Assembly: GCA_963668695.2 (NCBI GenBank)
Contig: CAXXLQ010000004.1
Span: 1,184,001-1,248,000, forward strand
Direction of reading: 5' to 3'
From: Vicinamibacteria bacterium
GTDB taxonomy: Bacteria > Acidobacteriota > Vicinamibacteria > Marinacidobacterales > Marinacidobacteraceae
DNA: 64,000 nucleotides
Positions within the stretch are counted from its first letter, which is position 1. The number at the start of each line of letters is the position of its first letter. The translations under genes were made by a program, and so were the position numbers. Shown here in pieces: positions 1 to 64,000 of the stretch. The notes under the pieces are model-generated. The model was not told the DNA's origin, did no database searches, and saw nothing but the letters and a program-made list of their open reading frames with translations.

Positions 1-1317
1 GTGAACGTAGTTGAGATGGTTCTCCAGCCCGATTTCCGGCACGGCGAAGTCGGCGGCGATATAAGGGGCGGCCGTCAACCGGCGCGGTTCTTCCTTGGCG
101 CTGAAGCGCCGGATGAGCACGTAGTTGCTGCTCGGAACAAGAAGCGCCTTGGCCGTTCGCGCGATGCACTCGGGTTTGTGGCGATCTAACGGCCACGTAG
201 CCTTCATGGCGCGCACATGGTTCATCCAGAGGAGAGGCACGTGGCTCGCCGGGACATTCCCCTCCCCCGCAATGAGTTCCGTCGCTCGAAATGGCACCAC
301 GGGCCCGGTTGAGATGTTCAGCCCCTGCTCGGCCAGACTGCTCGGCCACGAATCCACCAGTGCCAGCGTTTCCTCGTCGTCGTCGCAGACCGGCAGCCGG
401 AGGACCTTGTCCACCGAAGCAAGATCAAGCACCTTCTCTGCGGAAACCTCCCGGACGCTCGGCTTGTGGATGTCGTCGACTCCGAAGCTCGACGATATTG
501 CGAGAGGCATGGTGCCGCGGTTCCGGTGCCAGCGGTCCTGGCGGACGCCAGAGACGATGACGTTCTCCTGAAGCACCGCGTCCCGGCGGAACGCGTCGCG
601 CCGGGAGCCGAACACATGGACTCCGGTCGGCCGGATCATGTCGAAGAAAACGGTGCGGAACTGCCGAAAATACGGACCCGACGCGAAGCTGCGTGGCGTG
701 ATGAACACGAAGTCCCCGTGCTGCCGCAACAGCGAGGCGCCGACCGCCATGAACAGCGCGTAGATGTTCGGCTGGCCGTGGACCACCTCGGACGCGGCCG
801 CCGCGCGGGGATCGTCCTTGCCGATCTTGAAGTAGGGCGGGTTGGCGATGACGACGTCGAAGTTTTCGGTGTCCGCCCGCCCGGGGAAAAGCCCGCGCGG
901 ACGCAAAGCGCCGGGATTCGCCATGATGAAGTCGGCGGCTTCGATGTGGACTGAGACCGTCACTTCATAGCGGGTGCGGCACCAATCGGCGAGATGGTCG
1001 AGGACGGCCCTTAGCGGCGCCAGCAGATCCTTGTCGATCTCGTAGGCGACCAACTCGACGACACCGGGCTTCGGCCGCCGGGAGACGAGTGCCTGCACCG
1101 CGGCGCAGCAGAGGATGCCGACGCCCGCGGCGGGATCGAGGACCCGGGCCTCTTGCGCCTCGCTCGTGATCCTCCCGGCCATGAAATCAGCGACTGGCGC
1201 CGGCGTGAGAAAGAGACCGTGGTCCTTCCGCTCCTGATCGGATTTCTGTCTGATGCACCATTCGCCGATGCGGTCGGCATAGGCCGTGGGTCGCTCCGTC
1301 GTGCGGGGTCCGGGCAT
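1..1317 (-). CDS. N6-adenine DNA methyltransferase, Eco57I/PstI/BsuBI-like (partial, runs off left edge)
   Basis: Absent from the ORF track; translated by hand from ATG 1317: MPGPRTTERP...GLFLTPAPVADFM...VLDPAAGVG (motif I)...VIANPPY (motif IV)...FITPRSFASGPYF...RRFSAKEE...GLENHLNYVH. Confidence 0.9.
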   Translation of the reverse strand, partial: MPGPRTTERPTAYADRIGEWCIRQKSDQERKDHGLFLTPAPVADFMAGRITSEAQEARVLDPAAGVGILCCAAVQALVSRRPKPGVVELVAYEIDKDLLAPLRAVLDHLADWCRTRYEVTVSVHIEAADFIMANPGALRPRGLFPGRADTENFDVVIANPPYFKIGKDDPRAAAASEVVHGQPNIYALFMAVGASLLRQHGDFVFITPRSFASGPYFRQFRTVFFDMIRPTGVHVFGSRRDAFRRDAVLQENVIVSGVRQDRWHRNRGTMPLAISSSFGVDDIHKPSVREVSAEKVLDLASVDKVLRLPVCDDDEETLALVDSWPSSLAEQGLNISTGPVVPFRATELIAGEGNVPASHVPLLWMNHVRAMKATWPLDRHKPECIARTAKALLVPSSNYVLIRRFSAKEEPRRLTAAPYIAADFAVPEIGLENHLNYVH

Positions 1318-1652
1318 GGTTCGGTACGGCTGCGCGGGCGCAGCGCCGGGGTGCTTTCCGAGCGCCTGGTTCAAGATCGGCCTTCTCGACACGCGGCCTC
1401 TTTACTGCTGCCCGCTTGCTCCCCCAGGGTGAGAAGCCACTCGGGTTGGGTGTGGTGTCGCCGTCCACAGCTTCGGCTTGCCCGCGGGGTCATCCAGGCA
1501 GGGGGCGCGTTGCGTCGGGATGCCGGGGCGTTGAACGCGGCGTAGTCTGCCTGGTCCAGGCTCACGGTCAGCCCTCTTCACCCCACGTTGGCCATCGCCT
1601 CTTCATGGCTGCATCCTGAACCCGTTCGGCAGCGTACATTGCTACCCACCAG

Positions 1653-1733
1653 TCAGCAATAGGCGCGATGCAGAGCGCGGCTCCGGACGCGTCGCCGGAT
1701 GGCGGCGGCCATGTCTCCCATCGGCGGGATCAC
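1653..1733 (-). pseudogene. Possible N-terminal remnant of an AbiEii toxin
   Basis: GTG overlaps the abiEi stop (GTGA). Reads MIPPMGDMAAAIRRRVRSRALHRAYC*, resembling the MAASVRxRL start of AbiEii toxins, then stops. Confidence 0.35.
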
Positions 1734-2400
1734 ACTGATAGCGCCTCGAGAACCGGGCCGACGAGCGACTTTGCGCGGCAAACCTCGGCCGCGCGCCAGA
1801 CTTCGTCGGAACTCGCTTTGCGCTCACGCAGGGCGTCGCGGAGCGCCTCGAGGGCCACGTCCATGCCGACCAGTCGGCGGAAGCGGAAGCAGTCCACGAC
1901 GGTGCGGGCTGGGCTGGTGATACGCGCGGGAACGCCTTCGAAGACTGTTTTCTCGACCCCGTAGAGCAGCGAGGCTCCGGAGAAGCGGACCACCCTGACC
2001 GGCAGCTCCGGAATGCGGGGCGTGCGGGCCTTGTGCGGGATCGCGATCCAGACATCGCGCGGAAGCTGGGTGCCGATTTCGTAAATGCACAGGGCGGTCA
2101 GCAGACAGACGATGGCGCGCGGGACCCGCACGCACACGGCAGCGTGGGTGTAATGCTCGGTCAATTCGGCCTCAGCGAGGCGGTAGACGCCGCGCGCTAC
2201 GCGCTCCACCGATCCATCGTTCACCAGGCGTCCGAGCGCGCGGGAGTGGACGCCCAGTTCGGCAGCTTCGTGCGCCCGGAAGAAGGTCTTCCCGGCGAGG
2301 TCCGATAGCCCGGCGACACCCGCCGAGGAGTGCTGTCCGAACCTATCAGGAGATGCCGCCGACTGCCTCGGTCCAGACCAGACAAGCTCCGACCAGGCAT
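1730..2400 (-). CDS. Type IV toxin-antitoxin AbiEi-family antitoxin (start uncertain)
   Basis: C-terminal part of ORF 1730..2602: FRAHEAAELGV...VERVARGVYRL...VCLLTAL...ITSPARTVVDCFRFRRLVGMDVALEAL. Confidence 0.85.
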
Positions 2401-3054
2401 CAAGTTGCAGGAGTCCGCTCCGACCATCGCGAACGCGGTCCTTTCCTGTGAACCTGCATCGGTTGCAGGCAGCTCCGACCATCGTGGTCCGGTTCCTTCT
2501 CCCACAACGCGCCCGGTGGACGCTAGTAGATTGCCTGCTCCCGGACACGGTGCGCCCGAGATCGCCCGGCGACAGCTGCCTCTCCATCAAGCCGGCAGGC
2601 ATCTCTGTTCACAATTGCCTACGATAGTCCATCCGCAGAGGGTTGCGCGCCAACATCTGTGCGAGCTTTCGATAGTCCCGCGGATGTCCTAGGCTCTTCA
2701 AGCGACGACCTCCTCGAAGAGGGTTTTCTGTTGACCATCAGCCGGCATCTCTGTGGCATGACTACGACGACCATCTCTCCAGGTGACGGCGAGTTCGCGG
2801 TAATGATGGGGCTGGCGATTCCGCCCGACGGATGCGTATCCTCCGGTCGGCGATGACGGTGGCGGTCGGGTGCTGGGTCTGGAGGGCGAGATCGGCTGGT
2901 TCCACCCAGGTTCGGCGCCTGTGTGGATCGCGGTGGAGGGAATCGGCTCGACAACATCCGGGTGATGGAGGATGTGCGCTTCGTTGGGGTTGTCACGATA
3001 TGCCGATCCCCCTCCAGAGTATTGAAGAACGTGGAAAGCACAGACGGTCTAGGC

Positions 3055-3101
3055 GTTTCGCGGCCTGCGGCCGCGATGCCGGTCTGAAGACCGGCGGTCC
3101 C
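3055..3101 (-). repeat. REP-like palindrome (empty allele)
   Basis: Reverse complement reads GGGACCGCCGGTCTTCAGACCGGCATCGCGGCCGCAGGCCGCGAAAC; same family as 15092-15390, 46294-46319 and 63221-63245. Confidence 0.8.
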
Positions 3102-3220
3102 TCTCCAGCTCTGTCGCCAAGGCCGGGTCGGCGATTCCCGGCGGGGCACCGGCGCCCACGTCTAACCCGCTGAAGCGGCAAGTGTTTCGCTCGAGGAAGC
3201 GTTACGGCGCACCGTTTCCG

Positions 3221-3499
3221 GGCGGTCCCTATACTCGCTGACCCCCACTCAGGAAGGACGGAGGTCCTCGTTCACCGGGAGGTGACTCATGCGAAAGCGA
3301 TTTACCAGGTTCGGCCGCCGGCCTGGCATCGCTTGACCCTGGTGGCTTGGCCGTCGTCACGGGACGCAGTCCCAAACCGGCTCGGCGCGCGCTGGCCGTG
3401 ACCGGCCGGCGGTCCCTATACTCGCTGACCCCCACTCAGGAAGGACGGAGTCCTCGTTCACCGGGAGGTGACTCATGCGAAAGCGATTTACCAGGTTCG
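3221..3499 (+). repeat. ~92-bp direct repeat of the TBDR promoter/RBS/first codons (3221-3313 and 3408-3499)
   Basis: ggcggtccctatactcgctg...ggaggtgactcatgcgaaagcgatttaccaggttcg occurs twice with a 1-nt indel. Contains TATACT (-10-like) and GGAGGT. Confidence 0.9.
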
Positions 3500-6342
3500 C
3501 GATCCTTGGGGTCGCGCTAGCGCTCGCGCTGGGTGCAGGAGCTCAGACGTCCACGGTGAGCGACGCCACCGGAGCGGTGCTCCCGGGCGTCACCGTCACC
3601 GCGTCCAGCCCGGCGCTGATCCAGGACCAGGTGGTGGTCAGCGGCGGCCAGGGGACCTACGTCTTCCCGGCGCTCCCCACCGGGGCGTACACGGTCGGCT
3701 TCGCCCTGCCCGGGTTCGGTTCGGTGGTCCGCGAAAACATCCAGATGACCCTGAACACCACGCTCACCGTGAACACCACGCTGAATGTGGGCACCCTCGA
3801 AGAGGTGATCACCATCACCGGCCAGGCTCCGGTGGTGGACGTCAAGACCACCACCACCGGCGTGAACTTCACCGAGGAACTCCTCGAGGACATCCCGAAC
3901 GCCCGTGACATCTGGGCGGCGATGGCGCAGGCCCCCGGCTTCCAGATGGAGGGCTACGACGTCGGCGGCTCCCACATGGGCACCCAGACGGGATTCCAGG
4001 CCTTCGGCTTCGGGGACCAGCACCGCACGATGCTCGAGGGAATCAACGTCACCGAGACGACCTCGGGGAACGCCGGCTACTTCGACTACGGCAGCTTCGA
4101 GGACTTCCAGCTCGGCGGCTCGGGGAACATGGGCGAGACCCACGGACTCGGCGCCTTCTTCAACCTCACGGTGAAGTCCGGCGGCGACCGCTTCAATGGC
4201 GACATCTACGTGGACTTCGAGAACGACAGCACCGTCGGCGACAACGTCCCGGACGCGCTCCGGACCGGCGGCGGGACCAGCGGCCCCTACAAGGCGGGGT
4301 CCCGGGGCCTTGAAGCCGGCAACCCGATCACCCTCCAGAGCGACATCAACATCGGCATCGGCGGTCCGCTCTATCCCGGGAAGGCCTGGTTCTACGGCGG
4401 CTACCGGCTGAACCACCAGGAGAAGCTCACCATCGGGAACCCCGATCCGGCGACCACCCAGCTCGGCAACTGGACCGCGAAGGCGACCTACCAGCTCAGC
4501 GATTCCAGCCAGTTGATCGGTTTCTTCAACCGGCGCACCAAGCTGCAGGCGGAGCGCAACCTGGGGCCGACGATTCCGGTGGACGCCGCCTGGTACCAGA
4601 GTTCGGTGAACAAGCCGATGAAGCTCGGGTACACGAACGTCCTCACCGACAAGGTCTTCCTGAACCTGCAGCTCAGCCACTGGATCAACCAGTTCCCGCT
4701 GTTCTCGACCCAGACGAAGACGGAGAGCGTGGAAGGGCTGCTGCCCGGCCGGCTGGAGGTCAACACGGGCGACATCACCAACGCCCAGAACTACTACCAC
4801 TTGCGCAACGTCACCAAGCCGCAGATCTCCGGCAACCTGACCTACTTTGCGGACGACTTCGCCGGGCAGCACACGCTCAAGATCGGGACCGAGATCTACC
4901 GGGAACGCCGGAAATTCCTGCGGATGCAGCCGGGGGACATCTTCTATCGGGATCGTGACGGCGTGCCTTCCGAGGTGGACATCTACAACACCCCGAACAC
5001 CGGCGTGAACGACATCTTCCTCACCGCGATTTACGGGCAGGACTCCTGGACCCTCAACAACCGGCTGACCCTGAACCTCGGCTTCCGGTTCGACCGCTAC
5101 GTGATGGGCTGGCCGGACCAGTCCATGTCTCCGACCCACTCCGACATCTTCCCGCCGCTCGAAGTGGCGCAGCGGGACGTGCTGACCATGTCGAACATCG
5201 GGCCGCGCCTCGGCGCCGCTTTCGATCTGACCGGGAAGGGCCAGACGGTGGTGAAGCTGTTCTTCGGCCGCTTCTACTGGAACCCGAGCACCACCATCGT
5301 GGATGACGAGAACCCGGTGGGACAGGCCGCCTTCCGCCACGAGTTCAACGACCTGAACGGGAACCGGGTCCTGGACCCGGGTCCGAGCGGCCTCGGCGAC
5401 TCGCCCGAGCTCGGGGAAAAGATCAGCACCCTGGGGGGCGCGGGGTTCGTAACCGTGGACCCGAACCTGACGAACTCCTACGGTCACGAACTGTCGGCCC
5501 ACTTCGAGCAGCAGCTCGCCGACAACTTCTCCTTCCGGGCCTCCTACGTCAACAAGACCTCCCGGAACGGCTACGGGATCGTGGACCTGAACCGCGCCTT
5601 CGCCTACAACGTCCCCTACACCTTCGAAGACCGCGGGCCGGACAACGTGGCCGGGACCGGAGACGACCAGGCGGTCCAACTCATGGACCGCCAGCCGGGA
5701 GTCCCGGAAGACCGCCAGTACGTGAACCCCGGCGCCTACGGGCTTCCGAACCCGGACGGCAACTACCACACCGTGGAGGTGGCGCTGAACCGCCGCTTCG
5801 CGAACCGCTGGATGTTCCTGACCTCGTTCCTGCACACCTGGTCGAACGCCTACCTGCGCACCACGTCCTCGACGAGCGTGCGCGCCGCCGCCCGCTTTGA
5901 CTTCATCGAGGGCACGACCTACGAATGGCGGGCGAACCAGTCGCTCCGCCTGGGGCCGATCGACACCACCTACTGGAACTACAAGCTGGTGGCTCGCTAC
6001 ATCTTTCCCTGGGATCTCGGGGTGAGCGCCTCCTACAAACTCCAGAGCGGGTATGAGACCGGACGCCGCGTCAGCGTGCGGCTGCCGAACGCCGGCAGCG
6101 AGCGCGTGATGCCGGACGGCTACAACGACCGGGCGCCGAACGTCGGCATCTTCGACATGCGCGCCGAGAAGTCGTTCGGCCATCCGGGAGGAGCGACGAT
6201 GGCCCTTCTGTTCGACGGCTTCAACCTGACCAACAGCGCGACGGTGCTCAACTACCGGACCATCTCGGGTAACCGCTACAACGAGATCGTGGCGATTCTC
6301 GACCCCCGGGTGTTCCGGCTCGGCGTCCGGCTCGAGTTCTGA
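3475..6342 (+). CDS. TonB-dependent receptor with carboxypeptidase-regulatory-like N-domain
   Basis: 955 aa; signal peptide, DATGAVLPGVTVT, plug motif VKSGGDRFNG, C-terminal RLGVRLEF. Confidence 0.9.
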   Translation: MRKRFTRFAILGVALALALGAGAQTSTVSDATGAVLPGVTVTASSPALIQDQVVVSGGQGTYVFPALPTGAYTVGFALPGFGSVVRENIQMTLNTTLTVNTTLNVGTLEEVITITGQAPVVDVKTTTTGVNFTEELLEDIPNARDIWAAMAQAPGFQMEGYDVGGSHMGTQTGFQAFGFGDQHRTMLEGINVTETTSGNAGYFDYGSFEDFQLGGSGNMGETHGLGAFFNLTVKSGGDRFNGDIYVDFENDSTVGDNVPDALRTGGGTSGPYKAGSRGLEAGNPITLQSDINIGIGGPLYPGKAWFYGGYRLNHQEKLTIGNPDPATTQLGNWTAKATYQLSDSSQLIGFFNRRTKLQAERNLGPTIPVDAAWYQSSVNKPMKLGYTNVLTDKVFLNLQLSHWINQFPLFSTQTKTESVEGLLPGRLEVNTGDITNAQNYYHLRNVTKPQISGNLTYFADDFAGQHTLKIGTEIYRERRKFLRMQPGDIFYRDRDGVPSEVDIYNTPNTGVNDIFLTAIYGQDSWTLNNRLTLNLGFRFDRYVMGWPDQSMSPTHSDIFPPLEVAQRDVLTMSNIGPRLGAAFDLTGKGQTVVKLFFGRFYWNPSTTIVDDENPVGQAAFRHEFNDLNGNRVLDPGPSGLGDSPELGEKISTLGGAGFVTVDPNLTNSYGHELSAHFEQQLADNFSFRASYVNKTSRNGYGIVDLNRAFAYNVPYTFEDRGPDNVAGTGDDQAVQLMDRQPGVPEDRQYVNPGAYGLPNPDGNYHTVEVALNRRFANRWMFLTSFLHTWSNAYLRTTSSTSVRAAARFDFIEGTTYEWRANQSLRLGPIDTTYWNYKLVARYIFPWDLGVSASYKLQSGYETGRRVSVRLPNAGSERVMPDGYNDRAPNVGIFDMRAEKSFGHPGGATMALLFDGFNLTNSATVLNYRTISGNRYNEIVAILDPRVFRLGVRLEF

Positions 6343-6375
6343 CGAAAACCAGTTCTGACGAAACCCTGAAGGGAA

Positions 6376-6403
6376 GGAGCGCCGGCTTTCGGGCCAGCGC
6401 TCC
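6376..6403. terminator. Hairpin between convergent genes
   Basis: GGAGCGCCGGC-TTTCGG-GCCAGCGCTCC stem-loop after the TBDR stop. Confidence 0.6.
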
Positions 6404-6421
6404 GGACGCGGCGCCGCGGTC

Positions 6422-6655
6422 TTAGCCGCCGAACCGCGCCAGTCCGAAGAAGGGCTCCTTCTCGCGCTCGCTGAGCGCCTGCCCGGCCAGCATTTCGCCG
6501 AGGGCCGGGCCGAGCTGGTAGCCGTGCCCGGACCCGCCGCCGGCGATCCAGGCGTTCGCCGCCTCCGGGTGGGTGTCCACGATGACGTGCCCGTCGGCGC
6601 TTTGCTCGTACTGGCAGACCCGCGCCTCGATCAGCGGGGCGCCGCGCATTGTCAT
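6422..6655 (-). pseudogene. C-terminal fragment of a FAD-dependent oxidoreductase
   Basis: MRGAPLIEARVCQYEQSADGH...GGGSGHGY...EPFFGLARFGG is nearly identical to the ends of 8521..9825 and 9838..11118; the upstream part is missing. Confidence 0.85.
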
Positions 6656-6818
6656 TGCCCTTTTCTTTCCCGGACGCCTGAGCGCAGGGCCCGGGGACTC
6701 GTACCCGGAGCCCGGGATTCGGCCGGGCCGGTGGGCGTACACTCGATCCGGAGGGCAGCGGTCCCTTGAGCGCCCGCCTGCCCGATTCCCATCCCCGATT
6801 CCCATCAAGGAGAGACCC

Positions 6819-8105
6819 ATGAAGCCACCGGAACACAGCAGTCCATGGAATCGGCGACGCTTCCTCCAGACTACGGCGGCCGCCGGGCTGGCCGCGCTTC
6901 CCGGCGTCGGCGCGCTCGCGAGCCCAGCGGAATCCGGCGGGCGCGCCCGACCCCGCACCCAGCCGGAATCGCCGGGCCCCACCCCGAGCGATCCTCTCGG
7001 CGTCCGGGCCAGTTTTCCGGTCACCGAGGAACTCGCCTACCTCAACAATGCGGCGGTGGGACCGCTGCCGGTGCCCGTCCGCGACGCCCTCCACCGCTAC
7101 GCGGACAACAAGATGCGGCGCCGCGACGCCGCGGCGGGTAGCGAGGCCGTGGCGGGTGCGCGCTCCCGCTTCGCCAGCCTGTTCGGCGCCGAAGAGGACG
7201 AGCTCGCCTTCCTCTACTCCACCAGCGGGGCCGAGAACATCATCGTGAACGCGATGGACTGGCGGCCGGGCGACAACGTGGTCGTGGACGAGCTGCACTT
7301 CGTCACCACCTTCGTGCTCTACCGCGAACTCGAGCGCCGGGAGGGGGTCGAACTGAGGATCGTCCCGTCGCGGGACGGCGTCGTGACGGTCGACGACTTC
7401 GCCGCGCGGACCGACGCCCGGACGCGGCTGCTCAGCGTGGCGTGGGTGTCGAACCGCAACGGCTTCCGCTATGACCTGCCCGCGCTGGCCGACCTCGCCC
7501 ATGCTCACGGGGGCTACCTCTACGCCGACGCCATCCAGGCGTGGGGCACGTTCCCGACCAACCTCCACGACGAGAAGGTCGACTTCGCCTGCGGCAATGG
7601 GTACAAGTGGCTGCACGCGGACTTCGGCTGCGCACCCTTCTACGTGCGCCGCGAGCACCTGGACTGGATGACGCCCGACCGGCACGGGCATCGTCAGGTC
7701 GCCGAGTCGCTGCCCGGGCATCGCTACCGCCTCGAAACCAGCGCGGCCAAGCTCGAGTACGGGAGCCCGGCCTACGGTCCGGTGGCCGCGATGGACGCTG
7801 CGCTCGCGTTTGTCGGGGAGGTTGGGCTCGATCGCATCGCCGGGCACACGCACGCCCTCGCGGGCGAACTGCGCGAGGCCGCCGCGGCGCTGGGGATGCG
7901 GATGTTCACCCCGCCGAAGAACCCGTCCGCCATTGTCAGCTTCTACCATGGGCTCGATCACGAACGGCTGAGCCGGGCGCTCGCCGACGAGGACGTGTCC
8001 GTCACCTTTCAGGAGGACGGGCAACTGCTGCGCGCCGGCCTGGGGATGTTCAACAGCCGCGACGACCTCGACCGGCTGCTGGGGGTGATCCGGCGGCTGG
8101 TGTAG
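6819..8105 (+). CDS. Tat-exported class V aminotransferase / cysteine desulfurase-like PLP enzyme
   Basis: AAGGAG RBS then ATG 6819; NRRRFL Tat motif; YLNNAAVGP, DAIQAWG, GYKWL (PLP lysine). Confidence 0.85.
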   Translation: MKPPEHSSPWNRRRFLQTTAAAGLAALPGVGALASPAESGGRARPRTQPESPGPTPSDPLGVRASFPVTEELAYLNNAAVGPLPVPVRDALHRYADNKMRRRDAAAGSEAVAGARSRFASLFGAEEDELAFLYSTSGAENIIVNAMDWRPGDNVVVDELHFVTTFVLYRELERREGVELRIVPSRDGVVTVDDFAARTDARTRLLSVAWVSNRNGFRYDLPALADLAHAHGGYLYADAIQAWGTFPTNLHDEKVDFACGNGYKWLHADFGCAPFYVRREHLDWMTPDRHGHRQVAESLPGHRYRLETSAAKLEYGSPAYGPVAAMDAALAFVGEVGLDRIAGHTHALAGELREAAAALGMRMFTPPKNPSAIVSFYHGLDHERLSRALADEDVSVTFQEDGQLLRAGLGMFNSRDDLDRLLGVIRRLV

Positions 8106-8110
8106 GCCGG

Positions 8111-8297
8111 CCGCGCCGTGAAACCGATGCCGCGCCGTGAAACCGATGTCGCGCCGTGAAACCGATGTCGCGCCGTGAAACCGATGCCGCGCCGTGAAAC
8201 CGATGTCGCGCCGGTGAAACCGACGGTCGGGACCGCCCGTGAAACCGATGTCGCGCCGTGAAACCGATGTCGCGTCGTGGAACCGATGCCGCGCCGG
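8111..8297 (+). repeat. Tandem repeat, ~9 copies of 19-bp YCGCGCCGTGAAACCGATG
   Basis: Units start at 8111, 8130, 8149, 8168, 8187, 8206 (variant), 8226 (variant), 8251 and 8270; no spacers. Confidence 0.9.
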
Positions 8298-8325
8298 CAC
8301 GAAGGCAAAAGGTCTGGTCGGGCGG

Positions 8326-8446
8326 CAGTGCGGTGCTCAACTACGAGACCATCTCCGGGGGGACCATCTCCGGGTCGCGGTACAACGAGATCGTCGCCAT
8401 CCTCGACCCGCGGGTCTTCCGGGTGGGCGTCCGGATCGAGTTCTGA
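8326..8446 (+). pseudogene. C-terminal remnant of a second TonB-dependent receptor
   Basis: SAVLNYETISG...RYNEIVAILDPRVFRVGVRIEF* matches the end of 3475..6342. Confidence 0.85.
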
Positions 8447-8462
8447 TCCGATCCTGAACCCC

Positions 8463-8493
8463 GGGGCGCCGGCCTTCGGGTCGGCGTCCCTTT
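8463..8493 (+). terminator. Hairpin, paralog of 6376-6403
   Basis: GGGGCGCCGGCC-TTCG-GGTCGGCGTCCC-TTT. Confidence 0.65.
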
Positions 8494-8520
8494 CGGCCTG
8501 ACTCCTCCGCCTGACTCCCC

Positions 8521-9825
8521 TCAGGCGAACCGCGCCAGTCCGAAGAAGGGTTCCTTCTCGCGCTCGCCGAGCGCCTGCCCGGCCAGCATCTCGCCGAGCG
8601 CCGGGCCGAGCTTGTAGCCGTGCCCGGACCCGCCGCCGGCGATCCAGGCGTTCACCGCCTCCGGGTGGGTGTCCACGATGAGGTGCCCGTCGGCGCTCTG
8701 TTCGTACTGGCAGACCCGCGACTCGATCAGCGGGGCGCCCCGCATCGCCGGAAAGCGGCGCTCCATGTAGGTCCGCCCCGTCCGGATGGCTTCCGGGGAG
8801 GGCGTGCGGTCCCCGTTCGTGGGATCGAACGGCGCGCCCCGGGAGTCGTCCGCCACCTTGAAGCCGCGGTAGTTGCTCCCGGGGACTCCGTAGAACAGGC
8901 TCGCCCCCGTCTCGACCCAGACCGGCAGCTCGGCGTCGGTCAGATCGGTGCGGCCGGGAGGCGTGCCGAAATAGAGGATCTCCTGCCGCGTGGGGCTCAC
9001 GAGGGGCGGATCGAATCCGGGGAAGAGTTGCGCGAGCCAGGGGCCGCCCGCAAAGACGAAGAGGTCGGCTTCCAGGGTTTCACCGCTCGCCAGCCGGACG
9101 TCCCGCATTGTCCCGTTCGCGACGGTTCCCGCCGCCGCCTTGGCCTGCCGGTACTCGCCTCCCTCGGCCAGGAAGCCCTCGAGCACCCGCTGGCAGCCGC
9201 GCCGCGCGAGCAGGTAGCCGGCGCTCTTCTCGTAGAGCGCGTAGGCGAGGCCTTCGGGGTTGATCTGGGGGAAGCGGCGCGCGAGGTCCTCGCCGGTCAG
9301 CTCCTCGAAGGGGACGCCGAGGTCGGCGAGGATCGGGACCGCATCGGTCGCGTAGCGGTCCACGCCGTCGCTCATCCAGAGCGCGCCGGTCTCGAAGAAC
9401 AGTTGGTCGTGCCAGCGTTCCCCGGCCTCTTTCCAGATCTCGAGCGCCCGGACCACCATCTCGGAATAGATGCGGTCGGGGCCGTAGGTGGCGCGGATGA
9501 CCCGCGTTTCTCCCCCCGAGCTCGCCCGCGAGTTGCCGGGGCCCCAGGCGTCGACCACGGTGACCTGGGCGCCGCGCCGCAGGAGTTCGAGCGCCGTCCA
9601 GCCGCCAAAAGCGCCGGCGCCCACCACGACGGCGCGGACTCCGCGTCCGGCCTGGGACGCGCTTCCGCTCGCGGTGCGGGCTTTTGCCGTTCCGGCGGGG
9701 GCTTCTGCCGTTTTGCCGGGGTCACTCCCGGCGCCCTCGCCGCAGGCGGCGAACGCCCCGGCGGCAGCCCCCGCGGCAAGTCCGGTCGCGATCGCTTCGC
9801 GGCGTGAAATCCGGCGTTTCGTCAT
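8521..9825 (-). CDS. FAD-dependent oxidoreductase (sarcosine oxidase / N-methyl-amino-acid oxidase-like) with Tat lipoprotein signal
   Basis: SRREAI...FAAC; VVGAGAFG; ASSGGETRVIR; GGGSGHGYK. Confidence 0.85.
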   Translation of the reverse strand: MTKRRISRREAIATGLAAGAAAGAFAACGEGAGSDPGKTAEAPAGTAKARTASGSASQAGRGVRAVVVGAGAFGGWTALELLRRGAQVTVVDAWGPGNSRASSGGETRVIRATYGPDRIYSEMVVRALEIWKEAGERWHDQLFFETGALWMSDGVDRYATDAVPILADLGVPFEELTGEDLARRFPQINPEGLAYALYEKSAGYLLARRGCQRVLEGFLAEGGEYRQAKAAAGTVANGTMRDVRLASGETLEADLFVFAGGPWLAQLFPGFDPPLVSPTRQEILYFGTPPGRTDLTDAELPVWVETGASLFYGVPGSNYRGFKVADDSRGAPFDPTNGDRTPSPEAIRTGRTYMERRFPAMRGAPLIESRVCQYEQSADGHLIVDTHPEAVNAWIAGGGSGHGYKLGPALGEMLAGQALGEREKEPFFGLARFA

Positions 9826-9837
9826 GACCCGGCCATC

Positions 9838-11118
9838 CTAAGCCGCGGGCTGGGGGAGCAATCGGGAGAGCGAGAAGAACGGCTCCTTTTCGCGCTGACC
9901 GAGCGCTTGGTCGGCGAGCATCTCGCCGAGCGCGGCGCCCAGCTTGTAGCCGTGCCCGGAGCCGCCGCCCGCGATCCAGGCGTTCGCCGCCTCGGGGTGG
10001 GTGTCCACGATCAGGTTCCCGTCCGCGCTTTGCTCGTACTGGCAGACGCGCGCCTCGAGCAGGGGCGCTCCCCGCATCGCCGGGAACCGGCCCTCCATGT
10101 ACTCCCGCGCCGCCCGCATCCCCGCGGCCGACGGCGTCCGGTCGCCGGTTGTGGGATCGAAGGGCGCGCCGCGGGTGTCGTCCGCGATCTTGAAGCCGCG
10201 GCCGGCACTCCCCGGAACGCCGTAGAAGGGCCCCTCGTCGATCCAGGTCGGGAACGCCTTGTCGGTCAGGTCGGAATAGCCCGCCGGCGGACCGAAGAAG
10301 AAGACCTCCTGGCGGGTAGGCCGAACGAGCGGTGGGTCGAACTCGGGGAAGAGGCGGGCGAGCCACGGGCCGCAGGCGAATACGAAGAGGTCGGCCTCGA
10401 CAGAGCTGCCGTCCGAGAGGCGGATGTCCCGCATCCGCCCGCCGCCGGTCGTTCCCGGCGCTGCTTCCGCCCGCAGGAAGCGGCCGCCTTCCGCGAGAAA
10501 GTCCCGCAGCACCCGCTCGCAGCCGCGGCGGGCCAACAGGTAGCCGGCATCTCTTTCGAACAGCGCGTAGGAGATTCCTTCCGGGTTGATCTGGGGGTAC
10601 CGGCGGGCGAGTTCGTCGCCGTCGAACTCCTCGACGGTGAGTCCGAGCTCCCGAAGAATCGGCACCGCCGCCTTCGCGTACTCCGATTCCCCGCTGCTCA
10701 TCCGGAGCATTCCGACGGGAAAGAACAACGGCTCGCCCCACCGGGCCTGGTGATCCCTCCAGATTTCGAGCGCCCGCGCCACCATCGCGCTGTAAACGCG
10801 CCGGGGTCCGTAGGAGGCGCGGATCAACCGGGTCTCGCCGCCCGAGCTCGCGCGGGAGTTGCCCGGCCCCCACGCATCCACGAGCGTCACCTCCGCGCCC
10901 GCGCGGCGCAGCCAGAGCGCCGTCCAGCCGCCGAACGCCCCGGCGCCCACCACCACGGCGCGGACCCCGCTTCCGGCTCCGGAGGCGTTTGTGGTTGCGG
11001 GGGCTTCTTTGGTTCCGCCCCCGGTTCCGTCGCCGCACGCGCCGAGCGCCGCGCTGGCGGCGGCTCCGGCGAGTCCGGTGGCGATCGCTTCGCGGCGGGA
11101 GATCTTGCGGCTCGTCAT
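9838..11118 (-). CDS. FAD-dependent oxidoreductase, tandem paralog of 8521..9825
   Basis: Same motifs; SRREAI...LGAC signal. Confidence 0.85.
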   Translation of the reverse strand: MTSRKISRREAIATGLAGAAASAALGACGDGTGGGTKEAPATTNASGAGSGVRAVVVGAGAFGGWTALWLRRAGAEVTLVDAWGPGNSRASSGGETRLIRASYGPRRVYSAMVARALEIWRDHQARWGEPLFFPVGMLRMSSGESEYAKAAVPILRELGLTVEEFDGDELARRYPQINPEGISYALFERDAGYLLARRGCERVLRDFLAEGGRFLRAEAAPGTTGGGRMRDIRLSDGSSVEADLFVFACGPWLARLFPEFDPPLVRPTRQEVFFFGPPAGYSDLTDKAFPTWIDEGPFYGVPGSAGRGFKIADDTRGAPFDPTTGDRTPSAAGMRAAREYMEGRFPAMRGAPLLEARVCQYEQSADGNLIVDTHPEAANAWIAGGGSGHGYKLGAALGEMLADQALGQREKEPFFSLSRLLPQPAA

Positions 11119-12209
11119 GACTCCGCGATCCTATGCGCCGGCCCGGTCGGGGTCCCCAGCGCGATGTGGACCGCGTCCCGCAGCACCGCCGCCGCGGTGG
11201 GGATCGCGTCGCCCTCGGTGGAGATGAGCCGCTGGGTCGAAAAGAGGTCGGTCTCCCATTCCACCGCCATGTCCAGCGTGCCGATCGATCCGAAGAAGCT
11301 CTCGCGCGGCATCGCGACCGGGGAAACCGTCATCCGCACCCCGTCGCCATCGGGGACCGCTTCGCCGAGCAGGCGGATCACTTCGCCGGGGCCGGGGGTC
11401 GGCGCCCCCTCGATGCCCGTGCGCCGCACTTCCGCCAGGGAGGCCTTTCGCCGCATCACCGTGCGCACCAGGATCAGCAGCTTGAGCGCGGTGTCGGTTC
11501 CGTTCAGGTCGTTCGTGGGGTCCGTCTCGGCGATTCCGCGCCGCTGGGCCTCCGCTACCGCTTCTTCGAGGCTCACCCCCTCGGCCATCCGGCCGAGGAC
11601 CAGGTTGCTGGTGCTGTTGAACACGCCGCGGAGCCGCAGGAACTCGGCCGCCACCAGGTCGCGCCGCCCGGCGTTCACCACCGGGAGCCCGCCGCACACG
11701 GTGGCGCTCCAGCCGAGCCCGGCGCCGTTGTCCCGGGCCAGCGCCTCGATCTCGTCGAAGGCGAGCGCCACCGCGGATTTGTTGGCGAAGACCACCGAGG
11801 TGCCCCGCCCGAGCGCGGTGCGCGCCGCCGTCAGGCCGATCCCTCCGGTTTCGATGTCCATCGAGGCCGCATCGAGCAGGATTCCGCGCGGTCCGGCCGC
11901 GAACAGGGCCTCCTCGAGCGAGACGGGCTCCGCCTCGGGGATTTCGCGGAGCCGCGCTCCCCGTTTCTTGGCGGCGAGCATGGCGGCTTCCGTCAGCCGG
12001 CTTCCCGGGGCGTCCGGGCCCCGCACGAAACCGCTCCGGTCCGCGCACGCCACGACCGGGAACGTCACCCCGTAGCGGCGCGCGAGGGTCCCGGCCTTCC
12101 TTCGGAGGATGCCGAGCAGTTCCCGATGGACGTTCCCCATCCCCAGCAGGACCAGGGGACACGTCCAGAATTGTCCCGTTTCGTTCTCCGGCGGCGTTCG
12201 CATCGGCAT
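11115..12209 (-). CDS. Homoserine dehydrogenase-like protein
   Basis: LLGMGNV, VVFANK, SATVCGGLPVV, ETDPTNDLNGTDTALK. Confidence 0.8.
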   Translation of the reverse strand: MPMRTPPENETGQFWTCPLVLLGMGNVHRELLGILRRKAGTLARRYGVTFPVVACADRSGFVRGPDAPGSRLTEAAMLAAKKRGARLREIPEAEPVSLEEALFAAGPRGILLDAASMDIETGGIGLTAARTALGRGTSVVFANKSAVALAFDEIEALARDNGAGLGWSATVCGGLPVVNAGRRDLVAAEFLRLRGVFNSTSNLVLGRMAEGVSLEEAVAEAQRRGIAETDPTNDLNGTDTALKLLILVRTVMRRKASLAEVRRTGIEGAPTPGPGEVIRLLGEAVPDGDGVRMTVSPVAMPRESFFGSIGTLDMAVEWETDLFSTQRLISTEGDAIPTAAAVLRDAVHIALGTPTGPAHRIAES

Positions 12210-12222
12210 TCTCCTTCTGATC

Positions 12223-13779
12223 TTACGCAGCGCCGGCCTGTACCCGGGCAGCGCGCAAACCCTTCCAGATGCTGTAGCACATGGCGATCAGCATCAGCGC
12301 GATGGGGAAGCCGGTGATGAGGGCGGCCGTTTGCAGCGCCACCAGCCCGCCGCTGATCAGCAGGGTGATGGCGACGATTCCTTCGAACGAACACCAGAAG
12401 ACGCGTTGAACGACCGGAGCGTCGAGCTTGCCGCCGGCGGTGATGGTGTCGATCACCAGCGATCCGGAATCGGAGGAGGTGACGAAGAAGAGGATCACGA
12501 GGACGATGCCGATGAACGAGGTGAGGTCGGCGAGCGGCAGTACCTCCAGCATCCGGAAGAGAGCCAGTTCCGGCTGCCCGGCCTGCACGGCATCGACCAT
12601 TCCGGTCTGCCCGTCGAGATGGAGCGACAGCGCCGTGGCGCCGAACGTGTTGAACCAGAGCGCGGTGAGCAGCAACGGGAGGACCAGCATGCAGCCGACG
12701 AGGCCGCGCACGGTGCGGCCGCGCGAAACCCGGGCGATGAACATGCCGACGAAGGGCGCCCACGAGAGCCACCACGCCCAGAAGAAGGTGGTCCAGCCGT
12801 GCAGGAAGTCGAAGTCGTCGCGGCCCACCCAGTTGCTGAGCGGTCCGATCGCCGCGAAGTAGTGGCCGAGACTGCCGACGAATCCGGCGAGCAGCTCGAG
12901 GGTCGGCCCGACCGCCAGCACGAACCCGAGCAGCAGCAGCGCGAGCACCATGTTGGCCTGGCTCAGGCGCTTGACGCCCTTGTCCATGCCCAGGACCACC
13001 GACGCCAGCGCGACGGCCGTGATGCCGGCGATCAGCAGCACCTGGGTCGTCTCGGTTGCGGGGACGCCGAACAGATGGTCCAGCCCCGCCGCCGTCTGCT
13101 CGGCGCCCAGACCGAGCGAGGTCGCCAGCCCGAAGAGCGTGGCGAACACGGCGAGGATGTCGATGACGTGGCCGACCGGGCCCCACACTCGATCGCCCAG
13201 GACCGGGTAGAACGCCGACCGGACGCTCATCGGCAACCCGAGGTTGTAAGCGGCGAAAGATAGAGCGACCGCGACCACCGCGTACATGGCCCAGGCGTTC
13301 AGGCCCCAGTGGTAGATGGCGGAGGCGACCGCCAGGCTCTGCACGGCGGCGGTGTCCGCGGTGTCCACCCCGAGCGGCGGACTCAGGAAATGATCGACCG
13401 GCTCGGCCACGCCGAAGAACATCAGGCCAATGCCGATCCCGGCCGCGAACAGCATGGAGAACCACGACCAGTTGGAGTAGTCCGGCCGGGCGTCCGGACC
13501 GCCCAGGCGGATGCGGCCGAGGGGTGTCGCCAGCAGCAGCAGGCAGAAGAGGATGAAGACGTTGCCGGCGACCATGAACACCCAATCGAACGTCGAGGTC
13601 AGCCAGGCGTACAGCGCGTCGAAGACGCCCGCGGCGGCGTCCCGGAACAAGAGCACGCCGGCAACGAAAGCGATGATGGTGAGGCTCGAGACAACGAAGA
13701 CAGGGTTGTGGATATCGAGGCCGAGGAGCCGGATGTTGTCGCGGCCGAGCTCGGAGTCGGTCTTCCGGGCGATGGCCAT
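12223..13779 (-). CDS. BCCT (betaine/carnitine/choline) transporter
   Basis: SWFSMLFAAGIGIGLMFFGVAEP, WTTFFWAWWLSWAPFVGMFIARVSRGRT, FFVTSSDS. Confidence 0.95.
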   Translation of the reverse strand: MAIARKTDSELGRDNIRLLGLDIHNPVFVVSSLTIIAFVAGVLLFRDAAAGVFDALYAWLTSTFDWVFMVAGNVFILFCLLLLATPLGRIRLGGPDARPDYSNWSWFSMLFAAGIGIGLMFFGVAEPVDHFLSPPLGVDTADTAAVQSLAVASAIYHWGLNAWAMYAVVAVALSFAAYNLGLPMSVRSAFYPVLGDRVWGPVGHVIDILAVFATLFGLATSLGLGAEQTAAGLDHLFGVPATETTQVLLIAGITAVALASVVLGMDKGVKRLSQANMVLALLLLGFVLAVGPTLELLAGFVGSLGHYFAAIGPLSNWVGRDDFDFLHGWTTFFWAWWLSWAPFVGMFIARVSRGRTVRGLVGCMLVLPLLLTALWFNTFGATALSLHLDGQTGMVDAVQAGQPELALFRMLEVLPLADLTSFIGIVLVILFFVTSSDSGSLVIDTITAGGKLDAPVVQRVFWCSFEGIVAITLLISGGLVALQTAALITGFPIALMLIAMCYSIWKGLRAARVQAGAA

Positions 13780-13998
13780 ACGGAATCGCTAAGCGAACCT
13801 GCGGATCAGTCGGAGATCCAGAGCTGCGGCCTCGCCGCATCGGATAGGACCGGGGAATACGCCAAAACCTGTCCCGTACGACGTACCGAAGCGGGCATTC
13901 CGATTTGCATCCTTCCACCCTTATGGTCAAAATATGTCATAGCGGCCGGGAACGCGGAGAACGACCCGCCGGAGATCAGGGGCCGCAGGGAGAGTCTC

Positions 13999-15075
13999 GT
14001 GGCCAGTTCGATTGCCCGCACCGCAACCCTTTTCCGCAAGCTGCTCAGCGGCAGGCGAATCACCTACCGGGAACTGGAGGACGAGGAGAGCATCAACCGG
14101 CGTACCGCGCTGCGTTGGATCGCGGAAGGGCGCCGCGTCTTCGGGGACGCACTGAAGGAGACAACCCGAGGCGCCGGAGAGAAGGAGTTCTGGCTGGACG
14201 CCACGGGGAACAAGTGGATCCATGGATTCAAGACCCAGAAGCCGAGCGCCGAGGAAATGGCGGCTCTGGATGAGATGCTGCGGTTTCTCAACAGCCAGAA
14301 CATGCACGACCAGCACGCCCGGCTGACGGGCCTGCGCAGCAAGCTGCACGGGGCGCTGGAGGCCCTCAAAGAGGCCCCCCGGGCCGACACGGATATTCAG
14401 GCGATCACGGATGCCTTCGGGATCGCGTCCCGGCCGGGTCCCCACGTGCCGGTCAGCGAGAACGTGACGGCGCCCCTCAGGGAGGCCATCCTGAAACAGC
14501 ACAAGGTCGCCTTCCGCTACCGCGCCGGGACCGGTCAGGAGAAGGACAAAGTGGCGGAACCGGCGGGCCTGCTCTACGGCGGGGCCCCGCGCCTGGTCGC
14601 TCGGGAGAACGAGGAGAGGGGCCTCGCGCAGTACCGCCTCGACCGGATGAGCGGCGTCGAGGTCCTGGACGAGGGGCATCGCCTCCCGGAGGACGCCCTC
14701 CAGGGCTACCTCCACACGCTGTTCGGTTCCTTCGGAGAAAAACCGGTGAACGTCAGGTGGCGGTTCCACCCCGACGCGCCCGAGCCCGAGAAGTGGACCT
14801 TCCACCCGACCCAGAAGGTCGAGAAGAAACCCGACGGTTCCGTCATCGTCAGTTTCCGCGCCGGCGGCCTGGACGACATGGCGCGTCACGTGATCGGCTG
14901 GTGGGACTGGATCCAGGTGGACAAACCGGCACAGTTGCGGAAGGCCATCCTGAAGATGCGGCTGGCCGGCCTCGCCCCGCTGCTCTACGAGTTCGCCGAT
15001 CAACGGACGGCGACCCGCATCTGGAACCTTGCCGTGGAACTCGGCGCGAACAAGGTGGACGACTGGTGGGAGTGA
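13999..15075 (+). CDS. WYL-domain transcriptional regulator (HTH-WYL-WCX)
   Basis: GTG 13999 after AGGGAG; N-terminal HTH (INRRTALRWI), EPAGLLYG...YRLDRM, WTFHPTQ, WCX-like tail. Confidence 0.85.
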   Translation: MASSIARTATLFRKLLSGRRITYRELEDEESINRRTALRWIAEGRRVFGDALKETTRGAGEKEFWLDATGNKWIHGFKTQKPSAEEMAALDEMLRFLNSQNMHDQHARLTGLRSKLHGALEALKEAPRADTDIQAITDAFGIASRPGPHVPVSENVTAPLREAILKQHKVAFRYRAGTGQEKDKVAEPAGLLYGGAPRLVARENEERGLAQYRLDRMSGVEVLDEGHRLPEDALQGYLHTLFGSFGEKPVNVRWRFHPDAPEPEKWTFHPTQKVEKKPDGSVIVSFRAGGLDDMARHVIGWWDWIQVDKPAQLRKAILKMRLAGLAPLLYEFADQRTATRIWNLAVELGANKVDDWWE

Positions 15076-15091
15076 GCGGGATGGCGCACTT

Positions 15092-15390
15092 GGGAGCGCC
15101 GGTCTTCAGGCCCCCACCGGGAAAACTGGCCAGCATCGCGGCCGCAGGCCGCGAAACTCCCATCGCCAACCACGAAAAAGCGCGGGGACGGCTTGGAGCG
15201 CCGGTCTTCAGGCCCCCACCGGGAGAACTGGCCAGCATCGCGGCCACAGGCCGCGAAACTCCCATCGCCGACCGCGAAGAAGCGCGGGGACGGCTAGGAG
15301 CGCCGGTCTTCCGGCCCCCACCGGGAGAACTGGCCAGCATCGCGGCCACAGGCCGCGAAACTCCCATCGCCGACCGCGAAGAAGCGCCGG
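15092..15390 (+). repeat. Three tandem 102-bp REP-like units, each carrying the 19-nt insert
   Basis: GGAGCGCCGGTCTTCAGG[CCCCCACCGGGARAACTGG]CCAGCATCGCGGCCRCAGGCCGCGAAAC...; inserts at 15111, 15213 and 15315. Confidence 0.9.
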
Positions 15391-15490
15391 GCTAGTTTGC
15401 CCCGGTTTATCGGACCAGTAGGAACGGCCGAAACGCCGGTTCGCGCCGGCCCCGGGAGTTGTTCTTCGAAGTTCGCGGGGCTCTTGACGG

Positions 15491-16225
15491 TTAGCGCTTT
15501 CCCGGCACCATGGGGACGAAGGCGACTCCTCCGTGGTCCTGAATCTCGATCTCCCCGTCTGCGCCGCGGGTGGCGACCACGAGGCGCTGACTCCACGGAT
15601 CCGGCCCGACCGGCGCCACCAGCCGTCCCCCCGGGGCGAGCTGATCGAGGAGCGCCTGCGGGAGCTCCGGAGGCGCCGCGGTCACCACGATCCGGTCGAA
15701 AGGTGCGGCTTCCGGCCAGCCGAGGTAGCCGTCACCGACCCGGAGCTGGATGGACTCGTACCCGAGGTCGCGGAGGGTCGTTTCCGCCCGGGCGCCGATC
15801 CTCGGCAGCAACTCGATGGACCAGACCTCCGCTTCCAGTTCGGCGAGCACCGCCGCCTGGTAGCCGGAGCCGGTCCCGATCTCAAGGATCCGCGTCCCCG
15901 GGGTGATTTGCGCCAGCGAGCTCATCAGCGCCACGATGTAGGGCTGGGAGATCGTCTGCCCCTCGCCGATCGGGAGTGGGCGGTCGGAGTACGCCCGGCT
16001 TCGCTCCGACGCGGGGACGAACTCCTCCCGGGGCACCGTCTGCATGGCCCGCAGCACCGCCTCGTCGCGGATGCCGCGGCGTTCGATCTGGTTCCGCACC
16101 ATCAGCAGCCGTTCTGCCCGGAAGGCGTCCTCCTGTCCGCTGTTCCCGCTCGCTCCGTCGCTGCCGCAGGCGGCGGCGAGGAGGGTCAGGGCCGCAAGCG
16201 CAGCCGTTCGGACACTGCACCTCAT
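15491..16225 (-). CDS. pcm: Protein-L-isoaspartate O-methyltransferase with lipoprotein-type signal
   Basis: VPREEFV, GQTISQPYIVA, LEIGTGSGYQAA, GDGYLGWPEAAPFD; N-terminus LLAAAC. Confidence 0.92.
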   Translation of the reverse strand: MRCSVRTAALAALTLLAAACGSDGASGNSGQEDAFRAERLLMVRNQIERRGIRDEAVLRAMQTVPREEFVPASERSRAYSDRPLPIGEGQTISQPYIVALMSSLAQITPGTRILEIGTGSGYQAAVLAELEAEVWSIELLPRIGARAETTLRDLGYESIQLRVGDGYLGWPEAAPFDRIVVTAAPPELPQALLDQLAPGGRLVAPVGPDPWSQRLVVATRGADGEIEIQDHGGVAFVPMVPGKR

Positions 16226-16256
16226 AGAGATCCCTCCAGCTGCCGCCAAGTCTAAA

Positions 16257-16392
16257 CAACCTGTGGACAAAGCCACGCGGCCCAGTTCTCCCGGTGGGGG
16301 CTCCTCCCTCACGCGCCTTGTCAGCCGGGCGCCTCGCCCCCACCGGGAGGACTGGCCGCTCTCGGCGCTCACGTGGCTTTGCCCACCGGCTG
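16257..16392. mobile_element. MITE copy with internal deletion and two 19-nt inserts
   Basis: Ends CAACCTGTGG / CCACCGGCTG; body aligns to 44429-44607; inserts at 16282-16300 and 16337-16355. Confidence 0.75.
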
Positions 16393-16426
16393 TCACGTCC
16401 GTGGTGGTGCTCCAGGATGTGATGGA

Positions 16427-17227
16427 ATGACCGCCGTGGAACGGGTGCGAAGGGTTTCCTGGTGGGTGGTGCTCGTGGGGCTTGCGCTGCCCCTGTCCGC
16501 CGGGGCCCAGGGCTTCAGCCGGACCGAGTTTCAGTACCAGGGCGGATCGGCGTGGGTCGAGGGTCTGCTCAGTCCGCCGGGATTTCAGCACACCTTCACC
16601 CTGCAGCACGCGAGCGCCTGGAGTCACGGATCCAACTTCTTCTTCGTGGACCTGGTCTGCTGCGACGAGCCGGTTTCCAACCGGGACGCCTACCTGGAGT
16701 GGTATTCCTACCTGAGCCTTGGCGCGCTCAGCGGCAAGAAAATCTCCTTCGGGCCCATCAGTAATATCAATGTCACCGGAGGCATCAACTGGGGATCGCA
16801 GGCGCGCCTCGTCAAGTTGACCCCCGGAATCCAGTTCGCCCTCGATCTGCCCGGATTCGCTTTCGCGAACCTGGATTTCGTCTATCTCGTAGATTTGAGC
16901 GCGGGCCTCGAAGGCGGCGGGGTACCCAAGGCCGACGGGATCTTCGGAGTGGATTTCAACTGGGCGTATCCCTTCCAGATCGGTGAGGGCTCCTTCTCGG
17001 TAGAGGGGCACGGTGAATGGCAGAGTTCTGCGGGGAACGAAACCGGCGGGCGTCAGCCATACCAGATCCTCCTTCAGCCCCAGATCCGCTACGACATCGG
17101 AAAGGCCATGTGGGGCGCGGAAAACCGCGTCCTGGTCGGAACCGAGCTTCAGGTCTGGATCAACAAGTTCGCCGTCGACGGGGCGAACGAATTCCTGCCG
17201 CAGTTCGTCCTGGTCTTCGGGTTCTGA
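16427..17227 (+). CDS. Outer-membrane channel, Tsx/OmpK-like
   Basis: Signal peptide; TFTLQHASAWSHGSNFFFVD; LLQPQIRYDIG; WINKF; terminal F. Confidence 0.75.
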   Translation: MTAVERVRRVSWWVVLVGLALPLSAGAQGFSRTEFQYQGGSAWVEGLLSPPGFQHTFTLQHASAWSHGSNFFFVDLVCCDEPVSNRDAYLEWYSYLSLGALSGKKISFGPISNINVTGGINWGSQARLVKLTPGIQFALDLPGFAFANLDFVYLVDLSAGLEGGGVPKADGIFGVDFNWAYPFQIGEGSFSVEGHGEWQSSAGNETGGRQPYQILLQPQIRYDIGKAMWGAENRVLVGTELQVWINKFAVDGANEFLPQFVLVFGF

Positions 17228-18045
17228 GCATCAGGGACACGGGGACGTCCGTCCTCCTGCTTGCCCTGGCGTTCGGCGCCTGCGGGGATCCGTCCGGGTC
17301 CCCGTCCGGGCCCCCGTCCGGACCGCAGCCGCCGGGGACCGTCGGGATTCCGGCGGGCGGCGAAGTGGACGCTTTCTTTCTGGACCGCGAAGAGGTCACG
17401 ACCGCCCGCTTCGCCGCCTTCGTGACGGAGAGCGGCCACCAGACCGACGCGGAAGACTACGGCTGGTCGCTCGTCTTCCACGACCCCGGGACCGAGCCTG
17501 AAGGCGCGCGGGTGGTCGCCGCGACCCCCTGGTGGGTCATGGTGGAGCGCGCCGACTGGCGGCGGCCGCGCGGCCCCGAACACCCCCCCGCCGAGGACGA
17601 CCACCCGGCCACCCAGGTGAGCTGGAACGACGCGGCCGCCTTCTGCGCCGCGGCCGGCGGCCGCCTTCCCACCCGAGCCGAATGGGGGCACGCCGCCCGC
17701 GGGGGCCAGGCCGGGAGCCCATTCCCCTGGGGCGACCGGTCGCCGTTCGCCGGAGAGCCGCTCGCCAACCTCTGGGACGGCCTCTTTCCCATGCACCCGG
17801 GACCCGGGGACCGCTTTCCCGGGATCGCCCCGGTGGGGATGTTCCCGCCGAATCCCTACGGGCTCCTCGACATGGCGGGGAACGTGTGGGAGTGGGTGGA
17901 CGGCGGCGAGCCGGAATTCCGGCCGCTCCGGGGCGGGTCCTTCCTCTGCGCCGAGAACTCCTGCCAGGGGTATCGGATCGACTGGGAGAACCGGGCGTCC
18001 GACGATTCCGCCTGGAACCACACCGGCTTCCGCTGCGCGTTTTAG
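17224..18045 (+). CDS. Formylglycine-generating enzyme (SUMF1) family protein; start uncertain
   Basis: HPATQVSWNDAAAFC, RLPTRAEW, GLLDMAGNVWEW, RGGSFLCAENSC, HTGFRC; lipobox FGAC; no ATG found near the signal. Confidence 0.85.
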   Translation: MSIRDTGTSVLLLALAFGACGDPSGSPSGPPSGPQPPGTVGIPAGGEVDAFFLDREEVTTARFAAFVTESGHQTDAEDYGWSLVFHDPGTEPEGARVVAATPWWVMVERADWRRPRGPEHPPAEDDHPATQVSWNDAAAFCAAAGGRLPTRAEWGHAARGGQAGSPFPWGDRSPFAGEPLANLWDGLFPMHPGPGDRFPGIAPVGMFPPNPYGLLDMAGNVWEWVDGGEPEFRPLRGGSFLCAENSCQGYRIDWENRASDDSAWNHTGFRCAF

Positions 18046-18277
18046 CAGCCTGTGGTGGAACCCGGGTGAGCGCCGAGGCCGGCGAGGCGCCCGGTGGGGG
18101 CGAGGCGCCCGGCTGACAAGGCGCGTGAGGGAGGAGCCCCCACCGGGAGAACTGGCCCGAGTGTATTTCGACCGAAACGCAACGCAGAGCGCCGCAAAGC
18201 GGCAGTTCTCCCGGTGGGGGGCGGTTCAGCCGGGATGCATAGCTGGCCGGACGCCGCGCCATGTCGTCCACGGACTG
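18046..18277. mobile_element. Full-length MITE copy with two complete and one partial 19-nt insert
   Basis: Starts TTAG|CAGCCTGTGGTGGAACCC; colinear with the reverse complement of 44429-44607 except at 18090-18100, 18137-18155 and 18204-18220. Confidence 0.85.
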
Positions 18278-18310
18278 TTTGGGAGTCCTCCAGCGGTACA
18301 CTGCGCCGCC

Positions 18311-19114
18311 GTGCCGACTGTCGCTGGAGCCCTTCCCGAGCAGCAGGGGTTCGGTGTCACGCGCCGCCGTGACACGTGGTGGGTCGTCCCCGCGGCGACC
18401 TTCGCCGTGCTGTCCGGGTTCATCGTTTACTCGACCTGGGCCGCCTTCCAGAACGCTCATTACGACTTCGGGAACTACCTCTCGCCGATGTACTCGCCGG
18501 TGCTGTTCGGCGATTCCCACCACGCCTGGCTCGGAGGCAAGCCGAGCATCTGGCCGGCCTTCCTCCCCTGGTCTCCGGCGCTCCTGATCCTGTGGGCGCC
18601 GGCCGGTTTCCGGCTCACTTGCTACTACTACCGCGGGTCGTACTACAAGGCGTTTTGGGCCAGTCCCACGAACTGCACGGTCGGCAAGCCCTGGAAGACC
18701 TACCGCGGGGAAAACAGCCTGCCGCTGATCCTCCAAAACGTCCACCGCTACTTCCTCTACCTGGCGGTGGGATTCATCGGGATCCTCGCCTGGGACGCCT
18801 GGAAGGCGATGTGGTTCGCGGACTCAACCGGCGCCGAGCAGTTCGGAATCGGGGTCGGCACCCTGGTGCTCGCCACCAACGTGATCCTGCTCGGGGGGTA
18901 CACCTTCGGCTGCCACTCCTTCCGTCACCTGGTCGGCGGTTTCCTCGACCGGATCTCGGGAAAGCCGGCCCGGCTCTGCGCCTACGAGTGTTCGAGCTGG
19001 CTGAACCTGCGGCATATGAAGTTCGCCTGGTGCAGCCTCTTCTGGGTGGCGTTCTCCGACATCTATGTCCGGCTCTGCTCCATGGGCGTCTGGACTGATT
19101 TCAGGATTCTCTGA
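18311..19114 (+). CDS. Succinate dehydrogenase membrane anchor (Sdh1 / Rv0249c-type)
   Basis: SPMYSP, FRLTCYYYRGSYYKAFW, QNVHRY, YTFGCHSFRHLVGG; coupled to sdhA. Confidence 0.85.
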   Translation: MPTVAGALPEQQGFGVTRRRDTWWVVPAATFAVLSGFIVYSTWAAFQNAHYDFGNYLSPMYSPVLFGDSHHAWLGGKPSIWPAFLPWSPALLILWAPAGFRLTCYYYRGSYYKAFWASPTNCTVGKPWKTYRGENSLPLILQNVHRYFLYLAVGFIGILAWDAWKAMWFADSTGAEQFGIGVGTLVLATNVILLGGYTFGCHSFRHLVGGFLDRISGKPARLCAYECSSWLNLRHMKFAWCSLFWVAFSDIYVRLCSMGVWTDFRIL

Positions 19115-20937
19115 TGCAGGTAGCGGAACACGATGTCCTGGTCATCGGCGCCGGGGGCGCCGGACTCCGCGCGGCCATCGAGGCGTCGGCGACGGGCGCC
19201 AGCGTGGGCCTCGTCACCAAGTCGCTGCTCGGCAAGGCGCACACCGTGATGGCGGAGGGCGGGATCGCCGCCGCCCTCGGCAACGTGGACGGCCGCGACG
19301 ACTGGAAGACCCACTTCGCGGACACCATGCGGGGCGGCCAGTACGTCAACAACCCGACGATGGCCGAGCTCCACGCCCAGGAAGCGCCGGACCGGGTCCG
19401 GGAGCTGGAGGCCTGGGGGGCGGTGTTCGACCGCACGACCGACCAGAAAATCCTCCAGCGCAACTTCGGCGGCCACAAGTACCCGCGGCTCGCGCACGTC
19501 GGAGACCGGACCGGGCTGGAGATGATCCGCACCCTCCAGGACCACGGGATCCATCTCGGCATCGACGTCCACATGGAGTGGACGGTCACCGGGCTGATCA
19601 CCGATGGCGGCCGGGTGGTCGGCGCCTTCGGCTACGACCGCGAGAAGGGGCGCTTCCAGCTCTTCCGGGCGTCGGCGGTGGTGCTCGCCACCGGCGGGAT
19701 CGGGCGGGCGTTCCGGATCACCTCCAACAGTTGGGAATACACCGGTGACGGCCACGCGCTCGCCTACGAGGCCGGGGCCGAGTTGATCGACATGGAGTAC
19801 GTCCAGTTCCACCCGACCGGGATGGTCTGGCCGCCGAGCGTCCGGGGCATCCTGGTGACCGAGGGAGTGCGCGGCGAAGGCGGCGTCCTCCGGAACAGCG
19901 AGGGGCGCCGGTTCATGTTCGACGACATTCCGGACCCCTACAAGAACTCGACGGCGAGCGATCCGGAAGAGGGCTGGCGCTACACCCAGCGCGACAAGGA
20001 AGCGCGGCGGCCGCCTGAGCTGCTGACCCGCGACCACGTCGCCCGCTGCATCGTCCGGGAGATCCGGGAGGGCCGGGGCAGCCCGCACGGCGGGGTGTTC
20101 CTCGACATCTCCTGGATCAAGGAAAAGCTGAAGGACAGCGAAGCGCACATCCGGCGCAAGCTCCCGAGCATGTACCACCAGTTCAAGGAGTTGGCCGGGA
20201 TCGACATCACGAAGGAAGCGATGGAAGTCGGCCCCACCACCCACTACGTGATGGGCGGGGTCAAGGTGGACGGGGAGACCCAGATGTCCCGCGTCCCCGG
20301 CCTCTTCGCCGCCGGCGAGTGCGCGGGCGGCCTCCACGGGGCGAACCGGCTGGGCGGGAACTCGCTCTCCGACCTGCTGGTCTTCGGCAAGCGGGCCGGC
20401 GAGCAGGCGGCGGCGTTCGCGAGCGCGAATCCGCGGTCCGGCGCCGCCGGGGCCGAGGCCGAGCAGGTCGAAGCGGCCACCCGGGACGCCCTCGCCCCGC
20501 TTGAGCGGCAGGACGGCGGCGGCGGCGGGGTCGGTTCCTACGCCATCCAGAGCGAGCTCCAGGATCTCATGCAGACGAAAGTCGGCATCGTGCGCAACCA
20601 GGCGGAGCTGGAATCCGGGCTCGAGGGAGTGCTGGCGCTGAGAAAGCGAGCCGCAAACGTCAGCGCCTCCGGCAACCGCGCCTACAACCCCGGTTGGCAC
20701 ACCGCACTTGATCTGCCCAACCTGCTGCTCGTCTCCGAGGCGGTGGCGCGGGCCGCCGCGCTCCGGAAGGAGAGCCGCGGCGCCCACTTCCGCGAGGACC
20801 ACATCGGCAAGGACGAGCGCTGGGGGAACACCACCCTGGTGGTCCGGAAGGGCGCGGACGGCGGGATGGAAATCGTGGAAGAGCCGGTGACGCCGCCGCG
20901 GGAAGAGTTGCAGCAGATCATCGAGGAGAACCGCTGA
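19114..20937 (+). CDS. sdhA: Succinate dehydrogenase/fumarate reductase flavoprotein subunit
   Basis: GAGGAG, AHTVMAEGG, QFHPTG, HYVMGG, LHGANRLGGNSL, ESRGAHFR. Confidence 0.95.
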   Translation: MQVAEHDVLVIGAGGAGLRAAIEASATGASVGLVTKSLLGKAHTVMAEGGIAAALGNVDGRDDWKTHFADTMRGGQYVNNPTMAELHAQEAPDRVRELEAWGAVFDRTTDQKILQRNFGGHKYPRLAHVGDRTGLEMIRTLQDHGIHLGIDVHMEWTVTGLITDGGRVVGAFGYDREKGRFQLFRASAVVLATGGIGRAFRITSNSWEYTGDGHALAYEAGAELIDMEYVQFHPTGMVWPPSVRGILVTEGVRGEGGVLRNSEGRRFMFDDIPDPYKNSTASDPEEGWRYTQRDKEARRPPELLTRDHVARCIVREIREGRGSPHGGVFLDISWIKEKLKDSEAHIRRKLPSMYHQFKELAGIDITKEAMEVGPTTHYVMGGVKVDGETQMSRVPGLFAAGECAGGLHGANRLGGNSLSDLLVFGKRAGEQAAAFASANPRSGAAGAEAEQVEAATRDALAPLERQDGGGGGVGSYAIQSELQDLMQTKVGIVRNQAELESGLEGVLALRKRAANVSASGNRAYNPGWHTALDLPNLLLVSEAVARAAALRKESRGAHFREDHIGKDERWGNTTLVVRKGADGGMEIVEEPVTPPREELQQIIEENR

Positions 20938-21683
20938 TGGCCAGCAGGACCTTCCGCGTCTGGCGCGGAGAACGGGACGGCGAAGGCGGGTTCGCCGACT
21001 ACTCGACGGACATCACCGAGGGAATGGTCGTCCTCGACGCCGTCCACCAGATCCAGGCGGAGTCGGCGGGAGATCTCGCGGTCCGCTGGAACTGCAAGGC
21101 GGGCAAGTGCGGCTCCTGCAGCGCCGAGGTCAACGGCAATCCCCGGCTCATGTGCATGACCCGGATGAGCGATCTCCCCGAGGGCGAGCCGGTCACGATC
21201 GAGCCGATGCGGGCCTTCCCGCTGCTGAGGGATCTGGTGACCGACGTGAGCTGGAACTTCGAGGTCAAGAAGCGGATCAAGAAGTTCAAGCCCCGGGCGC
21301 CGGACGCCCCCGATGGAACCTGGCGGATGGAACAGCGCGACGTGGACCGCGTCCAGGAGTTCCGGAAGTGCATCGAATGCTTCCTCTGCCAGGACGTCTG
21401 CCACGTGCTCCGGGATTCGCAAAAGCACGACGAGTTCATCGGGCCCCGGTTCTTCGTCCACACCGCCGCCCTCGAGATGCACCCGCTCGATACCGAGGAC
21501 CGGCTCGAGGAGCTGAAGGAAGCCCAGGGCGTCGGCTACTGCAACATCACGAAGTGCTGCACCGAGGTCTGCCCGGAGCACATCACGATCACCGACAACG
21601 CGATCATCCCGCTCAAGGAGCGGGTGGTGGACCGCTTCTACGATCCGGTAAAGAACCTCTTCCGCATCATCACCGGCGGTTGA
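20937..21683 (+). CDS. sdhB: Succinate dehydrogenase iron-sulfur subunit
   Basis: CKAGKCGSC, CIECFLCQDVC, CNITKCCTEVCP. Confidence 0.95.
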   Translation: MASRTFRVWRGERDGEGGFADYSTDITEGMVVLDAVHQIQAESAGDLAVRWNCKAGKCGSCSAEVNGNPRLMCMTRMSDLPEGEPVTIEPMRAFPLLRDLVTDVSWNFEVKKRIKKFKPRAPDAPDGTWRMEQRDVDRVQEFRKCIECFLCQDVCHVLRDSQKHDEFIGPRFFVHTAALEMHPLDTEDRLEELKEAQGVGYCNITKCCTEVCPEHITITDNAIIPLKERVVDRFYDPVKNLFRIITGG

Positions 21684-21857
21684 TCCGCGCCCCTGCTGCC
21701 GGCCTGGGGCTTAACAGCCCCAGCCAGTCCGGCCCTCGGTGGTTGTTGCCGGGCGTCCGGCCCAGCCTTGGAAACCGGCGGGTTGCAATGACTTACGGCC
21801 TCCGACAAGATCCCGGGTCCGCTCCGGCCGCAACGGACCGGGGGAAAGGAATCACCC

Positions 21858-22229
21858 ATGAACACTTCGGGAATCATCAAGGGCGGGCTCGTAGCCGGTC
21901 TGCTCATCAACGTCAGCGAGTACGTGCTGAACATGATGGTGGTGCCGGTCGAAGGCGGCGGTGGATCCATCGCCTTCTGGGTCGTGTACGCCTTCGTGCT
22001 CGGCCTGCTGACCGCCTATCTGTACGCGCTGGTCCGTCCGCGCTGCGGCGGGGGGCCGAAGACGGGTGTCTGCGCCGGGTTGATCGTGTGGGCACTCCAC
22101 ACCTTGCTCCCCGCCGCCGGCATCGCCAACATGGGCCTCATGGATCTGAACGTGCTCGGGTTGGTGTGGACCGCCGTGGAGATGTCGCTCGCCGGCGTCC
22201 TGGCCGGGATGCTCTACAGCGAAGCCTAG
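21858..22229 (+). CDS. Small multi-pass membrane protein of unknown function
   Basis: AAGGA RBS; hydrophobic segments; GPKT motif; ends LYSEA. Confidence 0.75.
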   Translation: MNTSGIIKGGLVAGLLINVSEYVLNMMVVPVEGGGGSIAFWVVYAFVLGLLTAYLYALVRPRCGGGPKTGVCAGLIVWALHTLLPAAGIANMGLMDLNVLGLVWTAVEMSLAGVLAGMLYSEA

Positions 22230-22672
22230 GGAGCGGCCTCCGCGGCCAGCAGCATGGTCAGGCAAGGGAACGCCGACCTCCGGGCGGCAGAGAAGGACCC
22301 CCAGTTCGGGGGTGTCCGTTTCTCGGCGAAATCCCGTGGTTCGGCATCATCCGGGGAGCTGCGTGGGGACGATTCGCTGCGCCTTGCGCAGCGGTGCCGG
22401 GTCCCACCGGTAGGACGGGCAAGGTCCGCGTTCCCGTGTCGACGGCGCCATCGGCACGGTTAGCGCCCTAGCGCGAACAGCACTTTCACAGGGCCGGGCG
22501 GTTCTACTCCGAAGCCTGAGCCTTCCGGAGCGCGGACGCGAAGCACAACCCAAAGACTGGTCTCCGCGTCGGGCGTCGCCCCCTGTTCGGGATTTGAATT
22601 TCCAGGCAGTCTCGAAAAGCATTGCCGTACCGCGCCGGGTTCCGTCAGGACCCGAGGGAGAAGAGACGCCTA

Positions 22673-23023
22673 ATGAACAAGTTGCAATTCATCAAGAGCG
22701 GGTTGGTGGCTGGCCTGTTCATCAACGTCAGTGAGTACTTCGTGAGCGCGATGGTGCTCCAGGTACCGAGCGAATCCATGATGTTCTGGGTGGTTTACCG
22801 TTTCGCGCTCGGGTTCCTCGTCGCCACCATGTATGCGTTCCTGCTCCGGCGCGACTGGATCTCCGGACCCAAGACCGCCGCCTGCGCCGGGATCATCGTC
22901 TGGTTCGCCGCCGCCGGCCTGAACAATGTCGTACTGGGATTCAGCGTCGTCGCCCTGGTCTGGATCTTCGCGGAGATGACCGTTGCCGGTCTCCTGGCCG
23001 GCAAGCTCTACAGCGAAGCCTAA
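22673..23023 (+). CDS. Paralog of 21858..22229
   Basis: IKSGLVAGLFINVSEY...GPKTA...LYSEA. Confidence 0.75.
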   Translation: MNKLQFIKSGLVAGLFINVSEYFVSAMVLQVPSESMMFWVVYRFALGFLVATMYAFLLRRDWISGPKTAACAGIIVWFAAAGLNNVVLGFSVVALVWIFAEMTVAGLLAGKLYSEA

Positions 23024-23095
23024 GAACGCCGGCCAGTTCTTCCGGTGGGGCTTCACACCGGCATCGCCCGCCCGCCGGGCGGGCGAAACCCGCGC
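23024..23095 (+). repeat. REP-like unit with inverted insert
   Basis: GAACGCCGG[CCAGTTCTTCCGGTGGGG]CTTCACACCGGCATCG versus the empty allele GCGCCGGTGTTCACACCGGCATCG near 63311. Confidence 0.75.
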
Positions 23096-23112
23096 GTCGC
23101 TCGCTCGGGCGG

Positions 23113-26100
23113 CTACCTCCCCCCGAGCACCTCCCGCGCACGCCGGACCTGCTCCTCATCCCCCGCCCGGGCGGCGGCTTCCAGCAGACCCCGATAGAGG
23201 TTGAGGTCCGTGGGATCGCGGTCCACCGCCTCCCGGTAGAGCCGGACCGCCTCTGAGGGGCGTCCCGACGCCAGCTCGAAGGCCCCGAAGTTCGCCCAGT
23301 GGAACGCCGGGCCCGGCGACTGCGCGACGAGGTTCGAAAAGGCTTCCCGCGCCTCGGTCGTCCGTCCGAGTTCCGCGAGCGCCACCGCCCGAACGCGGAG
23401 CGCCCGTTCCGTCTCCGGCCGGGCCGCCAGGATGGCGGCGGACTGTTCGGCGGCTTCCTCCGCCCTGCCGCGGCGCACGCTCAGCTCGGCGAGCCAGGCC
23501 GCCGCCTCCGCATCCTGCGGGTCGCTTCCGAGCACCGCCAGCACCAGCGCCTCGGCGGAGTCCCAGGCGCCGCGTTCGACCTGGACTTCGGCTGACAGGA
23601 GCAGCGCCTCGCGATCCTCGGCCAGCTCGGCCGGTCCGCCCTCGAGTACCGCCGCCGCTTCGTCGGGCCTGCGCGCCCGCAGCAGGAGCTGGGCGAGCGA
23701 AACGGTGAGCGCCCGCGCGGTCTCGCTCGCCGCTGGAACGGTCCCCAGCGCGGCCCGCAGGGCTTCCGCACCCTCTGCCGCCCTGCCGCTCGCCAGCGCG
23801 GCTGCACCAGCCGCCGCTGCTGCGCTTCGGTTCGGCGGGATCGAGTTCGAGCGCCTGCCGGGCCAGCTCGAGCGCCCAGTCCGGGTTCTGGGCGGAGAGG
23901 AGTCCGGCGGCGCGGCCCGCGAGCCTTCCGGCGTCGGGTGAAGGCGCCGGCCCGAAGGGCCCGAAAGGCGGTTCCGAGGCGAGCCGCTCGAGCGCCCGGC
24001 GGTTTTGGAAAGCGGTGGTGGCGTGGACGGACAGCGGCGCCCGGAACTCCAGGATCGGATGGTCGTCCCGGTGCCGCGGCGCCCCGGCGGCCCAGGCTGC
24101 CAGTTCCGGACCCGCCGCCGTAAGCCAGCCGCGGAGCGCACGGAAGTCCGTGATGCCGTAAGGGGCGAGCTCGTCAGCCAACCGGGCGATGCGGGGCTCG
24201 ATATTGCGCCCCGGAACCGGCGGGAACGCCCCGTTCGAGCCGATCAGCAGCGCGTCCCCGTCGTGGAGCACGAAGAGCACGGCTTGCGGGAAGACATCGG
24301 TGAACCCGCCCACCACCGTCCGCAGGCTCTCCTCCGCGAGGTTGTAGAGGTGGATCCACTGGCAGAAGAGGCCGCCGTCCTTGAGCCGCGAGCGCACCAG
24401 CTCGAAGAACTCCACCGTGAAGAGCGGTGAAACGCCGCTCATCCAGGGGTTCGACGGTTCCGAGATCACGACATCGAACGAATCGCGGGAGAAGAGCAGG
24501 TGGTTCCGCGCGTCCACCTCCAGGAGCGAAAAGCGTTCGTCCGCCCACGGCGCACGGTTGCTCTCTCCGAAGAGCCGGGACGCCTGCGCCACCTCCGGGG
24601 AGATTTCGGCGGCGGTCACCCGCTTTACCCCGTGCCGGAGGGCGGCGCCGGCGGTGACCCCGCTCCCGTGTCCCACGATGAACACCGAGTCCGGCGCGGG
24701 GTGGAGGAGGAGCGGCAGGTGCGCCAGCATCCGCTGCGTCAGCATGTCCGCCCCGTCGGTCGCGTCCACCTTCCCGTCGATGGCGAGCGAGAGTTCGCCG
24801 CCCACCTCCTTCACGGACACCGTCGCGGCGGCGCCCTGCTCCAGGAAGCGCAGCTCGCCCCGGCGCAGGAAGTCCCGGTGGCGGGAAACCTCCATCTGCG
24901 GCGCAACGCGGTAGAGCCCGCCGGAGAGCGCCTCCCAGTCCCAGGATGCCGTGGCGCCGACGCCGAAGGCAGCAAGCGAGCCGGCGAACAGCAACGTCAG
25001 GACCCGGGGCTTCGCCACGAGCGCGGCCGCGAGCTGGGCGAGCACGGCAGCGAGCAGCGCCGCCTCGATGCCGAGCCAGGGGATGATGAGGAAACCCGCC
25101 GCGAGCGCGCCGAGTACGTTCCCGCTGGCGTTCGTCGCGTAGATCGTCCCGGTGGCGCGCCCGGCGTCTCCGGCGGAGGAACCGCCGGAGGTTGCGGCGC
25201 CCCCCACCGCCAGCGGAAAGGTGGCGCCGAAGGCGAGGCCGGGCAGGAGCAGCACTGCCGCGGTGCCCAGGAACTGGAGGTTGAGGAGGTGCGGCACGTC
25301 CGCGGCGTTTTCGGCGACCAGTTCCCCGATCGGGAGCACGAGACGGCTTCCGAACCACGCGACGGCGGCCGAAGCGGCCGCTCCCCCGAGCTGGACGATC
25401 GCCAACCAGGTGCGGGCGCTTCCGCCGCCGCGCCACCGCTCCGCGAGTCGCCCGGCGGCCGCGCTGCCGAGCGCGACCCCCAGGATCACCGACGCCACCA
25501 CGCAGGCGAAGGTGTAGATCGTGGGCCCGAAGAGCAGGGAGGCGAGTCGCGCCCAGCCGATTTCGGCGGCCATCGCGGCGAACCCGGAGAGCGCCGCGAT
25601 CCCGGAGAAGGGCGCCGTCCCGCGCCCTCCGAACCACGGGCCCCGGGTTGCCTGCGGGAGGCTCCCGGCCGGAGCCCTGCCGAAGCGGGTCCACACCAGG
25701 ACTCCGGCCAGCAGGTTTGCGGCGATCCCGCAGACCGAGGACCCGGTGAGGCCCAGTTCGGGAATCAGCATCCGGGCGGCGGCCACGCTCCCGATGAGGG
25801 CGCCCACGGTGTTCACGGCATAGAGCCAGCCGGCGGCGCCCGCTTCGCCGCGGTCCCGAACCCGGCGGCTGAGCGCGGTGAGCGTCGGCAGGGTGGCGCC
25901 CATCAGGGTGGCGGCGGGCAGGAGGAAAAGAGCGGCCAGCATCGCGGTGGGCGCCAGCGCGCTCTCCGGGGTCGCCGCCGCTCTGACGAGGGGCACGGTT
26001 CCGGCCAGATAGAGCGGCAACCCCGCCGCGAATCCCGCTGCCCCCAGTTCCAGGACCAGGAACCGTCGCGCCAGCCGCGCGGCCCCGAGTCTTCCGCCCG

Positions 26101-26296
26101 AGCGCGCGGCCAGGATCGCACCCAGCCCGAGTCCGCCAAGGAACATGGCGAGCACCACGGTCACTGCGGCGTTCGTCGTCCCGAGCACGACGGCGAAGCG
26201 CCGCACCCAGACGATCTGGTAGGTCAGCGACGCGAAGCCCGAGAGCAGGATCGCGAAGCCGAGCAGGGCGCCTCTACCTCCGCGCGCGGCGTTCAT
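23113..26296 (-). pseudogene. Fused MFS-like / spermidine-synthase-like / TPR protein, frameshifted near 23830
   Basis: ORF 23156..26296 has LSGFASLTYQIVW, GATLP, IDGKVD, GHGSG and DVVISEPSNPW, then loses sense after LELDPAEP. The TPR tail continues in the frame of ORF 23113..24141. Confidence 0.75.
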
Positions 26297-26327
26297 CGCA
26301 CAGGCAGCGTAGTGCCTGGCCCGCGTC

Positions 26328-27380
26328 CTATCGCTGTTCCGGTTCGCCTCCGGTCCGGTGCAGATACCCGCTCCGCGCCCGGACGTTCGCCCCGTCCCGG
26401 TTCACCGTGACTTCCAGCGAGCGCCAGCCCGGGGGCTGATCGGGGTCCGGCACGAAGGCGAGTGCGTAGCGGGACCGCATTTCCTCCAGGATCTCTCCGT
26501 AGGCAGCCAGCAGGCGCCGTTCGTCACGGCTCTGCACCAGTCGGCCGCCGCTTAGTTCGGCGACGTGGCGCAGGAGCTGGAGTTCCGAGGGGGCGCGCAT
26601 GCCGGCGCGCGTCCGGAGGTTCCGGCGCGGCCCGTCGAGCAGGATCTCGAGTGCATCGGGGGCGATTCCGCCGTTCATGCGCCGGATGCCGATGCGCCGC
26701 CGGCGCGCCACCGAGGGGGGGACGAAATCCTGATTCCGGTAGCGGTATCGCTGGCGGGCCGTGCCCCGGGTGTCCGGGGGAATGACGACGTAAAGCACCG
26801 CCTCGCTGCCCTGGAGCGCCGGCTCCACGAACCCCTCCGGCGTCCAGCTCATGGTGTCCGCGCCGTCGGTAAACATGATGACCACCTTCCGTCCGGGCTC
26901 CTCCTCGACGAGCGCCGTGGAAAGCACGACCGAATCCCAAAGCGCCGTGCCCCCGACGACTCCCTCCGGGGGGAAGGGGTTCGGGGGAAGGTCCGAACAG
27001 CCGGCGAAGTCGTGGGTCACAGCGGGTTCGGAAGCGAAGGTGACGACCGCACAGCGGTCCTGTCCGGACAGTTGGCCGGAGAACTGCCGGGCCGCCTCCG
27101 CGAGGCGCTGCCGGCGTTCCTGTGTGACGCTCTGGCTCATGTCCATCACGAAGAGCACCGAGACCGGCAGGTCTTCGAGCGGCACCAGCCGGACGTCCCG
27201 GCGGACGCCCCCGTCGAGGAGGACGAAATCCCGCGCCGTGAGGTCCGCCACCGGGCGGTCCCGCCGGGTGACGACGACGTCCACGAGGACCTCTTCCACC
27301 GTGACGCGGAAACGGACCTGCCCGGACGCGGCGGAGGCCAGGACAGGGACGAGCAGCGCGGCGGTGAGGAACGTGCGCAT
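26328..27380 (-). CDS. Acidobacterial VWA-domain protein
   Basis: Signal peptide; VLVDVVVT, DMSQS (MIDAS), GTALWDSV, FTDGAD, SGG, VRARSGY. Confidence 0.85.
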   Translation of the reverse strand: MRTFLTAALLVPVLASAASGQVRFRVTVEEVLVDVVVTRRDRPVADLTARDFVLLDGGVRRDVRLVPLEDLPVSVLFVMDMSQSVTQERRQRLAEAARQFSGQLSGQDRCAVVTFASEPAVTHDFAGCSDLPPNPFPPEGVVGGTALWDSVVLSTALVEEEPGRKVVIMFTDGADTMSWTPEGFVEPALQGSEAVLYVVIPPDTRGTARQRYRYRNQDFVPPSVARRRRIGIRRMNGGIAPDALEILLDGPRRNLRTRAGMRAPSELQLLRHVAELSGGRLVQSRDERRLLAAYGEILEEMRSRYALAFVPDPDQPPGWRSLEVTVNRDGANVRARSGYLHRTGGEPEQR

Positions 27381-27386
27381 CAGGGA

Positions 27387-28391
27387 CTAATCCTGCGGCA
27401 ACAGGACCAGGCCCCGAAGCCGGTCCAGGCGCACGATCTCGTCCGCGAGCGGCTGGACGAGAAAGCGCCACCAGGTGTCCTGTCCGGTGCTCTGGGATAA
27501 GAAGCCGCGCACCGCTTCCGCAGCGCCCTCGCCGTCCCCGAGCGTCTGGCGCGCGGCGGCGAGGCCGGCGGCCGCCGACATCGAACCCAGGTGAACGGCC
27601 TGCGCTTCGGCGAAGGCCGCTTCCGCCGCCGCCGCGCGCTCGAGCCAGAGCAGGGTTTCGCCGCGCAGCAACAAGGAGACAAAGCGATGCACCGCGCTCA
27701 GGTTGTCGCCCGCCATCCCCAGCCGCTTGAGCGCGTCCTCGGGGTCGCCCGCCCGCAACGTGAGGTGGGCGATCCGGAGGTGGAGTGCCGCCGGGTCTCC
27801 CTCGCCCTCCAGCAGCAGATCCTCATAGCCGGCCTGCGCCTGATCCATGAACCGCTCGTCGTGGAGACCCCAGCCGATGAACTCCGCGAGGTGCGCCCGG
27901 GCGAAGCGGACCTCGGTGAAATCCGGATACCGGTCGGCCAGGAACTTGCCCATCCGCGCCGCGCCGTCAAGCCGCCCGCGATCCACGTACACCCCGAGAA
28001 GCCCCAGGTGAGCGTCCCGAATCCAGGCGTCGCGCCGCGTGCCGCTGACCCGGTTCAGCAGGTCGCGCGCGATGCTTTCGTTCTTTTCGGGCTCCATCTC
28101 CGCTGCCCACGCCAGGTCGAAATGGAGCATCGCGGCAGCGAGCACATCAAGGTCCCGTGCCACGTCCGTCCGCTGGCGGAAGTACTCCTCGGCCTGGTCG
28201 CGGAGGCGGCCGACGGAGAACGCCATGCTCGCCTGGAGGGCGGTCCGGAAGTCGCCGCTCCGGTATACCGCGAGCCGGGATGCGTAGGCATCGAGGTTCC
28301 GCTGCTGGGAGTGCGCCCCGCCGGGCAGCAGGCACAGGGTGGCCGCCGCGAACGCCGCTGCGGGCAGCCCCCGCGCGCGAATTCTTCGCAT
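27387..28391 (-). CDS. Exported TPR-like helical protein
   Basis: Signal peptide from ATG 28391; amphipathic helical repeats; upstream of the VWA gene. Confidence 0.65.
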   Translation of the reverse strand: MRRIRARGLPAAAFAAATLCLLPGGAHSQQRNLDAYASRLAVYRSGDFRTALQASMAFSVGRLRDQAEEYFRQRTDVARDLDVLAAAMLHFDLAWAAEMEPEKNESIARDLLNRVSGTRRDAWIRDAHLGLLGVYVDRGRLDGAARMGKFLADRYPDFTEVRFARAHLAEFIGWGLHDERFMDQAQAGYEDLLLEGEGDPAALHLRIAHLTLRAGDPEDALKRLGMAGDNLSAVHRFVSLLLRGETLLWLERAAAAEAAFAEAQAVHLGSMSAAAGLAAARQTLGDGEGAAEAVRGFLSQSTGQDTWWRFLVQPLADEIVRLDRLRGLVLLPQD

Positions 28392-28547
28392 CCGGTCTCC
28401 GCGGGCTCGCATGCCGGCAGCCCGTAGGCAAAGTGACACGGCGTTCCCGAGCCAGAAGGGATGGGGGTCGGGTAGCCCCGCCCCCCGTCCCTTCCGCTCC
28501 GGGGTCTCCGCGGTGCTGGCGCCCCGCTCCGGAAACGAGCGGTGATT

Positions 28548-28712
28548 CATCCTGGCTGAACCGCTTCGCTCATCGTTGCGCGTCGGTCGAAATACACCAG
28601 GGCCAGTTCTCCCGGTGGGGGCTCCTCCCTCGCGCGCCTTGTCAGCCGGGCGCCTCGCCCCCACCGGGAGAACTGGCGCTCTCGGCGCTCGCGCCACTTT
28701 ACCCACGGACTG
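28548..28712. mobile_element. Partial MITE copy with two 19-nt inserts
   Basis: Aligns to 44470-44607; inserts at 28603-28621 and 28658-28676. Confidence 0.75.
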
Positions 28713-28833
28713 CACAAAAGCCATTGTCCCACCGGCGCCCCGCCCACCTGACGCCGGCTGGTACCATGATGTGTTTCCCGGTCTCCGCCGGATGCATTCG
28801 CATCTTCTCCGGCGCCGGAAACGAGGAAGCTCC

Positions 28834-30126
28834 ATGTCGTTGAAAAACCGTTCCCTTCTGCTTGGCGGCGGGGCGCTGGTCGTCCTGATGGCCGCTTTCT
28901 TGTCCGGTTGCGGCGGCGGTGAGGAAGAACCCGCCGCAATGACTGAGGAAGATCAGATCCTCGCGGACGCCCGGCGCATCCACGACGCGGTGATGACCCT
29001 CGACACCCATATCGACATCCCCTTCAACTACGCGACCGAGGAGGTGGACCCCGGGAACCTCAACGAGGACTTCCAGGTGGACTATCCCCGGATGCAGGAA
29101 GGCGGCCTGAATGTCGGCTTCTTCATCGTGTACTTCGGCCAGACCGAGCGGACGCCCGAGAACTACGAAGCCGCCAAAGAGGGGGCGCTGACGAAGTTCG
29201 ATTCCATCCACCGCGCCACCTCGATGCATGCGGACGTCATCGAACTCGCCCACACCGCGGACGATGCGGAGCGCATCCACGCCGAGGGGAAACTGGTCGC
29301 GATGATCGGGATCGAGAACGGCTATGTGATCGGCAAGGACCTCTCGCTTCTCGAGACGTACCACGGACTCGGCGCCCGCTACATCACCCTCGCCCACAAC
29401 GGGCATAACGACATCGCCGACTCCTGCAACCCGCGGGAGGAACTCGGCGATGCCGAAGCGGAGCACGGCGGGATCAGCGAGTTCGGCAAAGAGGTGATCG
29501 CCGAGATGAACCGGCTCGGCATCCTGGTGGACGTCTCCCACATCTCGAAGGACGCCATGCTGCAGGCGGCGGAACTCTCGGCCGCCCCGGTCATCGCGTC
29601 GCACTCGGGCACCAAGGCGCTCGCCGACGTCTCCCGGAACATGGACGACGAGCAGCTCCGCGCGCTCGCCGCGAACGGCGGCGTGATGCAGACGGTGGCG
29701 CTCCGGGGCTTCGTCAGGACTGATCCCCCCGGCAAGACCCAGGCAACGAGCGATCTCATGGCGGAGTACGGGATCTCCTCCCGCGGCGAAATTGGCTCGC
29801 TGAGCGAGGAGGACCAGGCCGCGCTCCGGAACCGGATGATGGACATCAGCGCCGAGTTTCCCGTGGCCGTGGGCGATTTCGTGGATCACATCGACCACGG
29901 GGTCGAGGTGATGGGTCTCGACCACGTCGCGATCTCGTCGGACTTCGACGGCGGCGGCGGCGTGGACGGCTGGGACAGCGCCGCGGAGACGCTCAACGTG
30001 ACGATCGAGCTGGTGCGCCGTGGCTACACCGAAGACCAGATCGCCCAGCTCTGGAGCGGGAACACGCTGCGGATCCTCCGGGAGGCCGAGCGGGTGGCCG
30101 CGGAGATGCAGGCGCCCGGTTCGTGA
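28834..30126 (+). CDS. Membrane dipeptidase (peptidase M19) lipoprotein
   Basis: LSGC lipobox; LDTHID, IGIENG, VDVSH, IASHS, SSDFDGG. Confidence 0.92.
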   Translation: MSLKNRSLLLGGGALVVLMAAFLSGCGGGEEEPAAMTEEDQILADARRIHDAVMTLDTHIDIPFNYATEEVDPGNLNEDFQVDYPRMQEGGLNVGFFIVYFGQTERTPENYEAAKEGALTKFDSIHRATSMHADVIELAHTADDAERIHAEGKLVAMIGIENGYVIGKDLSLLETYHGLGARYITLAHNGHNDIADSCNPREELGDAEAEHGGISEFGKEVIAEMNRLGILVDVSHISKDAMLQAAELSAAPVIASHSGTKALADVSRNMDDEQLRALAANGGVMQTVALRGFVRTDPPGKTQATSDLMAEYGISSRGEIGSLSEEDQAALRNRMMDISAEFPVAVGDFVDHIDHGVEVMGLDHVAISSDFDGGGGVDGWDSAAETLNVTIELVRRGYTEDQIAQLWSGNTLRILREAERVAAEMQAPGS

Positions 30127-31322
30127 ACTTCCGTCGGAACGCCGCCAGTTCTCCCGGTGGGGGCCTCCGAACGGAATCGCCCGCTACCGGCGGGCGAAAC
30201 CGCGTACGGCTGTCCGCCCGCGGGGCGCCGCTTTCCACCGAGGCTCCCGCGGAGTTCAACCAGGAGCTCCGCGCCTACGAGCAGGTCGCGAAGTTCCAGC
30301 GCTACCGGCTCGCGGAGGGCGCCGAGGAGGAGTTTGACGAGGACTTTGTCCTGAATCCGTGCGATCTGTCGCTGCTCGGTTCGTCCCGGGCCGCTGACCG
30401 CGAGCGGTTCAACCGGGACCTCGGCGAATCACTGGAGGACACCGGCTTTGCGATCCTCGCCGGACACGGGGTGGACCCGGCGCTCTACGCGGAGGCCCAC
30501 CGCCGGACGCGGGAGTTCTTCGAAAGCCACGCGCTTGAGGAGAAGCTCCGCTACCGGGCGCGCCGGCAGGGTTCGGTGAACCAGGGTTACTTCCCGATGC
30601 GGGAAACCACCATGATCCACCCGGATCTCGTGGAGGGCTGGGTCTTCTGCCGCCGGGCCTTCGATCTGGGGGAGGACCCGGACTGGGACGAGGCGGCGTT
30701 TTGGCCCTCGCCGGGGTGGGAGCCCTTCTTCCGGCGGGTGGTCCAGGCCCACGAGCGGCTGATCCACCCGATCATGCGGTCCGTTCTCTCGTACCTCGGC
30801 GAGGATCCCGCGCTCTTCGACGAGCGGCTCACCGCTACCAACTTCGGCTTCCGGCTGAACTACTACCCGGCGATGACCGACGTTCCGGAGGGGACCACCG
30901 GCAGGATGCTCGGTCACGAAGACGTGGACCTCTTCACCATCCTCCCCGCCGCCGAGACCGAGGGCCTGCAGCTCCTCCACCGCAAGACCATGAAGTGGGT
31001 GCGGGTGGCCGCCCCGCCGGGCACCATCGTGCTGAACACCGGCGACTACATGCAGCGGATCACGAACAACCGGCTGCCGTCCACCACCCACCGGGTGAGC
31101 GCGCCCCGCGACCCCGCCGCGCGGTCGCAACCGCGAACCTCGTTCCCGATGGCGATCTACGTCTGGGAGGACGACCTCCTCGAAGTTCTCCCGAACCAGG
31201 GCGCCCCGCACTACCCCCCGGTCCGTGCCGAGGACTTCCACACCCGCATCACGAGCAAGTACTACGGCGACAGCTACCACACGACCGGCGAAGAGGGCGC
31301 CGTCTCCCGCCGGGTGCGCTAA
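30123..31322 (+). CDS. 2OG-Fe(II) oxygenase, isopenicillin N synthase family; start uncertain
   Basis: GFAILAGHGV, RLNYYP, HED (HxD), GLQL, STTHRV, RTS. Confidence 0.88.
   Translation: MNFRRNAASSPGGGLRTESPATGGRNRVRLSARGAPLSTEAPAEFNQELRAYEQVAKFQRYRLAEGAEEEFDEDFVLNPCDLSLLGSSRAADRERFNRDLGESLEDTGFAILAGHGVDPALYAEAHRRTREFFESHALEEKLRYRARRQGSVNQGYFPMRETTMIHPDLVEGWVFCRRAFDLGEDPDWDEAAFWPSPGWEPFFRRVVQAHERLIHPIMRSVLSYLGEDPALFDERLTATNFGFRLNYYPAMTDVPEGTTGRMLGHEDVDLFTILPAAETEGLQLLHRKTMKWVRVAAPPGTIVLNTGDYMQRITNNRLPSTTHRVSAPRDPAARSQPRTSFPMAIYVWEDDLLEVLPNQGAPHYPPVRAEDFHTRITSKYYGDSYHTTGEEGAVSRRVR
30136..30203 (+). repeat. REP-like unit with inverted 19-nt insert (30145-30163)
   Basis: GGAACGCCG[insert]CCTCCGAACGGAATCGCCCGC...GGCGGGCGAAAC, parallel to 23024-23095. 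Confidence 0.65.
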
Positions 31323-31339
31323 CCCGCCCGGAGCACCAG

Positions 31340-34102
31340 ATGCGCGCGGCAAATTCCGGACGGTTGACGCCGGGGGTAGCCGGCCAGGTTTCAACCCGCC
31401 AACTTCCGAAGTGGGCCGCCATTCTGCCCCCGCTGGTGTTCGCCCTTGCAATTCCGGTCGCCGCGACCCCTCAGGAAGATCCCTCGGCGGCAGGCTCCCG
31501 GATTCACCGATCGATTCCTCCCCCGGGCGCCACGACGCACCTGGTGGTTCCCGGAGAAAGGTTCCGGGCCAGCCCGTCCGAACGTTGGTTCTACGGCGAC
31601 AACTATCGGGATCTCTGGACCACACCCATCGAGGTTGCGGTCCTCGACCTCGATAGCGTCGGGGGCGGTTTGACGCCGCTTCGGACCGGCGGGTTCGGGC
31701 AGTCCATCTCGCTTCACTTCACCGGGGAAGACGGCCGCCGCTACACGGTTCGCTCTCTCGACAAAGACCCCACCAAGAGGTTGGAGGACGAAATCAAGAA
31801 CACGATCGTGGGTGAAGTTCTTCAGGATCTGATCAGCACGCTGCTGCCAACCGCGTCGCTGGTGGTCGATCCGCTCATGGAGGCCACCGGCATCCTCCAT
31901 TCGAAGCACACGCTCGTGGTGATTCCGGACGATCCCAGGCTCGGGGAATACCGCGAGGATTTTGCCGGCCTGATCGGGACGCTGCAGGAACATCCCTCCG
32001 AAGGTCCCGACGATACCCCCGGATTCGCCGGCTCCCGCAAGATCAGCGGGACGGAGACCGTGTGGGAGGACGTGGAAGAGGGTCGTTGCGACCGCGTTGA
32101 TGCCCGAGCCTTTCTCAAGGCGCGACTGATGGACTTTCTCATCAACGACAAGGACCGCCATCCCGGCCAATGGAGATGGGCGCGTTTTCCCGATGGAGAT
32201 TGCTACATCTGGCTCCCGATCCCGGAGGATCGCGACCAGGCCTTCATCCATTACGGCGGGGTCGCCATGATGCTCGTGCGCAGGGCGCTCCCGAGGGCGA
32301 TCAAGTTTGACGACAGGTATCCGGATCTGCTCGGCCTGACGATGACCGGTTGGGAGCTGGATCGGGAGTTTCTGGTCGCACTCGACAAGCCCGCCTGGGA
32401 CGAGGTCGTTCAGGCGTTTCGTACGGAACTCCCGGATCCGGTGATCGAAGCCGCCGTCCGACGGCTTCCGGCGCCGTACTACGAGCTTGTCGGGGAAACC
32501 CTCGTGAAGGCGCTCAAGGCGAGGCGCGACGCGCTGCCGGACTTCGTCACTCGATACTACGAACTGATCACGCGCCAGGCCGAAATCCACGCGACCGACG
32601 AGGACGAATACGTCCACGCCGAGCACCTGCCGAACGGGGACCTCGTGGTCCGTATCGGTCTTGTCGAGGGCCCCGATGGCGAGCGCGAGCCACCCTATTT
32701 CGAGCGGACCTTCCGGCACGACGAGACCCGGGAAGCCCGGATCTACCTCCGGGGCGGAAGCGACCGCGCGGAGATATCGGGGGCAGAGGGCCGGATCTCC
32801 GTACGCATCGACGGCGGAGGTGGGAGTGACGCGTTCACCAACGCATCCGAAACGGGCGCCTCAAAGACCCATTTCTATGATTTTCGCGGGAAGAATCTGT
32901 TCGTCAAGGGCAAGGGAGCAAGCATCGATGAACGGCGCTATCAGCGTCCCTCCGCTTCGGTCGTTTGGTCGAGGTACGCCTTTGATTGGGGCATGGAGCG
33001 GAGCACCCGCCCGATCCTCTGGGCAGACCCCGATCTTGGCGTGTTCGCGCGAGTGCTCCACAGCCGGAAGTACTTCGGTTTTCGCAAGGATCCGTTCGCC
33101 ACCCGGCATTTGTTCGATGTCGGGCTGGCCAGTAACGGCCTCAAACCCTTTGTGGCGTATACCGGCATCTTTCGTCAGGTAAGGCCCAACATGGACGCGA
33201 GACTAGCCCTCGAATACTCGGGAGTCGAGGTGACCGGCTTCAAGGGCTTCGGCAATGACTTTCGGCTTGAGCATCCGTCCTCCTTCTACCGGGTGGAGCA
33301 AACCCAGTTCGTTTTCGCACCGGCCCTTGAGTTTCGAACGGGGGTGCAGGATGGGGATGCGTCCGGAGATGGGACAAAACCACTGCGCTCGGAACTGGCG
33401 ATCCGCCTGGGGCCGGTCGTCAAGTGGTCGAATACGCCCCTGGATTCGAACGAGGGCTATTTCATCGGTTCTCTCGACTACCCCTTGTACGGGTTGGGCT
33501 TCTTCGGTCAGATAGGAGCCCGGGGCGAAATCGAGTACGACAGCCGCGACAATCCGGTGTACGCCACGCGCGGGTTCTTCGCCCGGGTTACCGCGGCCGG
33601 CTATCCGGGGGCATGGGATGTGGAGTCAGCCTTCGGCAGCGTGCATGGAGAGGCGCGCACGTACCTGACGGCTCGCGTCCCGACCAACCCGACCCTGGCC
33701 CTGAGGGTGGGTGGGAAAAAGGTGTGGGGGACCTATCCCTTTCACGAGAGCGCTTTTCTGGGCGGTCCCGGCCGGGTCGGCCTGGGCCCATCCGAGGGCC
33801 CGCTGCGCGGGTTCCAGAAGAACCGTTTTGCGGGAGACGCTTCGCTCTATGCGAACGCCGAACTGCGGCTGGCGCTGGCCAGCATCAAGGTGCTGGTGCC
33901 CGGAGAGTTCGGTTTGTTCGGGGCGGCTGATGTCGGTAAGGTGTTCTTCGCTGGCGATCCGGCCGATGCCGATGAATGGCACAACGGGAACGGCGGTGGA
34001 TTCTGGCTGTCGTTCCTCGAGCGCCGAACGACCTTGAGCGTTGCCGTCATGAAGGGCCGTGACCTGACGGGCGTGTATTTTCGTGTCGGCTACATGTTCT
34101 AG
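31340..34102 (+). CDS. Omp85/BamA-family outer-membrane protein with N-terminal atypical kinase-like domain
   Basis: GGFGQS, DFLINDKDRHPGQW and EDRDQAF in the N-terminal half; YDSRDN, LRGFQKNRFAG and GYMF in the barrel. Confidence 0.8.
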   Translation: MRAANSGRLTPGVAGQVSTRQLPKWAAILPPLVFALAIPVAATPQEDPSAAGSRIHRSIPPPGATTHLVVPGERFRASPSERWFYGDNYRDLWTTPIEVAVLDLDSVGGGLTPLRTGGFGQSISLHFTGEDGRRYTVRSLDKDPTKRLEDEIKNTIVGEVLQDLISTLLPTASLVVDPLMEATGILHSKHTLVVIPDDPRLGEYREDFAGLIGTLQEHPSEGPDDTPGFAGSRKISGTETVWEDVEEGRCDRVDARAFLKARLMDFLINDKDRHPGQWRWARFPDGDCYIWLPIPEDRDQAFIHYGGVAMMLVRRALPRAIKFDDRYPDLLGLTMTGWELDREFLVALDKPAWDEVVQAFRTELPDPVIEAAVRRLPAPYYELVGETLVKALKARRDALPDFVTRYYELITRQAEIHATDEDEYVHAEHLPNGDLVVRIGLVEGPDGEREPPYFERTFRHDETREARIYLRGGSDRAEISGAEGRISVRIDGGGGSDAFTNASETGASKTHFYDFRGKNLFVKGKGASIDERRYQRPSASVVWSRYAFDWGMERSTRPILWADPDLGVFARVLHSRKYFGFRKDPFATRHLFDVGLASNGLKPFVAYTGIFRQVRPNMDARLALEYSGVEVTGFKGFGNDFRLEHPSSFYRVEQTQFVFAPALEFRTGVQDGDASGDGTKPLRSELAIRLGPVVKWSNTPLDSNEGYFIGSLDYPLYGLGFFGQIGARGEIEYDSRDNPVYATRGFFARVTAAGYPGAWDVESAFGSVHGEARTYLTARVPTNPTLALRVGGKKVWGTYPFHESAFLGGPGRVGLGPSEGPLRGFQKNRFAGDASLYANAELRLALASIKVLVPGEFGLFGAADVGKVFFAGDPADADEWHNGNGGGFWLSFLERRTTLSVAVMKGRDLTGVYFRVGYMF

Positions 34103-34120
34103 CGAAGAAGGAGACAACCC

Positions 34121-34846
34121 ATGCTCAGGAACATCATCGTCCGTCTCGTGCTCTACTATCTTTCCGGGCTCGGGTTTCTTGCTGGCGCGTTCCATTTCTT
34201 CCCACGAGTCAGCTATTACATTTCTCAGGAGCGGGACCGCTTCTTTATGGGAACACTGGCCGACGCCGGCGCGGATGTTTCGGCTTTGCTGAAGGATATA
34301 CAGGAGGGACTCGGCCAGTTAGGTGATCAAGAGGGAGTCAACCTGTTGATTGACCCATCACAAATGGTCCCGGTGGTCGTCGCGCTGATCCTCGCCTTCG
34401 GCCTGACGCTGCCGATTACCTGGGTATATCGCTGGACCCATCAGCGAAAGAAATACAGCCAATCGTTCACTCAGACGCTGCTCGTGATACCGATCGCCAT
34501 CGCGCTCGTTGTATTCCTGGTCAAAGGCAGTCTCGCGCTCGCCTTCGGTCTCGCGGGGATCGTGGCCGCCGTTCGTTTCCGGGCCTCGCTCTCTGAACCG
34601 ATGGACGCCGTCTATATGTTGATGGCCATTGGGATCGGATTGGCGGCCGGCACCCAGCTTACGACCGTGGCCTACCTTGCATCGGTGATTTTCGTTGTGA
34701 TAACGCTGGGGGTGTGGAAGAGCAATTTCGGAGCGAAGCCGGCCGTCTTGTCCGGGTGGAGCATCGTTCCGCCGGAAGTACTGGCGCTGGCGCCGGAGAC
34801 GCCCGCCAAGCCCAAAGCGGCGAAGAAACACCGAGACGCGACGTAA
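34121..34846 (+). CDS. DUF4956 membrane protein
   Basis: SLALAFGLAGIVAAVRFR...DAVYMLMAIGIGLAAG. Confidence 0.85.
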   Translation: MLRNIIVRLVLYYLSGLGFLAGAFHFFPRVSYYISQERDRFFMGTLADAGADVSALLKDIQEGLGQLGDQEGVNLLIDPSQMVPVVVALILAFGLTLPITWVYRWTHQRKKYSQSFTQTLLVIPIAIALVVFLVKGSLALAFGLAGIVAAVRFRASLSEPMDAVYMLMAIGIGLAAGTQLTTVAYLASVIFVVITLGVWKSNFGAKPAVLSGWSIVPPEVLALAPETPAKPKAAKKHRDAT

Positions 34847-34896
34847 GGATCCACAGCGACAGAGCTGTAGCGGCAGAACCACGGAGGCTGCTCGGA

Positions 34897-35844
34897 TTGC
34901 GTTTTCTCTTCGGGGTTATCTCCTGTCTGCTGTTGTTGACCTGGATTGATTCCGAAGGAACGGCAGAAGGAGTCCCATCAGGATCCCCAGCCGAGATCGG
35001 CGTGGCCCGGACTCCGCCGGACCACAGCGAGGTGTCGCGAATACGTCAGAGCGGAGTCTCCCTCGATGACTATGGACTGCGGGCCGGGAGCGCGATGCAT
35101 TGGGCACTCCCACGGCGGCTCCAGGAGATCTCCGGTCTGGCAATGACGAGCGACCACCGGCTGTTGGCGCACAACGACGAAGTCGGTGTCGTCTTCGAGA
35201 TCGACTATCGGGACGGGTCGATCGTGAAGGAATTTCAACTGGCGGACATGGCGGACCCGGTCGCCGATGACTTCGAGGGCATTGCGGTGGCCGACGGCCG
35301 GATCTACCTGGTCACCAGTGCAGGCAGGCTCTACGAATGTCGCGAGGGGGATGCCGGGGAGTCCGTGCTCTTCCGTGTCCATGCCACCGGCGTCGGCCGC
35401 GACTGTGAAATAGAGGGCTTGACGTATGACGCAGGCCGACGAGAGCTCTTGCTGATGTGCAAGGACGCGCGTAGTGAGGACCTTGCAGGGCGTTTGGCGA
35501 TGTACCGCTGGTCCGTCGACGAACAACGGCTGAGCGCCGATCCGCCCACCGTATTGCCTGTCCGTGACTTCGCTCGGCGCATCGGGTCAAACCGTTACTG
35601 GCCATCGGGAATCGAACGACACCCGGCGTCCGGGAACTACTTCGTGGTAGCGGCTCGTCAAGGCGCCATCGCGGAGATGACACCGGCCGGTGAGGTCTTG
35701 GCCGCGAGGCGGTTCACCGCCGGGTGGCATCGTCAGGTCGAAGGGATTGCTTTCGCCGCAGACGGCGCTCTGATCGTTGCCGATGAGGGAGGCGGGGGAA
35801 GAGCGAGCCTGACCGTCTATCCGGGACCGGGGAGTCGCGACTAG
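34897..35844 (+). CDS. SdiA-regulated / YjiK-like exported beta-propeller protein
   Basis: TTG after GGAGG; repeated EISGLA, DFEGIA, EIEGLT, PSGIE, QVEGIAF...VADEG. Confidence 0.75.
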   Translation: MRFLFGVISCLLLLTWIDSEGTAEGVPSGSPAEIGVARTPPDHSEVSRIRQSGVSLDDYGLRAGSAMHWALPRRLQEISGLAMTSDHRLLAHNDEVGVVFEIDYRDGSIVKEFQLADMADPVADDFEGIAVADGRIYLVTSAGRLYECREGDAGESVLFRVHATGVGRDCEIEGLTYDAGRRELLLMCKDARSEDLAGRLAMYRWSVDEQRLSADPPTVLPVRDFARRIGSNRYWPSGIERHPASGNYFVVAARQGAIAEMTPAGEVLAARRFTAGWHRQVEGIAFAADGALIVADEGGGGRASLTVYPGPGSRD

Positions 35845-35931
35845 CAGCGAAGCGGCGTGGTTCGGGCGGGATGCATCGCCGGCCGAGCCCCCACCGGGAG
35901 AACTGGGCCGCGTGGGTTTTGCCACAGGCTG
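35845..35931. mobile_element. Internally deleted MITE copy with 19-nt insert (35888-35906)
   Basis: CTAG|CAG...GCCACAGGCTG|CTAA. Confidence 0.7.
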
Positions 35932-35965
35932 CTAACGGCGCGGTGCTCCGCGCGAGCTGAACCGT

Positions 35966-37135
35966 ATGCGGATACGCTCGATCTCGGCGGCGTCTCGCGG
36001 CGTTGTCGTCGTGGGAGCTTTGCGAACCATTCTGGTGCTCGCCATGGTGGCCGGCGCCAGCGGGATCGGGACCGGAGCCTCCACCGGGAGAACCGGCGAT
36101 CCGGCTTCCGGTGTGCACCGCCCGGACGCGGGGCCGGCGGCGCGGTTCATCCTCGTCGGAGACACCGGTACCGGCGATGCCCGCGCCCAAAGAATCGCGG
36201 CTGAGATCCGCCGCCGGGCTGAGGCGGTGGCCGTGTCCCACGTCTTTCTGCTGGGAGACAATGTGTATAAACACGGCGAGGCGCAGTGGATCGCCCCACG
36301 GTTTCTTGACGTGTACCGCGGGGTCTTTTCCCTCGGGGTGAGGATTCACGCAGCGCTTGGCAACCATGACGTGGAACACTGCCGGGACTCGGGGCGGAGG
36401 CCCGTTCCCCGGGATGAATCCGCCTACGAGCTGTCGCGCCGGTGCGAAGTCGATGCCCACCTGGCGACGCCCGAATTCGGCTATCGAGACCGCTTCCGCT
36501 ACTACTCGATCGAGATTCCGGGGTCCCAGCCAGATCGGCGCAGAGACGGGAGCGGGGATCAGGGCCGCCCGCGATCACCGCAACCGCTGGTCGAGGTGTT
36601 CGTGCTGGATTCCAATACGCTCGGAAAAACACAGACGAAGCTCGAGCACGGCTCGGATGAACCGCAACTCCGCTGGCTTGCCGAGGCGCTCGGTCGTTCC
36701 ACGGCACGGTGGAAGGTCATCGCGATGCACCACCCGGTGTACACACCCAAGCGATGCAAGTGGCTCCGATTCGGATGCCGCGGTGAGGACGGCGCGCTCA
36801 GTGCCGAGCTTGAGCCGATCTTCCGGGACTTCGGGGTGGATGTCGTCTTCCAGGGCCACCAGCACCTGTACGCGCGGCTCAAGCCACAGCGCGGCATCCG
36901 GTTCTTCGTGACGGGCGCCGGAGGAAAGAAGGCTGATTCCGCTCGGGACGACGAACGTACCGTGCCGCGTGAGGACCGGGGCGACTTCAACCACTTCGTG
37001 TACGTGCGCGCGACCGAGGATCGTTTCGGCTACTGCGTCATTGACGCGGAGGGGGATGTTCGGGATAGCGGAAGCTTCGCGCGTCGTGCCATCACCGATG
37101 AGGAACTCGAAGACGCCGCCTGTTCGGCGTCCTGA
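35966..37135 (+). CDS. Exported calcineurin-like metallophosphoesterase
   Basis: GDTG, LGDNVY, LGNHD, MHHP, GHQH motifs. Confidence 0.9.
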   Translation: MRIRSISAASRGVVVVGALRTILVLAMVAGASGIGTGASTGRTGDPASGVHRPDAGPAARFILVGDTGTGDARAQRIAAEIRRRAEAVAVSHVFLLGDNVYKHGEAQWIAPRFLDVYRGVFSLGVRIHAALGNHDVEHCRDSGRRPVPRDESAYELSRRCEVDAHLATPEFGYRDRFRYYSIEIPGSQPDRRRDGSGDQGRPRSPQPLVEVFVLDSNTLGKTQTKLEHGSDEPQLRWLAEALGRSTARWKVIAMHHPVYTPKRCKWLRFGCRGEDGALSAELEPIFRDFGVDVVFQGHQHLYARLKPQRGIRFFVTGAGGKKADSARDDERTVPREDRGDFNHFVYVRATEDRFGYCVIDAEGDVRDSGSFARRAITDEELEDAACSAS

Positions 37136-37276
37136 CCCCCGAATCAGGACGGTCCCCCGGCAGGGTCGGAGCCCAACGGAGGAGGTGCGAACTCGGCGGG
37201 CGTCCGGCCGCTGCCTTCGCGCCTCACCTACCCGCAGGATGCCTTGAAGCACCCGCCTACCAGGCGAGCGTTACCG

Positions 37277-38305
37277 TCAGACCCCGCACTCGTTGCCACC
37301 ACAGTCGCACTGCTGGGTGCGGCCGCCGAATGCCAACGCGGGTGCTGCTGCGAACCAACCCCACAGGATTGTTGCAGCCGCCGCAAGCGGCCGGCGTGCC
37401 GCCAATCGCCGTTGCCAGGACCCGCCGTATCCGCCGCTGTGCTCTGCGGCCTCGATGGCGCGTCCGGCTTGTCCTGCGAGCTGATCGCAGAGGATATTCT
37501 CAACCACCTCGCGGTGACGCTGCAATGGCAGCCTTTCCACCAGCGCCCTAGTCCGCTTCAGCGCCGCCTTCAAGTCCCGGTGGGCGCTCCGCAGTCGTGC
37601 CGGGGCCACTGCGCCGCTTTCCAGACACGGATTGAAGTTTCCGTGGTGGCGATCCTGATGCAGATCCTCCAGAGCGTCCGTCAGGTAGATCACCTGTCCC
37701 ACTGCGAAACCCAATGCTTGCAGATTGTTGCGGCCCGCCTCGGTCCGGATCTCCGGAATGGCCTCCGGTAGATCAGCCACCGCCGCGAAGATCATGCCGA
37801 GCGCCAAGGAGGTCGGTTCCGCCGCCGCGGCCGGAGTCGGGTGGCCAGCCTCGGTCTTCTTCTGGCGGAACTCGAACCCTTCCAGAGCCCGAAGGTCTAT
37901 TCCGAAACCCTCCAGAAGACGCTGTGCTCGGGCCACCGGAGCCCGCAGCAGCGGTCGCGCCAAGCGGGGAAAGCGCCGTCCGTCCATTGCCCGGTCGGCG
38001 AGCCACTGGTCCCCTAGAAGGACCTGGACGGCGCCACCGTAGAGCATGGCCGGGGTGTCGTGTTCCACCGCCGCCTTATGGCGAGTCGGTACCAGGGGGC
38101 ACCGGTAGCTGGCCTGCGCCGCCTCCTTGTCGGAGAAAGCGTCGGCCAGCACGGCCATGAACACGGCATCGTTGCTTAGCGTGGCCCGGAGCGGCTGTCC
38201 GAATTGGCTCCCCAGCGTCTTGCACATTCCGCAGTAGAAGCGTGAGTGTTCCACCTTCAACGCCTCATCGACATTGCTTCGGTCCAATTTCAATGTTCCG
38301 AACAT
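37277..38305 (-). CDS. DUF5685-family protein
   Basis: MFG...FYCGMCKTLG...LSNDAVF...YLTDALEDLHQD..GNFNP; short Cys-rich end. Confidence 0.75.
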   Translation of the reverse strand: MFGTLKLDRSNVDEALKVEHSRFYCGMCKTLGSQFGQPLRATLSNDAVFMAVLADAFSDKEAAQASYRCPLVPTRHKAAVEHDTPAMLYGGAVQVLLGDQWLADRAMDGRRFPRLARPLLRAPVARAQRLLEGFGIDLRALEGFEFRQKKTEAGHPTPAAAAEPTSLALGMIFAAVADLPEAIPEIRTEAGRNNLQALGFAVGQVIYLTDALEDLHQDRHHGNFNPCLESGAVAPARLRSAHRDLKAALKRTRALVERLPLQRHREVVENILCDQLAGQAGRAIEAAEHSGGYGGSWQRRLAARRPLAAAATILWGWFAAAPALAFGGRTQQCDCGGNECGV

Positions 38306-39522
38306 GATCTCTCCTCTCTGGTGCTCTCCAGAATGAACTTTGTCCAGCCGTGCGGATCATGGAGAAGAGGCCGCACTTGCTGGTGGCTGGCGGAACGCTG
38401 GCAAGCGGGGTGTTGCAGATAGCGCCACAGCAAAAAGCCATGGATCCACTCCAGGATTGGCCCTACCTGACCAAGGTCCGCTAGCGGCGCGAGCAAGCTG
38501 CGTCGCTGCTCCAGCGCGGGCAAGCATGCCAGATCCGCCCCCGAGTTGGCATAGAGCGCGTAGAGCGCGCCGCTGTCCCTGCGCGCTACGGCCGCCAGGA
38601 ACGTCTCCGGATTATTCTGGTAGGCGTAGTGGCCGGGAACGCTGCAGACGAGCCCATCCTGGGTGTCCTTGTCCAGGTCCGCGAGCGCGTCGGCCTGCTG
38701 GATGAACTGTCCCCACGCGAAGAAAGCTTCTTCCTCGGCGGCTTGGAGCGATCGTGCGGCGTCTGCCGGGAGGGTTCCCACGAGCGTGATCATCAACAGC
38801 CAGGCGCCACTGATGTCGCGCGTGGCCCGGGACACCTGTTGCCGCGGAACTTTGCCGGGGTGTCTACTCAAGATGCTCACCCCGCGCGCTTGAATTTCCC
38901 ATCCCAGCGCGATGACCGAAACCAGGTGTCTCAGGCGGCTCGGGTCTCCGCTCAGCGCTTCCAGCCGCTGCCCTAGCGCCGCCGCCAGCAGGCAACGCGT
39001 TTCCTGGGTGGCCGGGGTGCCCGTTCGGACAGAGGCCAGCGTCGGTGCGAGGCGAGTCCGCACTCGATCGGCGACGACCTCTGTCTCGGTAATCATTCCG
39101 CCGTGGAATGCGGCGCTGTCGATCACCTGATCGTCGATTTTGGTAAGCAGTGACAACATGACGGCCGCGGTTCCAACATCCGTTGCATGCAAACGCCCGC
39201 CGAGCGCCCGGTACGCTTCCAGGCCCAACGCGGCCAGTGCCGCACACAACACTCGGCTACGTGGTGAAACGGTGCCACTGGGATCGGCGGCAGCGACGAG
39301 GGGTTCACAGTGGTTCAGGTGAACGCGCCCGGCACGAAGGAGTTCAGGCCCGAGGGGCAGCGCCGACACCGTGTGCACACTAGCGGAGCAAACGTACCAT
39401 GTGGATGCCCCGTTCTCGAAGGACACGCAAAACTGGGACCTGTCCCCCGGATGGGCCCTCGGTGCTCGTGCCACTTCGTTCACGGGCTGCCCGGACGTCC
39501 GAGCGGTCGGCGCCGTGCTCAA
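38290..39522 (-). CDS. Putative class I isoprenoid-synthase-fold protein; start uncertain
   Basis: Acidic motifs KIDDQVID and IQQADALADLDKDTQDG in a helical protein; overlaps the DUF5685 start. Confidence 0.5.
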   Translation of the reverse strand: MSTAPTARTSGQPVNEVARAPRAHPGDRSQFCVSFENGASTWYVCSASVHTVSALPLGPELLRAGRVHLNHCEPLVAAADPSGTVSPRSRVLCAALAALGLEAYRALGGRLHATDVGTAAVMLSLLTKIDDQVIDSAAFHGGMITETEVVADRVRTRLAPTLASVRTGTPATQETRCLLAAALGQRLEALSGDPSRLRHLVSVIALGWEIQARGVSILSRHPGKVPRQQVSRATRDISGAWLLMITLVGTLPADAARSLQAAEEEAFFAWGQFIQQADALADLDKDTQDGLVCSVPGHYAYQNNPETFLAAVARRDSGALYALYANSGADLACLPALEQRRSLLAPLADLGQVGPILEWIHGFLLWRYLQHPACQRSASHQQVRPLLHDPHGWTKFILESTREERSCSEH

Positions 39523-39653
39523 CGACGCCGTAGACGCGGCTGCGTGACAGGCTTTGAGCCCAGGTGTGGTGTGATCGGTAACATGAGGGTCATCGCGGGA
39601 GCGCCGATGGGTGGCGGCGAGTTCCTGGTCGGCGTGGAACCCGCGGAATCCCC

Positions 39654-42600
39654 GTGACCGCTAACGCTCCAGCCCGCCGATTCCGCTACACCAGGCTCGT
39701 CGGGATTGGATGCCTGCTCCTCCTCGTAGCCTTCGCCGGAATTGTCCGGGTTGCCGGGAGGATCGACCAGGAAAGGCTCCTGGCTGCTATTTCGGGCCGG
39801 CTCTCCGAGGCGCTCGGTCGTCCGGTCGCGGTTGGCGGCGTCCGGATCTCACTTCCGGAGGGTGAATTCGTTCTTCGCGGTCTGCATCTGGGCAGGGAAC
39901 CCACGGACGTTGGACCGGCGCCCCCGGCCATCTCGATCGACGAGATCCGGGGGAATCTGGGCCTATGGTCCCTGGCGTTGGCGCGTCTCCATTTCGAAAG
40001 TCTGGCGGTCGAGGGGTTGAGTTACCGGGCACGGTACGACGGGAGCCAACCACGTTCCGATTCTGGAAGTCGCGGATCGGGATTCGAGACGCTCGCGGGT
40101 CGCCTCTCGTTCTCTTCGGAGCGCTTTTCGGTTTCGGGGACGACCATCAGCTACCGCAATCTCCTCACGCCGTGGGAAGTCCGGGCGGACCAAGTGGCGT
40201 TCGATTTCCGGGTGACCGAAGAAGGCGGTGTGGACGGAGAGGTCCGCTCCGAGTTGGGGGTGATTCGTCTTCAGGAACTGTCGGGTGTCCCCACGGCGCT
40301 CGCGATGGAGTTCCGCATCCGCGGGAACCGGCTTCACTTGGATCGGCTGGCACTTCAAACCGATCTCCTGGCGGTGAACCTGAATGGGTCGCTGGACCTG
40401 AGCAACAACATGGCGGGTACGCTGAGGGTGGTCGGCAGCGCCGATGCCGGTGGGCTTAGCCGCTTTCTTCTTGACTTCGAGGGGATGGACACCCGAGGGA
40501 GTCCGCCGCTGCGCTTTGACGGGACCGCAGGGTTGCGGGAGGACGGTCTCGTGGTGGACGGCGAGCTGAACCTGCCAGGCGGCCGCCTCTACGGAGTGCC
40601 GCTCCGTGACTGGAAGGGCCGCGTCCACTGGGGTCCGGAGCGACTCGAAGTTCTTTCCTCCGCGGGGATTGTCGCCGGGGGGGCCGCCACCCTGCGTGCG
40701 CTTCAGGTGAACCCGGCTGGAGAAAACCCGGCGGAGATCGCGCTGACCGTCCGCGACGCGTCCCTGGCCCTCGTCGTCGAGGGATTGTTCGGGACTCCAA
40801 CCACGCTGCGCTCGCGCGTCACCCTCGACGCCGATCTCCGCATCCCGTTCGTGGATCCCTTGCTGATGACCGGAACGATTGATGCGACGGGGGAGAGGCC
40901 GGAGGCCAGATCCGGCGAGCTGCCTTTCGGTCTTGAGGCGGAGCTGGCCATGGATGAGGAAACGATCACGGTTAAGCGATTCGTTGCTGAAGGCGCAGCC
41001 TTCCGGAGCACGATCGAGGGTCGGTACTCGCGAGCCGGGGATGCCGACTTTGTGGTGAGCTCCGTCGCAGGTGAAGCGGCGGAGGTGGACGCGGTTCAGC
41101 AGGAGTTTCGGCGGGTGGTCTTCGGAGAAGATCCGGAGACCACCTTCTGGGATGTGTCCGGCGTGGGTGGGTTCGAGGGAACCGTGCAGGGCCGGTGGCC
41201 CGCTCTGGTGATCGAAGGGGAGGTGGAGGGCCAGTCGATGCGCTTTTCCACCATCCATGCCGAGACGTTGACCGCGACCGCCCGGATCGATCCCGACACC
41301 ATCCGGATCGAAAGCTTGAGCGCGCGAGCGGGAGCGGGGCGGCTTTCCGCCTCGGGATTCTTCGATAGGGGCCCCGGCGAGTACCCGGACATGGAGTTCG
41401 AGGCTGAGTGGGACCTGTGGGACGTCCGGGAAATCGTTGATTTTCTGGAGTGGGACCTCGCGTGGGACGGCGTCGTCAGCGGCCGGAGCACCACGGTGCG
41501 ACGCAGTGGGCGCTCCAGCGGCAGCGGAAACGTGGTGAGCTCGGGCGGAATGCTTCTCGAACAACCCTTCGACGAACTGTCCATTGCCTGGAGCCTCGAT
41601 GGCGAGTCCGTCCGATTGGCCCCGCTGACCGCGGCCTTTCGGGGAGGGAGCGTGGAGGGAGCCCTCGACCTCGATCTGGTAGGCGGGACCATGGAAGGCT
41701 CCCTGACCGGCCGGGACTATCCGCTGACACCCGGGCTGGGCCCGGAATGGATTTCGCTTCGCTCGGACTTCCGAGTGGACATCGGGGGCGACCTGCTGGT
41801 TCCGGAGCTTCTCGTGCAGGGGAGTTTTCCCGCCGGCACGGTGGCGGACCTGCCGCTGGGTCCAGGGGTGCTTGAGGCCTCCCTTCGCGGCGAACGCTTC
41901 GAGGCGAGCGGGACCCTGGATTCCGGCGCCGCGTCGTTCGAGATAACCGGAACGGTCGACGCCGAGACCGCCGGAACGGCCACGCTGCGGGAATTCGACG
42001 TTGCGTCGCTACTCGTCGATGCGCCTGACGAGCGGGGGATTTCGATAGTGGTCAGCGGGGCCGGCGATTTCCGCATTGAAGACCCCCTCGACGAGTGGAT
42101 GACGGGAGAAGCAACTCTCGACAGCCTCAAGATCTCGGCGCCGGACTTCGTTGCCGAATCCGGCGGCCCGACCCACATCCGGATGGAGGACGGCGCCGTT
42201 CAGGTGGAAGGATTCCGTCTTCTGCACGCCGAGGGTGAGCTCCGGGCAGGGGGTTCCATCGATCTCGACGAGGAACGTCTCGACCTGACCCTGCTCGGGA
42301 AGGGTTCGTTACGGGCGGCCGAACTGTTCGTGCCCGGACTGAGTGCGGACGGCGGGTTCCAACTGGAGGCGGCGGTCGCCGGCCCCTCGGCCGAACCCGA
42401 GGTGTTCGGCACGGCAACGATCCGGGACGGCTCCTTCCGCATGGACGGTTTTCCGCACGGGCTGACCGAGGTGGATGGATCGGTGACCTTCGACCAGCGG
42501 ACGCTGAGGATCGACGAGGTGAAGGGCCGGGTGGCTTCCGGCGAGGTTGTCGTATCCGGTTCGGTTTTGATCGCGGATACGGAACTCGGCCCCAGCGATC

Positions 42601-43553
42601 TGCGGCTTCAGCTCACCGATGCCCGGCTCCGGTATCCGGCCGACTTCAGCGCTACCGTGGATGCGGATCTGAGGATCCTGGGCGACCGGGGGGGACGTCT
42701 GCTCTCCGGCGAGGTCCGGCTCGACGAGGCGGTCTGGAGCCGTGAGTACGAGCTGTCGGCGGACATCTTGTCGGATTCAAGCAGCATCACCGTTTCCGAC
42801 GGTACCGATGCTGGCGGATTCCTGGGCGATCTGTTGATGGATGTGCGGGTGGAGACCGATTCTCCCTTCGCGGTGCGGAACTCGATCTTCAACCTCGATG
42901 CCAACGCCGCTTTCGGTATCCAGGGCTCCGCCGCGTCGCCCGCCGTCGTGGGACGCGCGGACCTGGTGGAGGGCGAGTTGTATGTCGGCGCCAACCGTTT
43001 CGAAATCGTCTCCGGGCGCGCCGAGTTCATCGATCCCAGAAGCATCGAACCGGTGTTCGACCTGGTTGCGGAAGCGAATATCAGGAACTACCGCGTGCGC
43101 CTTACCGCTTCGGGAACCGTGGACGAGATCGACGCGAACCTGAGCTCCGAACCTCCGCTGCGGCAGACGGACATCCTCCAGCTTCTCTCCGGCGTCCCGG
43201 AGCAGAACCTCCTGAGAGCCGGCAATGACGACCCGGTTGCCGCGGTCTCCGCTACGAATCTGCTGAGCCAGCAATTCAGCGGGATGATCGGCCGCCGGGC
43301 GGGCCGGGTGTTCGGAATCGACCGCGTGACAATCGACCCCTTCATGATCGGTCGTTTCAGCAATCCGACGGCGAGGGTGACCCTCAGCAAGCAAGTGACC
43401 CCAGAGCTGAATGTCCGGTATTCCTCGAGTCTTACTGACGCGGATGAGGCAGTCATCGTCGTCGAGTACACGCGCCGTCGCGTCACGTGGATCCTCTCGC
43501 GGGACGAAGACGGCTCGTTGGGCGTGGACTTTCGCTTCCGCCGCACGTACTGA
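39654..43553 (+). CDS. tamB: Translocation and assembly module TamB / AsmA-like protein
   Basis: 1299 aa; N-terminal TM, beta-rich body, LSSEPPLRQTDILQLL (DUF490-like). Confidence 0.85.
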   Translation: MTANAPARRFRYTRLVGIGCLLLLVAFAGIVRVAGRIDQERLLAAISGRLSEALGRPVAVGGVRISLPEGEFVLRGLHLGREPTDVGPAPPAISIDEIRGNLGLWSLALARLHFESLAVEGLSYRARYDGSQPRSDSGSRGSGFETLAGRLSFSSERFSVSGTTISYRNLLTPWEVRADQVAFDFRVTEEGGVDGEVRSELGVIRLQELSGVPTALAMEFRIRGNRLHLDRLALQTDLLAVNLNGSLDLSNNMAGTLRVVGSADAGGLSRFLLDFEGMDTRGSPPLRFDGTAGLREDGLVVDGELNLPGGRLYGVPLRDWKGRVHWGPERLEVLSSAGIVAGGAATLRALQVNPAGENPAEIALTVRDASLALVVEGLFGTPTTLRSRVTLDADLRIPFVDPLLMTGTIDATGERPEARSGELPFGLEAELAMDEETITVKRFVAEGAAFRSTIEGRYSRAGDADFVVSSVAGEAAEVDAVQQEFRRVVFGEDPETTFWDVSGVGGFEGTVQGRWPALVIEGEVEGQSMRFSTIHAETLTATARIDPDTIRIESLSARAGAGRLSASGFFDRGPGEYPDMEFEAEWDLWDVREIVDFLEWDLAWDGVVSGRSTTVRRSGRSSGSGNVVSSGGMLLEQPFDELSIAWSLDGESVRLAPLTAAFRGGSVEGALDLDLVGGTMEGSLTGRDYPLTPGLGPEWISLRSDFRVDIGGDLLVPELLVQGSFPAGTVADLPLGPGVLEASLRGERFEASGTLDSGAASFEITGTVDAETAGTATLREFDVASLLVDAPDERGISIVVSGAGDFRIEDPLDEWMTGEATLDSLKISAPDFVAESGGPTHIRMEDGAVQVEGFRLLHAEGELRAGGSIDLDEERLDLTLLGKGSLRAAELFVPGLSADGGFQLEAAVAGPSAEPEVFGTATIRDGSFRMDGFPHGLTEVDGSVTFDQRTLRIDEVKGRVASGEVVVSGSVLIADTELGPSDLRLQLTDARLRYPADFSATVDADLRILGDRGGRLLSGEVRLDEAVWSREYELSADILSDSSSITVSDGTDAGGFLGDLLMDVRVETDSPFAVRNSIFNLDANAAFGIQGSAASPAVVGRADLVEGELYVGANRFEIVSGRAEFIDPRSIEPVFDLVAEANIRNYRVRLTASGTVDEIDANLSSEPPLRQTDILQLLSGVPEQNLLRAGNDDPVAAVSATNLLSQQFSGMIGRRAGRVFGIDRVTIDPFMIGRFSNPTARVTLSKQVTPELNVRYSSSLTDADEAVIVVEYTRRRVTWILSRDEDGSLGVDFRFRRTY

Positions 43554-43841
43554 CCGGCGGACAGTTGTGCGCGTGGCGCGCCGGCGATGGAGGCCCTCGT
43601 TCCTCGGAAGGCGCCCGCACTCTGGGGAGTTGACTTCGTCGCCGTAGGACAGTGCTGTCTCGCGCAGGTCAGGGAACACCGACCTCCCGTTGGCGTCGGC
43701 CGAAACGGGGAGACGCCTCGTTCGTTCCGAGTTGTCCACAGCGCCTTTGCAGAGGTGAGAAGAAACCGGTCGGGATTCCGTCTATGTGTCTAGGGGAAGG
43801 CCTCGCGCCTTCCGCCGGTCGCATCTCAGGAGGAGATTTCC

Positions 43842-44345
43842 ATGCCGCATGCCGACGCCGACCGGGCCAGGAGCAACCCCGCATCGTCCCGGAAGGCTGC
43901 CTCGACGCTCGAATCATCAGAACCCTCCACCCCGGTGCCGGACCACGTCCCGTCTAAACCCCGGGAAAAGGGCGCATTCTTCCGGGCGTTTGTCGAGGCC
44001 GGGGTTGGCCCGATGGTCGCCTATACTGCGGAAGAACAGGTTCAGTCCATGGTTTCGCAAGGCGTGGCGGCGCAAGTGCAGCCGATCCTTGTGGAGATGC
44101 GGCAACTCTTCGTCGAACGCGACCGGAAGCTGGACACACTGACCGAGATCGTTGTCCGCCAGGGGCACAAACTCGACGAACACGACCGGAAACTGGACGC
44201 GCTCGTCGCGGACGTTCAGGGCGTGAAAGACGTTGTTGGTGTCAGGTTTGACGCGTTGAAGAGGGAGCTGCGCCTGATCTGGGGCGCCCTCGGCGTTTTG
44301 CTCACGGTGCTGACCGTGGTTTTCAGCCTCCTCTTCGGCGGCTGA
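43842..44345 (+). CDS. Coiled-coil protein with C-terminal membrane anchor (CCDC90/DUF1640-like architecture)
   Basis: AGGAGA RBS; FFRAFVEAGV head, heptads with DRKLD twice, terminal TM. Confidence 0.65.
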   Translation: MPHADADRARSNPASSRKAASTLESSEPSTPVPDHVPSKPREKGAFFRAFVEAGVGPMVAYTAEEQVQSMVSQGVAAQVQPILVEMRQLFVERDRKLDTLTEIVVRQGHKLDEHDRKLDALVADVQGVKDVVGVRFDALKRELRLIWGALGVLLTVLTVVFSLLFGG

Positions 44346-44428
44346 GCCGCCCCAGGAGCCTGTCGTCGGCTCGCCGCCGCGCGGGGTCCGCGTGGGCGGC
44401 GCCAGCCGGCCGGGTTCCCCTTGCCTAA

Positions 44429-44607
44429 CAGCCTGTGGTGAAACCCACGCGGCGTTCGAGCGGCGATCCATCCCGCCTGAACCGCGCCGCTTTGCGGCGC
44501 TCGGCGTTGCGTTTCGGTCGAAATACACTCGGTATTCCTCCCTCACGCGCCTTGTCAGCCGGGCGCCTCACCGCTCTCGGCGCTCACCCGGGTTCCACCA
44601 CAGGCTG
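44429..44607. mobile_element. 179-bp MITE, empty reference copy
   Basis: TIRs CAGCCTGTGGTGAAACCC / GGGTTCCACCACAGGCTG (17/18 match) flanked by CTAA and CTAG; non-coding. Confidence 0.85.
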
Positions 44608-45888
44608 CTAGAACCGCCGGCGCCGGAACCGGTTGTTCACCACGTTGTTGAAGATGGACCCGAACCGGAACTGGAACCCGACCTCCAACCGGTAGTCGAA
44701 GTCGGTGGCTCGCTGCTGGAGATCCAGCAGGGCCTCCTCGTCGGTCGCCTCCTCGGCGGCCAGGTAGATCTGGTCGTTCACCTGCGACACGTTGCCGGAG
44801 ACCTCGAGTTCAAGACCTCGAAAGACCCGGAAGGAGAGGTATCCGCCCAGGGACACCAGGCGCTGTTTGAAATCGTGCAGGAAGTGCGAACCCCGCACGT
44901 TGACCGAGGCGTTGCCCCAGGGCTGGCGCTGGGTGAGGCGGACTGCCATCGCCTGCTCCCAGCGCATTTCTTCGGTTTCCCCGTAGATGGTGCGCTCCGC
45001 ATAGTCGCGATAGGCCGGGCCGATCGTGTAGTAGAAAGTGAAGCTGCGCCGGGTCGCCTCGTCGTAAGGAAAGACGCTGTACTCCAACGCCGGCGACAAC
45101 TCGATGCGGAAGTTCTGGTTGTAGGTCAGGTTGCGGCTGGCGTTCGTGTCGATCCCGGCCGACCAGTGTTCGAGGAGGGCGTACACGATCCGGGTGTCGA
45201 AGCTCCAGCCGGTGCGTGTGTCCCGGAAGGTCCCCTCGGAAAGGTCGATCGCGAAATGGTCGGTCTCGATATCTCCGGAAAATCGAATGCGCCAATCGGG
45301 CGTCACCCGCGAAGCGGAGAATCCGCCTTCCAGGCTCGTGCGCCGGCTTGTCGTCTCGCCGTCGATCCCCACCTCCCCGTCGAGCCGGAACACCCAGAGG
45401 TTCCACGGATCCTCCACCTCGTCCCGGGACACCACCCCGCGCGCCACCGCCGCCTCTTCCCGGTCCGTCGGGCTGATGACGACGATCCCGCGGTATCCGG
45501 CCTCGTCGGCGAACATCGCGAGCCCGAGCCCCAGGGTGTGGACGATCCCGTCGAGCGTCTCCCGGTCGGTGTCCGTCGGAGGCGACCGGTAGCTGTGCTG
45601 GTCGCTGTAGCTTTCTTGCTCGTCGACGCCCATGAAGTCGAAGAGGTATTCCCGCCCGCCGGCGCCCGTGGTCTGGCTGGTCATGATCAGGTGGACGTTG
45701 GCGTCCTCCTTGTCGTTGACCCAGTTCACCCAGGTGATCTCGGTGCGGTAGTAGCGCGAGTCGCACCGGGGCCCGGAGCAGTCGAAGAACACATTGGGCC
45801 GCCCGTTCTGGCCGAGGGAGAGTTGCGCCAAGCCGACAACCAGGCCGCCTGCAACGAGCAGTGCACGGCGAAGACGGCGGAATGTCAT
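44608..45888 (-). CDS. Hypothetical outer-membrane beta-barrel protein
   Basis: Signal peptide; VFFDC..C; DPWNLWVF; ends FRFGSIFNNVVNNRF. Confidence 0.75.
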   Translation of the reverse strand: MTFRRLRRALLVAGGLVVGLAQLSLGQNGRPNVFFDCSGPRCDSRYYRTEITWVNWVNDKEDANVHLIMTSQTTGAGGREYLFDFMGVDEQESYSDQHSYRSPPTDTDRETLDGIVHTLGLGLAMFADEAGYRGIVVISPTDREEAAVARGVVSRDEVEDPWNLWVFRLDGEVGIDGETTSRRTSLEGGFSASRVTPDWRIRFSGDIETDHFAIDLSEGTFRDTRTGWSFDTRIVYALLEHWSAGIDTNASRNLTYNQNFRIELSPALEYSVFPYDEATRRSFTFYYTIGPAYRDYAERTIYGETEEMRWEQAMAVRLTQRQPWGNASVNVRGSHFLHDFKQRLVSLGGYLSFRVFRGLELEVSGNVSQVNDQIYLAAEEATDEEALLDLQQRATDFDYRLEVGFQFRFGSIFNNVVNNRFRRRRF

Positions 45889-46293
45889 GCGAGCGTCAGC
45901 AACAGTTGCGAAAGGGGGATGGAGGTGAAGGTCCTCGCGCCGGGAGGCGCCCTCAGGCAGCCGCTGCACCGTTGCGGATCCACGCGAACCCGGTGTCATC
46001 AACGAAGGAAGCGAACCTCAGGTTCCGGGACGCGGACTCTGCGCCAAGCGCGGTCCGCTGTCAATGCCGGAATTCTACCGGCCGAAGGTGCTCGACCGGA
46101 CTCGGGCTTACTTCACTCCTTGGCCGCTTCGGCCCGCCGGTTTGCGATGAAGGAATCCACGCCGCCTGGCTCGCCGTCCCCGCGTTTCCGGGCAAGCAAC
46201 TGGGCTTCTGCGACGGCCGCCTCGAGGGGGTCTTCGGCGCTTGGACGTCCCGGGTTCGAGCGTTCTCCGTTTCGCCCGCCTCCGGCGTGCGGT

Positions 46294-46319
46294 GCCGGTC
46301 TGAAGACCGGCGGTCCCGG
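46294..46319 (-). repeat. REP-like palindrome (empty allele)
   Basis: TGCCGGTCTGAAGACCGGCGGTCCC. Confidence 0.75.
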
Positions 46320-46330
46320 GCGCGGCACCG

Positions 46331-47083
46331 TCAGGCGAGGGGCTCGAAATCCTCGCTGCTCATCGGTTCGTGCTTGTCCCACTGGCTCCGCATCTCGATG
46401 AGCACACGCTGCGAGGAAAGATGGGGCGCCGGGTTTAGTCGCACAACTCGCGCCCGGTAATCGCCGGGCGACTCCTCCATCGCCTTCGTCAGGTCGTACG
46501 CGAGGTAATCCGGGGCCCATCCGATCATGAAGTAATCCTTAGTTTGGATTTGTACCGCTGGTCGCCCGGTCGGATTCGTCAGCTCTAGAGCGATATGGAG
46601 TTGCTCGTCCGGATCGAGTGCATTGATCTTCTTCTGGGCCGCCGCGTTTGTGTGGCGAAAACCGTGAAGAAAAAAGCGACACACGAAGGTTCCGTCTTGG
46701 TTCTTGACGAGCCTCGGAAACACCTCGAAAAAGTCGGTCGCCCGGCGCCCACCGTCCACCCGGAGGATCTCGGTCGGATCTACCGTGGGGTTGAGATCCA
46801 GTCCCCTCAGGTAGTCCTCGAAGTCAGGCCGGCGCGGGGACATCACCCGGTTTTGGAAGACAGGGAACAGTTCACGTGACTCGTAGGTGCCGTGCAGTGC
46901 GGGAAACCCCGGCACGAGATCGAATCCGCCCGTCTCCCGGGCTCGCTCCGCTCCCTTTAGGTGGCAGAATCGGTACCTTGGCTCGGCCAAATCGGCATCA
47001 AGGCGGCCGACAGGGAACCATTGGCGGGTCTTGGCGCGATCCTGCCACCCCACGTAGAGCGTTCGTTCGTTCACTTCAGGCAT
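46331..47083 (-). CDS. HIRAN-domain protein with HipA-N-like N-terminus
   Basis: WFPVGRL, LFPVFQNRVM..RRPD, GGRRATD, FFLHGFRH, IGWAPDYL. Confidence 0.75.
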   Translation of the reverse strand: MPEVNERTLYVGWQDRAKTRQWFPVGRLDADLAEPRYRFCHLKGAERARETGGFDLVPGFPALHGTYESRELFPVFQNRVMSPRRPDFEDYLRGLDLNPTVDPTEILRVDGGRRATDFFEVFPRLVKNQDGTFVCRFFLHGFRHTNAAAQKKINALDPDEQLHIALELTNPTGRPAVQIQTKDYFMIGWAPDYLAYDLTKAMEESPGDYRARVVRLNPAPHLSSQRVLIEMRSQWDKHEPMSSEDFEPLA

Positions 47084-47974
47084 TGCTCTAACTGTGTCGC
47101 ATTGTAGTCCAGCAGCGTCACCGTGAAGTCCTTGGCGGTGGGCGACATCCAGTCATCAGGGATTCGCCGAACAACCTCTCCGAATTCTGGGCGACGGTCA
47201 GGGACTCGGGCGAGCACCTGCCGAAACAGGTGGGGGTGTTCCTTTGTCGCTAGGCGCACCAAGTTGAGCGGGCTCGGGCCGTATTGATCGGAACCGGCCC
47301 AGAAGACGCGGCCCCGCGCTTTTTTCGCGTATTGGCCTACGGCCCGTTCTCGCAGTCGCCGCACCCTCACTTCGTCGCTTATCTCTCGGCCGAGGGAGGA
47401 TGCGTGATCGAAAGTCGGTGCGAGGAACCTGTGCACTCCTTTTGGCGTCCGCTTGATTAAGAGCCCCCAATTCTGATGATGGCGATCCGTGTTTCCTATC
47501 AGTGCGTCCAGAACGAGATAGCCGGCGAATTGTCGCTTGGCGATTTCCGCTGCCGGCCTGTTTCGAAACGCGGCCTCGAGGACACGGAAGACATTGCCTA
47601 GAGAGTGATCCGACTCCGTGGAATTTGTGGATGTCGTATTCCATGATCTTGGCGAGTAGCTCGTTGCCGTGGAAGAGAACTCGCCCCCCGCGAGCGAATG
47701 ACTTGGAGATTGAGCCACGCGTTCCTTCGGCTGTCGCGAGCTCAACGACTGCATGGGAAATGCCGAGACAACCAGCTACTTCTGCGGCGATCTTCTCAGC
47801 CCAGTGCTCTCCGCTGCCGGGCCGCGGGTACTTGAAGAGCCACAGAACCCCGTCCTCCGTTGGCCGGCACCAAAACTTGCGTTTGGTCCCCATCGCCTCT
47901 TTCTGAGTTGGCCACGCCGCTTCCACCTCGATGAGTCTGTAGAGATCGGGGGCGCCGCGGGCCATGCTGCTCAT
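47071..47974 (-). pseudogene. HipA/CtkA-like kinase split by a frameshift near 47620
   Basis: Frame 1: GTKRKFW..WLFK..EHWAEKIA..HGNELL. Frame 2: LDALIGNTDRHHQNWG..LAPTFDHASSLG. Confidence 0.8.
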
Positions 47975-49605
47975 CGCTCCGCGTAGCCCGGACCCCTGAG
48001 CACCCGTCCCGGCAGTTCGCCGGTCGGCTCTCCCTCGGCGATCACGGCGACACCGTTCACGAAGACCCAGGGAATGCCGGTCGGGTAGCGCTCCGGGTCC
48101 TCGAAGGTGGCTTCGTCCTGCACCGTGTCCGGATCGAAGAGCACCATGTCGGCTCGCATTCCGGGGCGCAGCAGGCCCCGGTCCGAGAGCCCGAGACGGT
48201 TTGCCGGCCCCGAGCTCATCTTGCGGATGGCCTCCTCGAGCGAGAGTAGCCCCTCCTCGCGCACGTACTTCGCGAGCACCCGGGGATGGGTGCCGAAGGA
48301 CCGGGGGTGCGGCTTTCCCATGGGCGTCCGCATTCCGGCGGCCAGCGCGCTCCCGTCCGAGCCGATGTGGGTGAACGGCTGCGAAAGCGCCTGGATCAGG
48401 TTCGGTTCCGCGTTCCCGAAGGAGATCTGGAACCCCTCCCCCTCCTGCTCGATCAGGAGGTCGAGAAGGGCTTCCTCCGGCGTGGCGCCGCGCGCCTCCC
48501 CGAGATCCAGGATCGAGAGACCGTCGACTTCGTCGCGGAACGAGCTAACGAACGTCCTCCCCCAGCGGGACCGCTCGGCCTCGGACTCCCGCAACTCCGC
48601 GAGGAGGCGGCCCCGGTCGGCTTCGTCGGTCAGCCGCTCGAGCATCCGGCCCACCCCTCCTTCCTGAACCCAGCGCGGCAGCAGCGACCGCAGGTAGGTC
48701 CACCCCGCGATGTACGGATAGACGTTCCCGGTCACGTCCACTCCCGAGGCGCGGGCCTCGGCGATCATCGCCGCGTATTCCGGGATCTGGGCTCCCGAAG
48801 TGGAGTTCAGGTGGTGGATCTCGAGCCCTGTCCCCGCCTCGCGGGCGATGGTGATTCCTTCGGCCAGTCCTTCGAGCCCGCCCCGCAGGTGGCTCACGTA
48901 GATGCCCCCGTAGCCGGCGGCCACCCGCGTGAGCCGGATGAGTTCCTCGGTGCTCGCGAAGGCGTTCGGGATGTAGGCCAGACCGCTCGCGAGCGCGAAC
49001 GCACCCTCCTCCATTGCCTGTGCCACGAGTGCCTCCATCGCCTGCAGCTCCTCTTCGGTCGCCACGCGCTCCTGGTAGCCGATCACCGAGGCGCGCACTT
49101 GCCCCGAGCCCACGTAGGAGACGACGTTCGGACCCACCCCGGCGAACTCCAACCGGTCCAGGTACCCGCCCAGCGTGGTCCAGTCCCGCTCGATGGGCGG
49201 TGCGACCATCATCGGGTCGTCCACCGCGGGGCCCATCACCGGCCCCGCGGAGAGATGCTCCCCGAGGACCTCGGTGGTGACTCCCTGAGCGGTCTTGCTC
49301 AGCGCCCGGGGATCCACCAGCAGCCCGTATTCCGAGTGGGCGTGCATGTCGATGAACCCGGGGGCCACCACCAGTCCGTCGGCATCGATCACCCGGGCGG
49401 CCGGCGGCTCTTCCGGCCCGACGCTCACGATCGTGTCGCCGGCGACGGCGAGGTTCGCGCGGAACCAGGGGCTGCCGGTGCCGTCAACGATCCGCGCTCC
49501 GCGGATCAACAGGTCGACGGGTGGTGGCGCCCCGTTCGGAGTTGGGCCGCAACCGGCTAGCAACACCGTCACGAGTGCGGCCGAAATCCATCGAATTCGT
49601 CTCAT
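47971..49605 (-). CDS. N-acyl-D-amino-acid deacylase (amidohydrolase) lipoprotein
   Basis: LAGC; APGFIDMHAH, GVTT, IGSDG, HPRSFGT, ADMVLFD. Confidence 0.9.
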   Translation of the reverse strand: MRRIRWISAALVTVLLAGCGPTPNGAPPPVDLLIRGARIVDGTGSPWFRANLAVAGDTIVSVGPEEPPAARVIDADGLVVAPGFIDMHAHSEYGLLVDPRALSKTAQGVTTEVLGEHLSAGPVMGPAVDDPMMVAPPIERDWTTLGGYLDRLEFAGVGPNVVSYVGSGQVRASVIGYQERVATEEELQAMEALVAQAMEEGAFALASGLAYIPNAFASTEELIRLTRVAAGYGGIYVSHLRGGLEGLAEGITIAREAGTGLEIHHLNSTSGAQIPEYAAMIAEARASGVDVTGNVYPYIAGWTYLRSLLPRWVQEGGVGRMLERLTDEADRGRLLAELRESEAERSRWGRTFVSSFRDEVDGLSILDLGEARGATPEEALLDLLIEQEGEGFQISFGNAEPNLIQALSQPFTHIGSDGSALAAGMRTPMGKPHPRSFGTHPRVLAKYVREEGLLSLEEAIRKMSSGPANRLGLSDRGLLRPGMRADMVLFDPDTVQDEATFEDPERYPTGIPWVFVNGVAVIAEGEPTGELPGRVLRGPGYAER

Positions 49606-49672
49606 CTGCTTGTCTCCTCGGGCGTTCCGCCGCCTTCCCAAGAGGCTACCGTGTCAAACGTAGAATTGCTCT

Positions 49673-52600
49673 GTGGGTCTCGTGGATGGGCAAAAACGGC
49701 AGGCGCTCCGGCGCCGGGTCCGCCCTTTAGCGCGCTTTCTCCTGGCCGCGGCCCTCGGCTGCCTCCACGCCCCGAACCTCGCCGCCCAGGCCGGGACCAC
49801 CACCGGCGTCATCCGCGGAGAGGTCAGCGACCCGCTCGGCAACCCGGTGCCGGGCGCGGCCATCGTGATCCAGCACCGGGGCACCGATCTCGTCACCACC
49901 GTCGAAACATCGCGCCAAGGAAAGTTCGTCCGCAACCTGCTGCCTCCCGGGACCTACGACCTGACCGTCACCGCCGCCGGCGGGTTCGGGACCGAGCGCA
50001 TCGAGGGCGCGATCCTGCGGGTGGGGGAGGTGCTCCACTTCCACCTCGATCTCCACATCGTGGCCGCCGAAACGGTCACGGTCTTCGGCGAGCTGCCTTC
50101 GCCGATCGAGACCACGGATTTCACCCGCTCCCAGCGTCTCCGGGAAGACGTCGTGGATGCGGTGCCGAGCAACGGCCGCAACTTCGTGGACCTGACGCTG
50201 CTCACCCCGGGGGCGTCCATCTCCCAGGGACCGGACGGCGACGAACTGAACATCAACGGCCAGCGCGGCATCTTCAACAACTTCATCGTGGACGGCGCCG
50301 ACTTCAACAACCCCTTCTTCGGGGAACAGCGCGGCGGACAGCGTCCCGCGTTCACCTTCAACCAGGACGCCATCGGCGAGCTGGTGATCGTGAACCAGGG
50401 AGCCCCCGCGGAGTTCGGCCGGTCGGCCGGTGGTTTCATCAACGTCATCACCAAATCGGGCACCAACGATTTCTCCGGCTCGGGCCACTACTTCGGCCAG
50501 TGGGACGAGATTGCGGCGGAGTACTCCGCAGATAGAGGAGGCGGGAAACCGGATTTCGGACGGAGCCAGTTCGGCGCGACCGTGGGAGGCCCCCTCGCGC
50601 GCGACCGGGCGTTCTTCTTCCTGGCCTACGACCAGCAGGCGGCCGTCGAAACGAAGCAGACGACCCGGCGGGTCGCGAATGCGGCGAACCTGGAGCGGCT
50701 CGACGCCTTCCTGAGAACGCGCTGGCCCGGCCTGTTCGACGACGAATTCGGGCCCATCCGCCGCACCGACGACGCCCGGTCCCTTCTCGCCAAGCTGGAC
50801 TTCAACCTGAGCGGCCGGCACCAGGCGTCGCTCAAATACAACTACACCTGGTCGGAACAGGTGAACGGCACCTTTGACGTGGACTCCTGGGGGGCGTCCG
50901 CCAACGGCATCGAGGGAGACCGCTCCCACGCCGTGAACGGGAGTCTCCGCTCGCTGCTCACGAACGCGCTCGCGAACGAGCTGCGGATCCAGTGGGCGCG
51001 GGAGGACCGGCCCCGCTGGTACGACGGCCCGCTCGTTCCCGGGGCCAATCATCCCGGCCAGCCCCAATTCGACCGGCTCGGCGGACGTCCCTTCCCCGAC
51101 ATCGCCATGGATTTCACGGACGGCTTCCGGATCGGACTGCCCTTCTTCCTTCCGATCGATCCGTCCTTCGACGACCGGCTCCAGGTCGTGGACAACCTGT
51201 CCTACGCCACCGGCTCCCATCTCTTCAAGGCCGGACTCGAATACAACCGGACCCGGGTGGAACAGCAGTTCATCGGCATGGCGAACAGCCGCTACATCTT
51301 CGACTCGGTGGATGGTTTCGTCGGCTTCGTCACGCACGGCAGCGGCTACCTGCACTGCTCCGACGGGTCGGCCGGCGCCACCGGGGTCTGTCCCGAGGGC
51401 AGCGCGATCACCGGCCCGGTGCTCCTCTACCTGCAGTCGGCGACCGTTCCGGGCATTCCCACCGACCAGCTTGGACGACAGGAGGCCCGGATGCACGAGT
51501 TGGGAGCCTTTCTCCAGGACACCTGGCATCCGCACGACCACCTGACCCTCGACATCGGGCTCCGCTGGGACGGCACCTGGCACCCGGACGTCTTCGTCGA
51601 GCCGGCCGAGACCTTCTTCGCACCCTATCTCGACGACCCGGCGTTCCCCTCCGACGGCCGGATCCCCGACGATCTCGACAACCTGCAGCCACGCCTCGGT
51701 TTCGCCTGGGACCTCGCCGGCGACGGGCGCACCGTGGCGCGCGCCGCCGCCGGTTCCTATGTTTCCCGGATCCCGATGCTGGTCTTCGCCCAGCACCGCT
51801 CCACGAACGGCGCCTTCCAACAGACCCTCTTCCGCAGCAGCGCCGACACGTTCCTCGGCCCGGTGCCGGAGATCGACCGCCAGCTCGACGCCTCGACCAC
51901 GCCGCCCTTCCTGCCGGACATCCAGGTCGCCGACCGCCACCTCGAACTTCCGCGTACCTGGTCGTTCAGCCTCGGGTTGGACCGGGATCTGGGGCGGGGG
52001 ATGGCGGCGAGCGCCACCTTCGTGTACGTGCGGACCGACCAGCTCTTCCGGTTCGTGAACCGCAACGACCCCGCTTTCGACTCCCCGTTCGGCGTCGGCA
52101 CCCACCCTTCCGGCGGAGGAATCAACGCCCTCACCGTCGCGGAAAGCAGCGCCCGTTCGCGGTACCAGGCGCTGACCCTCGGGATTCGCGGCTGGAGTTC
52201 GCTCGGGAACCGTCCCCTCACCTTCGAAACCCACTACACCCTCGCCTTCGATCGCTCGGACGACGACAACGAGCGGGACCCGTTCACTTTCCGCTACGCG
52301 AATGCCTCGAATCTCGCTCCCGAATTCGGCTGGTCGGACCGCGACCGCCGCCACCAGGTGAGCGGCTACCTGCTCGTCACCCTCCCGGGCGACGTGAAGT
52401 GGAGCAACGTGTTCCGTTACCAGACGGCCTCGCCGGCCTCCGAGGCGTGCGCCCACCGGGGCGAGCGGGCGAACCAGCCGTCGGACCGCATCTGCGCCGA
52501 CGGGTCCATCCTCACCCGCAACACCCTGCGCCGCGAAAACGAGTTCGTCACCTGGGACCTCAGGATCTCAAGAAGCTTCACGCTCCCGAACGGCCTGGCC

Positions 52601-52753
52601 GTCGAGCCGATCGCTGAGGTGTTCAACCTGACGGGCGCCGACAACTTCCTCGACAGTCACACCGGTTCGCTGCTGTTCAACTTCGACGGATCGCTCCGCA
52701 GCGGGCTCGGCGACACGCGGAGGGGGCAGCTCGGAATCAGTCTGCGATTCTGA
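49673..52753 (+). CDS. TonB-dependent receptor (Oar-like)
   Basis: NGRNF, AEFGRSAGGFINVITKSGTN, QPRLGFAWD, terminal LRF. Confidence 0.92.
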   Translation: MGLVDGQKRQALRRRVRPLARFLLAAALGCLHAPNLAAQAGTTTGVIRGEVSDPLGNPVPGAAIVIQHRGTDLVTTVETSRQGKFVRNLLPPGTYDLTVTAAGGFGTERIEGAILRVGEVLHFHLDLHIVAAETVTVFGELPSPIETTDFTRSQRLREDVVDAVPSNGRNFVDLTLLTPGASISQGPDGDELNINGQRGIFNNFIVDGADFNNPFFGEQRGGQRPAFTFNQDAIGELVIVNQGAPAEFGRSAGGFINVITKSGTNDFSGSGHYFGQWDEIAAEYSADRGGGKPDFGRSQFGATVGGPLARDRAFFFLAYDQQAAVETKQTTRRVANAANLERLDAFLRTRWPGLFDDEFGPIRRTDDARSLLAKLDFNLSGRHQASLKYNYTWSEQVNGTFDVDSWGASANGIEGDRSHAVNGSLRSLLTNALANELRIQWAREDRPRWYDGPLVPGANHPGQPQFDRLGGRPFPDIAMDFTDGFRIGLPFFLPIDPSFDDRLQVVDNLSYATGSHLFKAGLEYNRTRVEQQFIGMANSRYIFDSVDGFVGFVTHGSGYLHCSDGSAGATGVCPEGSAITGPVLLYLQSATVPGIPTDQLGRQEARMHELGAFLQDTWHPHDHLTLDIGLRWDGTWHPDVFVEPAETFFAPYLDDPAFPSDGRIPDDLDNLQPRLGFAWDLAGDGRTVARAAAGSYVSRIPMLVFAQHRSTNGAFQQTLFRSSADTFLGPVPEIDRQLDASTTPPFLPDIQVADRHLELPRTWSFSLGLDRDLGRGMAASATFVYVRTDQLFRFVNRNDPAFDSPFGVGTHPSGGGINALTVAESSARSRYQALTLGIRGWSSLGNRPLTFETHYTLAFDRSDDDNERDPFTFRYANASNLAPEFGWSDRDRRHQVSGYLLVTLPGDVKWSNVFRYQTASPASEACAHRGERANQPSDRICADGSILTRNTLRRENEFVTWDLRISRSFTLPNGLAVEPIAEVFNLTGADNFLDSHTGSLLFNFDGSLRSGLGDTRRGQLGISLRF

Positions 52754-52771
52754 GCGCCCCGCCGCCGGGGA

Positions 52772-55225
52772 TCAGAAGAACCTGAGCGAGTAGCTGATCC
52801 GGAAGCCGCGCCCCATCTGCGGGGCGAGATCCTTGATCAGTGACGTGTGATGGCGGTACTCGGCGTCGGTGATGTTGTAGGCCCGCAGCGAAATGTTCTG
52901 GGTGGTGTGCGTGCCAACGAACACGTAGGAGGCGGTGAAATCCAGCACCGCGTAGCCGTCGGTCGCTGTCTCGCCCTGATATAGCCGGTCCATCCGGGCG
53001 GCCCAGCGCACCCTGGGGGCGAGCCGCAACCGGCCGACCGGGATGTCCAGCCTCAACTGTCCGCCCAGCGGAGGGATGCGAGGCACGTACTCGTTCGTGC
53101 CGGTGAGTTTTGCGTCCACGTAGGAAGCGTTCGCCACCACTTCCGCCGCGCCGATGGATAAGTGCCCCTCGACTTCGAATCCCTGGTAGGTGGCGTCCGA
53201 CTGCAGGAATTCGAGGACCGGAAGCCCCCCTTCCTCCTCTCCCTGGGCGGTGCCGAAGATGAAATCGGAGATGTCGTAGCGGAACGCGCTGATGCTGCCA
53301 CTGAGCCGTTCCGAACTCTGGCGGAGGCTCAGGTCGAAGCCAAGGGACCGTTCCGGATCGAGGTTGGGGTTGCCGATTTCGAATGCCAGGTTTCCGACGT
53401 GCGGACCAAAGTTGTAGAGCTCCTCCAACGAGGGGCTGCGAGAGGAAAGGCTGGCGGTGCCGACCAGAGCGGTCGAGTCGCTCAACGAGAAACGGGCCCC
53501 GGCGCTCGCGGAGGCGCCCAGGAAGTTGCGGTCCACCACGTCCGGCAAGACCCGTTCTTCGTCGTGTCCCTCCTCTTCGTGTTCTTCTTGCTGCTCTTCC
53601 CCCTCTTGGTGCTCGGCCTCCTCCTCGCCGTGGGCGTGCTCCGCCGCCTCCGGACGTTCCCCGGCGTCGTAGGCGTTTCGTTCAACCCGCGCCCCAACCA
53701 GCAGGCTTAGCTGGTCCGACGCCCGGATCTCGTTGTAGGCGAAGGCCGCGAGCGCCTTCTGCTGGGTCGCCGGCGCCAGGGCCTCCTCACCCGTCGCCTC
53801 GTACTCCCGCAGATGGCCCCAGAGTCCGACCCGACTGGTCACCCGCCCGGATAGCTTCTTCAGTTCGGCGCGGAGCACGAGAGACCGGTTGTCGAAGTGG
53901 GTGGCCACCTCTTCCGGACCGCCCGCCGCCAGGCTCTCGATCTCGTCCTGATCGTAGTCGCTGTAGCGGACAGTGAACTCGGCCTCCTTGAATAGTGCGT
54001 CGAGCTCGCGAATTCCGAAGTCCGTCCGGAACTGCCGCCGGTTCATCGCGACGTCCACCGCGAGTTCTGCCTCGTCGTCGTGTTCCCCCTCTGCCTCCTC
54101 GTGGTGCTCCTCCCCTTCTTCTTCCGCCTCGTGCTGCCCCTCCTCCGCGGGCCCGTGCGCTCCCTGAAATGCGCCTGCGAACGGAACGCCGTAGCGGGAG
54201 TCGTCCAGCCGCGCGCTGCCGGAGAACCAGGTGCGGTCGCGGAACATTCCGAACCCCACTTCCCCCTGATGCATCGAAGCGGCGGAGTTCTCAACCACTC
54301 CCGCTGGAGAGGCGTAGTCGTTCGTGCGATTCGAGTTCCCGCCGCCCCATACGAACCAGCCGGTGCCGGCAGCCTGCGCGCGGACTCCGCCGCGGATGCC
54401 TTCATCCGCCGTCGAATAGTCGAGATTGGCCTGTCCCCGGAAGCCGGGCAGCGGGGAATGCGCCAGGTGGGAACCCATCGAGATGACGTTCACGGCGCCG
54501 CCGATGGCGTTCGACCCGTAGAGCAGGGTGGCCGGGCCGCGCACCACCTCGACCCGCTCGGCCTGGAGGGGATCCACCGGGACGCCGTGGTCGGCGGACT
54601 GGCTGCCCAGATCTCCCGTTCTGACGCCGTCTTCCATGATCAGGACGCGGTCGCCGTCGAAACCCCGCACCACCGGACGGGCCGAACCGGGCCCGAAGCT
54701 GCGTATCGCGACGCCCGGGGAACTCTCCAGCAGTTCCGCGAGCGTTCGGGCTGATTCGTTCTGAAGATCGAGCCCCTCCATCGCGTGTACCGAACCGAAG
54801 GTCTGGAACGGCGAGGAGCCGCTCGCCGATGCGGTCACGGTGACCCGTTCGTGCATCCGGTGGCGCGACTGGAGAAGGATGGGTTCGGCGATCTGGAACG
54901 CGACCTCCTCCAGCACGTCCACCACCACGGTGCGGACCGCGCTGAGGAAACCGAGATCCACATGGATTGTGAAGGCGCCGAGATGATCGACCTCCTCGAA
55001 CACGAAGTGGCCGTCCGCGTCCGTGTGGACCACCTGGTTCGTTTCGAGAAGAACCACCTCGGCGTCGTGCGCCGGTTCGCCGTTCTCAGCGACGAGGACG
55101 GTGCCGGAAATCCTCGGGTGCGCCCAGGCGGCGCTCGGGAAGGCCAACGCGCAGGCGAGGACGACAGCTCGCCGCACCGGCCGGTGAAGATGGAAGAAGA
55201 GGGGAAGGGAGAACTGCCGCAGCAT
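52772..55225 (-). CDS. ZnuD-like TonB-dependent receptor with His/Glu-rich loops
   Basis: ARPVVRG, SADH, RGPATLLYGSNAIGGAVN, PSLEELY..GPH...FEIGN; two H/E-rich insertions. Confidence 0.88.
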   Translation of the reverse strand: MLRQFSLPLFFHLHRPVRRAVVLACALAFPSAAWAHPRISGTVLVAENGEPAHDAEVVLLETNQVVHTDADGHFVFEEVDHLGAFTIHVDLGFLSAVRTVVVDVLEEVAFQIAEPILLQSRHRMHERVTVTASASGSSPFQTFGSVHAMEGLDLQNESARTLAELLESSPGVAIRSFGPGSARPVVRGFDGDRVLIMEDGVRTGDLGSQSADHGVPVDPLQAERVEVVRGPATLLYGSNAIGGAVNVISMGSHLAHSPLPGFRGQANLDYSTADEGIRGGVRAQAAGTGWFVWGGGNSNRTNDYASPAGVVENSAASMHQGEVGFGMFRDRTWFSGSARLDDSRYGVPFAGAFQGAHGPAEEGQHEAEEEGEEHHEEAEGEHDDEAELAVDVAMNRRQFRTDFGIRELDALFKEAEFTVRYSDYDQDEIESLAAGGPEEVATHFDNRSLVLRAELKKLSGRVTSRVGLWGHLREYEATGEEALAPATQQKALAAFAYNEIRASDQLSLLVGARVERNAYDAGERPEAAEHAHGEEEAEHQEGEEQQEEHEEEGHDEERVLPDVVDRNFLGASASAGARFSLSDSTALVGTASLSSRSPSLEELYNFGPHVGNLAFEIGNPNLDPERSLGFDLSLRQSSERLSGSISAFRYDISDFIFGTAQGEEEGGLPVLEFLQSDATYQGFEVEGHLSIGAAEVVANASYVDAKLTGTNEYVPRIPPLGGQLRLDIPVGRLRLAPRVRWAARMDRLYQGETATDGYAVLDFTASYVFVGTHTTQNISLRAYNITDAEYRHHTSLIKDLAPQMGRGFRISYSLRFF

Positions 55226-55236
55226 TGGTTGGACCT

Positions 55237-55332
55237 CCTGAACGCTTCTGGCGCGGGAGGAACCGGCCGTCCAAAGGCCCGCCGACGAGGGGGCCGGATG
55301 GTTCCTGGCTTGGAGTACGCCGGCCGTTCAGG
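55237..55332 (-). promoter_or_regulatory. Stem-loop joining the leader-peptide stop to the receptor RBS
   Basis: Inverted repeats 55237-55244/55325-55332 (8 bp) and 55258-55264/55300-55306 (7 bp), plus inner GGCCC/GGGCC. Confidence 0.6.
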
Positions 55333-55606
55333 CGGGTGGTGCGCGGGGAGCGCCGGGGGCCGCGGCAGGTGCGGCCGGGGCGAGCTGCGCGTCTTCGATG
55401 CGGAGTCCGGCCCTGCCGGGCGCGGCCGGGAGTTCCGGCCCGTCCTCGAAGACGGCAGTCTCCGCCCCGGCGACCTTGCAGATCCGGCACTGGGAATCGG
55501 TCTGGTCGGGATGCTCGTGGGCGACAGCCCCGAGCGGGGCCGCCAGGACAAGCGCGACCACGGTGGCCGCCACCAGGAATCTGGAGAATGGGCCGACGTG
55601 CTTCAC
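55328..55606 (-). CDS. DUF2946 / CruR-CutF-like leader peptide
   Basis: Signal-like N-terminus, HEH, CRIC (CxxC), C-terminal RAPP. Confidence 0.8.
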   Translation of the reverse strand: MKHVGPFSRFLVAATVVALVLAAPLGAVAHEHPDQTDSQCRICKVAGAETAVFEDGPELPAAPGRAGLRIEDAQLAPAAPAAAPGAPRAPPA

Positions 55607-55688
55607 CGCGAAGGAACCTGCGCTTTCTGATGCTAGCACCGGCGCCCGGGGTAGGGGGAAGGGGCTCTCCGAGGCCGGTTTCGGGCTG

Positions 55689-56306
55689 CTAGCGGGGGAT
55701 CAGTTCGATGACGATGTTTCGCAGCGGCGCGTCCCCGATGTTTTTCACGACGTGCACCACCGGCGGGTTGAACTTGATGGTGCCGGGGATCTGGGTCTTG
55801 AACACTTCATCCGTGCCGTCGGGCCACTGCTGGAGTTCGGTGGCCCCCATCACCAGCACCACCCGCTGGGCGTGCGAATGCCGCTCTCGCGTGTCCCCGG
55901 GTTCGAGCCGTTCCTCGAACACGAAATAGCCCTCGCTGTCGTAGAGCCGCTCGTTCTTGCCCGCGGCGATGGGCACCGCCGGCCCCTCGACCGCCGGATG
56001 GCCGGCCTTCAGGTTGACCTCGGCGAACTCGTGGCCGCGGATTTCGTAGGACTCGCCCGACTCGGCGACGAAGACCTCGGCGTAGTCGAGCCGGACCGGG
56101 GATCCGCCCGACGGGACGACGCTCAGCTCGCCGAACGCGACGATGATCCGGTTCCCGCATCCGGGGCCGGCGTTAGCGCAGGGCGCCGCGTTCCGGTGTA
56201 CGGCGGCGAAGGCGTTATCGAGGACCAGAGTCTCGTCCTCGGCGACGACGAAGGCTGCGAGGCCGGCCAGCGTGAAGGCGAGGGGGACGATTCGGAGACT
56301 GCGCAT
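55689..56306 (-). CDS. Exported cupin-like protein
   Basis: Signal peptide; HSH...H VVKNIG cupin motif. Confidence 0.65.
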   Translation of the reverse strand: MRSLRIVPLAFTLAGLAAFVVAEDETLVLDNAFAAVHRNAAPCANAGPGCGNRIIVAFGELSVVPSGGSPVRLDYAEVFVAESGESYEIRGHEFAEVNLKAGHPAVEGPAVPIAAGKNERLYDSEGYFVFEERLEPGDTRERHSHAQRVVLVMGATELQQWPDGTDEVFKTQIPGTIKFNPPVVHVVKNIGDAPLRNIVIELIPR

Positions 56307-56379
56307 GGCCGCAATCTAACAGGCCGTTCCGCGCCGGAGGCCGCCGCTACCATACGAGCCGGGAAATCGCTGGAGATCG

Positions 56380-58611
56380 TTGGGAGAGAAGGGTTTGCCG
56401 GGATGCACCGAGAGCTGCCGGAGGGCGGCGCTGTTCCTTTTGCTGGCGCTTTCGGGAATTCCGGTCGCGGCCCAGGATGGCGCCCAACCGACTCCCGAGC
56501 CGGAGGACGACCGCGACGCCTGGGGCGCCCCGGGCCTGCACCGCATCGCCCTCTACCCGACCCCGGACCTCGCTCCCGCCGGGGGAACCGCCTTCCTCCG
56601 TTGGGACCCGAGCCCGTTCGGAGTCTCGGTAACCCGCGACGGGAACCAGCGGTACCGCCTTGACCTTGAAATCGAAGGACTCCCCGAGCCCGGGTCCCTC
56701 GGCGACTACCGGACGTGGGTCGCCTGGGCGACCACTCCGGTCATGGATCCGGTGGTCCGGCTTGGGGAGGTCGGGAATGGAACCTTCCCGGCCCTCGGAC
56801 CGGTGGCGTTCGACAAGTTCGTGATCCTGGTGAGCGCCGAGCCCTCGGCCACGGTCGAGACCCGCACCGGCCGCCTCGCCCTCCGCGGGGCCTCCCCTTC
56901 CACCCGGATCCTTCCGGACAACCACCTCATGGTGCCGGTCAGCGGCAGCGGCGAGAGCGGGGCCGCGACGATGGATCACGGCGCGATGGACCATGCCGCG
57001 ATGGGACACGGCGCCGCTTCCGACGAACCGGCGTGGTCCCATCCTCCCATGCTCCCCGAGACCCCCATGATCCCGGGACTCGGACACCTGCGGCCGGAAC
57101 CCCTTCCCTTCCTGCCGCGGGTGGCGCCGGATGAATCGCTTCCCGACGCCGTCCCCTCCCAGATCGTGCGCCTCCGGGACGGCCAGACGCTCGACCTGCT
57201 CGCGGGCCGGGTACGCCGCCGCATCCACGGGCGCGACTACGTGATGTACGGGTTCAACGGGCAGTACCCGGGACCGCTCATCCACGTGGACCAGGACTCC
57301 ACGATCTTCGTCAACTTCGAGAACCAGACGTCGTGGCCCACCGCGATCCACTGGCACGGGGTGCGCCTCGACAACGCCTTCGACGGGGTACCCCACCTGA
57401 CCCAGGACCCGGTGCCCCCCGGCGGGCGCTTCGAGTACCGGATCTTCTTTCCGGATGCCGGCCTCTACTGGTACCACCCCCACCACCGCGAGGAAGTGCA
57501 GCAGGACCTCGGTCTCTACGGAAACATGCTGGTCGAGGCCCCGCCCGGCGAGTGGTACGCGCCGGTGCACCGGGAGGAGATCCTCATGCTCGACGATCTC
57601 CTGATCGCCGATGACGGGGGGCTTTTTCCCTGGGGGGTGGAGCGGGCCACCCATTCGCTGATGGGCCGCTTCGGCAACCTGTTGCTCGTGAACGGCGAGC
57701 CCGATTACGAACTGGATCTCGACCGGGGCGAAGTCGTCCGCTTCTTCCTCACGAACGTCTCGAATACGCGGACCTTCAACCTGTCCTTCGGCGAGCCCGG
57801 CACCCATCGGATCAAGGTGGTCGGGTCCGATCTCTCGAAGTTCGAGCGGGAGAGCTGGGTGGATTCGGTGACGCTGGCGCCCGCCGAGCGTTACATCGTG
57901 GAGGTCCGTTACGAGACGGCGGGCGGGCACGCTCTCGAGAACCGCGTGCGCCCGCTCGAGCACGCCTTCGGGAGCTACTTCTCACGGGTCACTCGACTGG
58001 GAATGGTTCGGGTCAGGGACCGGGGAGCGGACCCGGCCGTCGCCCCGGGCTACGACGAGCTACGGGAAAACGCTGCCGTCATCGAAGATGTGGACCGCTA
58101 CCGGAGCCATTTCGACCGAGTCCCCGACTACGAACTGTCGCTCACGATGGAGGTCGCGGGACTCGAACCCGCCATCATGCAGCGCATGCGCGCCGACCGG
58201 GTCTTCTTTCCGGCGGTCGAGTGGGCGGACACCATGCCGATGATGAACTCGGTCGCCACCCCCGAGGAGGTGCGCTGGATCGTGCGCGAGCCAGCGACCG
58301 GCCGTGAGGACATGGACATTGCCTGGCGTTTCCGGGTCGGTGACATCGTCACGATCCGCATCGAAAACGACGCCGGCGCCCTCCACGCCATGCAGCATCC
58401 CTTCCACATCCACGGCCAGCGGTTCCTGGTGGTCCGGCGGAACGGCACCCGGGTAACGAACCAGGTGTTCAAGGACACCGTCCTCATCCCGGCCGGGGAG
58501 ACGGTGGACCTCCTGCTCGAGATCACGAACCCCGGGAAGTGGATGGCGCACTGCCACATCGCCGAACACCTCGAAGCCGGCATGCGCTTCGTCTTCGAAG
58601 TGGATCCCTGA
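56380..58611 (+). CDS. Multicopper oxidase with N-terminal extension
   Basis: HWHG, WYHPH, HPFHIHG, HCHIAEHLEAGM; Met/His-rich linker. Confidence 0.92.
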   Translation: MGEKGLPGCTESCRRAALFLLLALSGIPVAAQDGAQPTPEPEDDRDAWGAPGLHRIALYPTPDLAPAGGTAFLRWDPSPFGVSVTRDGNQRYRLDLEIEGLPEPGSLGDYRTWVAWATTPVMDPVVRLGEVGNGTFPALGPVAFDKFVILVSAEPSATVETRTGRLALRGASPSTRILPDNHLMVPVSGSGESGAATMDHGAMDHAAMGHGAASDEPAWSHPPMLPETPMIPGLGHLRPEPLPFLPRVAPDESLPDAVPSQIVRLRDGQTLDLLAGRVRRRIHGRDYVMYGFNGQYPGPLIHVDQDSTIFVNFENQTSWPTAIHWHGVRLDNAFDGVPHLTQDPVPPGGRFEYRIFFPDAGLYWYHPHHREEVQQDLGLYGNMLVEAPPGEWYAPVHREEILMLDDLLIADDGGLFPWGVERATHSLMGRFGNLLLVNGEPDYELDLDRGEVVRFFLTNVSNTRTFNLSFGEPGTHRIKVVGSDLSKFERESWVDSVTLAPAERYIVEVRYETAGGHALENRVRPLEHAFGSYFSRVTRLGMVRVRDRGADPAVAPGYDELRENAAVIEDVDRYRSHFDRVPDYELSLTMEVAGLEPAIMQRMRADRVFFPAVEWADTMPMMNSVATPEEVRWIVREPATGREDMDIAWRFRVGDIVTIRIENDAGALHAMQHPFHIHGQRFLVVRRNGTRVTNQVFKDTVLIPAGETVDLLLEITNPGKWMAHCHIAEHLEAGMRFVFEVDP

Positions 58612-58754
58612 GCGGCTATCCGCCGCGAAGGCGCGCACTGCCGATCAGCGCGAAGCGCGGGGACGGCAGAGCGAAACGCGCGTTGCCGATCAGCGAAGGC
58701 CCGCTCAAAAGGGGAGCGCGCGCTGCCCACTCACGTAGAGCGCGCGCATGCAAT

Positions 58755-58795
58755 GGAACGCCGACCTCTGGCCAGTTCTCCCGGTGGGGGCTCCG
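58755..58795 (+). repeat. REP-like hairpin with inverted 19-nt insert (58772-58790)
   Basis: GGAACGCCGACCTCTGG[insert]C versus the empty GGAACGCCGACCTCCGGGCGGC near 22267. Confidence 0.65.
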
Positions 58796-58959
58796 CTGTC
58801 GCGCGTTGTCAAGAGAGGTGGGTGTCTTGGCACAGGCTGTCAACTCTACGGATCCACGACCCCCTTCCCGCTTCCGAAGAGATGCCGCAGCAAGAAACGG
58901 ATGGACGCGCGGCCGGCGCTGCGCTGAAATGACCCTCACAGCGAAGCGCTGGGGGATAA

Positions 58960-60024
58960 ATGCCGATGCCATCTGAACAGGAAATGCGCGCAGCGATTGC
59001 GGCGCGAGACCAGACCTACGACGGCCGCTTCTTCTACGCAGTGGTTACCACGGGCGTTTTCTGCCGGCCCTCGTGCGCCGCGCGACCGGCTCGACCGGAG
59101 AACCTGCGGTTTTTCCGGGACCCTGACTCCGCTCTGGCCGCAGGCTTCAGGCCGTGCAAACGCTGCCGACCAACGGACCCGGGGCTGATTCAACTCGTAG
59201 GCGTCGCCAGGTTCATTGAAGCCCACGCCGAGGAGCGCCTGACATTGGATGGGCTCGCAAAGCAGGTAGCCCTTTCGCCCTCGCGTTTCCAGCGTGTCTT
59301 CAAGGCAGCGTTCGGCGTCTCGCCCAAGGCCTATCAGGACGCAGTTCGGATGAAGCGCTTCAAGACGGCCCTGAAGGAGGGTGACGACATCACCGGCGCG
59401 ATCTTCTCAGCGGGCTTTGGATCCATAAGTCGAGTCTACGGAGAACGTGTGCGCAACATCGGGATGACGCCGAAGGCCTACCGCGCCGGTGGCGCGGGAG
59501 AGACGATTGCATACGCATGGAGAAACACGGCGCTCGGCACCGCACTCATGGGAGCTACCGAACGGGGTGTGTGCTTCGTGCAGTTCGGGAAGGACCTGGA
59601 GACCCTTCTCGAGCAGTTACGCGGTGAGTTTCCGAATGCAGAGCTCATCGCCTCGGACGCGCAAGAGGCCCCTGAACTGGACGCGTGGGTCGAGGCGCTG
59701 GATGCGCACCTGGGCCAAGGGGCCCCTCGACCCGATCTGCCGCTCGATCTGCGCGGGACAGCCTTTCAAATGAAAGTTTGGCGCTTTCTCTTGAGTGTGC
59801 GAGAGGGCGAGGTGATCAGCTACGGTGAGCTCGCCAGCCAAATCGAGGAACCGAGAGCGGTTCGGGCCGTTGCTTCGGCATGCGCGGCGAACCGCATTGC
59901 GGTGCTGGTGCCTTGCCACCGCGTGTTACGGGGGGACGGCAATCTTGGCGGCTATCGCTCCGGGCTGAAGCGGAAACGGGCACTCCTCGACGCGGAACGG
60001 TCCAGGAGGGCAGCTTCGCCGTGA
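58960..60024 (+). CDS. ada: Bifunctional Ada regulator / O6-methylguanine-DNA methyltransferase
   Basis: FCRPSC, FRPCKRC, AraC HTH, VPCHRV. Confidence 0.93.
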   Translation: MPMPSEQEMRAAIAARDQTYDGRFFYAVVTTGVFCRPSCAARPARPENLRFFRDPDSALAAGFRPCKRCRPTDPGLIQLVGVARFIEAHAEERLTLDGLAKQVALSPSRFQRVFKAAFGVSPKAYQDAVRMKRFKTALKEGDDITGAIFSAGFGSISRVYGERVRNIGMTPKAYRAGGAGETIAYAWRNTALGTALMGATERGVCFVQFGKDLETLLEQLRGEFPNAELIASDAQEAPELDAWVEALDAHLGQGAPRPDLPLDLRGTAFQMKVWRFLLSVREGEVISYGELASQIEEPRAVRAVASACAANRIAVLVPCHRVLRGDGNLGGYRSGLKRKRALLDAERSRRAASP

Positions 60025-60130
60025 AGGGCTCGCTCGCGCGGTTCGTCCTTGGGGACGGCGTCGGCTTCGCCGACTCGCGCAAACCACGCTCAGCGAGGGA
60101 AATCGACTCCGGGGGAGGCCGACTCCCCCC

Positions 60131-61492
60131 TCAGCGACTCTCGAGCGCGGAAATCTGGACCACCGCGGTCCGGACCTTCCCGTCCCGCCAGGCGATCATC
60201 AGCCGTTCCTGAACGTCGAACACCTCCTCGATGTCCTCCGCTTCCTCTTCAGCCGCCTCTTCGTCCGATTCGCCCTCGTCCTCTGCGTCCTCGTCTTCTT
60301 CCGGCTCCGGCGGCGGCTCGTTGGCTACCCGCACCAGTTGCAGCACCCCGGCTTCCCGCCCCGCAGGTGCCTCCGCGACCCGGAGCGCCGGTCCCAGGAG
60401 TCCGTCCGGCCAGATGCGGCGCACCCGCACTTCGCCGCGTTTCCCGTTCGGGGTTTCGAGCCAGGCCGCCGCGGCGCTCCCGTCGTCGAGGAGCGTGACG
60501 GCGGTGTAGCCGCGGGCCGCACCGCCATCCAGCCGGAAGGGCATTCCGAAGCCCTCTCCGCCGTTTTGCGAGAGAGCGATCCGGACCTCCGGATCACCGC
60601 TGGCCATGGTGAACCAGACGACCGCGACCGTGTCGTCGCGGGCGGCGATCGTCGGGCCGTTGACCGGACAGGCGTTGATGCCCCAGCCGTCTGCATGGAC
60701 CGAACGCCCCGGCTCCCACACGCCGCGGACTTTGCGCGCGATCGCGATGTCCCGCACATCATCCTCGGGTGGGTTCCGCACCCGGTCCCGATACACCACG
60801 AGCGGTTGGCCGTCGCTTGCGGCCATGGCGGTCGGGCAGCAACTGCACACATCCGGATCGAGCCGCTGGTTCCCGAGTTGGTAGCCCTGCTCATGGAACC
60901 GGGCGAGGCGCAGCGTCATGTCGCCCGGATCCTTGGAGCCCGGAGGCGGGGTGAGGTAAGCCGCCGAGAAACCGCCCGGCTCCGGCGTGAACGAGACGAA
61001 GCCGGAGTAGCTCTCGACGTTGTCGAGTCCCTCCGAGAACACATCGCGCCAGGTGACGCCGCGGTCCATGGAAAAGACGATCTTCAGCCCGTAGCCGTAG
61101 TGCCCCTCGGCGGCCGGATTCCGGACCAGATAGTGGGCGGCGAGCCGGTTCTCCCCGACCAGCGCAATGGAGGGATGATCCGCCCAGTTCACGAACCAGC
61201 CGGACCCTTCGGCGATCAGCTTCGGCTCTCCCCAGGTATCGGCGGTCACCTCCTCGCTGCTTCCGGGACGTTGCAGTTCGGAGAACCGAAGAGAGTGACC
61301 GTCTCCCGTGGGCTCCACCCAACTGAGGAAGGTGGCGCCTGCCGCCGTCGCGTTCAGCGAGTACATGCCGCTCCCGTCCGGGGCGGGCGTCTCCAGCGGT
61401 GTGATCCCGTCCTGGGCGCCCGCCGCGGCGGCAGCAAGCAGACAACCGGCGAAAAAGCCGGCAGCCCGGTGGGAGGAAACCGCGGCACGCAT
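60131..61492 (-). CDS. Exported BNR/sialidase-like beta-propeller protein with acidic insertion
   Basis: FVNWADHP, SMDRGVTW, VCSCC, ACPVNGP, SQNGGEGF. Confidence 0.75.
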   Translation of the reverse strand: MRAAVSSHRAAGFFAGCLLAAAAAGAQDGITPLETPAPDGSGMYSLNATAAGATFLSWVEPTGDGHSLRFSELQRPGSSEEVTADTWGEPKLIAEGSGWFVNWADHPSIALVGENRLAAHYLVRNPAAEGHYGYGLKIVFSMDRGVTWRDVFSEGLDNVESYSGFVSFTPEPGGFSAAYLTPPPGSKDPGDMTLRLARFHEQGYQLGNQRLDPDVCSCCPTAMAASDGQPLVVYRDRVRNPPEDDVRDIAIARKVRGVWEPGRSVHADGWGINACPVNGPTIAARDDTVAVVWFTMASGDPEVRIALSQNGGEGFGMPFRLDGGAARGYTAVTLLDDGSAAAAWLETPNGKRGEVRVRRIWPDGLLGPALRVAEAPAGREAGVLQLVRVANEPPPEPEEDEDAEDEGESDEEAAEEEAEDIEEVFDVQERLMIAWRDGKVRTAVVQISALESR

Positions 61493-61543
61493 CAGAACGG
61501 GTGATTCTCGCATGGACGGCGAAAATCGGGATACCCTGCTGCG

Positions 61544-61644
61544 GGCGTATTCCGACCGAAACGCAACGATGAGCGACGCGAAGCGGCGCGGTTCAGCCGG
61601 GATGCATAGCCGGTCGAACGCCGCGTGACCTTGTCCACAGGCTG
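61544..61644. mobile_element. Partial MITE copy without inserts
   Basis: ...CGACCGAAACGCAACG...GAAGCGGCGCGGTTCAG...CCACAGGCTG|CTAG. Confidence 0.75.
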
Positions 61645-61741
61645 CTAGCATCGCGCATTGCCGTGGCGGGCCATGACGATTCGCCGCGATCGGCGGGCCA
61701 ATAGTTGCCGCGCCGATTTCCGCTCCGGCAGGGAGGCGTAG

Positions 61742-63214
61742 ATGTCTGCACTCTTTTTCTACCGTTCCGGTCCCCGCGGACGCTCCGCGGCCCGCAAGGC
61801 TTCAAGGTTCCTCGGGATCTTCCTGCTGTTTCTGCTCCCGGTGTCTGCCGCCGGGCAGTCAGCCGACGAACTTCAGGAAAACGCCCGGCAGTTCGTCCAG
61901 TACGACGATTCGGTCATCGCGATCACCGGGGTCCAGGTGGTGGACGGGACCGGCGCGGCTCCCCGCTCCGGCCAGACGGTCGTCATCGCGGACCGCCGCA
62001 TCCAGAGCGTAGGCCCGGACGGCGAAGTCGAGATCCCCGAAGGCGCCCGCCGGATCGACGGTTCCCGGCACACCGTGATCCCGGGCCTCATCGGCGTCCA
62101 CAACCACACCTTCTACACAACCGCGGCGCGTCACTCGCAGATGAACACCACCTCGCCGCGGCTCTATCTCGCCGCCGGGGTGACCACCATCCGCACTACC
62201 GGCAGTTACTCCCCGTACAGCGAGATCAACATGCGCCGCGCCATCGAGGCCGGCGAGATCGTCGGGCCCCGGATGCACATCACCGGCCCGTACATCTCGG
62301 GCTCCGGCGCCGCCCCCTACATGACCCAGGTTTCCAGTGCGGAAGACGCCCGCCGGGTGGTGGCCTACTGGGCCGAAGAGGGCGCGACCTGGTTCAAGGC
62401 CTACACCCGGATCTCACGGGCGGAGCTGGGAGCGGCCATCGACGAAGCCCATCGTCACGGCCTCCGCTTCACCGCGCACCTCTGCTCGGTGACTTTCCGG
62501 GAGGCGGTGGATCTCGGGATCGACTCGCTGGAGCACGGGTTCTTCACGAACACCGAGTACCACCAGGACAAAAAGCCCGACGAGTGCCCGCCGGATTTCC
62601 GGAGCACGCTGCGGGAGGTCGACATCGACTCCGACGAGGTGAATGCCACGATCGATCACATGGTGGGCAACGAGGTCGCGCTGACCTCGACGCTCGCCGT
62701 CTATGAACTGTCCGTGCCGGGTCGTCCTCCCCTTGAGGATCGGAACCTGGAAGCGCTCTCGCCCGGCGCCCGCAACGAGTACCTCGCCCGCCGTGAGGAA
62801 ATCGCGACGGCCCAGGACGCTGTCTTCACGGAGCTCTTCCCGAAGGCGCAGGCCTTCGAATACCGCTTCTTCAAGGCGGGCGGCCTCCTCGCCTCCGGCG
62901 TGGACCCCACCGGCAACGGCGGCGCGCTTCCCGGCTTCGGCGACCAGCGGAACTACGAACTGCTGCTCGAAGCGGAGTTCACTCCGTCCGAAGCGCTCCA
63001 GGTGATGAGCCTGAACGGCGCCCGGGTGCTCGGCGTGGATGACGACCTCGGAAGCATCGAAGCCGGCAAGCTCGCGGACCTCATCCTGATCGATGGCGAT
63101 CCCGTGACCGATCCGTTCCAGATCCGGAACGTGGTGACCGTCTTCAAGGACGGTGTCGGCTACGACTCGCTCAAGCTCATCGCGTCGGTCAAGGGGTTGG
63201 TCGGCCTGGAGTAA
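61742..63214 (+). CDS. Exported amidohydrolase family protein
   Basis: PGLIGVHNH, GVTTIR, TAH, LEHG, GSIEAGKLADL. Confidence 0.9.
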   Translation: MSALFFYRSGPRGRSAARKASRFLGIFLLFLLPVSAAGQSADELQENARQFVQYDDSVIAITGVQVVDGTGAAPRSGQTVVIADRRIQSVGPDGEVEIPEGARRIDGSRHTVIPGLIGVHNHTFYTTAARHSQMNTTSPRLYLAAGVTTIRTTGSYSPYSEINMRRAIEAGEIVGPRMHITGPYISGSGAAPYMTQVSSAEDARRVVAYWAEEGATWFKAYTRISRAELGAAIDEAHRHGLRFTAHLCSVTFREAVDLGIDSLEHGFFTNTEYHQDKKPDECPPDFRSTLREVDIDSDEVNATIDHMVGNEVALTSTLAVYELSVPGRPPLEDRNLEALSPGARNEYLARREEIATAQDAVFTELFPKAQAFEYRFFKAGGLLASGVDPTGNGGALPGFGDQRNYELLLEAEFTPSEALQVMSLNGARVLGVDDDLGSIEAGKLADLILIDGDPVTDPFQIRNVVTVFKDGVGYDSLKLIASVKGLVGLE

Positions 63215-63220
63215 CGCGTA

Positions 63221-63358
63221 GGGACCGCCGGTCTTCAGACCGGCACCGCTCCCCGACAGGGGAGCGGACCCGCGCATCGCTGAGAACGAAGAAGCGCGGG
63301 GACGGCGGGAGCGCCGGTGTTCACACCGGCATCGCGGCCCGGTAGGGCCGGGAAACGC
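63221..63358 (+). repeat. Two REP-like palindromes (empty alleles)
   Basis: GGGACCGCCGGTCTTCAGACCGGC and GGGAGCGCCGGTGTTCACACCGGC. Confidence 0.75.
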
Positions 63359-63394
63359 GCTCATCCGATCGTCTTCGTGGCACAGAAATGGGTG

Positions 63395-64000
63395 TCAGTG
63401 CTCTCCTTCTTCCAGATCGTCTGCATTCAGGTTCCTGATGCGAGGCGAAAAAATGGCATGCATAGCGTTGATTTTCGTCGCAAGCCATTCGTGCTGTCGG
63501 GGCCAATCGGATTCGTCTTCCGGATCCACGTTCTCAAGATACGCCGTGATGCGGCACTGTTTGCCCATCTCGCGCCACTCGAACGGACAACCGACACCCT
63601 CTTCGATCGCATCTCGCTGCTGCTTTAGCAGGCCGAGAAAGAGTTTTGCTTTGTCGCCCGAGAGGTAGAGAGAGACCTGAATGCGTCTCTTTTGGAAAGT
63701 CGTTGCGGTATCTAGCGTGAAACCGTCCCTTCCGACGCTGTAGCTCATCCAACTCTCTGGCTGTGGTTTTCGATTGCCCGAAACCGGTCCTCCCGCAGCA
63801 TTGAGAACTTCATGGAATTTGGTCCAGTATCTGACTTGGGTCACTTTCCGGTCTGAAAGGTTCTCACTTCTTCGTTTGATGGCGCGTGACCATTCGTTCG
63901 GTTTTGAAACCACATGCAACCGCGCTGCTGGAAGCGAGTCTCCGATTCGGCACACCTCCACCTCTAGTCCGAAGAAACGAAACCGGCCATCGGTGATTTC
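63395..64000 (-). CDS. DUF4268-domain protein (partial, 5' end outside the window)
   Basis: FFGLEVEVCRIGDS...VSKPNEW...YWTKF...KPQPESWM...DWPRQHEWL. Confidence 0.8.
   Translation of the reverse strand, partial: EITDGRFRFFGLEVEVCRIGDSLPAARLHVVSKPNEWSRAIKRRSENLSDRKVTQVRYWTKFHEVLNAAGGPVSGNRKPQPESWMSYSVGRDGFTLDTATTFQKRRIQVSLYLSGDKAKLFLGLLKQQRDAIEEGVGCPFEWREMGKQCRITAYLENVDPEDESDWPRQHEWLATKINAMHAIFSPRIRNLNADDLEEGEH

Follow-up and report, generated by a model that had tools for sequence, protein, structure and literature searches.

The window, a 64,000-nt stretch of DNA analysed as a whole, contained 14 matches (at three mismatches or fewer) to a 19-mer designated M (CCCCCACCGGGAGAACTGG); nine were exact, three had one mismatch and two had two. 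Chance predicted 0.05 matches, and none of 100 shuffled sequences reached 14. The 13 good copies reported in an earlier sequence-only reading were all recovered, that given at 18203 on the reverse strand lying at 18202-18220. They belonged, as that reading had proposed, to two unrelated repeat families: F1, a MITE (16282, 16337, 18137, 18202, 28603, 28658 and 35888), and F2, a REP (15111, 15213, 15315, 23033 and 30145), the copy at 58772-58790 (reverse strand) having an F2-like context.

Four of these elements belonged to F1. A short derivative of class L1-R1 (16257-16392, forward strand) comprised a TIR, an inverted copy (rcM, 16282-16300), a 36-nt spacer, M with an A14G change (16337-16355) and a second TIR. 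A reversed MITE (18046-18277, reverse strand) carried M in slot B (18137-18155), rcM with one mismatch in slot E (18202-18220) and, at about 18090-18100, an 11-nt rcM fragment, which is the partial copy noted earlier at 18090. A 5'-truncated MITE (28540-28712, forward strand) held rcM in slot B (28603-28621) and M in slot Cb (28658-28676), and was missing at the orthologous site in genomes G001, G004 and G008. The fourth was an F1 end fragment (35845-35931, forward strand) with M in slot A (35888-35906), the TIR CCACAGGCTG and flanking CTAA.

The F2 copies began with three tandem 102-nt REP-like units of family D5 (15093-15398, forward strand), each with M in its hairpin, at 15111-15129 (one mismatch), 15213-15231 and 15315-15333. 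A decayed M with two mismatches was found in an F2 hairpin at 23033-23051 (reverse strand), and another M in an F2 REP at 30145-30163 (reverse strand). The latter site was shared with relatives, being filled in G000, the 4.1-Mb assembly, and in G004, and empty in G001 and G008; AC was replaced by G+M. Two degenerate copies had also been proposed: the stretch at 22402-22420 (forward strand) was indeed a strongly decayed copy in REP context, whereas the match at 36078 (two mismatches) lay in non-repeat, probably coding DNA and may be due to chance. Empty versions of both repeats were present in the window, as claimed. A complete 179-nt F1 MITE with every slot empty, flanked by CTAA and CTAG (44429-44607, forward strand), equalled the empty consensus and served as reference, and a partial F1 (61542-61648, forward strand) had an empty slot A (TCGAA-C-GCCGCG). 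Empty F2 hairpins were located at 63221-63255 and 63307-63339 (63221-63339, forward strand), with further copies at 3069-3101 and 46283-46317.

The phenomenon was real and larger than first reported. A count over the assembly (92% complete, approximately 7% redundant, non-redundant part 3.65 Mb) gave 1613 copies, 1123 of them exact; density was about 381 copies/Mb, both orientations were equally represented and the chromosome showed no strand skew. Inverted pairs were frequent, and point variants and decayed copies existed. Extension of the count to relatives detected M in 21 of 41 species genomes. At least four genera of a single Vicinamibacteria family carried exact copies; in the order's two remaining families, represented by 16 genomes, M was not found. 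It was also found on at least 120 metagenome contigs, and a comparison with viral contigs gave no match. M-bearing contigs were recovered from four public runs of four studies, with a repeat depth hundreds to thousands of times that of the flanks. Related strains were present in runs labelled as sponge metagenome.

M was rare in genes and unique DNA and nearly confined to repeats: unique flanks were seen in 16 of 1612 copies, and most of those 16 were still REP-like. Among 1390 copies from the non-redundant 3.65 Mb, 752 mapped singly to F1, 375 adjoined another M and 27 were F1-like without being collinear, giving F1 a share of about 83%; the remaining 236 were located elsewhere, mostly in F2. 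M is not a free insertion, and is carried by two host repeats. Its description as a discrete, insertion-like unit replacing target bases was nevertheless borne out. Net gains were 18 or 19 nt, and the junctions showed one to three replaced bases and no duplication. The ends of M were not inverted, so that neither a TIR nor a TSD of its own, as expected of a MITE, was found. Nor did it resemble a REP, being non-palindromic and folding, with three flanking bases, no better than shuffles (z -0.22). Neither strand contained a GTAG or CGTC tag. Information content dropped steeply beyond G-M-SC.

The hosts could be assigned to established classes. F1 is a 179-nt IS5-type MITE with TIR CAGCCTGTGG/CCACAGGCTG and a TSD of constant length (4 bp; TTAA, CTAG, TTAG or CTAA); its size falls within the 50-500 nt of MITEs, and TTAA/TTAA flanks were recorded for 42 and CTAG/CTAG flanks for 34 of 372 elements. 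Orthologous sites with and without F1, differing by the 4-bp duplication, were seen between G000 and G001. No parent IS with the TIR of F1 was found among seven DDE_Tnp_1 loci. F1 lengths rose in steps of about 18 nt, 98 of the 372 MITEs being M-free, and the M-free 179-nt form was a coherent palindromic MITE. F2 is a true REP of a RAYT 'REPtron': it was present in high copy number, formed a stable predicted hairpin (z -4.85), bordered a Y1/RAYT gene on each side in G014 and was located upstream of one in G001. According to folding, this hairpin is lost when M is present. Y1_Tnp was detected in 15 of 28 family genomes. No match was obtained in G000. Searches for the RAYT-like protein of G001 in G000, G004, G018 and G019, all of them M-rich, were likewise negative.

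Within F1 of G000, M occupied nine fixed positions only, in one orientation each, and the 1390 copies showed no scatter of single new positions. The image of a motif repeatedly written into other repeats was in this respect too strong, since most copies are passengers of MITE and REP amplification. Slot states were bimodal, an empty slot consisting of one to three mostly A/T bases and a filled one of G+M. In 317 parsed elements, slot A measured 33 or 51 nt (177 and 116 elements), slot B 19 or 37 nt (167 and 143), slot E 35 or 53 nt (195 and 39), and slot C, with zero to five tandem M, 15, 33-34, 51-52 or 70 nt. Over seven data sets, both states were observed in 54 flank clusters, nearly all of which differed by 18 or 19 nt. 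The replaced bases nearly always contained A/T (AC, AT, AA, TT, A, ATA), and the edges of M varied by only 1-2 nt over about 20 unrelated positions in both orientations. States within an element were positively correlated (OR 2.7-5.8), and genera differed in which slots were filled. The left and right flanks of M were tightly coupled, so that no shuffling takes place at M.

Orthologous repeats of species at 95% ANI displayed precise differences in the presence of M. Private backbone variants were kept in these flips (for instance GTCAGCCAAG), and junction-proximal variants changed together with M (ATA versus G..C, CCAGC, GAGACTGG), donor-type flanking and M variants being brought along. In one MITE, three slots differed between sister species with private backbone variants retained. 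Such co-converted flanking variants indicate copying from other repeat copies, and the presence or absence of M at orthologs points to short-patch templated conversion. At 64 sites where M was restricted to G000, the three remaining genomes either lacked the whole repeat or could not be aligned there. The existence of more than 1000 copies is mainly explained by the amplification of the host repeats.

M varied less than its surroundings. Private variants per site amounted to 0.34% in M versus 0.89% in the flanks (OR 0.38, p 3.5e-8), and common variants affected none of the 19 M sites versus 4 of 27 and 15 of 31 flank sites. M was identical in G018, G019, G016, G023 and G020, where a well-conserved 22-mer of the F1 backbone differed by two to three bases. 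Something therefore constrains M, as it has accumulated fewer private mutations than its flanks and remained invariant while the MITE backbone diverged between genera; alternatively, M copies could be younger than their flanks.

Our preferred reading, held tentatively and at slightly less than even confidence, is that M is an optional 18-20-nt cassette of an intergenic repeat system in one family of uncultured Vicinamibacteria, carried by F1 and F2, amplified by these hosts, flipped by short-patch conversion and constrained by a reader or by conversion bias. The flips would be short-patch, template-directed copying between repeat copies, brought about by ectopic gene conversion or, at structured repeats, by copy-choice template switching. 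The approximately 20 founding entries into new positions may have been rare events of the same copying kind, possibly helped by donor/target micro-homologies (GA|AC|GCCG and N|A|CCGG). The invariance of M could reflect a conserved trans-acting factor reading it, a putative protein-binding site being our best guess, or a conversion that favours M. Several observations sit uneasily with conversion. Ragged ends would be expected, yet the edges of M are almost constant; the homology beside the slots offers little length for conversion of the RecA type, above all in F2; and the flipping of three slots in one MITE with its backbone variants kept needs very short or repeated patches. The A/T regularity of the replaced bases is not predicted either, and slots were not consistently unpaired in the predicted fold (three of six were paired).

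A dedicated mechanism is considered rather unlikely. M would then be the product of an undescribed sequence-writing activity and the recognition site of a conserved factor, with one to three A/T-containing bases of structured repeat DNA exchanged for a G+M patch (20 nt). The writer could be a fixed-template enzyme (using RNA, an oligonucleotide or a master DNA copy) or an M-recognising trans-acting transposase, with MITE and REP amplification multiplying its products. Constant edges and gains in four genera and metagenome relatives, the regular replacement of A/T-containing bases, the invariance of M across slots and genera, the filling of several slots in an untouched backbone and the correlated slot states would all be accounted for. 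Against such a writer stand the fixed positions of M, the near lack of unique flanks and the donor-type variants that accompany flips. Moreover, a comparison of 99%-identical haplotypes at 89 M sites revealed a single full-length change, which resembled a slippage deletion.

Candidate enzymes gave no support to a writer. The sequence-only reading had offered RNA-templated addition or the scar of an IS110 element as possible origins. RNA-templated addition is unsupported because RVT_1 had no match in G000 (an absence that 92% completeness does not prove) and occurred in only four of 28 family genomes; G004, G008, G018 and G019 gave no match either. Retroelement-templated insertion, which calls for a reverse transcriptase gene in the carrier genomes, is likewise unsupported. 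The single IS110 of G000 does lie in an F2-like hairpin. Its ends scored 7-8 against M, compared with means of 6.4-6.7 and maxima of 10-11 for shuffled sequences, and an IS110 excision scar is not supported. In all, the ends of three IS types were compared with M, and none resembled it. The missing Y1_Tnp match and RAYT-like protein, together with the negative comparison with viral contigs, weigh in the same direction.

It is less probable still that M is a family-specific recognition tag, such as a 'self' mark, a signal akin to those for DNA uptake or a site for a nucleoid or regulatory protein, whose function drives its spread through biased uptake or selection with repeats as vehicles. DNA uptake sequences (DUS of Neisseria, USS of Pasteurellaceae) are family-specific, abundant, nearly invariant, present in both orientations and often arranged as inverted pairs. 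M shares these traits, including high density without strand skew, exact conservation within one family and a deficit of private mutations. It differs from known uptake sequences in being twice as long, nearly absent from genes and unique DNA (16 of 1612 copies) and spread within mobile repeats. A tag is also difficult to reconcile with the 98 MITEs devoid of M and with the destruction of the REP hairpins that M enters.

The reverse polarity, in which ancestral repeats were filled in all slots and emptied by site-specific or slippage deletion, appears very improbable. Slippage loss does occur: a 19-nt loss of M between GGCC repeats was seen between 99%-identical haplotypes, and empty sites include a second class, the G-type (slot D: 14 of 74), of the form that such a loss would leave. 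One event per slot followed by conversion is compatible with either polarity. However, the main empty junctions (AACGC, AATAC, CACC, GACC, CTTGT, GATGG) cannot arise from filled forms through slippage, and divergent, M-poor relatives possess this MITE with identical A/T-type junctions, which favours insertion, the polarity originally proposed. G020 has 12 F1 copies and a single M, and G010 95 F1 copies and 13 M; the coherence of the M-free F1 and the differences in filled slots between genera likewise oppose a filled ancestor. Finally, an artefact has a negligible probability, whether it came from faulty assembly, a library oligo or an adapter, the last of which the first reading had already doubted: apart from the redundancy of the assembly, nothing speaks for it, and it is refuted by independent genomes, metagenome contigs, high-depth runs of separate studies, point variants and decayed copies, and the embedding of M in loci that sister species share as orthologs.

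Mosaic structure is a known feature of intergenic repeats in bacteria (REP/BIME, BOX, NIME, MITEs). BIMEs (E. coli REP) and NIMEs (Neisseria dRS3/RS arrays) are intergenic mosaics of a few short conserved motifs and variable modules, some of them targets of IS110-type elements, and gene conversion has reportedly long been proposed in REP evolution (by Higgins in 1988). M is likewise a short conserved motif combined with variable modules. In BIMEs and NIMEs the motif borders or alternates with modules, whereas M is nested in complete elements as a presence/absence cassette that replaces target bases. Di Nocera et al. (2013, PMC3733652) describe RAYT-associated REPs tagged with GTAG or CGTC inside other small palindromes, and unoccupied 'target' palindromes in hundreds of copies in Thermomicrobium roseum. 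As presented there, those REPs are, like M, short high-copy intergenic units within palindromic repeats, and F2 is such a REP flanking a Y1 gene. M differs from them in lacking palindrome and tag, in destroying the hairpin it enters, in being placed at nine points of a DDE-type MITE unrelated to F2 and in being abundant in genomes that gave no RAYT match. The BOX elements described from Streptococcus pneumoniae by Croucher et al. (2011, PMC3049150) are MITE-like boxA-boxB(n)-boxC composites with TIR and TSD, boxB being absent or in variable tandem number among strains. F1 with its slot C is a comparable composite with a short variable module. The boxB array of that account stands only between boxA and boxC, whereas M (18-19 nt) occupies at least nine F1 positions, in both orientations, as well as a second unrelated family, and is invariant across genera.

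The M system is a new form of mosaic intergenic repeats, a more novel reading being less likely. It is an unusually clean case, with one invariant 19-mer, in well over 1000 copies per genome, at about 20 defined positions in two repeat families. Empty and filled examples of each position number in the hundreds, and sister genomes differ at orthologous sites. The origin of repeat mosaicism, by short-patch conversion or template switching versus a dedicated inserter, thereby becomes directly testable, and M is singled out as a sequence probably read by a putative conserved factor in a little-known uncultured lineage. A dedicated mechanism would represent a new kind of templated DNA insertion, and M the smallest discrete unit of 'mobile' DNA known from bacteria, devoid of TIR, TSD, hairpin and, in the most M-rich genome, a recognisable transposase, RT or HUH gene. 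Without such a mechanism, the system would offer a naturally occurring model in which to study ectopic short-tract conversion between dispersed repeats.

Two minor observations concern MITEs of the window. A contig of run X12 joined position 18045 to 18287 with about 23 nt in between, which corresponds to a haplotype lacking the MITE at 18046-18277. In the short element at 16257-16392, a single rcM linked the left flank of slot A with the right flank of slot B, and the rcM and M of this element were predicted to form a strong stem (z -4.1).

The 19-mer cassette CCCCCACCGGGAGAACTGG (hereafter M, with rcM as its reverse complement) was confirmed as a recurrent component of the window, where 14 matches were found with at most three mismatches (9 exact, 3 with one and 2 with two) against 0.05 expected by chance. 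The copies lay where the sequence-only reading had placed them, the reverse-strand copy at 18203 occupying 18202-18220. Position 18090 corresponded to an 11-nt fragment of M and 22402 to a decayed copy, and the match at 36078, in a non-repeat context, may be a chance match. The window corresponds to C4:1184001-1248000 of the assembly under study (4,095,246 bases, four contigs, 67% G+C). Genome-wide, this assembly contained 1613 copies at up to two mismatches (1123 exact, 403 with one and 87 with two), a count raised by about 7% because of redundancy: contigs C1 (144 kb) and C3 (31 kb) duplicate parts of contig C4 at 97.6-99.9% identity, as do both C4 ends (9,354-123,253 versus 3,775,642-3,897,227, which share about 115 kb with about 99% identity). 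The redundant parts, which probably represent strain haplotypes or an unclosed circle, served as a strain-level comparison. The non-redundant 3.65 Mb held 1390 copies at no more than one mismatch, 1019 of them exact (381 per Mb). Information content was almost maximal across G-M-(C/G)C and dropped sharply outside. According to a crude and weak gene finder (1910 genes, 63% coding), 129 of 1548 M sites fell in predicted genes and convergent spacers were somewhat enriched.

Two repeat families host M, and both were also present as empty versions within the window. The first, F1, is a 179-nt IS5-type MITE represented by 372 TIR-to-TIR elements in the non-redundant part, 98 of them devoid of M; its TIRs are CAGCCTGTGG/CCACAGGCTG, its flanks TTAA/TTAA (42 elements), CTAG/CTAG (34) and related YTAR words, and its lengths peak in the 170s, 190s, 210s, 230s and 250s. 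F1 copies of all kinds number about 600 per genome. Comparison with the related species genome G001 showed entire F1 elements to be present or absent, together with a 4-bp duplication. In the search for a parent transposase, the F1 TIR was found on none of seven DDE_Tnp_1 loci and no DDE_Tnp_4 was detected. The second family, F2, is a REP forming a stable predicted hairpin (z -4.85), which is located on both sides of a Y1/RAYT-like gene in G014 and upstream of such a gene in G001.

F2 hairpins also harbor IS elements. One of these is the sole IS110-family member of the assembly (C4:480,899-484,372), which lies in an F2-like hairpin and has two M-bearing REPs directly upstream; IS110 copies reach 11 in congeners. 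Additionally, a 2.2-kb IS, bounded by 24-nt TIRs and weakly matching DDE_Tnp_1, was present in two copies with 99.7% identity (C4:3,127,064-3,130,906 and 1,784,851-1,788,693), one of which was inserted immediately beside rcM inside an F2 hairpin.

The flanks of M, left and right, fell into a few tightly coupled classes, and 752 singly mapped copies occupied nine positions, each in a single orientation and with zero scatter. Among 317 parsed F1 elements, every interval holding such a fixed position, or slot, was bimodal. Slot A measured 33 nt in 177 elements and 51 nt in 116, slot E 35 nt in 195 and 53 nt in 39, and slot B 19 nt in 167 and 37 nt in 143; slot C displayed a longer ladder of 15, 33-34, 51-52, 70 and 105 nt (132, 94, 63, 16 and 1 elements, respectively). 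Both states were recovered in 54 flank clusters from seven data sets, the difference being nearly always +18 or +19. Typical transitions from empty to filled were A[AC]GC to A[G M]GC, A[ATA]C to A[G M C]C, C[A]CC to C[G M]CC, G[AT]G to G[G M]G, C[TT]GT to C[G M]GT and G[AA]CC to G[G M]CC. Further positions, some in reversed orientation, were encountered in other genera and in metagenome relatives, and the founding insertions are estimated at about 20. Of the possible slot-state combinations, 27 were seen, and significant pairs were positively correlated (OR 2.7-5.8). Selection for balanced M/rcM pairs was rejected, since unbalanced architectures were common among 220 elements (25 with a single M and no rcM, 11 with two rcM and no M). 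Insertion into unpaired loops was likewise rejected, three of six F1 slots being paired in the predicted fold.

Insertion of M is favored over its loss, because slippage from filled forms cannot yield the main empty junctions, because these junctions are shared by divergent, M-poor lineages (G020 has 12 F1 copies and one M, G010 95 F1 copies and 13 M), and because the M-free F1 is a coherent palindromic MITE. Four-genome patterns informative on the outgroup polarity of orthologous flips were too few, with a called empty state at about 10 sites. The proposal that M behaves as an insertion unit is supported.

Most copies were supplied by amplification of their hosts: across 360 kb of synteny, 64 M sites were private to the assembly under study, at places where the entire repeat was lacking from G001, G004 and G008 or could not be aligned there. 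M was also found precisely present versus absent within the same MITE between this assembly and G001 (about 94-96% identity). The first comparison of this pair gave seven such flip sites versus 38 shared site calls (20 from the assembly's side and 18 from that of G001), and more flips were visible in the four-genome set; at 30145 of the window, for example, the assembly and G004 have the filled state, G001 and G008 the empty one. At flips, private backbone variants were retained and junction-proximal variants changed together with M, namely ATA versus G..C, CCAGC and the GAGACTGG variant of M. Flips are interpreted as short-patch templated copying among repeat copies, and G-type empty sites as slippage losses of M. 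Haplotypes with 99% identity (257 kb, 89 M sites) differed by one full 19-nt change, bounded by GGCC repeats, and by four partial changes of M.

Rearranged forms were also observed. At 16257-16392 of the window, a short F1 derivative contains a single rcM linking the left flank of slot A with the right flank of slot B, a junction class with nine occurrences in the genome; this structure would be expected if two direct M copies within an element had recombined. In G018, from another genus, parts of M were amplified separately, with CCCCG runs preceding M and tandem 13-nt CCGGGAGAACTGG units following it, which suggests slippage on internal CCGG repeats.

The sequence of M itself was more constant than its surroundings. 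When copies were chosen through outer anchors alone, private variants affected 0.34% of M sites versus 0.89% of flank sites (OR 0.38, p 3.5e-8), and common variants were found at no M site versus 4 of 27 and 15 of 31 flank sites. Between genera, M was identical and a conserved 22-mer of the F1 backbone differed by two to three bases. As for predicted folding, M alone is unstructured, abolishes the F2 hairpin and forms long M/rcM stems inside F1.

A conserved protein was matched best by MAGs bearing the labels Vicinamibacteria or Acidobacteriota. Of 41 related species genomes, 21 contained M at one mismatch or fewer, including 15 of 15 from its own genus as well as members of four other genera of the family; no match was obtained in 16 genomes from the order's two other families. 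The reversed M pattern, used as a control, gave no match in any genome. Counts at this threshold were 1526 in the assembly under study, 740 in G004, 710 in G001, 665 in G008, 255 in G018 and 58 in G019. Seven of 28 family genomes were near background at three mismatches (G017, G020, G021, G022, G024, G041 and G042), all belonging to genera g3, g6 and g7, with one exact M in G020; genera g3 and g7 and most of g6 count as M-free, g1, g2, g4 and g5 as M-bearing. A search of viral contigs gave no match. At least 120 metagenome contigs carried M, and runs labeled as sponge metagenomes contained related strains. In four runs, which came from four studies, contig depth over the repeats exceeded that of the flanks by factors of hundreds to thousands (e.g. 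283,137 versus about 121). Given this occurrence in many genomes, metagenome contigs and studies, M is not an artefact. Contigs of the metagenome runs end at repeats, so that single-slot polymorphism is not visible in them. Contigs of runs X12 and X5 bridged the unique flanks of 18046-18286 and 16208-16416 of the window with about 23 and 65 nt between them, indicating population-level presence or absence of whole MITEs.

The proposal that a system keeps writing M found only partial support. Most copies are passengers and changes at orthologous sites look donor-templated. Ordinary processes do not account for the invariance of M, for the constancy of its edges and of the +18/+19 gain, or for the replacement of A/T bases at about 20 unrelated positions; a dedicated inserter is considered rather improbable. 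Among 28 family genomes, Y1_Tnp was found in 15, IS110 in 11 and RVT_1 in 4, and none of them followed M abundance. Y1_Tnp and RVT_1 gave no match in the assembly under study, the RAYT-like protein of G001 was not found in that assembly, G004, G018 or G019, and M was near the Y1 gene at one of five loci examined. Nor did any master copy stand out among 16 copies with unique flanks in the assembly, mostly in degenerate REP contexts. The alternative of an IS110 scar was abandoned, as IS110 ends are unlike M and the element merely sits in an F2 hairpin; more generally, M was at the ends of none of three IS types examined. A tRNA or structured-RNA origin was rejected (no stretch of M of nine bases or more occurs in 58 tRNA/tmRNA genes), and no Rfam family was found in the window. 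A single-copy look-alike present in all genera (16 of 19 bases) lies inside a conserved protein-coding gene and was regarded as coincidence, a replication-oriented motif of the Chi/KOPS type was dismissed by equal strand use in all 20 chromosome bins, and a CRISPR link was discarded as the scan for regularly spaced repeats gave satellite-type arrays only.

Full-text literature searches yielded no description of the motif or of Vicinamibacteria repeats. REPs nested in target palindromes and boxB modules of BOX elements are among the closest known cases, and M differs from both. BIME/NIME mosaics are a further close case, from which M also differs.

Tandem repeats are unusually abundant in this genome. 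They include arrays of 71-nt period that combine an F1 end with M, 90-nt arrays, and long satellite arrays at C4:574,339-575,902 (about 25 units with a period of about 64 nt) and C4:122,152-123,263 (53 nt). In the window, a gene block at 6257-11146 consists of three diverged tandem paralogues, with 69-84% identity over the 86-300-nt repeat families D1, D3, D4, D7 and D15. Tandem 19-nt units (CCGTGAAACCGATGTCGCG-like, at least eight copies) unrelated to M lie between paralogous genes at 8097-8315, and a perfect 50-nt direct repeat (3264-3313 and 3450-3499, 186 nt apart) overlaps a start region (…GGAGGTGACTCATG…).

Follow-up and report, generated by a model that had tools for sequence, protein, structure and literature searches.

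The DNA analysed here (the window, 64 kb) corresponds to G000:C4:1184001-1248000, where G000 designates a genome of 4.10 Mb with a G+C content of 67.5% that is 91.7% complete. Between a WYL/WCX-domain gene and an unnamed gene, the window contained a tandem REP array on the + strand with a period of 102, 2.9 copies and 95% matches (Tandem Repeats Finder). The units of this array were mutually different at 6/102, 7/95 and 2/95 positions. Each unit contained a hairpin, GCCGGTCTTCAGACCGGC, which was interrupted by the 20 nt sequence GCCCCCACCGGGAGAACTGG. The core of this insert was an 18-mer, CCCCACCGGGAGAACTGG, which we have designated M; hairpins that carry it are referred to as filled and those that lack it as empty. 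The unit read GGAGC-GCCGGTCTTCAG-(GC CCCCACCGGGAGAACTGG)-CCAGC-ATCGC, then a second hairpin and GAAAC, with a 40-nt tail behind them. The features of the array and its two neighbours were as follows:

13309-15075, + strand: WYL/WCX-domain gene, left neighbour of the array
15093..15391, + strand: REP array, 2.9 units of 102 bp, first hairpin filled in all
15110..15129, + strand: unit 1, GC+M as the variant GGGAAAAC within the 3' arm of the first hairpin (15098-15134)
15135..15157, + strand: second hairpin of the REP unit, ATCGC-GGCCGCAGGCC-GCGAAAC
15212..15231, + strand: unit 2, GC+M within the 3' arm of the first hairpin (15200-15236)
15314..15333, + strand: unit 3, GC+M within the 3' arm of the first hairpin (15302-15338)
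15533-16255, + strand: unnamed gene, right neighbour of the array

The base of the second hairpin (TCGC/GCGA) was conserved among REP units and its upper stem was variable. The frame ATCGC...GAAAC was kept while the upper stem and loop varied yet remained paired, and 83 distinct versions were found in 125 framed REP units. Elsewhere in the window, empty REP hairpins and further copies of M were found at these positions:

3078..3095, strand not applicable: empty REP hairpin GCCGGTCTGAAGACCGGC
16282..16355, strand not applicable: inverted M pair inside a TA-inserted MITE
18138..18219, strand not applicable: M+ and M- within MITE-family sequence
23028..23062, - strand: TTCACA-type REP hairpin, left arm with inverted M, GCCGG-CCAGTTCTTCCGGTGGGGC-TTCACACCGGC
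28603..28676, strand not applicable: inverted M pair inside a MITE; G001, G008 and G004 lack the stretch at the orthologous site
30140..30176, - strand: CTCCGA-type REP hairpin, left arm with inverted M; the ortholog is filled in G004 and empty in G001
35889..35906, + strand: M at MITE site C (..CCGAGC-M-GCCGCG..)
46294..46311, strand not applicable: empty REP hairpin; the orthologous site of G001 is likewise empty
58772..58789, - strand: M adjoining GCCGACCTCTGG, in a REP/MITE-like context
63227..63330, + strand: pair of empty REP units 86 bp apart (hairpins 63227-63244 and 63313-63330)

An earlier note on this DNA had claimed that the REP hairpins were interrupted by the same insert at symmetric positions, and the same module was indeed present at the same place in both arms. 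Its placement of the motif just before CCAGC in the right arm was seen in all three 102-bp units, and the inverted left-arm motifs that it had described at 23033 and 30145 were both present, with the CCAG end of M joined to GCCGG or GCCG. The MITE junctions had been said to join to CCG/GCCG-like bases; MITE-resident copies of M were followed by CC or GC and then by C/G-rich bases, in agreement with this. The three empty REPs that it had placed at 3078, 46295 and 63227 all existed, although the second lies one position earlier, at 46294. The intact hairpin GCCGGTCTTCAGACCGGC occurred at these three places and a variant, TGTTCACA, was found at 63313. All three units of the array shared the same junction, including the CCAGC variant, and the proposal that a filled unit was later amplified is the simplest reading of the triple array.

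The REP copies of the window were located between genes. The empty hairpin had 7 strand-matches at 4 places (0.01 expected; 7 reached in 0/100 shuffles) and M, with up to 3 mismatches, had 14 copies (0.22 expected; 14 reached in 0/100 shuffles). Folding of the empty hairpin gave -8.1 kcal/mol (z -4.85), and none of 200 shuffles folded as well. The filled hairpin gave -4.9 kcal/mol (z +0.6), and 145 of 200 shuffles folded as well. In these folds, filling by M abolishes the REP hairpin. A search of the window against Rfam gave no family that reached its gathering score. A MITE of ~150 bp was found at the TAA stop codon of the gene at 15533-16255 (window position 16253); it was absent from the orthologous site in four of five relatives (G001, G008, G004 and G009), and the fifth, G010, had unrelated DNA there. 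Additionally, window positions 8110-8296 held a tandem array of the 19-nt unit GCCGCGCCGTGAAACCGAT (9.5 copies, 84% matches), and at the intergenic point matching window positions 23032-23113, beside the filled REP at 23033, G001 had ~12.5 kb of extra DNA.

Analysis of the whole G000 genome revealed 1679 copies of M with up to 3 mismatches, 1288 of which were exact. Sorting of the 1631 copies with up to 2 mismatches placed 963 at five recurrent sites of a MITE family of ~290 bp, 293 at junctions between M copies joined head to tail, 106 in type 1/2 REP hairpin arms, 30 in the type 3 hairpin (GCCGACCTCCGGTCGGC) and 13 next to REP hairpins; the remaining 226, mostly variants of MITE site C, were left unsorted by the rules applied. 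The intact hairpin GCCGGTSTKMASACCGGC had 103 exact copies. The flanks of M were unique in only 2/1631 copies, both of them REP-like, and M was otherwise confined to repeat contexts. This absence from unique DNA fits descent and conversion as well as it fits a structural target requirement. For annotation purposes, M accounts for the variable interior of this MITE family in sponge- and marine-associated Acidobacteria of this kind. Head-to-tail runs of at least 4-5 units of M with no spacer (18-nt period) were present at G000:C4:2280951-2280987 and 1097379-1097415.

Approximately 270 kb of the G000 assembly was doubled at 98.4-99.7% identity, representing strain variants or haplotigs, and these doubled parts fit the contamination figure of 9.3%. 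C1 paired with C4:304-421 kb, C3 with C4:3505-3538 kb, and the head of C4 with the tail of the same contig. Because of these duplicates the whole-genome repeat counts are slightly inflated; the half-arm spans, junction strings and second-hairpin counts were taken from C4:150001-3663787 only, with the duplicates left out.

Two candidate sources for M were rejected at the genome level. No master gene with M in unique DNA was found among the 1631 copies, and the long multi-copy repeats that were inspected for an insertion sequence with M at its ends were satellite arrays. Such short-unit arrays were located at G000:C4:121800, 423900, 574200, 975900, 1573800 and 2329500. An apparent truncated M of 12 nt proved to be an artefact of the alignment and had 0 copies in the genome. 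The orientation of M showed no overall bias with respect to replication strand or replichore in G000; this lack of bias, unlike what is seen for single-strand transposons, counts against reading M as an insertion module. In G018, M seemed to be strand-biased, but this stemmed from the listing order of the places.

The junctions of M were analysed by tracing 330 half arms (GCCGGT[CG]T) to their closing CRGC. This revealed 210 spans of 10 nt, which are empty and represent ~96 palindromes, and 78 filled spans (59 of 29 nt and 19 of 28 nt, that is +18 or +19 nt); the other 42 had other lengths. These span classes show that the insert has one size and one place. Alignment of the empty and filled REP, GCCGGTCTTCAG-A-CCGGC and GCCGGTCTTCAG-GCCCCCACCGGGAGAACTGG-CCGGC respectively, demonstrated that 1 base is replaced by 20. 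On the other strand the same replacement read GCCGG-T-CTTCAG and GCCGG-CCAGTTCTCCCGGTGGGGGC-CTTCAG. The replaced base is the A of G-A-CCGG (the T of CCGG-T-C on the opposite strand), and in REP stems the CTGG end of M was always joined to CCGG. The type 3 hairpin, GCCGACCTCCGG-T-CGGC, followed the same A-to-20-nt rule in its right arm (CCGG-T-CGGC). As M is reversed relative to the arm in this hairpin, the constant is the sequence G-A-CCGG and not the arm.

The direction of M was also locked. Among the 30 commonest junction strings there were 77 REP cases, all of them M+ in the 3' arm, following the 5' half arm; the junction test gave 5 M- matches, 0 of which were at the M+ junction. Two hairpins carried M in both arms. 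A palindromic stem offers an asymmetric site once per strand, which accounts for the mirror positions and for the arm-locked direction of the insert.

The MITE family displayed comparable two-state sites. Site C read CGA-AC-GCCGC when empty (171 of 479) and CGA-(20 nt)-GCCGC when filled (208 of 479), with AC replaced, and site 1 read GGAGGA-ATA-CC when empty (156 of 390) and carried a 21-nt form when filled (229 of 390), with ATA replaced. At site 2, 151 of 457 copies had no M, 139 had one, 96 had two and 38 had three, and site 2b (TC-A-CCG) obeyed the A-to-20-nt rule as in REPs. Site 4 was empty in 134 and filled in 13 of 156 copies. A further site was present at the left border of the REP (GGA-GC-GCCGG against GGA-(20 nt)-GCCGG). 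Throughout all site classes the CTGG end of M was joined to (G)CCG(G), whereas the opposite side had lost A, AC, GC or ATA, a total of 1-3 bases. This asymmetry suggests an insertion step that would be anchored on the CCGG side.

The ends of M are complementary over 3 bp, GCC...GGC (unit GC+CCCCACCGGGAGAACTGG). A second allele in which both end bases are exchanged (GG...GC for GC...GG), so that the 3-bp complementarity is retained, was found in type 1 and type 3 hairpins. The table of end bases (1249 / 31 / 30 / 9) gave an odds ratio of 143 by Fisher test, but the copies of M are related and not independent, so that the counts and the test overstate independence. As excision footprints, the G-variant of the empty hairpin was rare, at 5+2 of 330 half arms.

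The idea of targeted, direction-specific insertion put forward in the earlier note is largely right, and the pattern is real and non-random. The note had set random insert positions with no flank preference against its idea; the positions are non-random and do have a flank preference. A fill of +18 or +19 nt was carried by 78/330 half arms. Its more specific proposal, strand-specific targeting of GC stems, survives in part. Direction is locked to the arm (77 M+ against 0 M- at the junction), but what the sites share is a short sequence rather than a GC stem as such: M is joined to (G)CCG(G) also at the left border of the REP and at MITE sites that are not palindromic.

Comparison with relatives extended these observations. 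Exact M was present in 15/15 genomes of the same genus and in 2/3 other genera of the family, which makes 17 of 18 family genomes with M. The 12 genomes from two neighbouring families, the unpublished G027 among them, gave no match. Copy number within the genus ranged from 8 to 1566, the latter in G000. The hairpin type of the window was confined to the genus (8/8 sampled genomes, against 0/12 in the family's other genera). M had other hosts in other genomes: G016 carried it as GCCGGTGAGGAGC-M-CCGGC, and in G007, G012 and G015 it was located in the loop of the second hairpin. G018, which belongs to another genus, contained 44-nt arrays (C1:62093-62374) in which M alternated with a different REP hairpin, GCCGGACTCCAGTCCGGC, and each M was bracketed by a 14-nt duplication of a hairpin arm.

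The orthologous intergenic region of the array contained 0 to several REP units of differing types in 12 relatives. The closest of the genomes compared was G001, with 92-97% identity over most aligned blocks. Neighbouring units of an array in G001 were otherwise near-identical and read GCCGG-T-CTCCGACCGGC (empty) and GCTGG-(20 nt)-CTCCGACCGGC (filled). At site 30145, G000 and G004 were both filled and had the same second hairpin and the same odd junction, in which GCCG is joined directly to CCAG, whereas the hairpin of G001 was intact. Since G001 is the closer relative, this distribution requires templated restoration or allelic exchange and not insertion alone. At a second orthologous site G008 was filled and G004 empty. 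At two more orthologous sites G001 and G004 both carried M, and the copies of the two species differed from each other by 1-2 bases.

The degree of conservation of M depended on its host. It was exact in 53/106 copies in REP arms and in 293/313 copies at MITE site 1. We read this pattern as probable recent spread and neutral decay and not as conserved function; as the REP copies decay like neutral DNA, no cell function is implied for M.

The evidence on whether the fills arose by repeated events or by descent points both ways. Right-filled REP units had 13 distinct second hairpins among 20, and left-filled units had 29 among 36. The second hairpins of filled units also occurred with empty first hairpins. 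This diversity shows that the filled REPs are not one clone. Additionally, at least 10 host positions carried M with the same ends: both arms of type 1/2 REPs, the type 3 hairpin, the REP left border, positions upstream of hairpins, the other REP type of G018, the second-hairpin loops of G007, G012 and G015, and MITE sites 1, 2a, 2b, C and 4. Linked junction variants were also found, as GAAGGG occurred with CTGC and with CCAG, and CCAGC was present in nearly all right-arm fills; filled hairpins therefore also propagate as units.

The doubled parts of the assembly provided a further comparison. Their alignment at 98.4-99.7% identity contained 124 indels in 273,093 aligned columns. Six of these were 18 nt long, and five of the six were units of M, which made M the main mid-size indel. 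One of them, at C1:44543 (18 nt), had ends without microhomology. All five were inside MITE copies and none was in a REP, which counts against the insertion-module reading. The filled and empty orthologs, the array units, the MITE sites and these indels suggest that M has moved, although conversion could also have produced such differences.

The earlier note had pointed to RAYT nucleases and to IS110-family elements as enzymes that act on REPs, and the genome was searched for both. No match to a Y1 transposase, RAYT or IS200 was found in G000, the genome being 91.7% complete. In contrast, weak Y1_Tnp matches, 1-2 in each genome, were found in 13/15 genomes of the same genus. The Y1_Tnp proteins of G010 and G008 scored 95.9 and 88.9 bits respectively against NF047646, the NCBIfam equivalog for REP-associated tyrosine transposase (cut-off 80), and matched PDB 4ER8 (E. 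coli TnpA-REP) with an E of 4e-6. The RAYT gene of G010 had 6 hairpins of the window type upstream and 9 downstream in inverted orientation, and that of G001 was likewise flanked by 7 + 8 such hairpins in inverted orientation. As a RAYT gene is flanked by the same REPs in relatives, the REP label appears right; the search yielded no RAYT in G000 itself. Judged by this gene context, the host hairpins appear to be true RAYT-type REPs, in a genome where their transposase was not found. The RAYT genes of G010 and G001 have 30 such hairpins around them, and M had filled none. The place in G000 that is syntenic with the RAYT genes of G008 and G001 (G000:C4:2178540-2182720) held ~4.2 kb of other DNA, with neither RAYT nor REP array, and included a cluster of MITE units with 13 copies of M.

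G000 encoded one intact IS110, with a 415-aa protein containing DEDD and Transposase_20 domains. This element was located at G000:C4:482107-483880 inside a REP hairpin (GCCGACCGGAGGTC-IS-AGGTCCGGC), with two M-filled REPs just upstream. Its insertion point in the type 3 REP (GGAGGTC-...-AGGTCCGGC) was at another position than that of M. The element and M had 8 7-mers in common, where random windows gave a median of 11, and no common stretch of more than 8 nt. Additionally, counts of IS110 and M were unlinked, as G014 had 10 IS110 and 87 M and G000 had 1 IS110 and 1566 M. An IS110 or bridge-RNA origin of M, which the earlier note had suggested examining, was rejected on these grounds: there is a single IS110, it occupies another REP position, it contains no M-like stretch and its counts do not follow those of M. 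A route by reverse transcriptase or TnpB was also rejected, as G000 gave no match to reverse transcriptase (RVT_1) and no TnpB over the cut-off, the sole zinc-ribbon match being below it.

On balance, we lean towards M being a discrete insertion module of 18-20 bp that has been written into a few sequence-defined sites of hairpin-forming repeats. The insertion step would be fixed at the (G)CCG(G) border and imprecise at the opposite border, with a loss of 1-3 bases, and it may be carried out in trans by a putative enzyme acting on single-stranded or folded DNA. The processes that copy the host repeat would then spread and rearrange the filled units; they may include recombination among copies, movement of the TA-inserting MITE, the spread of REPs and tandem amplification of the kind seen at 15093-15391. 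Weighing against this reading are the lack of a RAYT/IS200, reverse transcriptase or above-cut-off TnpB match in G000, the near-absence of M from unique DNA, the linked junction variants and the templated replacement required at 30145. A history with no M-specific mobility, in which a few old chance events in REP and MITE founders were followed by subfamily amplification and by conversion or allelic recombination, is conceivable, if rather unlikely. Such a history would sit well with the linked junction variants, which define subfamilies, with the unique-DNA flanks of only 2/1631 copies and with the restriction of the M indels between duplicates to MITE copies; the filled unit at 15093 was plainly amplified whole, and templated replacement is needed to explain why G001 is intact where G000 and G004 share an odd junction. 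It fares less well with the 10 or more host positions that carry M with the same ends, with the end-swapped allele in two REP types and with the indel at C1:44543, which lacks microhomology at its ends. The flanks shared by filled and empty REPs, at ~10 nt per side, are also short for homologous conversion. The stronger form of the insertion-module reading, in which M would be a true transposable unit of ~20 bp with covarying complementary 3-bp ends, (G)CCG(G)-anchored joining and a trans-encoded enzyme (for example one with HUH/RAYT-type chemistry or an undescribed nuclease-ligase), we hold only tentatively and regard as unlikely. If it were true, few known mobile DNA elements would be as small as M, and M would offer a tractable model for the movement of repeats of the type of the small dispersed repeats (SDRs) of cyanobacteria.

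Two further explanations are less probable. An IHF site is the extra motif of the BIMEs of E. coli, and M could similarly be an additional motif in a BIME-like mosaic, bound by a protein or acting in regulation, that selection keeps for a cell function. The exact 18-mer does recur across the genus and in two further genera, M accompanies differing REPs in differing genera, and the modular mosaic resembles BIMEs as we understand them. However, copy number varies from 8 to 1566 in one genus, only 50% of the copies in REP arms are exact, M diverges at shared sites about as fast as its surroundings, it has no orientation bias and it destroys the hairpin of its host, all of which makes a selected site improbable. 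Similarly improbable is the explanation of M as a footprint or by-product of an element that targets REPs, either a bridge-RNA-guided IS110/IS1111 or a RAYT acting on REPs. RAYT reportedly cuts and joins single strands beside REP hairpins, RAYT genes are flanked by the same REPs in 13/15 genomes of the genus and the one intact IS110 lies inside a REP hairpin. Against this, the IS110 joins the REP elsewhere and lacks any stretch resembling M (8 7-mers in common; random median 11), IS110 counts do not track M (10/87 in G014 and 1/1566 in G000), G000 and G004 are rich in M and gave no RAYT match, and 0/30 of the hairpins flanking the RAYT genes of G010 and G001 were filled.

The host hairpins have the properties of REPs, being short, extragenic, imperfect palindromes in high copy number with BIME-like arrays. 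REP and BIME elements with RAYT, and REPINs, are described in PMC3116915, and the host hairpins resemble them as extragenic palindromes in arrays that flank a RAYT-type gene in relatives. M differs from these elements as a 20-nt module inside the palindrome that is part of no described REP, in a genome, G000, without RAYT. REP hairpins, usually treated as units, can thus be inactivated in place by a smaller element, and ~45% of the hairpin type of the window was filled in a genome where the REP transposase was not found.

Insertion sequences that target REPs (the IS110/IS1111 family and IS1397) have reportedly been described, and M is like them in its site- and orientation-specific insertion into REP stems. 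Unlike IS110/IS1111, M has no gene, is ~90x shorter, occupies another position of the stem and shows no likeness to the IS ends; the 20-nt M contains neither the DEDD gene nor the matching ends of that family. M resembles MITEs as it is non-autonomous, intergenic and present in high copy number, and most copies ride inside a MITE. In contrast to the terminal inverted repeats and target-site duplication of MITEs, the inverted ends of M are only 3 bp, 1-3 target bases are replaced and none is duplicated, and the target is not TA. M is also several times smaller than the smallest MITEs. Its range of 8-1566 copies within the genus and its confinement to REP and MITE contexts do not correspond to a DNA uptake sequence. 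A search of the literature on Acidobacteria and on nested inserts in REPs found nothing like M.

The closest known kind appears to be the SDRs of cyanobacteria, a likeness of kind and not of family. SDRs are reportedly repeats of 21-27 nt in Nostoc and its relatives, and to our knowledge dispersed repeats of ~20 nt have been reported as possibly mobile with no mechanism known. As SDRs are said to be, M is ~20 nt long, highly uniform, non-coding, present in very high copy number, nested in other repeats and present or absent at otherwise matching sites. Its copies are near-identical and dispersed, with 1288/1679 exact. Where they are cited in PMC3116915 and PMC2884548, SDRs are termed very small mobile repeated elements. 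M is found in another phylum and measures 18-20 nt, and no sequence likeness to SDRs is claimed for it; it also differs from them in having a defined (G)CCG(G) junction, in replacing 1-3 bases and in breaking the host hairpin instead of extending it. The anatomy of M is unusually clean: a single module of fixed polarity obeys a junction rule that can be read off, and its two-state sites exist in hundreds of copies. Closely related genomes as well as assembly duplicates differ by single units of M. This combination makes the mobility of ~20-nt repeats, for which SDRs are the closest parallel, testable.
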